From Orbicella franksi (taxonomy: Eukaryota), in contig OZ116702.1 in NCBI GenBank assembly GCA_964199315.1, positions 22,010,001 to 22,074,000 on the forward strand: a stretch of DNA of 64,000 nucleotides. The letters are read 5' to 3'. Below the pieces are notes generated by a model that was not told the origin of the DNA, ran no database searches, and saw only the letters and a program-made list of their open reading frames with translations. The position numbers and the translations under genes were made by a program. Of the stretch, positions 1 through 64,000 are shown piece after piece (position 1 is the stretch's first letter; each line of letters starts with the position of its first letter).

Positions 1-170
1 ACTTCATCTCAGTATATTGTTATTTTCGGATTCTACAATTTATTAGCTTTACGATATGTATAGTTTACAGAGGGTTTCTTTAAGGCAGTGTGCAAAGAAA
101 GCATTTTCCGGAAGGCACCCCTGAAGGTCTATAGTAATCTCAATAAATCTCCTGGAGAACTCACTTCTCA

Positions 171-879
171 AAATCACATCGAACAGAGCAGTGAAATCAA
201 AAATATCGGTTAATGATTCAAGTTCTTCATGGGTCACACAAAACCCTCAGGTCACAGATCATGAAGAATAATTCGGCGAAGCGATCGTGAAATCAATGAT
301 CATTTCAAACAGAGCTTGATGATGAACCAGAGCAACAATTTGCACAAGATCATTTCAATCAATTAAAAAAAGCCATCCAAGAGGGGTTGTCAAGGGAAGG
401 AAAAATGTCAAAGCCAGTGTTGACCCAGCAGACCTGACTAGCATTGTTTGGCTTTGGTGATCAAAAAGGAAATTATTGTCCACTAGTTATTCAGCTTGTG
501 TGGCATATACTAGTCAAGAGGGTTTTGCAGGGATATACTCATGATGTGTGATTAGCTGATTTTCTTTACTGTAAAATGTGAATTTAAGAATAGTTCTTAA
601 AATCCCATCGAACAGAGCGGTGAAATCAAAAATATCGGTTAATGATTCAAGTTCTTCATGGGTCACGCAAAACCCTCAGGTCACGGATCATGAAGAATAA
701 TTCAGTGAAGCGATCATAAAATCGATGATCATTTCAAACAGAGCTTGATGATGAACCAGAGCAACAATTTGCACAAGATCGTTTCAATCAATTAAAAAAA
801 GCCGTCCAAGACGGGTTGTCAAGGGAAGGAAAAATGTTGAAGCCGCGTTGAACCAGCGGATCTGACTACCACTGTTTGG
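171..879. repeat. Two ~280-bp direct repeats (171-451 and 600-879)
   Basis: Block AAATC(A/C)CATCGAACAGAGC...TGTTTGG occurs twice at an offset of ~429 bp with scattered substitutions. Confidence 0.9.
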
Positions 880-970
880 TGGTTTAAATCGACAAATAGG
901 TTTTTCTTGTTAACAAAACAATTATAAAAAGAACAGCAAAAAAAACAAAAAAAAAAAGAAAAGAAAACCA

Positions 971-1060
971 GGGGAAAAATTCAGGATTTGAACCAACACT
1001 CGAAGAAGAATTTCACTGTGAGCACACACCTGCACGCGTTTTAATCACTTGCACCACATT
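971..1060 (-). mobile_element. Degenerate tRNA-derived (SINE-like) head
   Basis: Minus strand has an A-box-like TGGTGCAAGTGA (1056-1045), a B-box-like GGTTCAAATCC (994-984), then TTTTT; no clean cloverleaf. Confidence 0.5.
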
Positions 1061-1320
1061 AACACATACTAATATAAAGTGAAAATTGAAATAATGATTT
1101 CCTCTTGTTCCGCCTCGTTGCATTCATCGTGCATGCTTCGATATTTTGTCCTCATTTTTCCCAGAAACAAAGTGCAAACCAGCCAAAAAAAATACAGGAA
1201 AATGCTTTACTACTAAATTGAAAAGCACATGCAAAAATTCAAGCACTTTTGAAGGAAAAAAAATTTCACCCGAAAAAGTCACGTATGCCAGTCTTGCACC
1301 AACCCATTCAATTGTGTTAT

Positions 1321-1974
1321 GTATAATTTTCAGAGCTGAAGAAAGAGAACTACAGAATAACAGACTAAAACATAAAAACACAAAAACACGAAGAAAATTG
1401 TTTGTTTGCATACACGTATGCAGCCTTAGTTTTAGTAATAAGCTTACATGTACATCGATTGCGAATCAGTTTACTCATCGAGTTTGGCAGTAAAACAAAC
1501 AAGCAGAACACTATGAAAAATAAGTTCATCTGGTACCTTTGTTTTACTGTTGTTGACTTCATTCACAGTTGTCATAATTGTCTGAAAATGGGTAGTTTTA
1601 GTGTGAAGAAAAATTAATTTCGGTCAGTCAATCTGACCTGCTGGCGATCAACATAACCAATGCATTTACGATTCTTAAATTCCTTGAATACGAGTTCTTG
1701 AAAGGCTTTTTGGTCCAAGGGCGACAGCAGTCATTTTGGAAATTATCCATCCTTTCAAATATCCTGGACTTGGAGTGATGTCTTCTGAATAAATGCAAAA
1801 TTCATTGAGCAACTGTCTGCGATGTTTACTTGCTGAGATGGCAATCAATGTACATGTAAACTTATTACTAAAGCCAAGGCTGCATATGTGTATGCAAAGA
1901 AACAATTTTCTTTGTGTTTTTATGTTTCAGTCTGTTATTCTGTAGGTCTCTTTCTTCAGCTCTGAAAATTATAC
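1321..1974. repeat. Foldback element with ~140-bp imperfect inverted arms
   Basis: 1321-1461 (GTATAATTTTCAGAGCTGAAGAAAGAGA...) is the reverse complement of ~1841-1974 (...TCTCTTTCTTCAGCTCTGAAAATTATAC). Confidence 0.8.
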
Positions 1975-1977
1975 TAA

Positions 1978-2084
1978 AACAATTATTTGCCTCAGTCTCA
2001 GTGAACATTGGTGAATATTCACCTCAACTTCGTCTCGGTGAATATTTACCGATGTTCACCTCGCCTTCGGTGAATAATATTGTT
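1978..2084. repeat. ~105-bp hairpin repeat with AACAATTATT...AATAATATTGTT ends
   Basis: Inner arms GTGAACATTGGTGAATATTCACC / GGTGAATATTTACCGATGTTCAC around a central CTCAACTTCGTCTC. Confidence 0.75.
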
Positions 2085-3490
2085 TAATAGTGAATATCTA
2101 CCTTGCCACTCTGGGGCTTACCTCCATTGTAGGGAATAATATTGTTAGTTATTGTGAGGTAGGACAGGGGGGAAGAACCTAGGAGTCAAAGGGGTAACAG
2201 CTTTACAAGAGGCAGGAGAAGAAATGGAAAAAGTAGGATTTCAAAGATGGTGGGAAACAGGTGAAATAGGGGAGAATTGTGCAACATTACATGATATTTA
2301 ACAATACAAAACACCAACAGATGGGAGCCACTCAGGAAGCCGTTTGTGCTCCCAGAGGGTTTTGTGGCTGACTACTCCCCACCCCTCCCCCCTCCCCAAA
2401 TCCATTTGAAGATTCCAGTTCTGGTACATACTTTCTTTTAAACAATTTTGACATTTAAGAGCCCCATCCCCCTTATAATTTTCTACTAACCCTCCTAGGG
2501 GTAGGTATGCATATTTTCTGTAGCTGCACATTTGCTCCAAGTATGCACTGTCCACAGTCTCTAGCGTGTGGAGGTAAACACGTTAAAAATGCAAGAGAAA
2601 CATTTGATGCCTAACAATTTGAGGGTTTTTAATGTTCTGTGGTTTTTATGATTTACAAAGCATGCACAAGATTTTAGTCATCAAATTTGCTGGTAGGCGA
2701 AGGATTTCCACACAAATGTCACTAAAATTCCCCACTACTCCATTTCCTGGTTTGCATCCAAAATGAAAACCCTAACTGTGACTTTGCTAGTGATGCAATA
2801 ACGTTCGAATTTAATCAGTGAATTATTTTACTTAGTATCTCTAGTTGTTAATTCATGCCTGTTTTAAAATTTGAATTTGTTGTGACTTGTTAGGCAATCG
2901 CAATACATTTACTGCAACTTCCACCAAGAATATGCAGTTGTCGTAACTGTCAGAAACCGTGGAGGGGTCTGTTCACAATAGAATCCCTCAAGGGTTCGAC
3001 GAAACTAGTCATTGAGAAGCAATATTATTTGTCTCAAGTGAAAGAAACAACGCTCGTTAGGGAGGACTGAAAACAGCTTGAAACTCAGTTACAGCAGGTG
3101 TTGCTTATACAGGAGCGACCAATTGAAATGCTTTCAAAAATGTCAAAAATGAAAACAAATAGAAAAAGGTGACCTACCCTAAGCAACTTTCCAAATTACT
3201 CACTTTTGTCTTGCAAATAAGTTAGAGCTGCTTCGAACTTTTCTCTCTTTCCTTTCAACGTGTACATCACGTGTGTACATTTTCACTTTCTGTCCACCAT
3301 TTTCATTTTCGGAGAGACTGGGTTCGAATTCCACAGATTAAAACTCGATGATTTATATCTAGCTTTGCCTTTTTCGTCCGAGTAAGCTCACATCGTTGAA
3401 GACAGCCGTCAATAATGTTTGATCTTTAAAATGTCTCTGTTGGGGTTTGGATGAAAGTTGGCTTCTCAAAAGCGGTAAAGAAAATATGGT

Positions 3491-3560
3491 TAATAATAAT
3501 AAATAATAATAAATAAATATTTATATAGCGCCTATCCATGCCTGCTCTAGGCGCTGTACA
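3491..3560 (-). mobile_element. 3' tail of an L2/CR1-type LINE or partner SINE
   Basis: Minus strand shows the stem-loop CAGCGCCTA-N-TAGGCGCTA followed by an (ATT/TATT)n tail, the typical L2-clade 3' end layout. Confidence 0.55.
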
Positions 3561-3945
3561 ATTCGCCAAAATGAGCTGTACTAATCTTAATAATTAAAAA
3601 TGTGCATTTAAGAAAGTAATAGAAAGTAAGAATCGCTAAGAATAATAAGTTTTCTTAAAAAGATGAGTTTTGAGTTTAGATGGTTATTTCACAGTGACGT
3701 CTCTCTCGGAGGCATCTTCAATCGATCGTTTCTCGAAAGGGTTGAATTTTGGCTAACGCGTCAACGGGGGCGGAGGGAATAAGATATACCATGGCATGGC
3801 CCAAGGTTACCATCTTCATAATATTAAATTTGGGAAAGCAAGAACGGGCGCAAACCTCAAAGAAAAAGCAAGCTCGGTTGATGAATAGAACTAGCCAGGA
3901 TTGTCGACTATTAATGGAAGACGGGGACTTGGAAATTTGCGGGTC

Positions 3946-4131
3946 ATAGACCTTTTTCATAGATGGCTGTCAATTTTAAGTTCTTTTGTATGTATTTGAA
4001 TTAGCCTCACTAAACTCGTTTGAGAGTAAACATTCTTTTGAATTATCAACTTAAAAACAAGGTTACTCAGGCTAATTGTAATATTTACAAAAAATATATA
4101 TAATTGGCAGCCATTTATGAAAAGAGTCTAT
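3946..4131. mobile_element. MITE, ATAGAC-ended family (second copy at 36706-36857)
   Basis: Imperfect TIR ATAGACCTTTTTCATAGATGGCTG / CAGCCATTTATGAAAAGAGTCTAT. Confidence 0.7.
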
Positions 4132-4195
4132 AGCCATGCAATGTTGTCTTTGTTTCTTTGACGCAGAAGGACATGTGACAACGCTTTTGCGTTTA

Positions 4196-4821
4196 CCGTG
4201 TAGCACTTTTATTTTGCGAGGTTTAGTTTTTGAGAATTTTGCGGATGGTACTTGATCCGCAAAAATAAGTTCCAGCAGAAAAAAAAAGACACCAGCAAAA
4301 TTAAAAACCACAAAAATTTACTCCCGTTAATATAATCAAAAATGGCTTTTAATCCACTTGTGTTGCTGTATATCATGTATTAGGGTAAAAAGAACGTTTA
4401 TTTTGATATTTGCATTGAGAAAAAGCAATCGGAACTTGCTACAAACAAAACGAAACGATAAAAGGTTAGGTTAATACTTTTCCAGTCTCTGTGGCACAAG
4501 AAACGAACTCAAAGCAGTCAAAAGGTCACGTTAAACTTGCTCGAACGGGTCATCCGAAGGGACACCATTTTCTAAGGCCTCTAGGATGCCACATTTCTCA
4601 TTCGGAAAACTGTAGACTGTTGTTTTACCTAAAAAAGTATTAAAAGTTGAAAATATTACGTTTCCTTCCTTGTTGATGTCTCGCTGCTTGAAAAGGAAAC
4701 CGCAAAAATTAGTTTCTAGTGGAAATTTCAGTCAATCCGAGCGCAAAAGTTTGTTCCCGCGAACCTCAAAAAGTCGCCAATCCGCAAAATAAAAGTCCCG
4801 CAAAAATCTCATGCTATACAG
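4196..4821. mobile_element. Tc1/mariner-pogo-like MITE
   Basis: TA at both flanks (4194-4195, 4822-4823); imperfect TIR CCGTGTAGCAC / GCTATACAG; subterminal CCGCAAAA repeats. Confidence 0.6.
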
Positions 4822-5225
4822 TATATATTTTACTACTACTGAACGAAATTTTTCAAGCTTTTTGTCAGCGAATCCAAGACCTCTACCCCTCCACTCCTTT
4901 CAGAATGCCTCCCCCCAGTTGCTTGTCTTAGTAAGGTCTTGCGACTTTTTAACATTAGTTCCCCTTTCTGTTTTCATTTCAGAGGTGTGCCACTACAACA
5001 GTTCTACGACCTGACACAACTCAAGCGAAGTAAAGTGAGGTGGAACGACGAATTGTAAGTGTGTTTATTGCATCTTGTGAAGACTTACAAAAAATCCAAG
5101 CAAAAGTATCCAAAGTCTTTAAAACCAGTTTAAGGAAATCGGTTGCCTATCTCCAGCTACGCCTGGTTCTTTATAATTAAGCTAATCCAGGATTGTCTTG
5201 AATTGTTCTAAAACCGTTGCTTTAA

Positions 5226-5459
5226 AGGAGCTCAATCACGGTATTTTGAGTTATTTTGGCCACATACTAAATTACCTTTAAATGGTAGGAAACCTGAAAA
5301 TCACAGTTTAATAAGATAGGAAAACACCAAAGAGATAATGATAAACCATAAAGGAACAAGGATGACTAAGGATGGAGAAGATTTACATGGATTACAAACG
5401 ACGAATTTGAAAAATTGAGGCTAAACTTTTCAATATGCGCAAACCATGACTGAGCTCCT
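5226..5459. mobile_element. Kolobok-like MITE
   Basis: TTAA then AGGAGCTCAATCACG at the left; CATGACTGAGCTCCT at the right; right TSD degenerate. Confidence 0.55.
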
Positions 5460-5681
5460 GAAATGATGGCTTTAAACGAAGCTAATATATTTGCGGCCCC
5501 GGTAGGGGGGTCTCCGTATCCCAAATCCCGTTAGGTTTTGTCTAAATATCCCTTATCCTTTAACTCCAGTTGAAAAAACTAACGTTTTTCCAACTCTATA
5601 TCGCGTTTTATCTGATCTAAATATCGCATTTCCCATTAATTTTTGCCCCAAATGTCCTGTATCCCGTTAATTTTTTACCTG

Positions 5682-6335
5682 AAGGACGTTCGCGCTAATT
5701 GTTTCTGGGCATCCTTACTGCGCACGCAAATTCACACGCCACGTCATGCATCGATGCGCGCGCTAAGTGATAAAATGAACAATGATAGGGCAGATGGCCA
5801 TTGCTATAGCTTTGCCTGGATTTAACGATCTTGGACGTTCGGTGACCCCTATTTTTCTTTTCATGGATCATTTTCTCTACCGATTTTCTACGTTAAGCGA
5901 AAAAATGAAGAAAATCTATCGATTAGAAGCTTGAATTTTTTGTCAAATGCACCATCGAATCCATTATTTGTAGCTCACCGTTTATCTGTGCAGCGGTTTC
6001 AAATGCCTCTTGAAGGGTTAAGTTTTGTGAAAACGTTGGTAACATTTGGAATTATTTACGCAACAGACCCTCTTCTACAAAATATGACTAAGATCGCTTG
6101 CCTCCGTCGACTCACCTTCGACATTTTTAACCGCTATAAACCCCTGTAGACCAAGCTGAATTACGTGCGCCAATGTGTCAAAATCAGGGTAGTTTTCCAC
6201 ACGCTTTATCTCTGAAACGAAGTCGGTGATCCCCATTTTTTGTTTTCATTTGTGACACGAGTAACTCGTTATCTGACTGCAGTAAAAAATTTTTAAAAAA
6301 TCTATCGGCTGTAAAATTTTAGCGCGAACGTCCTT
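5682..6335. mobile_element. Kolobok-like MITE nested in another MITE (~5494-6357)
   Basis: Perfect 17-bp inverted ends AAGGACGTTCGCGCTAA / TTAGCGCGAACGTCCTT; TTAA at the right, TGAA at the left. GG..CC termini with a TTAA target fit Kolobok rather than piggyBac (CCY). Confidence 0.75.
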
Positions 6336-7689
6336 AACATCCCTAATAGGGCCTCATACTTCCTTCTTTTTCCCTTGGAGGTTGCCAAGGCCCACAACAG
6401 CAGCTGTGCAGTGAGTCATTAATTTTATAAATTGTGATTCCTAGTTAACTAATACGGACGACAATTTTCTAAGAAAAAAAAATCCGTCTCGTTCCAGAAT
6501 AATTCCGGCGAGTTCTTAGCCACACAATCGATAATTTCCCCCAGCTCGCAAAGCATTACCCCTGGGTTTGCTGGCGGTTTTCTTAATCATTCTTCAAGTA
6601 ATTATATTCGTGATATTAAACTCGTCATCAAGGATTAACGGAAATTTACTTAACGACAGCAACCTCAAAAAGTTTGACTAATCAGAACTGATTTAACTCG
6701 GTGAGTTACGTACCGTTTTTTTTTTCGTGAATTGAGGACTAGAATGAATGGAACAGTAATCGACACAAAATTTTGTACTAACTATCTCTCCAAACTCACG
6801 TAAATGAAGTCACCTCCCTGTGTGGTGGAAGAACTTCAATGAAGGTTCGATTCCAGGTTTCAATCAATGGTTGCTTAACTGTTTTAACATGTGCAATGTT
6901 GTGTCTGGTCTTGTTGTTTGTGTTTTGTTCTCCACGTTTGTTACAGGTTTGACTGTTGAAAGCGTTTCAATTTATTGCGCTTGCGTATCTTGCATTGGTA
7001 AGGTAGTTTACGTATTACTTAGCATGTTCCTTTGTGCTGCATTCTTATGGCAACAAGATCTTGGAACAAATATCCTCGCCAAACACCACGGTATAACCAG
7101 TCACAACTATTTAAACAGGCGCAGGCGTTGTCAAGCGCGGGAAAAGCCAGTTTACGAGGGTCTTACGTTTGAACATCTTTGCTCTCTGATTGGGCAAAGA
7201 ATGTTTCACCAGTTTTATGACATGACAATCAGACGATGACTTTCCAAAGTCGTCACAGAGCTGCAAACTAAAAGCGAGTGCGTGAGATTACGCAAGTTCT
7301 GACGACAGTATTTCTACCCAAGAGACAGTGATCTTTACTCTTCCAACAGCGACAGTATCGCCAATCCTATACCTGAAAGGGTTAATTGATGGTAAAAATA
7401 ATAGCTGATTTCTTTATTTACAGTAAAACTTTGATAAAGAACTTGCTCTTTGAAAGACAGTTTCTGCAATTGCTTGCTTTGTAAAATTTACATTTTTAAT
7501 CAGATTCTCATTTGTTACTCTCCTTCATACAACAATAAAGTGAAGTAGTTCTTCTTTGTTTCCAAGGTTGAGAATCTGTTTCGCATATTGAGAAGTCAGG
7601 TATAGGATTTGCTAACACTGTCTCTTTCTTCCTGCAGAGAAGGTCAAATTACTCTTCCTTTCCCTAAGGAGTCTCCCCTGAGTTCACAC

Positions 7690-7881
7690 ATGTCCCGTCA
7701 GGTTATGTTTCCAAGTCCAAACCCAGCAGAGCGACATTCCCAAACCAAGATTACTTCACCCACCCCTCCCCCACTGATTGTCAACAAGGCCATGGGGAGC
7801 TTTGCACGCCGGGAAGTGGTAACACCCATGATCAATTCCAGGACTTCTCCTCCAGCACAGCATCAAGCCCGACCTTTAGCG
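7690..7881 (+). CDS. Small unknown protein, first coding part (exon 7638-7881)
   Basis: Polypyrimidine-CAG acceptor at 7637, ATG at 7690, donor GCG|GTATGT at 7882; only one frame is open across the exon (MSRQVMFPSPNP...ARPLA). Confidence 0.55.
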
Positions 7882-8348
7882 GTATGTGACACGTGATTTG
7901 TATACGAAAGAATAGGGATAGTAATATGCGACAGGTCCGAAAATCACGAGATAACAGCTTTTGAGTTTTCTGATTCGATAAGAAACATATTTGCTTAATG
8001 AATATCGCTTCCGGTCAGAATCTACCCCTCTTTTGTACCTCTGTTACAATATCTCTAGTTCTGTAGGTGCTCTAATAAACGGTTTTAGTTTACGGTCTAC
8101 TTAAATTCTCTAGAGGTACCTTTTCCTCGCGCCTGGTACCCGCTGTATAAGAGTGACTGGCGGCTCTGGGAACAGGAATGGACTATCCCAGCCAGGGCTT
8201 AAAACTAAGGCCTCTTAACCCTAGATCAAACGTGCTGACTATATACTGAGGACCTCCCAAAAAGTGAATTATTCAGTTCGTCTGTATCAGATATCAAAAC
8301 ACCAAAACAAAAAGTTTGAAATTTGCATAATTTTTCTTTATTTTCAAG

Positions 8349-8477
8349 GCATCAAACAATTGGTTTTCCAAACATGACGTCATCAACCAGTTCAATACAC
8401 TCCACCCCAGCAGAACTCCCACAATTCGACTGAACATCCAGAGACGGAGGCGTGCAGACTGGCAACTAGTTTATTAA
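8349..8477 (+). CDS. Small unknown protein, terminal exon (106 aa total from ATG 7690)
   Basis: TTTTTCTTTATTTTCAAG acceptor; phase 0 joins in frame (ASNNWFSKHDVINQFNTLHPSRTPTIRLNIQRRRRADWQLVY*); AATAAA at 8750 and 8851. Confidence 0.55.
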   Translation, partial: ASNNWFSKHDVINQFNTLHPSRTPTIRLNIQRRRRADWQLVY

Positions 8478-11400
8478 CACATATTCGGAACCAATGAGAG
8501 CCAAGAATGACTGTTAACGTTCAAGGAGGACCTCAGAAACACGCTACAAGTTTTACTAGTGGAAAAAGAAAATATTGCTCCTTCAGTGTTTTCGAGACGT
8601 TTTAAAACAGAAAATATTTCGCTACAAGGTAGAAAGTGTCTGCTATGATATTTCCGTGTGTTACAGTGTGTTCATGATATAATTCCTTTCGCTAACTTGT
8701 ATTAATTTTGCTGAAATTGTAAGATTTTAAACTATCATTAGTATTATTTAATAAAGAAAGGCAACATGCATTGTTAAGTTTGAAAATTGATTTTAGATTT
8801 TGCGCTAAGATCGCAGCCACCATTCGTGTGACTAGACTTGCATTACTACTAATAAATCAAAGCCAAATCCTCGCTTTTTAAAATTGCTGAGAAAATCATT
8901 GCTATCTCCGTGCCTTTTTCTTTAATTTAGTGAATGTGATCACAGACAGTTAAAGAAAGTCAAATAGGACAAATGCGAACTGACTCCAAACTGAAATGAA
9001 GTAACTGGTTAAAATGGCAGCTTTTTTTAGCCCTTCTCGGTTGTTATATCGAAGGAAATACTTGCTTCGAAAACGGCAACATTTCTCGGTGGAAAAGCAC
9101 AATCTGTGTATAATTATGAGGTCTTAAACTCCAGTCAACAAAAAACACTTTTAACTACTCCTGACTAACCTTCCGTTGGCATCTCCAAGTTGAATTTCAG
9201 TATTTGTAGATTCGACTTTTTTGCGTTTCACAGAAAGGGGAGTCGGTACCCAGGCCTTGATCCGCCTCCTTTCGCTCTCAAGAGAGCTAAAAATCTGTCT
9301 CTGGAGAAACTTACAGCTTATATACGTAACCATAACTCTCGAGTTTTTACTTTGTCAAACACACAATTAGTCTACTTTCTACGAATTTGCTGCTTTCTCT
9401 ACGTACTCTACTTTTAGAAACAATACTTGCAATATTTTGAGAACAATACTTATACTTATATGTGGCCATCTCGGCCTCTTGTTTCTTACGTTCGTGCGTG
9501 AAAACGATTTGTAGAGGGAATGCCAGACCGTTTCTTGAGTAGTTTTCAACTTGGTTTCTTTATATTGACTGATTTTACACTTTTCTGACGTGGCACTACA
9601 TTTTCCAGAAGACACCAGCAACGCTGAAATACTCTGGAAGTGGCACTATGAAGAATTTGCTGAATACGTGTAAATGGTGATTTGGCGAGTTCCCCGAAGA
9701 CTTGCGAAATCCGTACCCTTTTATACACCCGAAGCCTGCTGGAAAAGGTACCTCTTTCGGGCAGAGCCTCCCCGTATAGGGAGTATCCGCCTGGGGGCGA
9801 GTTAGACCAGATTGAGCACGGCCGGGTTGGGGACACTTGTTTCGTTTCGCCGTTCAAAATTTCTCACAGATAACCTAACTCACTCTCTCGAAAACAAAAA
9901 CAAACAAACAAACAAAAAAAAACATTTCACGTCAACTCTTTGTTTTGTGACAGAAAATTTGAAAAGAGGTTAAGGTCTGTGAAGGTTTTCAGTGAAATCT
10001 TTCGAATTGAGATTACAAACAGTTAACCATGCGATGGCGTTTACATCCCTTTGGTTTAAAGACAATTTTTTCAAAATTAGATTTTTGTCGGGCGAGTTGG
10101 TCTCGGGAGTGTGCCCAGCCTTTTGCAGGGGAGGGGGGGGGGGGGGAAGGGGTCAATCTCTTTCGAATTTTGTCACCTGAAGAAAGAAAGCCGTTCAAAA
10201 CACGTGCGCATGTCACGTTTTAAAATTAATTAAAATTAACTAAATTTCTTTAGACTATGTAAACCAGCATCAACTTCCGGAGGTATCCTGTGGGTTCGTA
10301 GACCTGAAGTCGGTGACGTGCTCTCAATCACACAATTTGAAATTTAAAATTTGGAGAGGGGGATTCCGGAACCCCTGAAACTCTCCCTTGGGGTACCCCC
10401 TATGTCTAGTTTGAAATACTACTGAGGATGTCCAGGATTGTGAATCAATATTGAAAAATCTCAGACATAAAAGCACACGCGCTTTTCGCCCAGCAAAACA
10501 GACAACGAAGACAGTACTGCCATTAACACCTTTCTTCCCAGTTGTCAACACCTTTCCGTTGTAATGTTGCGTGAAAATATTTTTATTTCCGAAATATTTT
10601 GACATCCTCTCAAGTCGCGTGTGCCATGATGGTCCGCCAGACATGCTTCTGTTATCACCAGCGGATCTTGAAAGTGTATCAAAGGATTTGTTCGTGTGCA
10701 AAACCTTTTAACACCTTTAAGTATGACGTCAAACCCTCGTTCTTATGGTACCACACCTCAGGCAGAAATCTCGAACAGGAAATCATTCATAGAGAAAAAA
10801 ATGTTGCTTGATTTTCAGTATTCTGTCAAGTTAAGCTTCTGTTTATTTGATGGCGGGTCTCAAAGACGACTGCATAAAGTTTAATTACATTCTCTCAGTA
10901 GCTTAGAATCTCAAAAATGAGTTGGTTAAGTAAAGTCGAAAACAGTTTGTAAACAAATTATCTTGAATGTTATCTTGCTTATAAAAATTACCATTGCTAA
11001 TTAATTAAGGGCTGTGCTTTTTGTTTTTATGTTAGCCCATTAGGCAGACCTGGTTCTTTTTAGAGGCTATCTGTTTTGAAATCATTTCAAGTTTTTGTAT
11101 ATATATCACAATCATGATTATTCTGCTCTAGAGCTAAAGAAGCAAGATTAACCAGAGAGGAGAAATTTCAACAAACGCGAGTGTAAAAGGCAATAAACGC
11201 CTTTCTATTTTGGAAGCGATCACTGAGTTTGCACAACTGATGAATGTCAGTGACGGACGACTTAAACTCGTGGAGTATTTCAGCGAGCAATTCAAATGAA
11301 TGCTATCTAAAATTACGACCTGTGTTGTTCCATGTTCTTCAAGAAACTTTCAGTGGTCTTTCACGAGCACCACTTTATTATGGTACCAAGTTGGTAAGGA

Positions 11401-14400
11401 CGTTGGTATTTAACAACTTGAGACTAAATTTTGCCCGCGAATTCTCCTATAAGTGTCGCAAATTTGTACCTGAAACATTTGCTGCAATGCATTGTCTTCT
11501 TCGAGCCCAGCGAGCATAAGTTCCTAATCTATGAGTATCGAAACTTTTGCCCACAATATTGACTTGAACCATTTACGGGGAAACGGACATTCTTTAGACC
11601 CAACCACAATGAAAGCTCCAAGTGTTGCATTCCGCTTGGGATAGAACCTTGCCCTAAAACTCAACAAAATGACTCAGTTTAGCTTGGCTGGAGTTAAAAG
11701 TTTGTTCATATAGGAATAATGCCACCCTCTAATAATATACCTGTTATTAAGGAGACCACTGAAGACCCCAGAACAGACCAAGCATGTTGTGCAAATATTA
11801 CTGCTTTTATACCGGCTAATCTTGACTGAGAGGTTTTTTTGCGATTCTTGTCAATCGTTTTAGTTGAAGACGGAACATGTGTCTGCACTGGGATTGAAAC
11901 CTGAGCGAAGCGATATGAAGAATGTTGAACTAGTTATACTAGCAGAAAGAAGAGAAAGAAGAGATTCTCTCATAGTATAAAGCACAACGAAACTTCCGCT
12001 CTTTATTAATTTGAGACAGAAGAAGTCCGTATTCATCATGACCTGATTCACAAAAACGTTATCTGACTGATCTCTCAGAAATGCGCCGGGATCTCGCAGC
12101 CAACAAGCAGCCATGAAAACGGAAAAATATCTCGCGATATTCAGTCAAGGAGCTGATCACCTGTCACTATACATAAATAAAATTAGAGCTGAGATTAAAT
12201 TGATAAATGTCAATTGCGACATTTGACATAAATGTTTCAAATTCTTCTGGAAACGTTGAGACTGGCGTCTTAGAGTATGCAAATCTCAAGGGCTTTGCGT
12301 TCCAACTTCCTTACTTACTTCCCAATGTTCTGCTTTGTTTAGGTCTCTTGGACCAAAAGAAACGCCCCCTCAGTTGGAAAATCCTAGGGAATGATAAGAT
12401 AGGTGATCGTTGCAAAACCTCGAGTTGATTCTGTCTTTAATCTCTGCATGGAAGCGATCAATTTTTATTGTAAAAAATAAATTCGGCAGGATCTGATTAA
12501 GACATGGCTCAGGGAAAACGTCTAATATTAATTAACAATTTTTTCCAAGGCAAACTGTATTGAATCAACGAAAAAAAAGAGTCGAGAGGAAAATATGATT
12601 TTAGCCTTGACACTTGCCTCTCGTGAGACACGGTTTTATGTTCAATATTTGATAACTGGTTATATATAGAAAGTCTTTTAAAGGTCGTATTCTTTAGTCG
12701 GCTTTTAAGTTAAATGCAACAAATATAGGGTCAAAACTCAATTTAAACCAGACCCATTTTTTTTATTCAAAATAGGAATTTGCGAGAAAATTTTTCGTGC
12801 AGAGTGTAAAAATGTTGTTAATTATTTATTTCATCGTGCGCGTTTTGTCAACTCCTTCTTAAATAAGGTAGGAACTATTTTTCATTTTAAAACCATGCAA
12901 TTTCTATTGACGTGATAAATTTTACGCTTTTTTTTTCTTTGTTCATCGGTGCCCGAAAAAAACATTTTGACTTGTTGCAACTTTTTGAAGTTATTCTAGT
13001 CTGGAACTCAAACTGATTATCTGTAAAGGTTACCACACAAATATTTTTGAACTGAACAAAATATGATTTATAAATGAGATTTGTGGTACCGTGATAGTAA
13101 AATTTCACTGCCCCAACAACCGAGTAACGAAGGGTTTTTCCTTTAACACAAGCATTTCCTTGTACGAAATTTCAGAGAGCAAATTTAGCTCATCAAAAAC
13201 ATCTCACGTCTGTTTCGTGTTGTCTGAGTGAGTTCTTTTTCTGGCATGGGGAGGAGATTTCACAGAGGGTGATTGCAAAAACACGCTTTAGCTGCTAAAT
13301 TTAGAGTAACAATTAGCTGGCTCCGTCATGTCTCCTGATCAAGAATAACTGCAATTAATAAATGATGAGTCTGACCGAGATTTCTCATGCAAATCCTAGA
13401 TTTTCAAAACAAAGTTCTTATCTTGTATTCCCCGGGGTTCAATTTATCTTGTGGAGGGTTGGCTGATAATTCGTGGGCTGATAGTTTTAGTCAGCACTTA
13501 AGGCTCACTTAATTTTTCCCCGAGGAGTCTTTTTGATGATTCTCAAATTCGCGAAAAAGAAAACGTATGGTTTGTCACAAAAAAAGATAATCCCTGGCCG
13601 ATGTTTGGTACAGATTTGAACTCCATTTGTTTATCATCTGTTCCAGCAATAAACTTGTGGACTGAAAAACAGTTGAATATCCTGTATTGTTCCCAAACGT
13701 TTCCAAAGCTCGCCAAGTCGAAGTGCTTTTTTTGCATATCACTCATAACTGTCTAGATGATTTTTGCACTGAAAACATTTTTGTGCGTGGGAAGCAACGA
13801 ATACCTAATACTTCTGAAGAGAGGGTAGAAAAGAAAATATTTGAATTACAATTAATTGAGTTAGTTATCGCCTTGAAAAAATCGTCGACTAACATTCATT
13901 CGTCTTTGTTTCTGCACAGCTCGTACAAGCAGTTAGCATATTAGACTATCTTACACAGGGTTTTATCTTTAGTAAATAGGCCAAGTAACAATGGCTGATC
14001 TTCAGTGCCACTAACAAGTGCACTTTGGTGAGAATCTGGTAATAGGCAAAAGAGAAGATGGGTAGAGAAAGAGAGAGAGATTAGACTGCATTCAGATTCA
14101 TTTGCAAAACCAACTAATGAAAAGTAGTGATGTCTTAGCTTATATCTGAGGCATGTCTGGGTAGTCAAGGAAGGGGGGGGGGGGAGAGAAAGCCGCCTCC
14201 CTCGCTCAAGGCAAAGCTTCTGCTCTCTTTCAAAAGACCCGGGGGGTATCACAGGGTGGGTTATACAACCGATCATCAAAGAAGTGAATACCGCAGCAGG
14301 CGAGTGTAACTAAATTTTGACGGAAATGAGTAAGGTTTCCAAAGAGTTTTATATCTCGAAGTCGGCTTTTTTCATCGATTTATCCTTATAGGATTAACTG

Positions 14401-17217
14401 AATGGGTTGACTCTCATAATCATTTGCTGTTCAATCGTCTCTTTGTTTCAATAAAACCAAACGCAAGCACTCGGCAGATTACGTTTGAGATAAACTGGAA
14501 GAACGTCAAGTTCGATTGAACTAGGGCGATGAGATTAAACTGTTCACTCCTAATGATATCCCGCACAAAATTAAGCACATGCCAGGAAGAGATTTGACAT
14601 GAACAGCTTCGTTTAACTTTAATTATCCGTAAGTGTCATCTGCAGAAACACGAGCCAACAGAGTGGTTAGAAGGCATAAGTTGTCATAATCTGTTTTCCT
14701 AGGTTCCATCTCCAGAAGTTTGAAGATTGCAGTTGCTTTGGATCTCTGCAACTGCTGTTGGTCTACCAATAGAATGTTCGATTTCTAAAAGTTTTCACCA
14801 GCAGCAGCTATAACATCGAAGTAATTTTAGGATTAACGTTCTGCAGAGCGTGCGTTTTGACAATAATGACCAACCTCTCCAAATAAGGCGCTTTTGGCAT
14901 TTCCTGTAAATACTCTCTTCGCTCAGTTCGCCTCAAATTAATTATCGCCAAGTCAGTTTACATGTAAACTTGTCGCGCTAAAAGCTGGCCCGATTATCAC
15001 TCTAATTAATCTTCATACTTGCTTTCGTTATAGCAATTAGCAGAGGACACGCCCATTTCTCGTGCCTCGACGAAAGTGAACAAACAACTTTGGCAGCCGG
15101 AATTGCCTATTTCAATAATGCGGCGCAATTAGACCGCCAGCTTTTTCTGTACGAAAAAAGATAGTAACAGCCTCAGGGAATGCTAAAAATGTGGGATTAA
15201 AGTATGAAACATTTCAAAAGGACTGTGGAGGTTTGATTTTAAGTCCGGAAGTGCGCACTGTACTCAATCAGGGGGTCTGACCAGCGCAGAATAATTAAGT
15301 TCTCTGGAAGAGACAAATAAGAGCCTTTTATTTGGTCAATTTGAGTAAACTATAGCACAAACTTCAAGTCGCTGAAAATGAGTTAGAATCCCTAATGCAA
15401 ACTCACTAGACAGTTTTTATCCGGAGTTTTAGCATTTGTTGAAAAAGAGAGATCCGCAGTGACAGCAAGCTTGCCGCGAACGAAAAGCGTGCGCTCACAA
15501 TACTATCCGACAATTGATCGCCACACGATAGGAAAATATTTTAATGAAGCAATCTGCATTTGAATAGCTGAAGTACCATAAACAAAAAACGAAATATAAA
15601 AAGATCAGTATCTTTGAATTCTTCAGATCCCTGTGGAAGCAAGTCCATTGTTCCAACACTTTTCTTCTCTCCTCGTAGTTTGGAGAGCGCTTGTAGTAAC
15701 ACTGGATATTGTGCTAAAGTCATAGCAGTGACGATTCAATAAAACGACAACGGTTAGCTAGATTACGAGGAAGAACATCTAATAAAACAATAACGGAAAG
15801 AAACTGCTTTACAAAGGTTAACAGTGACTACCAATTTGCAATGTCATAAAACATTAGAGGTGAAATGTATCTACAATAAGGAATGTTGTGGCTACTGCTT
15901 CACCCATATGATGAAACTAACTCGTAAACGATCTATTTCATTCGGAGAATGATCCTTATGCAGGCTGGAACTTCAGAGTAAACGGTAATTTGAATCGTCT
16001 CGTTCAACTTTTGTTTGAGTCGTGTTTCAATCGCTACACATGGCACTCTTCACGACAAGAATTCTGAACAAACATTTCATTTCAGCTCAACTATGTTTTT
16101 GCATTTCTGGCGTCTCCCATTTTAAGTTTGTCCAATTGGAGGGGTCCTTGGTGAATTCTCCCCAAATTGGTCTGATGCCGTGATCGATAGCTTAAAATTG
16201 GAACATCGATAAAACAAAACAATTTTGCAAGGACTGTGATGGGAAATGAAGGAGTGGTAGAAGTAAAGTGAGGCCCTTTGTGCGGAGATAAAGCCGCCAT
16301 TAAAGTGCGGTAAAATACCACGGAAATTCTGTGTTCTGGATTCGACGGAATGCGGGAACAAATCTAAAGAAACGCCGCCATAGAGAAGAGTGCACTATTT
16401 GCCATGTGTCTACTTTTAAAGTTAATAAAGTTTAATTAAATGCAGAGGGTTTGTCTTTGTTTGTGTTTCACTCTATGGATACCAAAATGATACAGACAGT
16501 GACATACGATAATGAAAGAAAGTCATTTGAATAAAATAAGGATTTCAACCCTTTCTTTTAGTAAACATTAAACTGACATGTTACTTTGCTTTACCATTAA
16601 TTACACTTGCGATAATTTCTATTCATGAGGGATCGAATTCTGGTATTCGATGCACAACTTATTGATGTAATGTGAATTGCTTGCGAGACACGCCTACACA
16701 AGAGATTTCTGCGTGCAAAATTTTGCTGTATACGTGGGAACCCATTCAAAATTAGATGGCCTTGCTAATTTCAGATCGAAAAAACAAATACAGTCTAGCC
16801 ACTGTTTGGACAAACCTTTCTGGCTAGTGGACAATAACGTAGATTTCTTACATTAAGAAATGGCTTGATTTACTTTCAGCAAGCAATGTTGACAAGAATC
16901 TGGAAGTCTACGAGGCAATAATTAAAATCTTTTTCTTGATTGGCCGAACAACAAGACTGAACATTGCCGCAAATTAACGACTCATTACTTTTAGCAGTTT
17001 TAGCGAAGTCTGAGCCAAAGTGGCAGTTAACCTCTCGCATTTTGAAAGTCTCCGACTCATTAGCAAAGGAAATGCACGGGTGATAAAATTTTTCGAATGC
17101 CTATTAATCGAAGCTAAAGCATTTTTTCGGGTAGGAAAAAAGCGAGCAATGCAGGCAGGTGTACGAGCTCAGGAAGTTGTTCAATAACACACCCTCGACA
17201 CGCCAGTCATTCAGATG

Positions 17218-17227
17218 AGCCAATCAG
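17218..17227 (+). promoter_or_regulatory. CCAAT (NF-Y) box upstream of hedgehog
   Basis: AGCCAATCAG ~190 bp 5' of the hh ATG, followed by a CRE/AP-1-like TGCGTCAT. Confidence 0.45.
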
Positions 17228-17412
17228 AAGAGGGTGCGTCATAGTCACATTGAAATACTGAGGACAAAATTGCCAGTGTCAGTTAAACATGTTGTTGAAG
17301 AAACGAACACTTTAGCGGAAGAAACGTCGTCGCTTATAATTTTCCTTAAAGCTGAACCTTTAGCCCCAGGGCATACTTCGAACAACCACACGATTGGCGA
17401 ACTTTGCATGCA

Positions 17413-17712
17413 ATGGAAATTACAAACTGTGCCTTTTTCTGTCATTTTATTTTACTATTTGGCGTGATACAGTTCAAGCCGTCACTCTCGTGCGGCTCCA
17501 GGAACGGTTATGGAGGAAAAGGCCCGAGAAAACCTCTTATGCTAACGCAGAGCATTCCTGACACTAGTGAATTCAGTCAACAAGCCAGTGGACCAGCTAA
17601 GGGGAAGATATCTAGAAATTCGCCGGAGTTCGAAAAACTTGAGCCGTGTTATAATAACGGCATAATCTTTCGCGACGAAGAGGGAACTGGCGCAGATCGC
17701 TTGATGTCGAAG
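17413..17712 (+). CDS. hh: Hedgehog exon 1 (signal peptide and N-terminal Hedge domain)
   Basis: Hydrophobic leader then C27-G; ...GKISRNS...IIFRDEEGTGADRLMSK|GTAGGA; phase 0 intron at the canonical LM(S/T)x|RCK position. Confidence 0.97.
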
Positions 17713-17911
17713 GTAGGAGTGCTTTCGTTTGTTTACTTTTTATATCTTACCTTTCATCACTTTAAATGCACAGCATGTAACTTCTTGTGAGGTTTATGTA
17801 CACTAGATAGGTCAGCGTGCGGGGCGCGATGTCCATTCATTCATAGATTCACAACAACCATCGTAAAAAAATCCGCGAACTTCCCTCATGTTGTCGATTT
17901 TTTTTCATTAG

Positions 17912-18173
17912 CGATGCAAAGAGAAATTGACAACGTTGGCGGGTTTAGTGAAAGGAGAGTGGCCCTCCGTAAAGCTCGTGGTGACCGAGGCTTGGGACGA
18001 ACAAGACCAGCACTCGCCAAATTCGCTGCATTATGAAGGGCGAGCTGTCGACCTACGTTTGTCCGACCGGGACAAAACGAAAATCGGTCTTTTGGGACGA
18101 CTTGCTGTCGAGGCTGGCTTTGACTGGGTTTTGTACGAAAGCAGATCACATATTCACGCTTCTGTTCGCGAAG
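17912..18173 (+). CDS. hh: Hedgehog exon 2 (Hedge domain core)
   Basis: TTTTTCATTAG|RCKEKL...[10 protein letters not shown]...[21 protein letters not shown]|GTAAAT; Zn ligands (His of SLHY, Asp of RAVD, His of HIH) intact; 262 nt, phase 1. Confidence 0.97.
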
Positions 18174-18644
18174 GTAAATACTCTTAATTTAATTCATGAG
18201 AGCTTAAGTTAATGATTTCGGAATGCCAGCTTTTTCATTTATTTTTGACTATGTAGCGATGAGAATGTAGCATTTTGTAATATAATTCTCCAGTGATCTG
18301 CCCGCGCACATTTCAAATTTCAGCTTACCTCGCGAAATCCTCTTTGAAGGGCGTGCGAGTGTTGTTTTGAATTGGTTTGCAGGAGTAATAACTTTTGTAC
18401 CGCCCCTACGGTAACACGCAAATCCAATTTTAGAAATACAAAGGAAGCATGTTAAGTCATTCCGGTCTCAGTAACAAAGGTTATTTTTCTTTGCCAATCC
18501 TGCGAAATTCCGCCATTCACCAAAACAAACTTTCGTCCGCGTGTTACATTACAAAAGATGAAGCAGTAATTGATGGTCTGTTAATAATCTTTCAAGACAG
18601 AAACTATATTAATGTAAAATTGTATTTTTTCTGCCGTGTTTTAG

Positions 18645-19282
18645 ATGGTTTTTCCGACAAACCGTGGGATGGCTGTTTCAGCTCCGATTCGACAGTCAAA
18701 CTAGAAAACGGTGTTGATCTACAGGTCAGAAATCTCAAAGTCGGTGATTTTGTGCAAGTTATGACGCAGCAAGGGAAGACTGGCTTCAGCGAAGTGGTGA
18801 TGTTTGCAGATTACAAGCCCAACATACCACAAGCTTTGCACGTTTTGATCGAGACTAAAAAGCCCGCGAAACATATCACTCTCACGCCTTCACATCTAAT
18901 CTTCACAAGTAATTCCTCAGGGACACAGCTTCACTCAAAACATGCGGGCAGCGTGCTGCCGGGAGATTTCCTTTTGGTTTCAGCAGACGACGGACTTGTT
19001 CCATCGCAGGTAAAGAGGGTTTCTCTTGTTAAACGAACTGGCATGGTTGCCCCGGTTACCATGGAAGGAAATGTAATTGTGGATGGTGTTGTGTCTTCTT
19101 GTTACGCCATGATAAGCGATCATGAAATCGCTCACATGGTCTTCGGTCCTTTGAGACTTGTACATAGTTATGCTCCGAGCTTGTGGAACACTGGTGGTTT
19201 TCATGTTCAACAAGGGATGCATTGGTATCCCGAGTTACTTATGACAATCAACAAAGCTTTTGGCCTCGTTAAGCTCTCGTGA
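18645..19282 (+). CDS. hh: Hedgehog exon 3 (Hint domain and sterol-recognition region)
   Basis: Acceptor TTTTAG; WDG|CF cleavage site (Cys codon 18674); MFAD, LTPSH, APVT..G..IVDG..SCYA, AHMVFGPLR, HWYPELL motifs. Spliced CDS is 1200 nt = 399 aa. Confidence 0.97.
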
Positions 19283-22200
19283 ATTTAATGTGTTGATGAT
19301 ATAATTAATGGCACGACAAATTATATTCTTTCTACTGAAAGATGTTCTTCTTTGACGAGTTTTTTTTAAATAGCTGCTCTACTGAAAACATCAAGAAACT
19401 GCTCAATACCTTTGTCATTTCATTTCCATATGTTTAAAAAGCCGTACGAAAAAAAAGAGCATTATTATTTCATGCATTATTGTGTTGAGATGTAGAATTA
19501 TCGACAAGGTATTCTGCAGTTGTTATAAGTCTAAAAGAAATCTCCACTTTGATAAAGTCGACTTGGCGGTGTGGAAGATAATTTAGAGTCGCTGTTTCAT
19601 TTTGTTGTCTTCACCTCGTGACTTTTGTTCAAGAAATTTGCATTATATTTTTGTGTCATAATCCAAGCACTGAAACAGTAGTTTTGCTATCACAGATTTA
19701 TTTCTTGCGACATTTAAGCGAGGTTTCGTTCATGATAGCAGCATTTCTCTGTTTCCAAAGATTTTTTTATGCCTAAAGATATTGAGTGTCAATGAAATAG
19801 CTTAGTGTGTTAAGGAAACTAGGGCACCTCGAACATAAATTAAGATAAATTAACAACTATTTATGTCTCTATTGTACAGTATTACGTAGTTTTGTATGGT
19901 ATTGTATAAACGGCTGGTCACCGATGTACAGTCAAGAAACTTTTGGTTTAGAGTATGAACTGAAAAACGAAATATTATGAAACAAATATTTGTACAAAGT
20001 AATGCCTATAGTAGTAGGAATTATGATTTGTTTTACAATGAAACTAACTCTGAAATATGGAGTGAAGACTCCATGTTCTTTAACTTAATACACATTTTGT
20101 AGAGTTGTGGCAATGACAGTTGGAGACTGAGAAAGTCAACTATAAAATCTGATAAAAAAAGTAGAAAAACAGCCGAAAACAAAGAAAGGTTAGAAATATG
20201 TGAACGGAAAAAGATTTAACATTATAGACGAGGTGTAGTGTTGTTGTGTCTAGAGAGTTCTGGTAATTCTCGAAGTATTTAGATGTATTATTTTAAAGCC
20301 CTTTTCCAGGACAGTGGTGTATTCAGTAAAAAACTGTCCCCTATAATACAGGGCCTACTTTACAAGAGATTCGGTTGAGTCAAAGATTTTCTAGTTTGCA
20401 CAGAAGGCTCAAATTTAATATATTGTGCAACAGTCTTGTGTACAGAGGGAAGCCTTTCTCATTTTGTAGGTCAAATTCTTTTGATGCTCGGTTCACGAAA
20501 GTTTGTTTTCTCGCTCGCAGAGAATTGCCTTTATAAGGTTTGCTTCGTGATACAAGGTATCTAGTGACTTTCAAACCAGGTAGTTATTCCTGGATTGTGA
20601 AAACAGGGTGTTACTCGAGAAAAAAAAAAGTGCAAAAATTACACTCATGATTTAGTAGCAATATTAAAGCAAGTTGCAACGTAAACAGTCATTGTGTTTG
20701 TGAAATATCTGTTGTGGGTTGTTCCTGGCTTTCTTCAGCTGCTTCAAGTCATCTGTTTTGAATCTTCTTCACGTCAAATGGAGTAACTGGGTAGGAGAGA
20801 AAAATAATCTTAAAATTTGTTTCGGAGTGCTGCGAACCTTGATATGATCAATGGCCTTGCGACACTCGCGACCATGCCATTTTAAGTCATAAAATGGTAT
20901 CGTCGAAAATCCACGATTTTATGATCAGGATTTTCAATGTATAATGAAGTTCTTCTTGCACTCAGGACGGACAGGGCTTGTAAAATTAAATTAACACATA
21001 AAAAAATTTAATCGCGTCACAAGAAAGTCCGTCAGCACTTCGATGCAATTAGACACGAGCCGTCAACATTGTGCAAGTGGGCGTGAATTGTTTGAATTAT
21101 GTCCCCTCCACGCTCTGTCTTTTGAATGTTATGATCTGACGACTTCAACACAAATTTTCTTCAGTAAAGTAGTGCCACCAAAAACAGTGAGATACTAGGT
21201 ATTTCTTATTTCACAAAGGAACAAGGAAGCAAATCTCGCACTAAACGCCATCAGTCCTTAATAATTAATTAGCAACTGTGTTTTCAAAACAATATTACGC
21301 CCAGAGATAATTTGATTATAAACTGCTCTCATAAACAATAGTCGAGTTTATTTCAAGATATCTTCCCTAAATTGATAAAACTGGACTACAAACATCGCAC
21401 AAAATGCTAGCCTGAATGCTGCAGTAATGGCAATCTTTGTTACAAATTTAAGTTCGCTGTCCAAAAGAAACGGCATACTTTGTCTCCGAGAATGATTTCC
21501 TGTGGAACATGTCTTCGAGAGGCGTTAAACGACACGGCATCTGAAGAATCTTTTGACGTTGTATTTAAGGTGTTAAGTGGTTTTTAACGAAACAGATCTT
21601 GCGGTTACCTTAAGATCCGCCAATGATAACAGTTGAGCAGTGTCTGAGAACCATCCGACGCGCGCATCCCGCGTAGTCGAAAAGGTGTCAAAATGTGCGG
21701 CGAGGTCAGAGCTTCACGCACGGAAATAGAATTAAAAACAACGCAGAAGGAAGGTGTTAACTGTGGTAAACTCACCATGATATTATTTTGAACTCATCTC
21801 TGAGGCATTTAGATACTGAAGTTGTCGCTTCGGGTGAGTTTTATTTGCAAAACTCGAGTGCGTGTAAGAAACCACTCGCTTAATGGCAATGATGGCCCGA
21901 TGCAGAGCAGATTTCACTTCTTAAGGCAGACAGGCGACAAACGATTCCCACAATTAAATGATAAACTAGCAATTATCCGTAAGGGATACTTTACTGATGA
22001 AGGCATTGTTCGTGTTCATTAATATCCCGTGGACAGATCGGTTTCACGCAAAAAAAAAGAAACAAAAAATACATGTTCACTGTGACAAAGTGACCTGTAT
22101 TTAGGTGTGGGCGAGACTGAATGAGTCTGGCGTAGTATGAGACAAATCTTGATGACAAACAAAACCCCTTACTACACCCACTCGCTCAGTTTGCGACTGA

Positions 22201-25200
22201 ACTGATCGGTCTGGGAAAATCACTCAGAGTCACGGAAGATATTACTCGAGATTGCGACATGTTCTTTAAAATTGAACTCAAACGCTTTTTCCACAAAGAA
22301 GAATGGAACCTCAGGGTTAGTGAAGTGAGAAGTGCTTAAAAACTATTAACTAAATAAAAAAAACCGAGAACCTTGAGCAAGTAAAGAGTTGTTTAAAGAA
22401 AACTTGAGATACGTTGAGACGACCTTATCTTGAGCCTTGAAATACTTTCCTTAGTTGTTTCGTCGTTTGCAACGAGCTGAATCGACCGCGCAGTCTGCCG
22501 ATTGTACATGTTGCATTGTTGTCGAACTTGAGCCCTCGCGTGCATCCCACAGCTGATAAAATGTTCTAAAATAAAACTCTTTCATTTACTCCAATAAGTT
22601 TTTTGTTTACCTGAAAAAAGGAAGGATCCGAAGACTGAAACACTTCTGAGATGAGTAAAACTGACGGCATCCGAAAGGGAAACAAAAAATGATTAACAAA
22701 ACTATGACTTGCATCTGTATAACAAGGAGACGTTGGACAAGAAAGCAACGCAAGTTATTAAGTTGATTTGAAGAACAACGTAAAAATGGCATTGAAAGAA
22801 GGAAGGAAGCAAAACGAAACGAACAAAGAATTTAGCCAAGGGAAGGGCAGGTTGAGTGTTTCTTTAGTTGTAGCTCGCGTGGAGTAAGAATGAAGACAGA
22901 TTTGTTGTAAATGCGGAGTAAATCTTTGGTCAGTTATAGAATCGAGATAAGCGCTAAGTTTTATTATTTTTTATTCCAACAGCCGAGTCTGCAGCTAAGC
23001 CCTCGAACGGCTTTACTTTATTTATCATTTTATACATCCCTTTGTTTTGAACACGTGGACCAATTTCCAAAGAAATGCTATATGTCTCGTTTCTTCAGTG
23101 CTATGGTCAGATAAAATCTTTTTCATTGCCACAAAAAGTGGTCCGATGTTTGTGGAACGCCTTCTCTTGATATAACACTTAAAGGCGAGATATCACTGCT
23201 TATCTTACAACTAGCCGATAACTACAGCTCGCCAGACTCGCTGCTGCCACTGTCGGTAGTAGTGTTATTCATCACACTAGCCAACATGGCGTCCTCAGCT
23301 ACCCGGCAGCATTGAGTTTTAACACGAAAGTCTTTTGTCAGGTTTTCAAGGAGTTTCTAAATCAGATCAAATTGTACAAAGAAGATTAAATGGTAGCAAT
23401 TAATTAGGTTAATGTTTCTTTCTAAACAGTCTCCGTGCTAAGTGCCGAGTCCCTTTAACAAATGCGAAGAATGTTTTCTCCTGTACATTTGTGAATGTTT
23501 CTAAGAGATGCACCATGTCAAAGCACTTCAGTCCATCTCGGTGGTGTGTGAGTTTGTTTTTAACTGAAAAGAAGGATTGTTTTTCAGTCTACGAGCTAGG
23601 TTTCCAGTTGCTTTGTTTGAGCGTTCAAGAGGTGCACGTTCTACATGTCAAACACGCGCCGCGAATATTCGCGAATGTTAAGAAGATTAAAAACAGTTTG
23701 GCCTTGAAAATGTTATTAAACAACAAATCTCTTTTTGCATATTGTGGCTGTTGTCATCATTCTATTCCGCGGAAAACCACGTTTAATAACTTTTAGTATA
23801 AAGAACGGCTACTAAGATTTCCTCAAGGGGCGATTTAGTTTTTTTCAGTTTAGACTTCCCGTTTCAACTGATAAGACTTGACTTCGGCCAAATGGTTAAA
23901 TTGCTTCATAATGCAACATGCTTGACTAGAAAACACCAGGGTCAAAGTTTTTAAAACAATGGTTCACCTAAATCCGATTTTGTACTCAAACGATCTCAAA
24001 GGTGCCGCTTAAGAGTAATTTTGCGTGGGTGAAGAAGCCAAACGGTTTCACTCAACCAAAGATTACAAGTGTAGGCCGATTATCACGTCCTTTGAGGTTT
24101 GAAAGCAGGAAATATTTTGCTACTTATTTAAAAAGCTTGCATGTCTAATCCAGTTATCAAGTGGGATTTGTTTAAAACAGTTAAAATACGACCGAACAAC
24201 GTTGGAGAATTAAATAGGTTCTAAGCTTTCCTAACAGGGGCTTAGTAATATATGGTATGGAAAAGTAAACCTGCCTTCACTTGAATACATCCAGTTTTAC
24301 TTAATGTAAATGGGCTTTGCTTCCTCATTTACTGGTCAGCAATTGTTGCCGTTTGTTATTGAGCGTTCTTTGGAAATTTTGATACCAATTGCTTCATGTT
24401 TCAACTGTTCTGGGTTCGACGGTTGATGGGTTTCCCTTCTATCACGGGTTCTGTTTAAACCGATTAAGTAATGAAACAAAGTAGAGATTATTACACTTGA
24501 CTAAAAAAGTCTGAATAGAAATATATTTAAGACAGTTGAATGAAAGCCAAATTGCCATGTTCAGCTGGAAAGCATTTTTTAAACTGGCTTAAAATCCTCT
24601 TGCTACATGTAAAAGCGATAGCTGCCGACACAGTTTAGTTCCAGTTTGCTTAAACATTGATTAAAAATGCCCCGCAGTCTTCAAAAGCGTTTGTTCCCAC
24701 GAAAAACGCGTTTTAACAAAGAAAAAAAAAAAGGCTTGTATATGCCCTCAACGGGTCAATGATTGTCTTTAGTACGGGTGAAAAACTAAAGACAAGTATA
24801 ATACTTTTATCATATTTTGTTATTTGATTTCTACAAAACTTTAAATTCCTGTCCAAACTGATATAATAATTCCATTAGGAGTCGACAAAAATCAATCTTA
24901 GACTGAGTTTGGTGCATCATACCAAAAAAGACAAAATCAATTATGTCATTTATTCCTTTCACGACTGGGGTTTTCATTGCGATATTCCATCCTCATAAGT
25001 TCAGTGTTCATTATTTTTTCTTGTCCTCGTGGACATGACGCACGCAGGCTAAATTGAATGTGTAAGAGGAAAGTTGTGTACAATGGCGGGAAGATTTTAG
25101 CTGGATGTGAGTGGGTAGAGAGCATGAACTAAGCAGGGCATAAATATTCCCTCAGCATGTCTGAGCCACGGTGTAGACACGCTCATATGCTAAATACCTT

Positions 25201-26607
25201 GTTTTCTGCCTGGATGGTATCGAAGTCTCTTCAGCTGGGCACGCACGTTGCGTTTTGCTAGTTTCAATTATGTAAACAAGTTAGTACAGGAGTAACTGAA
25301 AATCATTGAACTCTCGACTTTTATTTGAACTTCACCTACTGTCCACAATATGTGCCGATGGGCAGAATTTTGCAGTCGATTAAAGTTTACAAGACAGATA
25401 GCAGTTTTGTTGTACAGTTGTTAACAAGGAACTTTAAGGTGTAAACCTAAATCATCTGTTTCGTTTAGTTTTTCATCAAAACTCAGAAGTACAGACGTCA
25501 CAGCACTTAAGATATAACTAAAGATAATTTGGAAGGGGAGGGGGGAATTCAAACAGATGTGATTGTGGATTTTAGAAATTGTACAAGCAGGAAGAGGCAT
25601 GAGCGATGAGTTTTGATCCAAATTGCTCCAATGAGCAACAAATATAAAACATGATCCTTCGCCACTGGCAACTTAGAACGTTTTTGTAACTTAAATTTCA
25701 ACCGTTTAGCATGGCTTACACACAACTGAAAGAACTTCTGCAAATCTTCTATAATTGAGGTGGGTGAAAACTCCAAACAACACGAGCACAGAATGAGTCA
25801 CATGACCTGTTTATAGCTTAGCTTCCAACCTCGTCAAACAACGAAATTTCGCTGGGCTATAGCGTGTGGTAAAGAAACTTTAACCGCTTAAAATATGACA
25901 TAAGATTGATTTCAAGCAAAACACAACTGAAAAGGTCTTGTCAATGCTTATGATACCACTAAAATTCCTTCTAACAGCCTAGTGGATAATTTACGTATTT
26001 CATGGTACATTAGACCTGTATCATAACTATCTCTTTTGTACGTTTGCTCGACATGATAACCGGTTAAACGAGAAATCCACCAGCTTTAGTCGCGTGACTA
26101 ATTGCCACGTGGTAAATTTCCTGAACAAACCACGAGCTTTTACCGCCTGTCACAGTCGCGTGGCGGAATTCAATGAGCGTTTTGAAAATGTGTGGGAGGT
26201 TTCCTTCCTGCTGCCGTCATACGCTAACAGCTTTATTAGACTCCTGTCGAGTAAGCAGATCTTTTTAATTGTACAACAAGCGACTTCCTTCTGGCGCGTG
26301 ATTTATTTTGTCAGTGGGAGCGTTTTTCTCAGCGAGAAAAAGCTTGCACGCTGTATTTGGTGGAAGTCTTTCTTTCGAATAGTAAAGAATTTCGGCCATA
26401 GTTAATCACTCTCAGGTCGAAAACAAAGAATAGAAGGTCTGCATGCGACAGGTATTTTCTGTCTTAACATGCTCTGAAAACCGGAGAATTGACTCTTTTT
26501 CTAGTTCATCTTGTTTCAGATTTTTTCTCTGAGTGGGAAAAACTGCTACTGAGCAGTAAATAAAGGAGACTGCAAGTTTGGCGGGATCTTACCGCAGAAA
26601 AAGGTGG

Positions 26608-26646
26608 CAACCTCGTTCCCAGGGAAAAGCCCTGGAAATGAGGTTG
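26608..26646. mobile_element. 39-bp minimal MITE (TIR pair only)
   Basis: CAACCTCGTTCCCAGGG-AAAAG-CCCTGGAAATGAGGTTG; a further right end at 27434-27456. Confidence 0.65.
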
Positions 26647-27666
26647 CTCCAATTGCTTCTGGGAAGAATTTCACCTCTTACCTTTCTTGGCGAAGCTAAC
26701 AGCATTAAGTCTAATTTAGGAAAATATTGACTATTTGGTAAATCGGAGAAATAGAAGAAAAGAGGAGTAATATGTGATAATCAATTTATTCTCGTTTTAT
26801 TGATTTTAAACTCGTGTTTCCTTTTACTTCTCTTCAGTCCAGGGCATTAGACATTAGAAAGCCTTACTGTTAAAGAGTATTGATATGTTGCACCAACTCA
26901 GAATGACACAGAAGAAAACATTCCCCTAGTAATTGTCAATGGGCTTTCATTTATCTTTTTTCTTAGGCTTAGTTAATAAGTCTGTGGCTGAAACCTTAGT
27001 GTGTGACCATTCAAATGAAAGCCATTCTGAACAGTACTTTAAGGGGTTGTTTATCTGATGCTATATAGGGAAGTTGGTTCTGTGGGCATCGATATGTTAA
27101 GTGCAAGTGACAGCTTTTGCTTGGCAGTCCTCTCTTTTGATATTGTTCGTTTTATTCTTATTTTCTTAGTGGAATTTTTGGAGCTTTATTCAAGTCAACT
27201 TACGGATACCCCGAGACGGATAATTAGTTCACAAAAGTGCATCAGCATTCAAATGTTTGTATAGAAAACTATTGTGTGAATCTAAAGAAAGTTCTTACTT
27301 CGACAAGCGGCTCTAACAAACACTCTAGACATCAGCCACTTAGCAGCATCAAAAGCCAGTTCTCGAAGCATTACTTTTAAGTGTAATGTCAACATAGTGA
27401 TTCTCTTTGTAATTGTCTTTGCCACCTTCAATGGAAAAGCCCTGGGGACGAGGTTGCTGGTGCGGAGAATTTGTACAAACTCTCTCTTCCCTCTAGCTAG
27501 ACGTCACAATAATATGTCTAACGGGTTTGCAGGATAACGGCCGTGGGCACCGCCACTTTTAGTCTAAGGAATTGAAAGTCTTCCATTGGATGTCTTTTAT
27601 GCCACAAATGGTCGCTAAGTATTTGCAAAAAGGGAGCATTAGAAAATTTATTTGCAGAGTGGGCCA

Positions 27667-27812
27667 CATTGGCGGATCTAGGGGAGGGGCCCGGGCCCTC
27701 CGCGCCCTCTTTATTTTGGGTGAAAAAAAAAGAATCGAAGGAGGAAGAAAAGCCGGCAGGGCAAGCAAAAAAGCTGCCGCCCCCCTTAGTTCAAGGTCTG
27801 GATCCGGCACTG
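27667..27812. mobile_element. hAT-like MITE
   Basis: CATTGGCGGATCTAG / CTGGATCCGGCACTG imperfect TIR; no clear TSD. Confidence 0.6.
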
Positions 27813-27881
27813 GGCTAACGCCCTTTCTCTTCTTGGCACCCCAGTCAGGTGTAGCAACCTCTTGTTTCTGGACCACGATCA

Positions 27882-28082
27882 GTCCTCAAAGATTTGCTTG
27901 AGTTCGCAACGAAGAAAAGCCACTTCATTTTCGATGGTCAATATTATGACCAGATCGATGGTGTCGCTATGGCCTATGGGGTCTCCACGAGGCCCTGTCT
28001 TAGCTAACATTTTTGTGTCACTTTGAGGAGAGCTGGTTGGCTAATAATGAGTCCCGACCGTCCATTTGGTTTAGATACGTTA
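27882..28082 (+). pseudogene. Penelope-like reverse transcriptase fragment
   Basis: With frameshifts: LKDLLEFATKKSHFIFDGQYYDQIDGVAM/GSPRGPVLANIF/CHFEESW...WFRYV, matching the PLE RT motif GxxMGSPLxPxLANIFM; ends just before the DD. Confidence 0.85.
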
Positions 28083-28209
28083 CGTTCTAATTCACTTCCT
28101 TCGAACGAACGTAAATTACTTACCACTTAAGTATCCGCAAAAACTGGTACAACGAAGCATGGGTGGATCGCACGCGGACCCTAACACTTTTATTACCCTT
28201 TTAAGATAC

Positions 28210-29207
28210 ATTTCAAGAGAATAATATAATCGGCTACACCGTGGTTCTAAGAAGTACAAGTCCTTTAGCCTCGTCACTTTTCCAGCGCCCATGAAGCTTT
28301 AACAATCCCTCAGAAACGTTATGCGAGAGGTCGTTACTATAGAGGTTACCCCACCAGAATGTAAACTATGGAGGCCTTAATCTTTGGGACCATAGCCCAC
28401 ATCCTTTAAAGCGTCCTTGAATATCTCCCTACAACGGGTGTTTGATAATTTGGCATTGCTAAGGGTATACCCTAACTTCTTCTTTGTTAATGGCCTGAAC
28501 AAGGGCAACTGATTAGATAGGTCAATATCGGCTACTTGGATATGCCTACGCAATACCGCCACAGGACGATAATTACTCTCTAACTTAGAAATATACACAT
28601 AGTTCCCCCTATACACATCTGTTTTACTCTTTGGTACAAATACTTTAAAAACCTCATCGTGAAAGAATATGTGGTTGGGCTGAATGTTACCTAATTCCGT
28701 CAATAAAACGAAAAAATCCAGCAAAGCTTGAGGAGGTTACTGCCGCAATAGGTAAGTCCTTCAGCAATGCACCATCAGCACCAAATCTGTTGATAATTCT
28801 TTTAACGACGTCAGCATCAACGGGTTTTTTCTCGCTAACTGAAAGGCTACTTGTTCTCCTGGCATACGCAATCATGCTTCTGCAGCAGGCGTTGTCCAAA
28901 GGATTAGGGCCGTCTCAGGAGTGAAAGAATGTAGCCATTTAACCGCGGCATGGAGCAACACCATTGAGGCGGGGGATCTAAGCTGTTGATCTAAGTTAGA
29001 TAAATAAAGGGCGACCACGGGGACACAAAAAGGTATCTGAACAGAAATCTGTCTACTCTTACACCACATGAAAAACTTTTTAATTTCTTTGATGTACTTT
29101 TTCGCAGTAGGATTAGCCCTGGAGTTAAGCAAGACACTAAATAAGGAATTGCGGTAAGGCCTAAGAGCAGAAGGGAGTTACGTCCAAACTTTACTTGCAA
29201 TTGCGAC
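28210..29207 (-). pseudogene. Tyrosine recombinase of the DIRS-like element
   Basis: SRANPTAKKY...FAGFFRF (catalytic R), GLHSLHSGG (HxxR mutated to HxxH), LKLHGRWKSD, frameshifted KDLY (catalytic Y). Confidence 0.88.
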
Positions 29208-29837
29208 CTGCAAGAAAAATTATAAATATAAAGTTTTATAACAAAGGAAAAGGAAAGGAAAATAATACTTGAGTCAAACGACCTAACAAATAAAACACCT
29301 AAAGTACATACCAAAGGAAAAACTATTAACTCTATAATATCGTAATGTAACGGCGCTGGGCATAAATTGACCACGCCTAAAACTCCTGACCCAAAAACAA
29401 ATGCCCGACGGTCGCAGGGATAGACAAACCTGACAAAACATGGAGGCTATAGAAAAGGCGTGCAAAAGAAGCAACATTTATAACGCTTAACTAATAGCGT
29501 GGCGAGAAAGGCTAGCAAAATTTTACACATGTTCGGCCACATTGTCTAACACACAGCGGATTCAAAGTCAGCTCGTGAACATAAAACGGACGGACACGGC
29601 TGCCCTGCACTAAGCTTCGTGCAATATGCGAGGGATAAATCAGACCCTCTTGGCCCCTTTGGCACACTCAAGAGCTTCAGCTCACATTCCTGTGAGCAAT
29701 TGCCGCTGCATATGACCATTGTCATTTCTCTAAACACATCCATCCTCCTCATGACCAGTGTCACATGACTCTTGAAAATCGAACCACAGTAACCCTTTAA
29801 GTCAGCTTTCAAATAAACGAAACGCGCGAGAATTTCT

Positions 29838-30598
29838 TTACAAATAATCCAGTCTAAGGGCGACAACGTTGCCTGTAAAATGTACAGAGCCCAGGAACGA
29901 ATTCAAATTTCTTTCTAAAGTGAGACCCTCAGTTCCATTCTGTAGGAAACAACCTTTCATGAACCGCTTGTATTTACTTGTAAGTAGAGGCCAGAAACTG
30001 GACAAAGGCCATAGTGGTATCACGATGGTAGCCCTCCCCTTCAGGAGACTCAGATAATGGAGGGCATGAGCAACAAGGGGTACCGGAGAAACCACTAAAG
30101 AGCTCTCAGACTCTAGATTTTGAGCAAAAAAGTCCACCCCTGATGTCGCCGGGTTCCAAACACGGGAAATGAATCTTGGTAGTTTCGCTGTATAAAAATT
30201 AGCAAAACAGTTACCTGTGTGCGGACCCCATAACTCTTCTAAACGGAGAAAAAATTCCGGAGTAATCTGCCAATCATCAAAGTCAATAAGACGACTGATA
30301 TAATCTGCTTCCTCATTTTCCGTTCGCAGGATCTACTGGACCTCCAAACGAATATCATGCTCAGCGCAAAACTGGAAAAGTTTGACAGCTAGGCTATGCA
30401 GATCTAACTTAATACTTCCCTCTTCGACAATTTTCGCAGCCTACTGACTATCCGTAAACCACTTGACGAGGGAACCCTCCAGAACTGGGGCAAATGATTA
30501 GAGAGAAAAATCAGTGACGGCAAGCTCTCTCCGAATAGAACTTTTGAAGCATTCGGATGGTTCCCAAAGTCTATGACGATATGCTCCTCATTAAGGGT
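29838..30598 (-). pseudogene. RNase H C-terminal half plus Dam-like adenine methyltransferase domain
   Basis: HRLWEP..RELA..KWFTDSQ..ENEEADYISR (RNase H), then IDFDDW..LWGPHTGNCFANFY..WNP..GVDFFAQ..ATIVIPLWP..FWP (DIRS MT domain); in-frame stops present. Confidence 0.82.
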
Positions 30599-30790
30599 GA
30601 CTCAGACTTTTTCTTTGTCCCACGCTCGTGTCATGTTGATTAATTCACCTTCACATTTCATTACCGAACTTAAAATTCACCATCCTTATTAACTTATCAC
30701 TACTCACGATGAATTCGATAGCGTTGATCCTAGCAGTATGCAGAACACCTATCATATATGAACTCAGTTAAATGACCTTGCTCTCCATGA

Positions 30791-30863
30791 GTTCTCGTAG
30801 CTCAGTGGATAGAGCGCCCGCCCGGTGTTCGGGAGGTCATGGGTTCGATTCCTGTCGGGGACT
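30791..30863 (+). ncRNA. tRNA-like Pol III unit (SINE-type; nominal anticodon GGT), copy 1
   Basis: Acceptor GTTCTCG/CGGGGAC, D arm GCTC/GAGC, A box TAGCTCAGTGG, B box GGTTCGATTCC, T5 at 30869-30873; C33 and a 31-39 mismatch argue against a decoding tRNA. Confidence 0.7.
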
Positions 30864-31051
30864 CAGACTTTTTCTTTGTCCCACGCTCGTGTCATGTTGA
30901 TTAATTCACCTTCACATTTCATTACCGAGCTTAAAATTCACCATCTTTATTAACTTATCACTACTCACGATGAATTCGATAGCGTTGATCCTAGCAGTAT
31001 GCAGAACACCTATCATATATGAACTCAGTTAAATGACCTTGCTCTCCATGA

Positions 31052-31124
31052 GTTCTCGTAGCTCAGTGGATAGAGCGCCCGCCCGGTGTTCGGGAGGTCA
31101 TGGGTTCGATTCCTGTCGGGGACT
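31052..31124 (+). ncRNA. tRNA-like Pol III unit, copy 2 (identical to copy 1)
   Basis: Same sequence as 30791-30863, followed by T5. Confidence 0.7.
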
Positions 31125-31221
31125 CAGACTTTTTCTTTGTCCCACGCTCGTGTCATGTTGATTAATTCACCTTCACATTTCATTACCGAGCTTAAAATTC
31201 ACCATCTTTATTAACTTATCA

Positions 31222-32411
31222 ATACTGATCTAATTCAATTTTCTCCTTCCAATGCTGGAGACTTAATGTAGACAAAACGCAGTGCCTAGTCAAGATTCTG
31301 GAGATACTCCCGGAAACTGACTGGTGATGTAGAAATAATTTGCCCCGTGAATGACGTTAATTTTCTAGCAGAAATAACGAAGCCAGAGTCAACAATACTG
31401 TTAATAGTACTGAGTATTTTGGCAACCTCCTATCGACGATTTCAATGGTTCCGCGAGCACTGTCCCATGTTAGACCCAACCAATCGATTTGTTGGTAAGG
31501 TTCCCATATTTATTTCTCGTCATTTGTCATATAACCTGCCTCACCAAGATCAGTTTTTACTGTTTTAACTATGCTACTACACGCTTGGCGATCTCTTTCT
31601 ATGGCCCAGCCATCATCAAGAAAAATAGCAATGCATATGCCCCAATGTCTCCGATGTTTTTCCAAAGTCTTAAGCGTTTTGGTGAAAATGTGAGGCGCAG
31701 ACGATGAACCAAAAGGCAAAACTGTAAACACGTAAAACTTTGTGAAATTAGAGCTACCAAGCTTCCAAGAGAAACCGAGGTAGGTCCGCCCTTCAGAGAA
31801 AACATAAAATCTTCTATCATAAAGTGGGACAATACAATTTTCCCGTCTTCATATTTGACGCGCATCTATCTCAGACGCTAATTAATGTATCTTAAATCAA
31901 TAATGAGCCTCTTTTCGCCAGTGACTTGAACGGAAACTGACAAGGGATTGACCACCAACGAAGGTACGACAACTTCAAGAACACGACCCGACTCAACTAG
32001 TTCACGTATAGCATCCTCAACAAATTCAGCATCGGCAAGGGATGATCTGTCGTTTTTAACTCCTGCAGTTTCAGGAAGACTAAGCAAAGGTAGCATGTAT
32101 CCTCTCTCTACAAAATTAAGAATAAATTTCGAAGTTCCAATGCGTTTCCAAAATTCTAGTTTTCTTCGAAGATTTCTTTTAACATTTACAGGTGGCGGAT
32201 GGTCAGTCAACTCAAACTCAAACAATTCGCGTTCACAATGTACCTGTGCAATATCCGAAACTTCCTCTTCAAACACCTCACTGCTTAGGACCGAGGTGGG
32301 GTTGTATTCCATTTCTGGGGCTCGACCAAGCGCTGGTACAGTCTCTTGCCCAATGGTCGAGCTTAAAGCATCTGAAGCATCGTGCGCGATCCATGTAAGC
32401 CTCTCTGCCGC
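31222..32411 (-). pseudogene. Reverse transcriptase of the DIRS-like element
   Basis: LEFWKRIG..GYMLP..VVNPLSVSVQ..KRLIIDLRYIN..FTVLPFG.SSAPHIFTK..IAIFLDDG; stops, frameshifts and an apparent deletion after FMFS. Confidence 0.9.
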
Positions 32412-32816
32412 CTGGAAATAAATGAAAACAAAGGCAGTATCAGACAATGGATAAACAACAACAGATTAAAGGAACATATCTGAAAGAGGGTGGGCGGGCG
32501 AGTTATACCCGTGCATAACAGAGAACGTGACCGGCTCGAAGGAGGGTAGGAGGGTAGGGTTGCAAGCGAGAGAGATTGAACGAAACTGCCGTAAAGTATA
32601 AATAGAAAGAAAAGACCAATCCTCCAACACCTAACACAGAAAATCCAGTGAGGAATGTGACGCTAAAATACCAGCGGAAAATGCATGCACCTGATCACAT
32701 TTGCCTTGCTTTCACATTTGCCGTCCAGTAATAACTAGCCGGCCCTAGACTGGGAACGATTCACCGACCGTTACGACAATTCGCGGAGCCATACATGACG
32801 CAAATAATGGTCAAAT

Positions 32817-32828
32817 CAAGATGGCGGC
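32817..32828 (+). promoter_or_regulatory. YY1-type motif overlapping the NHEJ1 start codon
   Basis: CAAGATGGCGGC, exact YY1 consensus. Confidence 0.5.
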
Positions 32829-33036
32829 AACAGTTCGGAGAGAAACATCTTGGAGGCGTCGTTGGAAACCAGATCTTAACTCTCAACCATGGAAACCCTT
32901 TTTCATTTCAGACAAAAATTTTCTAGTCAAGTCGATGTTCGTGGAGATGGACTGCTCCTATGAATTTTGCTTGTGGGATTCCAGCACTTTCTGGCATGAG
33001 AAAGTTGAACAAGACACCTTCAAGCGACGAACAAAG
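32821..33036 (+). CDS. NHEJ1: NHEJ1/XLF (Cernunnos) exon 1
   Basis: LNSQPWKPF...NFLVK...FWHEKVE...RRTK|GTCAGT resembles human XLF LLMQPWAWL...LLAK...VWHEQVD...QRAK; same phase 0 intron before ELN. Confidence 0.9.
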
Positions 33037-33238
33037 GTCAGTAGAAAATTACTGGTTGTTTTTATTCCTGGATTTCCCATAAAATGATTTTTGATGAACG
33101 GGAAGGGAGATTAAGAGACTTTTGTTATTGCCCAATACTCTGCCACTACAATTCTTTTCTATATACATTTCGCCGATAAAAGCGGGCATGTAGCCACAGC
33201 GAAAAGTAAAATATAACGTTTTAACGTTTTAAAAATAA

Positions 33239-33292
33239 CGTTTTCGATCTGTTTGATCATCACTCTGATGATGATCAAACAGATCGAAAACG
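33239..33292. repeat. Perfect 24-bp hairpin containing a degenerate hammerhead-ribozyme-like core
   Basis: CGTTTTCGATCTGTTTGATCATCA-ctctga-TGATGATCAAACAGATCGAAAACG; CTGATGA-T-GATC-AAACA-GATC-GAAA on the + strand. Confidence 0.75.
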
Positions 33293-34628
33293 CTTAGACT
33301 CATAATTTTAACAGCTTTTTACCTTAAAGTTTTATATTTTAATTCTTTTCTAGTTTACGGAAAGGGGATATTTCTATAGTTAGGATATTTTCTCGTACAG
33401 CTTGGTTATATGTCACGAGTTAAGTTTTAATTTAAGCTCAAATAGATTGTTCAGATATTTCCAGGAATGATCATTCTAATCTCGGGCAGATCCTTGGACA
33501 TTTGTGGGTTTGGAAGATCTTTCAGAAAACTCGACACCCCAATACTCTGTAGACTGGTTTCCGTTGTGCTCGTAACAATATTGTTTTTTCCCAGAATACA
33601 CACGAGGCCCAAATCGCATTTCTTAATTATCAGTTTGTGATTTTCAGGAGTTTGAGTTAGAATTTCATGTTAGAGTTAGAGTTTTATGAAAGACATATTT
33701 GATCTATTGTCTGAGAAGCTTATCATTTTCAGTATGTCCTCTATCAGGGAAAGAAATTTTATATCCACTTGCAACTTAAAAGATTAGAGCATAACTTACT
33801 ATAATGTGAAATTGTATTGAATACATTTCATAGCTGTTTGATAACCTTTTTTCACAGTTAACTTTACTCATTTGCATTACAAGATAATCCAGCATGTATG
33901 TAAGGCAATATTTGTAGTTTCTGCCCGAAATTGCCTCGCCTCCATGTTAGATTACATTGTAATGCAAAGAGGAAAAATTAATCTTTAAACGGGCTATTGT
34001 TTTATTGCACTTATGATTGGACATAATATTTATCATTATTCTAAAGTCTAGCCCAGTTCCACATGTGCTTGCATCAGGTATCTGTGGGACAGTATGTTAC
34101 CCTTACTTAACTATGCTTGAACTAACTGGAATACTAATCAGGCTAATAAGAATGCTAATTAACTGAGCTGGGATGTCACAGGGCAATCTTTGCTGACGTC
34201 ATTGTTGACATAAAGAAGACATAAAGAACACATCATGTCAGATATGAATTGACTTTTACATGGTGAAGTTTTAAGCTCTTTTGATCCATTATTGAAGGAG
34301 ATAGTGGTTTTAAGAAACTGCAGAATTTCTGGGTGGCAAAAGTGTTAATGGGCCCATACATTCTTTGTGAAATTTTGAGTTTTTAAATCTACATTTCACC
34401 ATAAAGCTGAAATCATACACTGGTCTATATTGCTTGAAATGGTTTGACAGCATTCCCTTTGCTTTCTGAGAAAATGGGAAAAATGGGAAAATGGGAGAAG
34501 TTGCCAGAATTGCTGAAAGTAATGACTTGTTAGTATCCCACTAGCACTTTTTGGGCAAGTTGTAAATGTTGTTGTCATATGACAAATTTTTTTAAAAAAA
34601 TGTACTGTTTTTTTTTTTTTCTCAGTAG

Positions 34629-34775
34629 GAGCTAAATCCAAATGTTGAGGCGAAACTGTCATACTTACTGAAATTTGTACAGAAAAGTGTAGAAGAATGC
34701 AATCAAAAGGAAGAATCAACATTTACAATAAATGAGGTTGGACTACAAAATGATTTTTCTGAACATCCTTGTAAG
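34629..34775 (+). CDS. NHEJ1: NHEJ1 exon 2 (donor ambiguous: 34736 or 34775)
   Basis: T-rich CAGTAG acceptor; ELNPNVEAKLSYLL (human ELNKRLTAP); two in-frame donors AG|GTTGGA and AG|GTGATT. Confidence 0.8.
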
Positions 34776-34850
34776 GTGATTTACAAAATATTCTTTTATA
34801 AAAATTCATTACAATAAAGATTTTTAACTGGGTGCTTTTACATTTGGTAG

Positions 34851-34949
34851 GACGCTGATGATCAATTGATTGTGAAAATGAAGACAAAGCTACAGGCAGG
34901 TGTGCCATTTGTTTGGGAGTTCCACTGTTCAGTCGGACAAAAGGACATG
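34851..34949 (+). CDS. NHEJ1: NHEJ1 exon 3
   Basis: DADDQLIVKMKTKLQAGVPFVWEFHC (human [20 protein letters not shown]); donor ATG|GTATGT. Confidence 0.9.
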
Positions 34950-35024
34950 GTATGTAATAGGTAAATGAACAAACATGCAAGAACATGCAAGCTCCTTTTT
35001 ATTACACTCAGGTATGTAGTGTCG

Positions 35025-35252
35025 AGGTTAAGTCTGTATATGAGCCAAGTGACCCATCAGACTGGAGCTTATCCCAGTTTCTGTAGCATGAAGTGATTAG
35101 GAGTATTTCTACTCCCCCCTGGATGGGATGCTTGTCCATTGCAGGGTTACCCCCCCAGCATCAAGTTTATACACGTGGGCAGAGAAAGGCACTGTCAGAG
35201 TAAAGTGTCTTGCCCAAGAACACAACACAATGTCCCCCAGCCAGGGCTTGAG
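35025..35252 (-). mobile_element. CORE-like SINE in NHEJ1 intron 3
   Basis: Minus strand TGTGTTCTTGGGCAAGACACTTTACTCT...GTGCCT; close relative at 35711-35954; degenerate relative at ~37130-37310 (+). Confidence 0.7.
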
Positions 35253-35359
35253 GCCCACTTATAAAACCAAAGCAAATAAATCTCTTCTCATTGTGTTCAT
35301 CTGTGCTGTATTCTAGTCCAATTACATTTTGATCAGCAATAGTTTTGTTTGTTGTCAAG

Positions 35360-35498
35360 GTTGGATCACAGCTGGTTCAGCCAATGTTAGCCATGATTAG
35401 CGAGTTACAGAGACGTCAAACTGAGCTGTGCATTCTGCTGAGGAAGAAAGATCTGGAGATTTTGGATTATAAGGGTTCAGGAGTTCGCTTGTCAAGAA
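35360..35498 (+). CDS. NHEJ1: NHEJ1 exon 4 (coiled-coil stalk)
   Basis: VGSQLVQPMLAMISELQRRQTELCILLRKKDLEILDYKGSG (human VSQHLIRPLMGM...LLHMKDLEIQDYQESG); 139 nt, phase 1. Confidence 0.93.
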
Positions 35499-35710
35499 GT
35501 ATGGTCTATGTCACATTGATTTTTTATTAATGAAACGGTTGGCACAATTGTAGAGCACACTTCTAGCTCAACTTTCATTTTCCCAGAGTACCAAAATTGC
35601 CAATATGTACTGCACATTGCACCTAATAGTCACTCGTAATTTTGAACTGTAGAATTATCTCTCACTTCGCCTCCTTGCCCAGAGGCTAACAACTAACACT
35701 TCCATAGGAA

Positions 35711-35954
35711 AAGGTAAAGTCTGCATACGAGCCAAGTAGCCCATCAGGCTGGAGCTCATCCTGGTTTCCCTAGCACAAAGTGACTAGGAGTATTTTTACT
35801 CCTCCCTGGACAGGATGCTAGTCCATCGCTGGGTTACCCCCAACATTAAGTTCTCCAGTACCCATTTATACACCTGGGTGGAGAAAGACACTGCAAGAGT
35901 AAAGTGTCTTGCCCAAGAACACAGTGCAATGTCCCCAGGCAGGGCTTGAACCCC
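35711..35954 (-). mobile_element. CORE-like SINE in NHEJ1 intron 4
   Basis: Same family as 35025-35252 (shared AGAGTAAAGTGTCTTGCCCAAGAACAC). Confidence 0.7.
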
Positions 35955-36190
35955 GATGAATGACTAGACACTGAAACTGGACAGTTCAATAACCATAGTA
36001 TGAATTTGTCCTTGTCCAATTTGGAAAGAATTGAATTAAAACGAAATTCCTCTGACTGCCAAATTGGGCTTCGTCTGCAGACCGTAGTCTAATTTAGCGG
36101 TCATCAGACTTTTATTCATCCAGTTTTTTCCAAATTGTACAGCATTTGATCCTATAACATACACTAATATTTTAATACTCTTTGTTTCAG

Positions 36191-36252
36191 AAAGCCTTGG
36201 AACTACTGAGTTTGATGAAAACTCCTTCAAAAGCAAAATGATTCTTTCAGCG
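36191..36252 (+). CDS. NHEJ1: NHEJ1 exon 5
   Basis: TTTGTTTCAG|(K)SLGTTEFDENSFKSKMILSA|GTATGT (human RLKTEPFEENSF). Confidence 0.9.
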
Positions 36253-36705
36253 GTATGTCAGTTTAGTTGTTGAGTACTATTCATGCAAGAGCTCAATTTG
36301 TTTTTTTATTCACAAGATATGGTATTAAAAGTTAGCAAATAAAAATGACATAAAGCTCTTGTTTTAAAAGAAGAAAATAAACGATAAAATACGTTGAAAA
36401 ATGCTAAATCATGTACTACAGAATTACAATTGAATTTCAGTTTTTCATGGCGTCTGATTGGATCATGGAATCCTTTGTGCAGACATCCGAAGATGTTTGC
36501 AAAATTTTCGGACAATACTTGGTTATCTTCAGATGTCTTCGGTCAAGCGTCAGCGATCTTTAGAACAGTATCACTTTACTTGAGACCAGTGTGAATTTTA
36601 TTCGCGGATTAAACACATCTGTTAAAAAGCTTACTAAGTAATAAACGTGGAATGTTGGCTAATTATTTTGTGGGACACCTCGTAGATTTGTACATTGCGT
36701 TATGC

Positions 36706-36857
36706 ATAGACCCTTTTCATAAATGGTGCCTAAATTTGAATAACAATACTTATATATTCATGCGAAAAATCTCTTGTTCGGAAGCATAAGTACGAGGAGT
36801 AAGGATGTACAAAGTATTGTCATTCAAATTTAGGCACCATTTTTTCAAAGTTTCTAT
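36706..36857. mobile_element. MITE with ~46-bp imperfect TIRs
   Basis: ATAGACCCTTTTCATAAATGGTGCCTAAATTTGAATAACAATACTT / AAGTATTGTCATTCAAATTTAGGCACCATT...TCTAT. Confidence 0.75.
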
Positions 36858-37349
36858 CGCTATTGAAAACGAGGTTTTTCATTATCAGTGAGTCGAAAGT
36901 ACTTGTTTGCCGCGCTCTGTGATTTCTAGAAATAACGTCATAAAGAGCTCTAACCAATCAGGAGAAACTTGCTGTTTATAAGCCAATCAGGAGTCGAAAA
37001 ATAATTGCGTCTGGAGATACACCCGTTTTCCCGCGTTCAGCGTCGTTTGCATGTTTTTTTAGTTTGCCTCAAGGTCTTATTAGTTCGTAGATCTTAAACA
37101 GTTTAACGTGAAGTGTCATGAACAAACTGTTTTAACTCCAGCCTGGCTGGGTTCGCTGTGTTAAACTCTTGGGCAAGGCAATATTTCTCCTTTTTCCCCA
37201 GAGGGCTATGGACCATATATTCAGGTATCCCGTGTGAATCATAGGGCAAACTTGGCCCATATATTGTGAGTTAACTACGTTAAACTAGCATTCCACACAG
37301 GGGAAATAAACATTTATAAAATTGCAGTATTCAGAGAGGAAGCCACATC

Positions 37350-37640
37350 GGATTTAGCTGATTTTCATGCGGGGTCGAATTGGAATTTGGAAGTGTTGGC
37401 TTTTGTGGAGGAAGGAAAACCGGAGAACCCGGAGAACACCCCTCAGTGCGACGAGCGACGAGCGACGAGTGGGGTCTGGTAGAGAAAAAGGGTAGGTTAC
37501 GCGCCCGTCCGCCCGCGCCTTCTCATTTTTCTCTTTCAGACCCCGCTCGTCGCGCGCTCGCTTTTTCGATCGTCCCCACATATGGCACCAGGACGAAATC
37601 GAATTGGGGTCATTGGTTAGGGTTGAACGCTCTCACCGCT
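37350..37640 (-). mobile_element. SINE-like repeat interrupted by a MITE fragment (~37440-37580)
   Basis: GGAAAACCGGAGAACCCGGAG block, then an inner IR GACGAGTGGGGTCTG / CAGACCCCGCTCGTC, then CCCACATATGGC. Family recognition is from memory of coral repeats. Confidence 0.45.
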
Positions 37641-37990
37641 ACGACAAAATTCTTAACGAGCCATACCGTATTTGAGGTATCCTGAAGAGCGAATCAAATT
37701 ACAAATGGCTAGTGGAGAAAAAAATATCGAAGGCAAACTCGCTGATCTAATGATAAAACAGTTGAAGAATTCGATTGTAATTATGATTTGCGTAGTTGTG
37801 ATTAGGTTGGTTTTGGTTTCACAACATTCAAACGTTAAAAAACTCCTTGAAATCAGCTATGTCAGCCCTTTCCAACGACAGGAAATTATCAAATGAATAA
37901 CGTAGAATTAAGATTACGTTTCTAATGCAAGAGAATATGTGAAAGGCCTTAAATTTCACATCTTCTACATAGTCACTTGCATCCTTCACT

Positions 37991-38150
37991 ATCTACGGGT
38001 ACATTACGAACAACGTGACCAGCTCTCAGTTAGCATCCGTATCGCATAGGTCATGGGTTCGAATCCCGTTCAAGCTTCAATTTTTGTGGAGGCATTATCT
38101 TCACCTCTGCTTAAGTTGTGTACATAAGTGCGATGATAATTCATGTACTT
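37991..38150 (+). mobile_element. Degenerate tRNA-derived SINE (B box only)
   Basis: AGGTCATGGGTTCGAATCCC (B box 38055-38067) shares AGGTCATGGGTTCGA with the 30791 unit; A box lost. Confidence 0.55.
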
Positions 38151-38679
38151 ACATTACGTTTCTAAACCTAAAAACAACTTTCTTGTGATTTCTTTCTAAT
38201 TATTTTGTTGCAAGTTGTTTTAAAATTATTCTCTGTCTAGTCCGGAAGGGCCGTGTAAATCACTTGGAAGTCTATTTTCTTCTCAAGTTTAATTCATTTA
38301 GACCTTCCTAAATCTTAAAAATCCTTATTGGTTTTGGCTTTTGGCTTGTCTGTTTGGTGTTTTTCTTCCTTATGAAGTATTTGAAAAGTTTCTTTTTATT
38401 TTTTAATCCTTTTATATCTTATCAGTCAGTTCACTCCTTTTTTGTTTTCAGTTGTTGTTGTCTCTTTGTTGTTGTTCTATCTTAGTCAACTATTTGAAAT
38501 TCTTCTTTCATTCCCAAATCTGCTTAAATCCACGTCAGTCCTAACCATCCTTATTTCTCTTTAGCTTGTTATTGTCTGTTTGGTGTTTTTCTTTCTTTCT
38601 AAACTATTTTTGAAGGCTTATTCGATGTGAAGTATTGTATATTTTTCCTTGTGTCTACCATCTCCCGTTGCACTCTCAG

Positions 38680-38794
38680 GGATTTGAAGACGCTGTGAAA
38701 GAAGCTGCTACAAAAGGATTTGACGATGCTTCGTGCGAGCTTTACAAACAGATCAAGATTAAAACAGCATGGTTGGCAGAAAAAGATTTACCTG
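38680..38794 (+). CDS. NHEJ1: NHEJ1 exon 6
   Basis: CTCTCAG|GFEDAVKEAATKGF...ELYKQI...DLP G|GTAAGA; phases fit exons 5 and 7. Confidence 0.82.
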
Positions 38795-38817
38795 GTAAGA
38801 CATAGAAAGATTTACCT

Positions 38818-39259
38818 GGAGAAATTTGAAAACGCAACAATCACAGGTTATTTTGGAGTTTGAAGAAATTCGGCGAGGGAAATCACTTGATTCTCGAGAC
38901 GTCATCGTTTTCGAAAAGCTCCGTTTTCAAAATGTTTTCCGTCCACACTGAAACGAAAGCTGGCGTTTACAAATTCCTCCGTTTTGAAGGGCGTTTTCGA
39001 AAAGCTCCGTTTTCAAAATGTTTTCCGTCCACACTGAAACGAAAGCTAGCGTTTACAAATTCCTCCGTTTTGAAGAGCGTTTTCGAAAAGCTCCGTTTTC
39101 AAAATGTTTTCCGTCCACATTGAAACGAAAGCTAGCGTTTACAAATTCCTCCGTTTTGAAGAGCGTTTTCGAAAAGCTCCGTTTTCGTGGCGGATTACGG
39201 TGTGGCCGGTAGGCGAACCGTAGAAATAAAGCTGAGTTTTCAAATTTCTCCGGCGTAGT
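38818..39259. mobile_element. End-truncated MITE with an internal 86-bp tandem array (38907-39186, ~3.3 copies)
   Basis: GTTTTCGAAAAGCTCCG recurs at 38907, 38993, 39079 and 39165; same family as the single-unit copy at 45562-45773. Confidence 0.85.
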
Positions 39260-39553
39260 TTTGCTTTTAAACGTTGTTTTGACAAAGCGATTTTGCACCG
39301 AAGAAATTCGCAACATTTAATTTTGTCTACACTCGGTGAAAACGAATACTCTTTTAAAATAGGTTGCGGTTTTCAGCAGATGAAACCTGTTAGTATGAAG
39401 CATGATTTATCCACAGCTACATATATTCAGACATGTTATGAGTGGTTCTCGCTGGAGTCTGGAGAAATCTTTGCAGCCGCTTACATTGCTTCAATATGCG
39501 ATATAGCACTATATGGTTTATTTTACATTTACTATTCCACATGATATTCTATT

Positions 39554-39795
39554 AAGCAATTAGATTATGAGCTCGAGGTTTCTATCACACATAGAAATCG
39601 AGAGCGAATAATCTAATTGTTTTAGTCGTATAAATCTACTAGTCTTTCAAAACTTTATCTAAATACTCCTCACAGACACTTGTTAACAAGCGCACATTGC
39701 TATGCTTCTCACTATCTACCACAGAATAGATAGTGGGTAGCGTAGCCAATCAGAGAACGGCATTCGTGATAGAACGCTAGTAGATTTATACTAAT
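39554..39795. repeat. Hairpin repeat (39554-39622) followed by an IR-bounded block
   Basis: AAGCAATTAGATTAT / ATAATCTAATTGTTT; then GTATAAATCTACTAG...CTAGTAGATTTATAC; partial duplicate at ~39900-39990. Confidence 0.7.
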
Positions 39796-40196
39796 CGCAG
39801 ATATCTGAGAATTGTGTGTGATGTGGAAGAGTAAATGTAAAATAAAACACAGACACCTCGAAAACGCAATGAAGCGGCCTTAATTTTGCTAACAACCGCA
39901 CACTGCTGGACTATTCACTGTCTACCACAGATAGTGAGTAGCGGCGTATCCAATAACGGTATGGCATTCGTGACAGAACGCTAGTAGATTTCAATGAACT
40001 CACCGTACTCTTGGACGTCTTGTGCTTTTTTGCTTTGTGGCGCACACGCTAGCTGCCCCTAGACAGATGTTTTGTAACATGTCGATAAAAAGAACAACGC
40101 AACGAGGGGCACAAGTAACTCTAAAATCAATGTTCCGAACTAGTTAACAGCGAGTAAGGTGTGCTGAACTGCGCCTTGTTTATTGTATTTTACTAG

Positions 40197-40426
40197 AACC
40201 AGAGGAAGATGATGAAGACCCTGATGATATTTACGGGTCAATAGCAGTTGGAGGAGCTGTGGGGGGCCCCAGTGCGCCTTCGTGGACTGATTTGCCCCCA
40301 CCATCCCTCCTAGGAAAGGACGGCGAAACCTTAACAACGTCCCCTAGGGGATCCCCCAGGAAAACGCCTGTCACATCACCTACAAGGTCTTCCGGGATGT
40401 CATCGCCTGCTAATTCACCGTCAAAG
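40197..40426 (+). CDS. NHEJ1: NHEJ1 exon 7 (acidic then S/T-P-rich disordered tail)
   Basis: TTGTATTTTACTAG|(E)PEEDDEDPDDIY...SPRGSPRKTPVTSPTR...SPSK|GTAAAC; bridges phase 1 to phase 0. Confidence 0.78.
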
Positions 40427-40983
40427 GTAAACAAGAAGAGTGGAGATAAAGGATACAGGAGATTAAAGGGAGTGGTGTAGGGGGATGGAGGGAGCGAAGT
40501 AAGAGTATGCGATATGTCGTTGGGTTGCTAGGAAAGGTATTCGAAGTTTAAAACTGAAAAACTAATTTTCGATGCCAAAAATTTGTTTTCTTCGTGTCTT
40601 AATAAGTTTCGTTCTTAAAACGGCTACCTGATGTTACTTCAGAACTAGAACTAAAGTAAGTCACATCTGCCAATCAGCTGTCAATTACAACAAACACAAA
40701 TAAGTTGACGAGCCAATCAGAACTCGAAACCATAACATGCTGAGCTCGGGAAAGCGCGTGTAAGCCACGTCCCGATTGGATTGGGTATTGCGCAATGTAA
40801 TTCGCCTGATTGGTGGAAAAAATGTACGTCTGTTCTGATTAGTTAGAAAGCGGCGTAGTAGTTTTTCACCCCTTATAACAAACCGCTGGTCTAAAAAGTA
40901 AAAACGGCGCATAATTTTTGGATTGCATAACCCCTTCCACGAATTACCGAATTTTTTAATAATTTTGGATATTGTTTTTACAG

Positions 40984-41076
40984 GACGTGGAACTTCAAAG
41001 ACGAGAAGAACTGCAGAAGAGACTAGCCGAGGAAGCTGAACGAAAGAAAAGGAAAAAACGCAAGATTAACCTTTAA
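40984..41076 (+). CDS. NHEJ1: NHEJ1 exon 8 (basic C-terminus, NLS/Ku-binding-like)
   Basis: TTGTTTTTACAG|DVELQRREELQKRLAEEAERKKRKKRKINL*; human XLF ends KRKKPRGLFS. Confidence 0.82.
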   Translation, partial: DVELQRREELQKRLAEEAERKKRKKRKINL

Positions 41077-41994
41077 AATTACAGGCGCAAAAGACGTGTT
41101 TCGATTAGGCTCCACGTATGCTGTCGCCAAAAGTTCTTTCATGATTACCTACTGCCGGAGACGTTGTCTGATGGCGAGGTCGTTCCCTTCAAAAACAAGT
41201 TAAGTCCCTGACACAAAGGAAAACAGAACATGACAAAAGTAGAGAAATTTTTAATTCAGCACATGACATGTTCTCAAGCCACCGGTTAATGAGTTCTCGC
41301 CATCACCAAGAGAACCAACACAACATAACATTTTATTGACAAATGCTGTTTATATTAAAGAGAAGAGGGCGACATGTGTTTGAAAGCAGCATTTAATAGA
41401 TTATCTTTAGATTTAAAAAAAATTGTTAGGGCTACTACGTATACCTTGAAAGATTTTAAAATTTGCGAAATAGAACGTCTTAGAAAAACGTATTGTACGA
41501 ATGTACAGCCTCCAAACGTTTTATTAATAGATTAATTTTGTCAACATTTCGTCATCTTTCTGTCTTTCATATTTCTTCATCCGATAGCGACGTTTTCCTT
41601 TTCTTTGACTTCAAGTAAATTTTGGATATTCAAATTTTCCCGAACTGTCATACAAGAGAACCCTATTTGATCACAGGTTCTTTGTCACGCAGAAAAAAGC
41701 TTCAGTGCCATTTACAGTAAATTGATAAGCTTGATGAAAAATTTGTCTTCAACCCCCATGTAATTTGCGCTCAATATAAACAGCGCCATATGTTCAGCCT
41801 CGTACCCATTTGAATAAGAAATTTAAGGCAAAGCTGTCTTCATAGGCAACACTATTATTATATTACAAAGGTTTGCAGTTTAGTGTCCTAAAAGATGGCG
41901 TGAGGCAGTTGAAAAATGTTTGTAAGTGAATCGTGTTTCTACAACTGTGTGTTGTTTTCTGTATAATTTACAAAACGACATTTGCTGCTGCATA

Positions 41995-42000
41995 AATAAA
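41995..42000 (+). terminator. Candidate NHEJ1 polyadenylation signal
   Basis: AATAAA followed by a GT-rich tract (TGTGGACTGTGTGTTTTT). Confidence 0.4.
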
Positions 42001-44781
42001 TGTGGACTGTGTGTTTTTCAGTTACGAATCTATTAAAACAGAATTATATCACATTTTGTTCTTGATCCTATTTAATAGCTACAAAAGCAATTTTCATTTA
42101 GCCGGGAAGTTTATAACAAGGTTTAAACTTTAGCCAGTCGTTTTAACTTGGTCATCACACAGCAGTCTTTACCCTTTCTCACCACCCCCCGCCCCCGCCC
42201 CCCCTCCTCTCCCCTCTTCCCCGTGTACCGAAGAAAATTACAATTAAAGGTCTTGGGTAAAGCAATCTTGGATCGGATTCCATAACTGCTTAGGGCTTTG
42301 GTTCTAGACGGATTCTTAAAGTTAAAGGAAGAAAGAATTGGTTTTGGAAGATGGATAGGATATCGCGCCAGTGAAAAAACACATTCAGTCGCCTGTAAAA
42401 AATATGTCACGACTGATATCACTAAGCAACATAATTTCTCCCAGGTATTTATTGCCCATTACCCAAAACAAAGTTAACGTGGGTGGAAAATTTGGAATTT
42501 GTTTTGTAAAATGCCGGAAGGATAGAAAAGTAGTTTATTACATTAATGTAGAGCGAAAGGGTCGCTGCGCGAAGAAGGCCATTATTTGATTTACTCAACT
42601 GCTTTTTGTTAATTATCATTGAAAATGTCCACGTTAAAGCATCAAATCGCCAAAATTTGCATTAAATTCACATTTTTCCACCAATAATGCGCCCATACTC
42701 CAATTTGTCTGCAGTGAATACAATTCATCTCCGCGGGAACAAGAAGCAGGTGCAGCGAGAAACGTCATTTCTTGTCGTCTTCATGTCTGCAGTTGTGAAA
42801 AATGTTGACAGTTTGATGTCTACCAGCGGAAGAATAATTCATTTATTCAGCTTACTTCTGGTTATCCATTATTATGAGGACAAAAAAACGACACCGAATG
42901 CCATTCAAGCGTTCATTTATTGGCATGCTGTCACGCGCGCGTGCAATAGGCTGCTGTCAATCTTAGCTTTCGATTGGTTTCTTTGAAGTGTTATGCTGGC
43001 TGTCCGGTCGATCAATTTAGCGAAGAAGACGATTTGAAATCTCGCAACACGAGGCTCTTTGTTACGCTTTGCAACCGAAACTGGTATGTACAATGCTTTC
43101 TACGGACTTCTTGTTTGTAATCTATTTAAGCTCAATTTAACAAGGTCAGTTGGAAAAGCCATCTTTAAAGAATCGTTATATTTAGCTGCAAATTTAAAAT
43201 ACATGGAATGCGATTAAACGGTGTGGGTCTTGAAGTAAATTTATGGTATTAGATTTATCTTAAACCCGAAGAAAGGTTGTGATTTAAAAACTGACTTGTC
43301 TTGCATCTTGCGTCTTGCATCCGTACACTTTATATAAGGAAAAATATTTTTACCCTGAGTTCGATTGGTTTTCATCGTTCAAGTTTTTGTTAAATATGGT
43401 GTTTCGAATTTTTATCAAAGTATTTTCAATATTGTATTGGTGAGAACACGCTGCTGTATCTCTCGTAAAACATCAACAACCGAAGTATCGCCGAATTTTA
43501 ACTTGTAATAAGTTTTAAAAACACGTGATTGCAACAACATTGATATTCATGACCCGTTCTTGATCGAAGTCGCTGGACGCAAGAGCAGATCTCGAATGTA
43601 GGTCATTGCATGAGAGGGCGCTAGATTTGCGCGCAAAAAAGAGCTTTTAATTTTACATACATATTGTTTATAGCGGCTAGACGGTTTGTATTTAAACAAA
43701 CTTGTTCGAGCAGCCGGTCTTACCATTAAAACTTGACAGAGATCGAGTTGAGCGATTGTTCTCACCTATTTTTCATTAAAACAGTTAGTTTTGTTTTTAT
43801 TTTTCATTCTATGAAGTTGAGGACTATTATGGTAATGTTTTTCGCTTGAATTTTTATTTTCATTGCATTGTGTAATCGTGATATAAGGAACGTGCTCGGG
43901 TTTTCATCGCGGAGTTAAATTCTTTCTCTTGAAGCTCGACCATGGCCAATTTTCCTCATCCAAGGTTATTTTGATTTCTTTTGTTTTACTTTTAACAAAA
44001 ACAACATCGTCCGAAACTGGCTCGTCACCTAGACAGTCACTTTAACAAAGAAGTGAATCGAGATGTCCGGCCTCCTTCCCTCGTCTTCTTGCTTTTCATA
44101 GGTAGGTCAAACAGAACTAACTAAAGATTTGGGTTTGAGTTGTGAAAAATTCTGGTGAAGAGGTAATCAACGGACTAACCTCGTAGCTGGCATGCAGGAT
44201 GCTTTTCAAGCAGACTCCATTTCTGCCCTATTTTAGTTAGGTGTTACAGAAATTACCCTTTTCAAAGAGGTTTTGGGGTAAACTAGCATCTGGCAACGGG
44301 CAACTGGCAGTTTCGCAGCATTTCCCACCGAAAATGTAACATAATCAATGCATGGACAAATCGTATTGAAAATCTTTCCATTAAATGTGGGATAATGGAA
44401 AGTGTAACATAAAGCAGCAAACAAGAAACATAACATCAGCCAATTTAATGCGAAAAACGCCTCCAGGCAACGGTTTTCACCTGTAAGGTAAAACTAGTGG
44501 CTAAGTGCGTGTATGAAAGTTAAGCCAATGGGCACGAGAATAAACATGCCAGGAACACGGTAACAAATTAGAAGTACCGGATCCTGTCATTGTGGAGGAT
44601 CTAATCAGTTATAATTGATAACGAACCAAGAAAAAACACAAGGCCATTAGACGGTATGGAAACTGTATCACTTAAAATTCCAAAATTTTGAAATGCACGA
44701 ACTTTTTCTTCAGATTCTGACAAAGAATACCCTGAAAAAGAGGCCATACCTTTTATTTTGAATATAGACATTTTCATAATA

Positions 44782-45244
44782 CAGTCGAACCTCTATTAAG
44801 CGGCCAACCTTTATTCGGCAACCAGCGGCCAAACTCCCGGAAAAATTGTCAGCTATACACTGTAATACAAACCTCTATTCAACGGCCACCTCTACTAAGC
44901 GGCCGCAGCCAGCTTCTTGCCGTCCCAAGGGTGATTTTGTTTAGTTTTATACCTCTGTTAAACAGCCAGGATGATTTGAAGTTGGACGTTTTTAGCCAGA
45001 TAAAGGTAAAGGAATGACAATGTGGAAACGTGATTGCTTCTTTGGCTTTTGTTAACTTTATGGACCGCATTATAACTATCATTGTTCTACTGTTTCTCCA
45101 CTTGCATTTGTTTGTATTTATATTTGACTGAAAACTGGACCACGCCTAACGTTGTTTTCGGGTGAACCTCCAATAAACGGCCACCTCTATTAAACGGCCA
45201 GTTTTCTCGTCCCCGAGAGTTGCCGCTTAATAGAGGTTCGACTG
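44782..45244. mobile_element. Pogo/Tigger-like MITE
   Basis: TIR CAGTCGAACCTCTATTAAGCGGC / GCCGCTTAATAGAGGTTCGACTG; TA at the left; repeated subterminal ACCTCTATTAA(G/A)CGGCCA. Confidence 0.85.
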
Positions 45245-45561
45245 TTTATAGTCTCCATGAAGTTTAGTCTGCCTTGCCTGTGTTAGGGTTCGCTTTCCCA
45301 GGGCCACTAAATTGGCAATGGCCACTCCCTAAGAGACTGTTTCTCTCATTTTAGGTAGAAAACAATTTCATGCTGACCGTGTGTTCTATTGCTTCAGAAA
45401 TCGGCTCCTGGTCGTTATTGGTTTGAGAAGAATAAAATACAGTGATCACCTGCAAATCCAAATCTGCAAAGCGCGAATGAATATATTTGAGATTCAGACT
45501 AGTTCCAGGTGTTTATGCTACTGTCTTTAGCGGAGCTGAGGGGAAGTTGAGACTCGGGTTC

Positions 45562-45773
45562 AGGCCCCGTCTACACCACGCCGAAGGAATTTAAAAAAAC
45601 AGCAATCAACGATCATTTTGGATTTAAGTTTGAGGTAAACTCGGTAAAGGAAATCATATGATTTTCGCGACGCCATCGTTTTCGAAAAGCTTCGTTTTCC
45701 AATATGTTCTCCGTCCGCACGAGAACGAAAAGCTGGCGTTTTCAAATTTCTCTGGCGCAGTGTGGACGGGGCT
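45562..45773. mobile_element. MITE with ~30-bp imperfect TIRs
   Basis: AGGCCCCGTCTACACCACGCCG / TGGCGCAGTGTGGACGGGGCT; single internal copy of the 86-bp-type unit. Confidence 0.75.
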
Positions 45774-47165
45774 CAGTTAGGGTATCTTTACTGCGCATGT
45801 GCTTTGGGTAGGATGCGTGGCGTGCTGGGCCTAACGGATCGCCATACATCTCGCAATGATGGTATGCGAAAACAAAGAAAAAAATCAGCCGAATCAAACG
45901 ACCCGTTTCGATTACTGCTGAATTTGGACTGTCACGAAGCAACAACTTTGAAATTACTTCTAGTATTTATTGTAGCATCTCGGAAACCTTTTAATGTTCG
46001 TCTTGCCAACTGATATGACAGCGAGGCCTGGAATGTGAAATATAACCTTCACTGCATTTATTTTGGGACAGAAGCGTTTTAATTAAATTCGGCCAGAGGG
46101 ATTTGCCACCGAATTCTCCCACGCCCGAGTTTTTATAAGATTTATCGTTGCACTTTTGTTAAATAAACTAATTTTTCGTGACCGAAAATCCGAGAAAATA
46201 ATTCAACAGAGATCAGAAGACTGAAATCTCCACTTGCTCCCACCCATCATTTTGATAATGCTATTTAATAATGTCGCGTCTTTGTTATTTAACGCTGAAT
46301 TTTTCGACCACACTTATTTGACCAGAGGGATGAAAGAACCCCATGAAAAGCCTCTCTTGGTATGTGATCGCCGTTTGGACGGGAAGTCATTTGTTTTGGT
46401 CTGACATTTTTAGAAACCTTTAATTAATTATAGGGGACATAACCCTGTCAAACGCAGCAGGCTCGCTGTGGTACATGCGCAATGTAGTCTACAAAACGTC
46501 ACTGCACTTAAAATTGTCAAAACCTTCTTTTTCTCAAGGAGATTTTGATCCACGACAACAGCCATTTTAGCGTTGAAGAACTCCACTTGTTTTAAGATTT
46601 CCACTTAAGCCCTTGAATTAAGATTCTCGAATCTTGGAGATCAGTTTTCGCGGTGTAGCAAAATCGACAAAAATGTCCCTGGATTGTGCGGTCTTCTCTG
46701 ATGTTCTTACTTCAGGCTGAAAATAATACCGAGATAATTTTTCACTTTTTTTTTTAAGTCGGCAAGGGTAGCTACCTTTCGTGGTTGGTGTATTAAGATT
46801 AAGTTTGCTGAAGACACCCTATACACACACTCAAGAATTCTAGTTATTACACAGCTGTCAGGCATTTGGCCAAACTTATGATAAATGAAGAAAACGCTCT
46901 CGGAAGAACGTATTCAGTATAACTAAATATTGAGCGAAAATTTGTCAAGGAATTTCATGCTTAAACATAGTTTCTTTAACTGCTCTCAGGGAAATACCAA
47001 CAAAATCTCGAAAACACTCGGGGAACACTTGAACAAGATTGAAAGAACTCGAGAAATCTCAGGAAATCTCGTGTTCCCGTCCAAAGCTCACTCGAAATTC
47101 TCAATCACGTTATCTCGTGTTTCGTCAACATTAACGAACACAAACCAAACGTTTACTGTTTATAG

Positions 47166-47268
47166 AAACAATTAGATTACGAGCCCGAGTTATCTATGAG
47201 CGAATGGTCAATTAGAGGTCGAGTCGACTATCGCTCATAGAAAAAGAGGGCGAGTAGTTTAATTGAAT
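47166..47268. repeat. Hairpin repeat, same family as 39554-39622
   Basis: AAACAATTAGATTACGAGC...GCGAGTAGTTTAATTG with an inner arm CTATGAGCGA / TCGCTCATAG. Confidence 0.65.
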
Positions 47269-47920
47269 TATTCTCACATTTTGATTGGCTCTCTACTGGA
47301 GACAGATGCATAGCTGACGTACTTAACAAGTTTTTGTTCTTTTCTATTAAGTAAAAGATGTAGATTTCAGCTCCACTACACAGTAAACAATGTGAGCAAA
47401 ACCATAAGATCTATTTTGGTGGTTTTGGCCGAGCACCGGGATCTATAACAAAACGTTATGCTATAACCTCTTATTACATCCAAGCATGCGATACATAAGA
47501 TGATACAGAGCTGAGCGACAGTTTACAAAGATAGTACTGTCAGACAGAGTTCAGAAAAAACCTGCCGGAAAAACTCCTAGTGAGGAGAAAAGAACTCGGC
47601 AGGAAATCTGGGTAAGGACCATGGCTCAAGCTCTAAATAGCCCATCCTACGAAGCTACACAAGGGACGATATACTTTGAACTGAGTAAATGCCCTAAAAA
47701 ATAAAGTAAAGTAAATAAAAATAAAATAAAAATTACGTTATCTCAACCGAGGTGTCGGCCTACAATGATATCCCACGTGATATTCATCTCTTATATGGCC
47801 CTCCCTTATGCACATGCTCATTCGACTGGGTTAGCCCCAGTCCCACTGCTCTCGTGCCGCAGAAATATTTCATTTCCGGCTAATTCGTGTTCACTCGAAC
47901 GCCAGCAATTCCATATTCCA

Positions 47921-48094
47921 AGATTCCATGTTGCCGTGCGTCTGTTCAGTAATGGATCACAGATGACGTCAAAATGTGGTAAGAACATCAGTGACAAACT
48001 CGGCTATCGCCTCGTGTTCCACTTCTTTGTTCTTACCACATTTTGACGTCATCCGTGACCTATTACTGAACAGTCGCACGGCAACATGGAATCT
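47921..48094. repeat. 174-bp palindromic repeat, ~60-bp arms
   Basis: AGATTCCATGTTGCCGTGCG...AAAATGTGGTAAGAACA / TGTTCTTACCACATTTT...CGCACGGCAACATGGAATCT. Confidence 0.9.
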
Positions 48095-51015
48095 ATTTGT
48101 TAAGTAGAAAACGATGAGAGAACTAATCAGATTCGCGGATTACCAATCAAAAACTGCTGAGTGGCTACTAAATCATTTTATAAAAGTATTCAAGGCAAGG
48201 AACTGGAACTTAGCAATTAGACAGCGCTTTTGAATCGTGCATCAAGTTATGTGTTTTTCTGTTTGCCAGGAAGTCAGTTCTTATGGGGTGAGTCACCTCC
48301 CTTTATAATTCCTCGCCGTTCTGCTCTAACACCGAGTTTCAGATCGATAAATTAGAGAATGAAACAATCCTTTACCCACTCCCCTCTCCTCCTCTGGTGA
48401 AAAAGAAACAGCTTAGACTCAACTATGACAACTGAACTGTTCAATCGTCACGTGATGTCCCCGTGGCTTGGGAAAGTGTCACTCGTCGTTTGTTTGTCGA
48501 TATCTTTTTTTTTTTTTTCATTGCAAAATTACATTTCACTTTCAAACTCCAGGGTACTGGTGTGTTTCCAAGAACAATTCTCAGTGACAAAAGGAAGCTT
48601 TAGATCAATTTCCTTTTGTAGAACAGTACCCGAATGATTGGAAGAACACATCACGAAGAGACAATGAGACATGATGTGTCCTGAGGAATTAGCTAAAATA
48701 CAAACATTTCAGTTTCGTAAGTCAACCTCAGTGTTTTGATTTGAAAACTCAAGATTGTCAGTTTTGTGGTCTCCACCCTAAAACACAAAATTTACTCCTG
48801 TTTACTGGGCTGGTACAAACAAATTCTCAGATTCAACATTTAAGAAAATCTCTGCAAGCAGTAAGGAGATTTCCTATTTGTATCGCGAGCCTGAAGTGGG
48901 TAAATGAAAGAACCAAATGGATCAAAGCATTACAATTGAGTAGTTTATAAGAAACTGCAGATTTTGGTGGCGGCTGACGTTTTGAGAGTCAGTGGGAGAA
49001 TTAGGGCAAAGTACCAGGGAATTGTGGGTAAACTGCAGGTGAAGATACGCCATTGGTCGAAGTATGACGACAGAAACACGTGACTTGACAAATAATTAAA
49101 AACAATTACAATGGCGTCTTTGATCACATGAGGTTTAGTGCCATTTAAAGAATTTTTGATCCACAATTTTTGCGGTCTCTGCGACGGTTTCAAGTGAATG
49201 CCTTCATTAGCGTTTTCAAGAGCATGGGAGACGGTCCAAAACAATCCTATCGGAAATATTAATTCTTAACTGAGGATTTTGAACATTGTTGTCGTTGATT
49301 GAAAAAGTTCAAGTCTAACACGCCAATTGAAATAACAAACCTCCGGAAAGACCCCTGACTCGCCGTCTCCCTTGCCGCAGCAGGACCAAACGCTCAAGCA
49401 CGGCGCCATTTGTTTGTCACGTGAATATCTATTCGTGGACTCCTTTCTTTTATCCTCTTGTTCAGTAAAATGGAACCTTTTTTTAGCAGACATATTTGCA
49501 CGCTTATTCATATAGAGATAATAACCATTTATGTGGACTCACCAGTCAGTCTGTCGCCTTTCTCAAGAGCAGCACGTTTGGTCTAATACGATTTAATAGG
49601 CACGCCCTTTACCTAATTGCATTTAATGGGCCAAAAGTTAAACAAAGCAACTACACGGATGATAGAAATTTTCCCTGCACTATGATATCAGCCAAATACG
49701 GTGCCACTTTTTGGCTTTTTTTCTTCAGACTGATCCGAAACAGAAAGGATTTTGGTAAAAACGTGGTCAATTCAGTAACACGATCCCAGTCACCTGGTGC
49801 ACAATTTACGAGCGCGTGCGTTCAAATATAGTAAGTGCTTTTTGTCTGCTGTGAACAACACAAAAACATTAATTATCATTTCAATTATAGAAGCTATAAA
49901 CCTAAAAATTGCCCCAAGAAAAATAAGTAGACGCTTGTGAGTCGTCCCACTAATCACTGTCTCAATTAGATGTAGATGAGCTTAAACTGTAATAGATCGA
50001 AACTTCTGGAAATAGATCTTGAATGATAGCTTTTGAAATTAAATGGCCTTTATTCAGCTGAGGAGGGAGAAAACAAATTTGACTTTAGCAAGGCTTAAAG
50101 ATTGCGTCGCGAGGAAAAAAACCAAAACAATATCATGTCATAAGTTGTCATTTTATAATGGGAATTAACAGGCTTCAAATTATGATGAACTGTCTGAAAA
50201 TAGATTGCTTAAAAATATCTGCTTAATTAGTAAGTTCATTTTGAAGACGGATAAAGTGAAATGAATAAGCATATTGGCTCTTCGACAGAGGAGAACAAAG
50301 CACGAAAAACTTTGACTTTGAAAAGTTGAAGACGTTTTCCAACCTTCCGTTAAAATTATGGACTATTAGCAATTATTTACGGAAATAACAGGATCCTTTT
50401 ATTTGTAAGAGTCGTAATTTCGAGGTCCATTAACGCCGATTTGAACTTGCCTGCTCTTCAAGTAACTTTTTCTGATGCACACTGACCTTTCTCAAATGTT
50501 GCAGGCTTATCGCTTTTACCACGGCTTTGACATTGAAATCAGAACTTTGATGTGATTGGTTCAATTAAGAGTTGATTTACGGTTTTCAAGCAAAGGAACA
50601 GAAAACCGAGCACTTAGTTTTCATCACTAACTTTCAATTTCTTTGGATGCCCAGCTTACACAAGCTGCCTTTTGACCGTTGTCAACCAAGTTGGAATTTT
50701 CCTTCTCTATTGGTTGTTTTCTATCAGAACCACCCCCAAGTCGATATTTATATCGCTACCAATACATCCAAATGATGTATTTTGCGACCGAGTCTTCAAC
50801 TCCTAGTTTTTGAGCAGGATACAGGATAAGCCCAGAATTCTGATTACAAAGTTTTGCAGAGCTCGACTTTTCGTTCCCAAGTCACGGCGTCGAATTCTTT
50901 TTTGTTTACTTTTTTTATACCACACTTTCGCCCCTTTTCATGTTCATGTTCATGTTTTAGAGTGTATAACTTCAGTGGAAATTATGTAATGAAATCTTTG
51001 TATTTTAGGAATACA

Positions 51016-51096
51016 TGTACGCACTTTGAACGAGCTTGTACGGCTCTTAGACTTAACGTATCTAAATAAAGTATTGTATTTTATTGTATTGTATTG
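51016..51096 (+). mobile_element. LINE-like 3' end with a (TATTG)n tail
   Basis: TGTACGCACTTTGA...AAATAAA followed by GTATTGTATTTTATTGTATTGTATTG. Confidence 0.45.
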
Positions 51097-54000
51097 GTTA
51101 CTTCGTTTCTATGCACCGACCAGAATTTCCAGTTATTGAATCCAGTTTTCTCAGTCACTAAGATTGCCCATGTTCTTTAATATACGCGGTTTATACTCAG
51201 TATTCGTGATAGATTATGCTTGAACGCTATGTGAACTGAAAACTTACGAACTTTTCTCTGTGATTTGTGAATACTACAACGCTTGCCTTGTTTCTGCAGT
51301 CGCGTTAGAAGTTGGATCCAAGAACTTGGCATTGTTACATGTTTACTTCTCTCGTGATTCTCACATTATAACTGCCATTAGTAGAAAACGCTACTTTGCT
51401 GGCGTGCTACCAACAACTTGATAGTTTAAGCCTTCAGTATGTACTTGTATACCGTCATCACATTAGCTTTGGAAAGGTCATAGGTAACCGTTAAATCCTC
51501 TTTCAACTGTAAGACATCAAATTTTCTTGGCCCTCTTTAGAATTTCGTATTATGTTTTCACACAAACGCCGCCAAAATAACTTTGATAAGTACATTTTGT
51601 TAAGCCGCTGGTGTGAAAATCTTTCTCGAAAGATAAACACAAGATTTTAAGAACTGTCCGCAATCGCTTTTTTTTTGGTAGGGGTTCATAATCAGTAGAA
51701 ACTAAGTAATTAGGAAAATAAAGTCAGGCTTACGTTTGGAAGTAATATTACATTTTCAGTGGGTTAGTCGGGATAACAACATAGACCAAGTTGAACACAA
51801 CTTATGAAGCACGTAACAATCTTTGAAAACGATTTTATTGTATGAAGTATGAATTACTAAAAGCGACTAACCAGAAGAAATTTGTAATGTTAATTGTTCG
51901 TTAATCAAAACTTATCTAAACCAGCGGGCTCTTATGTCTGAGAGGCGGGGGAGGACATAAAAGCTTTCTTTCCTGAAGAAACAGGATCATATATACTGTT
52001 TTGTATACCTTGTTTTCTGGGGGCGTTTTAGATAAAAGCTGGGAAGAACGCAAAACGACAGGGTTTGAGTGAAGAAAAATTTTACGCACCCTCGCGTCTC
52101 AGTTAATATATGACGCCGAAATTCCAAGCTATTTAGCGTGAAAAGTGAAAGATATGCCAGGCTTTCGACAAAATTGAACTGAACAACGTATAGTCCATCA
52201 GTTCCATTATTACTTTGATAAAGAAACCTGACTCCACTTTAAAACTCTTCACATAAACTCCTTCATGTCGGTTCGCTCTGCATGTCTGTCGGTGTTTTCG
52301 GAACGAAAAAGGACAGTTTCGTATTCTTCTCGTTACACAAAGAGCCGCCGTTGTAACAATGCAATCATAAAAATACCACTAACATTCCAGTCTGGTGACA
52401 GGCTGAAATAAAACATATGAAGTATTACAGTACACAATTATATCTCCACATAAAATTATCAGGTTCACTTCTTCCTTGAAGTGTGTTAAATTTATAGTCC
52501 AATTGAAATTACAATCAAGAGAATGGAGACGTAAAGAATGGAAAAATTGAATAAAATAAATACTAGAGAAACAAATTGTAAGCTGCGAAAATGTTGGTTG
52601 TGTTTGCAAGTCGCTTGACTGAGGTCTCACCGAAGTCATGCTTTCGCCCTAAATTTTATCACTATCATTTGCTGTTAACTTGACCCGGGGTTGAATTTCC
52701 GATATCTTGACCTTTTAATTTCTTCGTTTTCTATTTTTGCCTTGATATAAGACATGTGCACATATAAAATGCTTTGCTGTTACCGACAAATTTATTCAAA
52801 CTGTCACAAAATTGATTTCATTCACCCTACTCCACAAAGTCCTGTTCACGAGTTTAGCCTTGTACCTCTCTTGTGCGCTAGAAATTAATGAACGAGTTTT
52901 AGTTGCATAAATCGGAAAATAAACAATCCATCGTTTTTGGAGAAACCTAAATTGAATTAATTTTCATAGACTTTTTCTGCAGTGAGCATATCAATTACAC
53001 AAGATCCATTCCGAAAGATGGCTTTATCCAAGGTACTTTGTTTTCGTATGACTATCGCATAAGACATACACAAGGTACATTTACGAATTGTCCCGTTACT
53101 GAGATCAAACCTGCGGTCCCGGGAGAACTCGAAACAAATTGGACTGGAAACTACCAGTTTTCTCGTTTGAGACGAGCAAATTCTAAAACAGGTATTAACC
53201 AATGTTTTCAAAATTTTTGATCAGACTCGTGCTGTTATTATTTTTTAATCTGGTCGAATAGCTTGAAACATCCCGGAAAAACTAAATGGTGGACATTTTG
53301 ACTAAATTTTGAGTGCCACAGTGCTAAAATTTACTCTCGATCTTTTTGCTCAACGCCAAGATGAAGCCATTTAGAGAACTGTTGAGGAAAAACAAATTAT
53401 GATTAATTTCCAGGCACCAAGACAAAATTAGAAAAAGTCTGTCAACCTTTCCCAATTTACATGTCTTCTTGTGTACACATAACTCATTGAAACATCCCTT
53501 TTATAGCTTTATATGGCACTGAATTCTGAGCGAACCTTAGCCCTCATTTTTAGGTTTTCATCAGAGAAACTATCGCATGTACAATGCTAAGTCAGCAAAT
53601 TTTGGATGAAACATTTTATATCAGGGCCCACTAGTCCGAAGGGCCTCCTCTGTACCGGCCGTGGGAAGTTAGTCGATGAAAAAAAAGAGAAAAAAACGAG
53701 AAGTGAGATGAGATGAGAGATGATTAAAGAACAAGATCGTTCAATTGAGAAGTTAACAGTTGTTAACGATGCCCAAACTGCCAGAATTATACTCACACTA
53801 AATTAAAAATAATTCAAAACTGAAGGATAGACAGTATGTATTAGATAGAATTATCGAGAATTATAAAATGACATTAGCGAAAAACTGAGACCGCAATGCT
53901 AAGCCGAGACTGACTCGAAAAAGTGTGGTTTCTTTTGTGACCAGAAATACAATGTGGAAAAAGAGAAATAATTGCATTTAAAAGGCAGGATGTAGAGATT

Positions 54001-55667
54001 AAGAGATTTGTGGCTGAATGCAGCCTCCAACTAAAATAGTAAGTGGCTGCCATGACGTTAAAAGGAAACCGCAAGACGACTTCTATTGTGTCAGTTTTCC
54101 TTTCTAAACGCAGGAATAAACCAAGTGTTGAAAAGGAAACTTATTTATGTTCTCTCTGTTTAGACTGCACGATTTCTTTTTGTGAACGCCACGTGAAGGT
54201 GTCTAACGAACGACTTCATGGTTTACTGGTCGACAGAAATTACGCCACCGCAGAACTTAACTATGAAAGGGAAAATTGATAAATTTATTCACAATCAGAC
54301 GAGATGTATTCAACCGCGTCTATTTATGTATCTTTGATCTTGATTTGTATCCATTTTGAACAGTCTATATGGTAAAACACACACACACAATATATATCCA
54401 GGAGTTCTTATCTCAACGGATTTGCCCAAATGCGCTTTTTATCTGGGAACAAAACACTTCGCAGCAATTATATATGCGTAAAAGGTCCACGAGTAGAATC
54501 AACATGTTAAATGTAAACCAACAATAGGCCTATCAAAAATCCAAACCTGCTCTTTTTATCGAATCGCCTCGGGCTAAAGATCTTTGAAAGGCTAAGGAGT
54601 GACATCGGAGGGCCTGTGAAAAGAATAAACATCTCAGAAAAACAAATAAACACAAATTTGAGCCTTGGAATTCATCATAAGAAACTATTAATCCAGAACA
54701 TTTCGATTTTAGAGCATTGCGGTGGGGGAAATTTTAGATCTTAGTTTCAAAGCTGATATTTCTAAGCAAATGGTTACTTTTGAGGCGTTCTTTGTCAGGA
54801 TCTGTTCATAAATGGCAGTTAAAAATGTGGAGGTTTGTTATCGGCTTGTCTGCATTCCTCGTTTATCGTATGGCTTCATTACATCTTCCATCATACACCA
54901 TCAACATCTTTGCGGCGAAGACGTTAATCCTATCCCAAATCGAAAACCAATTTTAGACGCATTTACGCTCACAATTCTGACAGGTTGTCACTTATTAATC
55001 GAAAAGGTAAAGATTCGTTTGTCGCGCGATCATGTCACCTTCTAAATCCAAGGCTGTGAAATGTCACGAAAGTTGCACTCGATGAATATTCACCGCCGCG
55101 AGATAATATTCTCATTCACATGTCATCTTCGCTCGATTTCTTACCGCGTTACTTGGATATCTTGACAAGGAGCCAACAGGTATGGCCAACTTGTCTTGAA
55201 TTGACAGGAAAAACTCGAGACGCGTCCGCGTTCACGGCAAACACACTCTAATTCTGACTTGTCTGGGAATTTTTGAAGTGCCTCGAATGCAAAGGTTGCA
55301 AAAAGCAGGAATTGCGGTTTTATATTACTTTCTCGATTCCAAAGGTTTGGAGTGAAATTTCGAGGACGATAAACGTTCGCGTGCGATCGAAATTATTCGC
55401 CTGCAATCGACATCGCTCGCTTATCGATTTCCTTTAAAGCTAACACGTTAAACTTCCTCTAATCCACATTAAAGAAAGTACAGTTTGAATTCTGAATAAA
55501 GCAGACAATGCAAAACAAACAAGAGTCTAGGTCATTTTTTCACCCTTCTGAGCTGTCACAACATCCTGATTTTATCCATTATCCCGATTACAGCTCACAA
55601 ACCCAAAACAAACTGAGTGGGTTTCTTTACAACATTTAGCGTCACACGTCGTGTTGAATACGCGGCG

Positions 55668-55728
55668 CTGATTGGCTGATTTCGCTCGCAACAATTTCCC
55701 GCTAATTGGCCGTTTGATGTGATTGGTC
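55668..55728. promoter_or_regulatory. Cluster of three inverted CCAAT boxes
   Basis: ATTGG at 55671 (CTGATTGGCTG), 55705 and 55722, in a CpG-richer patch upstream of candidate exons. Confidence 0.4.
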
Positions 55729-55858
55729 GTTGAATGGCTCAGTTTGAGAGGCGCATCTTGCGATCATTTCTATAACACTAACCATGCACCGTTTGATATT
55801 CTTTAGACTGGAAAGTACTCGGCATAGTCCATGCAGTTCTTGATCTGCTCCCGACAAG

Positions 55859-56934
55859 ATGCTCGTGCTCTTTAGCACACTGTGGCTCGCCTGTGCTGTT
55901 CTCAGAGGCCAAGGTACGCTAGCATAGTGCGATTTCGTGATTATTTTCAACAATATTTCTCGTCTCTCCGTGTGTTTGATCATTCATCCACAATCACGGG
56001 TGCGCGCTTCACAGGGTTTCTTGTCAGCTTGTTCGCCTTTCGCATCGCCTCATCTCGCTTCCAAGTCGGCGCTTTTGTGAACTGGTCGTTCTGTTGGTTT
56101 TAGGTCGTTAGAATTAATCAGCGTTTGTGGATTTAACAGAAGAAATAATTAAGACAACCACGCGAATTCGAATAAATCTTCTCGTATTGAATTGAATGTA
56201 AATTTCCGGTGGCTAGAATTTGGGCTGCGGGTTAGTCGGGATTTACGTCAAATATACGGCCTCGGCCGTCACAGTTCGTTAGTAGAAATCTTTGCAAGGC
56301 TTTTACGACTGTAATGCTTCCGTTGTTTTATCTTCCAGCCATCAGTTGCTGTGGAAATGTTGGTGAATTCAGCGCTTGCAAACATCGCTGTAATGAGGTA
56401 ATGTTCATGCTACATACGATCTCTTTTATCTTGCCCGGCGGGACATTGAAGTCCAGTGAAACTGGAAAGGAACGTTGCATTGTCATTAACTTAATGCACG
56501 ATTACTTCATCTGGATCGCTTTCAAAGCAGCGAGTGCGAAATTTCGCTGTACATTGTCAGTGCGAACCTATTCACACGTACGCAAGTTTATTTTAGACCG
56601 TAGGCGAATTGAATTCAAATGCCTCTTCGCTAACATCTGTGTATGTTGTTTTGATTCTTTCTTGTCAGTTGGAGTCCGAGACAGACGTAAGTTTACGGTA
56701 TCAGAAGCTACGCGAACTTCCAAAACACTGCCCCGGCCATTTGGTGAGTAAAATTTCACATTTGTTCGGTATATTTGAACCAGAGCTTTTGTGGCTTTGT
56801 GCGAGTGTCTCGGCATAATTAAGCTGCAATGCCCTGAAGAAATGGCAAACATAACCGGCTATTTCGCCGCCCAGAACACTAATACCATTTATTGTAATCC
56901 TCTTCTTTCAGATTTCTTTTTGGCGCTGCCTTAA
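55859..56934 (+). CDS. Candidate 50-aa spliced small ORF (55859-55913, 56669-56743, 56912-56934)
   Basis: Donors AAG|GTACGC, TTG|GTGAGT, CAG|GTGAGT and pyrimidine-rich acceptors; MLVLFSTLWLACAVLRGQ/VGVRDRRK...LPRPF/DFFLALP*. May be non-coding. Confidence 0.3.
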
Positions 56935-59900
56935 TGCTTCGAATCCAGGTGAGTAGTTCGCAGGAATAAGTAGCGGTATCTCCTTGTATTGTCAATGTAA
57001 TTTCCACTAATAACTTCTGCAAATAAAGGCCTTGCTTCGTATAATAGGCCAATTAGCTTCGGTCTGAGTTTCGTCGCCTCTGCTAAAAACGCTAAGAGAC
57101 GCATAATTTTAGAAGCTTTGTGTACTTTACAAGTTCACAGACTTAACTGTCGTTTGCGCTTTAAGCTAAACGAGGTGAGAATTACTTTTCAAGGGAATTA
57201 AGTCTGCAAAGGTCGCGCCATTAGGCTCGATGCGCTGGTGAGTGGTTATCCATGCGTTCAGAATTTATCAAAGTTATGCTGGGTTTAACGGCTTCATGTT
57301 CTCCTCTCATCTATTGTCAGTGAAACAGGGTTTCATTCATTTGGATATGACGGATTATTTCGAAATGGTTCAAGCTAAATCCCACGTGTTAAAAGTGCGT
57401 TTTGCCTTATCATTGACTCGCTGTTAATCGCAACCTTTTAACATGGCATCATCTTCGATGCAAAGCGAGCTTAATGGAAAATTAATTGGGCTGTTTTATT
57501 GTTTTTTCCTTCGATGGTTATTTTTTTCGCTTCCTCTGGGACCATCGAGCGTTCAAAAGGGATTGCATGATTGTATGTGAGGCATGTTAGCGTTCACTGG
57601 CATCGCTCTTGAAAGGGCAAATTAATTTCTTTCTCAAAGACAGAAAAACGTCACTCTCAATTTTTTTGTGCCGATCGGGTTGAAGCAAATGGCTCTGGTT
57701 TTGGATTTTTTTGATAACACAAAGTGTGTTTTTAGTCTCCGCCAGAGGCGAAAATGAATTATTTATCTTAATCAACAAAAAAATGGACATTTGCACTCTT
57801 TCGAGAAAGCGTTCTCGTCGATTATGATTTTTTTTGTGTGTCTCGTGCGTCTGTTTAATGTCGCCCGATCGTGTGCATTCTTTTAAAAGTTGTACTCTAT
57901 CTGTTTTCGCAAGATTCCCCCACTGAGCTGTTTGGCAGCGATCTTTTGTTCCAGAAAAGAAAAGAAATTATGCGTTTTAATAGGGTGCTAATATTCTTTT
58001 TCTAATGTCCTTACATGACAAACATGCTTAAAGCTAAGCATTTACTTCTGATCTCGGAAGTATCCGCGTATCATAGGCCGATCTTTTTGTTCTTGTTCGT
58101 AAGTAAGTGTATTTTTGGGAAGGTAGTGTTTTTCGTCGCCTCCTCTAAAGGAATTAGGCTTAGTCTAACCACTTTAAGTTGTCAGATTATAACATAGCAA
58201 TGATGTGGGGTGTTGCATTTGTAAATAAGGTTGCCGCAAAGAAATGGCTCATTTGGCGTGAGGAATGAAGAGGAATGCGTTTTTACCATTTATCAGGTTT
58301 CACATCAACGCTTTGCCAGATAATATCGCCAGTATTATTTTTCAGAGCACAGATCAAAACAGAGATTTGCTGTAAACCGAAAAATGGAAAATCGAAAGTA
58401 TTGCAAAAAATAACTATTAGTTTATGTATGAGTATGGCTGTAGCTAGATTTCTTTTCTGCGTCGTGTTGATTTAGGCTCTTCGCGTGAGAAGCCCTCTCC
58501 ATTTATTTGGCGTTTGATGTTTCAAACGTTCTTTGTAATGCAGTTCCCATGTCTTGATGTTTGATTCTTGTTAAGGTCTTTTGGAAAAAACGAAACAAAA
58601 TATTTATAACTCTCTTTTTCTTGTTCAATGTTTGTAATTAATGCACAACTTGCATATGTTAAGGTTTTCCTCTACATAAATTAATTTTGACTAATGTATC
58701 TGCCATTTTATAGGAGCATTTTTGCTTGAAACACGAAACTATGACGTGCGAAGACAAATTTCAGTGTACATTAGTTGTGTGCAGATTAGAAATCTGATCA
58801 TTTTTTTTTTTGCAGAGCTCTTTGTCTCTTAGGCTTTTAAAAAACCATTAGCGACATTAGGGTATTAGCCCACATGAGCTTTTAAGTGGTAAAAAAAATT
58901 AACATCCAGTGATTCATAGTCTGCTGCAAAATCTACTTGAAATTAAAAAGAGAATCTTTGGTGATTAATTCAATTTTGAGTTGGAAGGATTGGGTTAGTT
59001 CTGCACAAAAGAAATTACATGTAGTATACAGTAGAATTAATTGAAATCACATTATCTCTTTATTTCTCAACATAGACTTAAGTCAAAGGCTTTCGATTAC
59101 AAGCTGTGGTGTGCCACTATTGTGATAAATCCTCATCCCTTCACTTAAAAAGCCTTCAAATCAGAAAAAAAAAAAAAAAAACAGATTTACTAGGTGTTTT
59201 GAACTAGCAGCCCAACACAGAAGTATTGCTTAATAGCTTTCATTTGAATGGCCACACACTAGGGTTTTATCCACATAATATTAGCTAGAAGATTCTGTTT
59301 AATGTTGCAAAAGATGAAGGTTTTCGTTTCAAAGATCAGAAGCAATTGATGGTCTCAGAATTCTAGTTTTTTGGGAATAATACATGTAACACCTTTGTCT
59401 CGTTTTCAATCTGTCCTTTGCAACAAAATGAAGGTACCCTTTTAGAGACCTCTCCTGCCATCCTATTCTTAAATGTCTCACATTATCTTATAACCAAATA
59501 TCTAAAATTATTGCTGTAATTCATTGCCATTATAAATTCACGAGCGAAAAAAGATAATTAGGTGATTCAAAATTCTTTATTTACCTTACAAGACCTGTGT
59601 GGGTTGTAATTTGATTTCGTACATGTATATACGTTTGAAGAATGTTCCAGAAACTTAAAAATTGCTCACTTTTGAACTTTATAAGCTAAGAGGTATTGTG
59701 TTGATTGACACTACAAAGTAACATCTCTGTTTTTGAAGAGAGAAAACATGACTGATTTTCTTCTTGTCCTAATGCAATTTTTGTTTGGCAGATTAATGTT
59801 TCTTGTATAATGCAAGCTTCAGTACAGTCTTTTTATGCCAAGTTGAACAGATGTAGTTTTTGGTCTTTAAGAGATCTCCATTACTGACAAGATAACAAGC

Positions 59901-62236
59901 ATATAAAAGTAAATCAGAATGTCACAAAAGGGAAGCATTTTGTGAACTTTGCAGCCTTCATTATTTTGTATTTGGCTGATATTCAACAGCCACAAAGTCT
60001 TTTCTGAAAGGAATGATAATACTTTATATGACTTATGCTTGTGATGTTTTTCTTCCTCTTGGTCATGTCTACTGGTTTTGACTCAAACAAATTCAGACTT
60101 GTCCTAATAGTTTATAGCTTTGAATGGTTGAGCTTGCTTGTTCTTTTGACAGCCTGGAAAGTTTTGTAATGTCTAACTGTAATTCTATCATCAGTCTTTT
60201 CACAAGTGTTCAAGTGGTATTGTTAATTATTGCTTTTTCATGCAAGGAACTCGAAAAACCATTTTGGTCTAAGTCTTTGATTTCGTGTACATGTTGTTTA
60301 AGTTCTAAATTATTCTAATGAGAGTGTTGAGTTTCTAAATCATGTGGTATTCTTGAACATTTTGCATTTTCTGTTTGTCATTCAGAAGTGTTGGTCATTA
60401 TCATTTCATGTATTTTTGGTTTACTAAAGGTGTGAAAGGTAGATTGAATAACTCCGTTATCTTCCATTCCAGCTTTTCTTAAAACTTGGTTGAAACCAAT
60501 TTATTTCTGTGGTACACACATTTCTAATTGTATTGTTATGATATACAAAATTGTATGCAAAAAAAATTATTTGGGCCTAATTCTTACAAACTATTTTTCT
60601 TATAATTTAAAAATATATAATACCCAGTGAATTTGATTGAATGCAATATTTGTGGTTAGTGAATGTTTACAAAGGGAAGTTTACTCTGTCGGAAGAGAAA
60701 ATGAGGTTGTTAAATGCATTAAAGCACTGTGTTTGTTAACACCGAACCTCTGTTGTTCATGATTGAAACAATTTTTGTATGTTAAATGTATGGTAAATTT
60801 AGTGTCATTTAGAATAGACAGTTAACATGTAGGCAACTGCATAGTGATGTTTGATTTTTCTTTGATATGTACAGCTGTATGCTTTAATGGCTATTTTTAA
60901 ATCTTACTTGATTATTTCTTAGCAGTGAAGTGTGACAGTTGCTGTGCCTCGTTGTTTGTCTTAATAGATCTACAGCAGTAGCTGTGTTTGAAGAGTTTAA
61001 AATTTTTGAAATATTGGCTTGCTGTTTCAATTGTTCTAGAATGCAAAAAGCAATTTACACAGTGGGGTGGTGAATGCTTTTGACAGCTTTGTGTTAGGTT
61101 GTCAAACCAATCTAGTTTACCATCAGTCATGCTAAAATCAACAATGTTGATTTTGCCGTCTACTTTTGTCTTAGTAATTAGTTGGTGGAATAATTTACAT
61201 ATGTGTGGCAGCGTGTTTTTAGTGATGCTTGTGGTGTATTTAGGTCTTGCATTCTTTTGTTCAGTTGAAAAAATTGGTTCAGTAATAAACGTGCCCATTA
61301 TGTGAAAGGGTATTCCATTAAACAAAACATTTGTAATTATTTCATGCTCTTTTGTTGTACTTTGTATTAATGTTTCAAAGTCCAAATGACCTCTCGCTGT
61401 TGGTAAATGGGTGTTACAAAAACGTTTTCCTCTTTGTCTTATGATGGTCAAAAGAACAGCTAGCCTCTGAAGGCAGCTCTGTGGGAATAATGTGTTTAAC
61501 AATTAACTTGCAGGAGGCCTTGTTATGTTATCAAAATAACTCCATTTATGTTGAGGAAATTGTTTTGCTTCCTGTGTCTGCATTCATTGCAGAAAGGAAC
61601 AATGTAAATGAGTTGCGTTAAGGGTGTGAATGGCGGTCTTAAACCATTTAAAGCTCCTAGTGGTTTTCCATTACGTTAATTGGTTTTTTTTTTTGGTATT
61701 GGTTGAAAAAAAAGGGGAAGAAGGAAACAATAAGCTGTCTACAAAATGTTTATGCCTGGACTTTTTATTCGAAAAAATCAGTTTTGAAGAAAGTAATGCT
61801 TGAACTTTATGTGCAAGTCAATGTTCAATTCTTATTGAGTGTAACAAAGCTTCTGTTAAATATACTTGCTCTGTACTTTTCAATTATTATTGCTTCTAGA
61901 ATCCAAGAGAAAGTATCCATTCCATAACAAGTTTAGTCCTTGGATATGTGACAATGTTTGTTCAGTTTGTTTTCCTTATCTTTCTATAATTGGCATGCTA
62001 GCATGTACCACTTAAGGCCACGTGATTTCCATGAGGGGATTAAGCTGTTCTCTTGTTGTATCCTTTCACTATTTTTCCTTCCAAGGGATTTTGGACGATC
62101 ATACTTAGCTCTTTGTGTATAGAGAGGAACTATTGGAAGTTTTACATGAAAGATTGTGAAAAAAATTGTTTTCTGTATAATGCTTTGAAAACATGTAAGT
62201 GCATAATAGCTTTGCTTATGGTGTTCCTTGTAATAA

Positions 62237-62327
62237 TCATTGTCGAGCAGAGCAGTCTGGTGATCTAAGAAGAAAGAATATGAACTGCGGTGTAAGAGGG
62301 TCTTTTTGATGCACCTCCAGTTTAACA
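62237..62327 (-). CDS. Putative terminal exon of an unidentified - strand gene
   Basis: Acceptor CATTTTTTCAG; (G)VKLEVHQKDPLTPQFIFFLLRSPDCSARQ* joins the 63294-63418 exon in frame. Confidence 0.4.
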
Positions 62328-62718
62328 CTGAAAAAATGTGAGACAATCACAAAATGTTAATTTCTGGTGACATGATAAATTATTCAGCATTTTCTTGAGT
62401 GGTCTTCAATTGAATCTGTACCTCAGGCAGAATGTGTCAGAGTTTGATTTATGGCTGCATGAACTGGCTCGTTAAGACTTTACGCAGCCCCAGGTGGTCT
62501 TCTATAATTAATATACAGCAAGTATCTATTTGGAGTATTCTATAGTTTCATTTCTTTTAATGCTTTTATTCTAAATTAGTAGCCTTTTTTAAGAGTGAAG
62601 ATATATTAAATGGGGATAGCATTGCTTCAAATTATGAAACTTGTATCGTGAACATTTCTTCAATGACATTTTGGAAACTAGACTTTGGGTCAGGATCAGA
62701 TTGTTTGCTAAAGGATAT

Positions 62719-62887
62719 TGTGCAGTTCCAAAAATATTCATACTCCTCCCACGGAAGGGATTGGAGCTTCCTGTGGGGGGGGGGGGGGGGAGGTGGGGGG
62801 CTCTGTAAGGCCAAAAAATTTAAAGAAATGTGTGAAACTTGTTTGGAATTCCCAGAGGGGGGTATGGATATTTTGTGGAGCTACACA
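62719..62887. mobile_element. MITE with TGTG...CACA ends and an internal G-run
   Basis: TGTGCAGTTCCAAAAATATTCATAC / GTATGGATATTTTGTGGAGCTACACA; a related right end at ~2500-2530. Confidence 0.7.
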
Positions 62888-63066
62888 TTCTTGTTGTGTG
62901 GTGGTATGTTAAGTTATCAGCAAGCTTTGAAAGAATATAGAATTGTCTTGATTACATACCTGTGCACTGAAAATATCAATCTTCACCCCAGCTCATCCTT
63001 ATGGACCAATTTCTTATGTGATTATCCCTTTAAGTCTGGCTGAATTGTGTGGTCAAAAATGTAATA

Positions 63067-63236
63067 CAATCGAACCCCTATTAAGCAGCCACCTATTTAA
63101 CGGCCACCCCTATTAGGTGGCCAGTAATCAAACTCCCGATAAGGTTTTTTCTATTGTTTCTACCTCTATTAAGCAGCCAGCCCCTTCGGCCACTATTCGT
63201 TTCCCCGAGGGTGGCTGCTTAATAAGGGTTGAACTG
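63067..63236. mobile_element. Pogo/Tigger-like MITE, same family as 44782-45244
   Basis: TA TSD on both sides; imperfect TIR CAATCGAACCCCTATTAAGCAGCC / GGCTGCTTAATAAGGGTTGAACTG. Confidence 0.8.
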
Positions 63237-63293
63237 TATTATACGTGTAATTCCTTTTATTTTGCAGTAATTAGCCCATATATCGGAACAAAC

Positions 63294-63418
63294 CCATCCA
63301 ACTTTGCAAGGACCTGTTGTCTTCTTCCTTCATCGCTGAAATGCCGCCAAGCATGTCGCAAAGGAAGACCAGAGGACTTGAGGAAAAACTGCTCAGAAGT
63401 AGAAGAGGTACAGTCATA
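63294..63418 (-). CDS. Putative internal exon of an unidentified - strand gene
   Basis: Acceptor ATTATCTTTAG, donor GG|GTTTGT; YDCTSSTSEQFFLKSSGLPLRHAWRHFSDEGRRQQVLAKLD; GC above the flanks. Confidence 0.45.
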
Positions 63419-63607
63419 CTAAAGATAATTAATTTAATCAGTCTATAATGCATGCTAACTTTTCTTTGGTAAGTTTCTTTATTCAAAAACTGCAAATCAC
63501 TCAATGTCAAGGAAAACTTGTGCATTAATTTGGCCAGGTCTTGGCTAACAAAAGGATTTCTCCCTTGTACTGTCCTGGAAAAATCATGGACAACTTATCA
63601 ATATTAA

Positions 63608-63649
63608 CTAGTAGTAATCAGAGATTATGAGAGTGCGTTCGACGCACTC
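63608..63649 (-). mobile_element. Helitron-like 3' terminus
   Basis: Minus strand: hairpin GAGTGCGT-CGA-ACGCACTC, 19 nt, then CTAG|T. Confidence 0.4.
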
Positions 63650-64000
63650 ACTTTAATATATAATTATATATCGTAAATAAATGATTTCAATAGCTGACTT
63701 TCAACCTTTGTCTATTGCTAAAATCAACATTTTTCAGCAGCAACCGAGGTTTTACAGTCAGATATGCATAGTGTCAAAGTCCATGCTAGTGAAGAGGTCA
63801 CGATTTGTTGATACGTTGCGTGACGCTGCCAGTTTCTGTAGTCTCTCAAGCTTCATAGAATATTTAAATTACGTACATTATTCTAAGCTAGCATTTGCCG
63901 TCGCGTGCTCGTTTCACGACTAATTCGAGTATTTCCCTGATGAATAAAGTAGTCTTATGGATCTTGCCTTCAGAGAACTTTTTCACCGATTCCAAACAAT

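Follow-up and report, generated by a model that had tools for sequence, protein, structure and literature searches.

In the SHH-LMBR1-RNF32 block, the ZRS limb enhancer lies within an intron of LMBR1, a bystander gene trapped in the regulatory landscape of a hedgehog gene. A different partner, Nhej1 (XLF), is described by Irimia et al. (2012, Sci Rep 2:433; PMC3364491), who conclude that the Hh-Nhej1 linkage is ancestral to animals and has been retained at vertebrate Ihh. The linkage is listed there in four invertebrate lineages, namely the coral Acropora digitifera, a sea anemone, sea urchin and amphioxus, and since it also occurs at vertebrate IHH, it predates the cnidarian-bilaterian split. 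Nhej1 is termed the 'upstream neighbouring gene' of Ihh and is likewise placed upstream of amphioxus Hh, the amphioxus Nhej-Hh interval spanning about 82 kb, and an Ihh enhancer together with tetrapod conserved elements is located inside vertebrate Nhej1 introns. Linkage to Lmbr1/Rnf32, by contrast, is given as vertebrate-specific and as having arisen between the two vertebrate genome duplications. The Hh-Nhej1 pair is a textbook-type deep microsynteny, and it underpins the published view that vertebrates invented the Shh-Lmbr1 limb-enhancer landscape, which replaced an older Hh-Nhej1 block.

Here, we analysed a window of 64,000 nucleotides from the coral Orbicella franksi (contig OZ116702.1 of assembly GCA_964199315.1, positions 22,010,001 to 22,074,000 of the forward strand), in which a hedgehog (hh) gene neighbours a gene for NHEJ1/XLF. 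We read this window, with a probability of roughly 85%, as a coral instance of the Hedgehog-Nhej1 microsynteny ancestral to animals, with a hedgehog regulatory field as the inferred explanation. The pairing is real but already known, having been published in 2012; PMC3364491 was the only literature on the linkage that we found, and our search returned none on non-coding elements of coral hh. As in the cnidarians of that survey, the same two genes are linked; the present example comes from another coral lineage. What we add are exact gene models, the orientation, the content of the gap and an account of where conserved non-coding DNA lies. A preliminary description of this DNA had suggested that the linkage may predate the cnidarian-bilaterian split, which is what PMC3364491 concludes; the tight adjacency itself recurs in a second coral, Desmophyllum. 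The same description took hh-LMBR1 to be the linkage usually cited as ancient; this does not hold, as PMC3364491 shows that linkage to Lmbr1/Rnf32 is new in vertebrates. The SHH-LMBR1-RNF32 block resembles our locus in concept only: its linkage arose in vertebrates according to that source, and no Lmbr1-like gene was seen in the window.

The first of the two genes was modelled using Pfam, tblastn with P0001, a spliced model and a phylogenetic tree.

17413-19282, + strand: hedgehog (hh) gene, exons 17413-17712, 17912-18173 and 18645-19282, 399 aa

The spliced model is intact, with GT-AG introns and zero in-frame stops. Pfam matches to HH_signal (PF01085) lie at 17404-17790 (E 1e-19) and 17927-18187 (E 2.4e-34), so that exons 1 and 2 cover profile positions 17-161, and the Hint domain (PF01079) is matched at 18449-19282 (E 2.5e-49). 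At the junction of the two domains the spliced protein carries the Gly-Cys-Phe (G|CF) autoprocessing site in the context WDGCFSS. The N-terminus, which can be aligned to the full-length Hh proteins P0016, P0021 and P0028 of corals, consists of a hydrophobic leader, a putative signal peptide, followed by SLSCGSRNG with what would be the N-terminal Cys of the mature ligand. In a maximum-likelihood tree the protein falls into the scleractinian clade (support 100/99), its closest relatives being Oculina and Desmophyllum of the robust clade; the cnidarian Hh clade, which includes Nematostella P0141 (92/94), is sister to the bilaterian Hh clade (93/96). The genome contains three HH_signal loci and only two full hh genes, the other of which (on contig C11) is a long-branch outlier in the tree. 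Judged by its sequence, the hh gene described here is the conservative cnidarian paralogue; it is orthologous to one Hh of Nematostella and groups as sister to Hh of bilaterians, not with hedgling or Hint-only genes.

The second gene was modelled from Pfam matches, tblastn with Desmophyllum XLF (P0040) and a spliced model.

32821-41076, + strand: NHEJ1/XLF gene, 8 exons, 353 aa, with head domain, coiled coil and basic C-terminal tail
32821-33036, 34629-34736, 34851-34949, 35360-35498, 36191-36252, 38680-38794, 40197-40426 and 40984-41076, + strand: the eight XLF exons

Both XLF Pfam models exceed their cut-offs, the XLF head (PF09302) at 32821-33087 with 34.1 bits versus 24.6 and the XLF_CC coiled coil (PF21928) at 35345-35530 with 40.1 bits versus 27, and 299 of the 353 residues are the same as in the XLF annotated for Desmophyllum pertusum. 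Homologues retrieved with exon 1 bear the name non-homologous end-joining factor 1 in Actinia, Patella, Acanthaster, Lytechinus, Branchiostoma, Ptychodera and Holothuria. The last exon encodes a Lys/Arg-rich end that probably corresponds to the Ku-binding motif region and is common to all full-length homologues retrieved. As PF09302 has a single locus in the 497-Mb genome, XLF is single-copy and there is no better candidate. We give almost no credence to the idea that the gene belongs elsewhere in the XRCC4/XLF/PAXX fold superfamily. Among PDB sequences, exon 1 matches human NHEJ1 weakly (E about 0.09), which would speak for it, yet human NHEJ1 is the only protein matched there, both XLF-specific models (PF09302 and PF21928) pass their gathering cut-offs, full-length homologues carry the NHEJ1 annotation across seven phyla or classes, and these homologues have the same basic C-terminal tail. 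The named orthologues, the two Pfam models and the single locus thus bear out the initial identification of this gene as NHEJ1/XLF.

Both genes are intact and on the + strand, and 13,538 bp separate the hh stop codon from the XLF ATG. The preliminary description had reported two complete, co-directional genes 13.5 kb apart, and this arrangement stands, with exact ends at 17413 (hh ATG) and 41076 (XLF stop). The gap contains a reverse-transcriptase remnant (PF00078, RVT_1, at 31510-31731, - strand), and no other Pfam match was obtained for the open reading frames of the gap and flanks.

28210-32460, - strand: decayed, lineage-specific retrotransposon in the gap, recognised by the RVT_1 match, 0% of which aligns to Desmophyllum
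30791-30864 and 31052-31125, + strand: two tRNA-Thr-like units within the retrotransposon (Rfam, ARAGORN)

The two genes are therefore neighbours, and apart from the decayed retrotransposon no coding material can be recognised in the interval. That the interval holds only transposon debris, as had been stated, is accurate for coding material, but it overlooked conserved non-coding blocks, about 3.3 kb in total, in the half of the gap next to hh.

The tight hh-XLF pair is reproduced in a second coral family. On Desmophyllum pertusum contig MU826849.1, hh occupies 571460-573028 (-) and XLF 539345-551456 (-), such that hh-then-XLF order and orientation are kept across a gap of about 20 kb without an annotated gene. 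In flanks of about 10 kb, no partner gene was found in four bilaterians and two sea anemones. Specifically, the Nematostella hh orthologue, at about 2,311,064-2,312,951 on OW051986.1, has no XLF within 10 kb on either side by annotation or tblastn and is followed by a villin/gelsolin gene; XLF of Actinia is preceded by an MRCK kinase, with hh absent within -10/+6 kb; and no hh, nor any tblastn match, was found within 10 kb on either side of XLF in GCA_910592395.2 (nemertean-like), Patella vulgata, Acanthaster planci and Ptychodera flava, the 10 kb downstream of XLF being gene-free in the latter three. A third coral (L010) lacks XLF exons in the first 10 kb downstream of hh. Outside Scleractinia these negative results are bounded by flanks of about 10 kb and, considering that PMC3364491 gives about 82 kb for amphioxus Nhej-Hh, say little. 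At a wider scale, the villin-headpiece and CNH-domain genes that neighbour the pair's members in sea anemones map to other contigs in our coral, and a larger conserved block is thus unsupported. Tubulin genes are located 6-12 Mb away on the same contig.

With the tight pair found by us in two stony corals only, the adjacency might be a coincidence or a scleractinian peculiarity unrelated to vertebrate IHH-NHEJ1. We consider this highly improbable. The absence of a partner in sea anemones and bilaterians concerns the 10-kb flanks, a span far exceeded by the amphioxus interval, and the published survey has the linkage in four invertebrate lineages. Independent arrival of single-copy XLF beside hh in corals and in vertebrates would have a chance of about 1 in 10,000 per lineage. 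Because XLF is single-copy, only two full hh genes exist and the pair is linked in chordates, the adjacency lies far beyond chance.

The order of the two genes is reversed with respect to chordates: Nhej1 precedes Hh there, according to PMC3364491, and hh precedes XLF in O. franksi and Desmophyllum. The statement in the preliminary description that human NHEJ1 lies upstream of IHH and that it lies downstream here agrees with the placement of Nhej1 upstream of Ihh in that source. The vertebrate IHH-NHEJ1 block otherwise resembles the coral locus in that a hedgehog ligand gene and NHEJ1 stand in tandem and co-directional, with regulatory DNA, putative in the coral, extending towards or into the neighbour.

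Non-coding conservation was assessed by segment from a collinear blastn chain against Desmophyllum.

10507-17412, no strand: upstream hh landscape, 68% of which aligns to Desmophyllum at about 75% identity and which is partly kept in the third coral
19283-26303, no strand: hh-proximal half of the gap, 47% of these 7 kb aligning to Desmophyllum
19283-20698, 21019-21998, 22175-22261, 23082-23303, 23876-24031, 24657-24756 and 25965-26303: blocks aligned within 19283-26303
42432-47161, no strand: region with blocks downstream of XLF (42432-43450, 43741-43804, 46281-46753 and 46916-47161), with stops in all frames

The hh introns are 100% aligned to Desmophyllum, the XLF introns 7% and the sequence downstream of XLF 29%. 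Conserved non-coding blocks lie on both sides of XLF, those beyond it at a distance of 1.4-6 kb, and blocks similar to those of Desmophyllum are found in the third coral. The suggestion that, as in vertebrates, enhancers reside in the NHEJ1 introns of the coral gains no support from coral-coral conservation, with just 7% of XLF intron sequence aligned. Since the XLF introns are almost unconserved between corals, the bystander model in its intronic-enhancer version is unsupported here; this sets the locus apart from the vertebrate block, in which PMC3364491 places Nhej1 upstream and the Ihh enhancer and tetrapod elements within its introns, whereas XLF is downstream here and its introns are essentially unconserved.

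To account for the linkage, we propose that hh, a developmental gene, would possess a dense field of cis-regulatory elements extending for several kb on both sides. This field may reach into the gap towards XLF and possibly past it, so that XLF, a housekeeping repair gene, would be a bystander within the hh field or on its margin, and a break between the two genes would sever hh from regulatory DNA and be selected against. As the constrained coral DNA lies around hh and outside XLF, and as the order is reversed relative to chordates, it would be proximity that is kept, rather than a fixed order or intronic enhancers.

Alternatively, the linkage could be ancestral and yet persist through inertia, with the genes close together, anthozoan genomes rearranging slowly and no selection for XLF beside hh. 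We regard this as possible, though rather unlikely. Several observations speak for it: order differs between corals (hh-then-XLF) and chordates (Nhej1-then-Hh), sea anemones have other immediate neighbours, these neighbours (villin-like and MRCK) are absent from the chromosome-scale contig of our coral, and only 7% of the XLF introns can be aligned. On the other hand, cnidarians, echinoderms, cephalochordates and vertebrates have retained the linkage for over 600 million years (PMC3364491), which is hard to explain without constraint; XLF is flanked on both sides by conserved non-coding blocks, and an enhancer of vertebrate Ihh resides inside a Nhej1 intron according to the same paper. We favour retention through a hedgehog regulatory field.

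Within the conserved DNA, two paralogous elements of about 175 bp form an inverted pair that brackets hh in three corals. They were identified by alignment of the copies and by an nhmmer cross-profile.

10633-10809, + strand: upstream element copy, 6.6 kb before the hh ATG
21472-21649, - strand: downstream inverted copy, 2.2 kb past the hh stop codon, with 83.7% identity to the third coral

The two copies are related (nhmmer cross-profile E 5e-19 to 2e-23). A repeat family was rejected as their identity, since genome BLAST of each copy returns only itself; the invariant motif of the element occurs elsewhere in the genome solely in one tandem array on contig C11. A structured RNA was likewise rejected, with no Rfam match and no compensatory pair in RNAalifold. 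In Nematostella, nhmmer gave a non-significant match (E 0.17-1.2) that sits 2.6 kb downstream of hh in matching orientation. Speculatively, this may be an ancient inverted pair (at -6.6/+2.2 kb) that brackets the hh regulatory domain and provides candidate boundary or loop anchors or a duplicated enhancer in an animal that is not known to possess CTCF, the linkage being preserved because XLF lies close to a compact hh domain and not by enhancers in XLF.

As another coral example of a known fact, the window changes nothing fundamental. If the reading of the element pair were true, the reversed order and the unconserved XLF introns would mean that a 600-million-year linkage has been maintained via proximity to a compact hh domain. 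For cnidarian hedgehog regulation, the locus offers concrete candidates, namely the reversed gene order, conserved DNA around hh rather than in the XLF introns, and the inverted pair of elements.

Pfam searches placed the Hedgehog signalling domain at 17404-17790 and 17927-18187 and a Hint domain at 18449-19282, all on the + strand with strong scores, and an XLF head domain at 32821-33087 and coiled coil at 35345-35530, both above the curated cut-offs. The second gene was modelled on the XLF protein of Desmophyllum pertusum (P0040). The resulting models were:

17413-17712, 17912-18173 and 18645-19282, + strand: exons of the hedgehog gene (hh), GT-AG spliced
32821-41076, + strand: NHEJ1 gene (XLF), 8-exon model, 353 aa, no stops

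The spliced hh model encodes 399 aa, starting with a hydrophobic leader and including the cysteine of the mature ligand and a Gly-Cys-Phe autoprocessing site, and its nearest named relatives are from Oculina patagonica (85%) and Desmophyllum pertusum. P0001, a transcript-derived coral Hh of this species or one very closely related, aligns onto the hh domain segments; it departs from the window translation (17539-19279) by one Gly/Glu exchange in exon 1 and one Lys/Glu exchange in exon 3, as would be compatible with alleles or population variants. The XLF model is identical to P0040 at 299/353 positions and is present once in the 497-Mb assembly. With its exon 1 as query, human NHEJ1 chains were the sole matches in PDB, although weak, and phmmer against the full library retrieved 85 proteins, with full-length homologues annotated as non-homologous end-joining factor 1 in Actinia, Patella, Acanthaster, Patiria, Lytechinus, Branchiostoma, Ptychodera and Holothuria, which upholds the assignment of the second gene as XLF. 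The preliminary description had reported two complete, co-directional genes 13.5 kb apart, and the models agree: both lie on the + strand, separated by 13,538 bp, and its outer limits of 17413 and 41076 fall exactly on the start codon of hh and the stop codon of XLF.

We found three HH_signal loci in the Orbicella franksi assembly, one in the window (C5:22,010,001-22,074,000) and two on contig C11. One of these (C11:23418727-23421383; L011 4647-7383) is a second complete hh with HH_signal and Hint domains, very divergent (about 35-53% identity to the window hh) and not adjoining XLF; the other (C11:12144109-12145871; L012) matches the Hedgehog signalling domain only and may be a hedgling-like gene. 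In a maximum-likelihood tree, the window hh fell inside a scleractinian clade (100/99). This clade grouped with Nematostella Hh (P0141) as a cnidarian branch (92/94), with bilaterian Hh as the sister group (93/96); the complete C11 paralogue was a very long-branched outlier. It is therefore the conservative cnidarian hedgehog that neighbours XLF.

Exactly this linkage was examined by Irimia et al. 2012 (Sci Rep 2:433, PMC3364491), who concluded that Hh-Nhej1 is ancestral and, among the vertebrate paralogues, kept only at Ihh. The Orbicella pair adds one more case to this known ancient microsynteny, and the proposal that hh-NHEJ1 predates the cnidarian-bilaterian split is supported but was already published in 2012. 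The accompanying view of hh-LMBR1 as the ancient linkage was wrong: invertebrate Hh is linked to neither Lmbr1 nor Rnf32, and the Shh-Lmbr1-Rnf32 block was inferred to have originated between the two vertebrate genome duplications, possibly replacing an older block that included Nhej1 (PMC3364491). Since Nhej1 is the upstream neighbour of both Ihh and amphioxus Hh in the same paper, whereas coral XLF lies downstream of hh, the coral order is reversed, as the preliminary description had suspected from the human gene order. Beyond PMC3364491, we found no further paper on Hh-Nhej1 linkage and no study of non-coding elements at coral hh.

In Desmophyllum pertusum, the order and orientation of the window are kept; the two genes are about 20 kb apart, and no other gene is called in the abutting hh and XLF loci (L001 and L002, respectively). 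The annotated genes on MU826849.1 (GCA_029204205.1) are:

571460-573028, - strand: hh
539345-551456, - strand: XLF

The annotated Desmophyllum Hh (301 aa, OS493_026943) is without its first exon; tblastn located this signal-peptide/N-terminal exon just 5' of the annotated start (L001 9711-9989). Outside Desmophyllum, linkage tests covered 10-kb flanks. Within these, no XLF exon was found near hh of a third coral (ENA ERZ25071797) and no XLF near the Nematostella orthologue, which is followed by a villin/gelsolin gene at 6-9 kb; hh was not found before the contig end at Actinia XLF, which is preceded by an MRCK kinase at 8 kb, nor in the XLF flanks of Patella, Acanthaster, Ptychodera and GCA_910592395.2, a bilaterian assembly that we take to be nemertean. 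These negatives do not contradict linkage over larger distances, because the amphioxus Nhej-Hh region spans about 82 kb (PMC3364491). As a separate observation, the XLF-flanking locus L003 of GCA_910592395.2 (OU342994.1) carries, at 16812-22720 (-), a convergent Folate_rec plus GSDH gene 4 kb downstream of XLF; this domain architecture is that of Hedgehog-interacting-protein-like genes, and its proximity to XLF may be coincidental.

To score conservation, we aligned the window with the contiguous Desmophyllum region by blastn and chained the collinear matches:

Share of each segment in the Desmophyllum alignment
6.9 kb upstream of hh: 68%
hh introns: 100%
7 kb directly after hh: 47%
following 1.9 kb: 4%
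retrotransposon remnant (28210-32460): 0%
XLF exons: 99%
XLF introns: 7%
6 kb after XLF: 29%

A single unbroken block (14337-20698) is 77% identical, the coding exons being about equal; many hh-flanking blocks are common to the third coral, and the blocks 3' of XLF have stops in all frames. Candidate regulatory DNA in corals thus lies close around hh and flanking XLF, outside the XLF introns, which fits a compact hh landscape that has XLF inside it or at its border. The idea of enhancers in NHEJ1 introns finds no support in this coral-coral comparison. The interval had been described as holding only transposon debris; this stands insofar as its sole Pfam-recognisable ORF is a - strand reverse-transcriptase fragment within the retrotransposon remnant, but not for the alignable hh-proximal 7 kb. 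The remnant is without a Desmophyllum counterpart and is therefore a lineage-specific insertion. Two tRNA-Thr(GGT)-like units with identical scores (30791-30864 and 31052-31125, +; 261 bp apart) sit inside this decayed element. A short repeat at 26979-27054 and 59221-59275 matches several Desmophyllum sites at 82-90% identity at the XLF-flanking locus (L002 about 8700-8960 and 31866-31940), and is probably a small mobile element common to both corals.

The hh gene is bracketed by two paralogous conserved non-coding elements of about 175 bp, the downstream one a diverged inverted copy of the upstream one:

10633-10809, + strand: upstream copy, 6.6 kb before the hh ATG
21472-21649, - strand: downstream copy, 2.2 kb after the hh stop

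Both occur at equivalent positions in 3/3 stony corals (L001 2213-2392 and 13623-13803; third coral locus L010 2591-2761 and 12574-12751). A profile of the upstream copies alone recovered their downstream counterparts at E 1e-24 to 6e-28, and the reverse search gave 5e-19 to 2e-23. Orthologous copies are more alike (70-84%) than paralogous ones (61-68%), and the duplication is therefore older than the split of the three corals. Each copy matches itself alone in the 497-Mb genome, and outside the hh flanks the invariant motif is confined to a single tandem array on C11. There, the 19-nt invariant core lies at C11:26126778, 26136139 and 26143578 (+); the three copies share their spacer bases and stand 7-9 kb apart, probably through tandem duplication of a segment. 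A match in Nematostella, 2.6 kb past hh and likewise oriented, did not reach significance. A structured RNA was rejected, the structure being unsupported. The invariant blocks resemble SMAD, GATA, T-box-like, CRE and ETS sites and are candidate transcription-factor sites. Beyond the known microsynteny, what is added here is descriptive, together with the inverted element pair, a lead of modest weight for studying how hedgehog is regulated in cnidarians.
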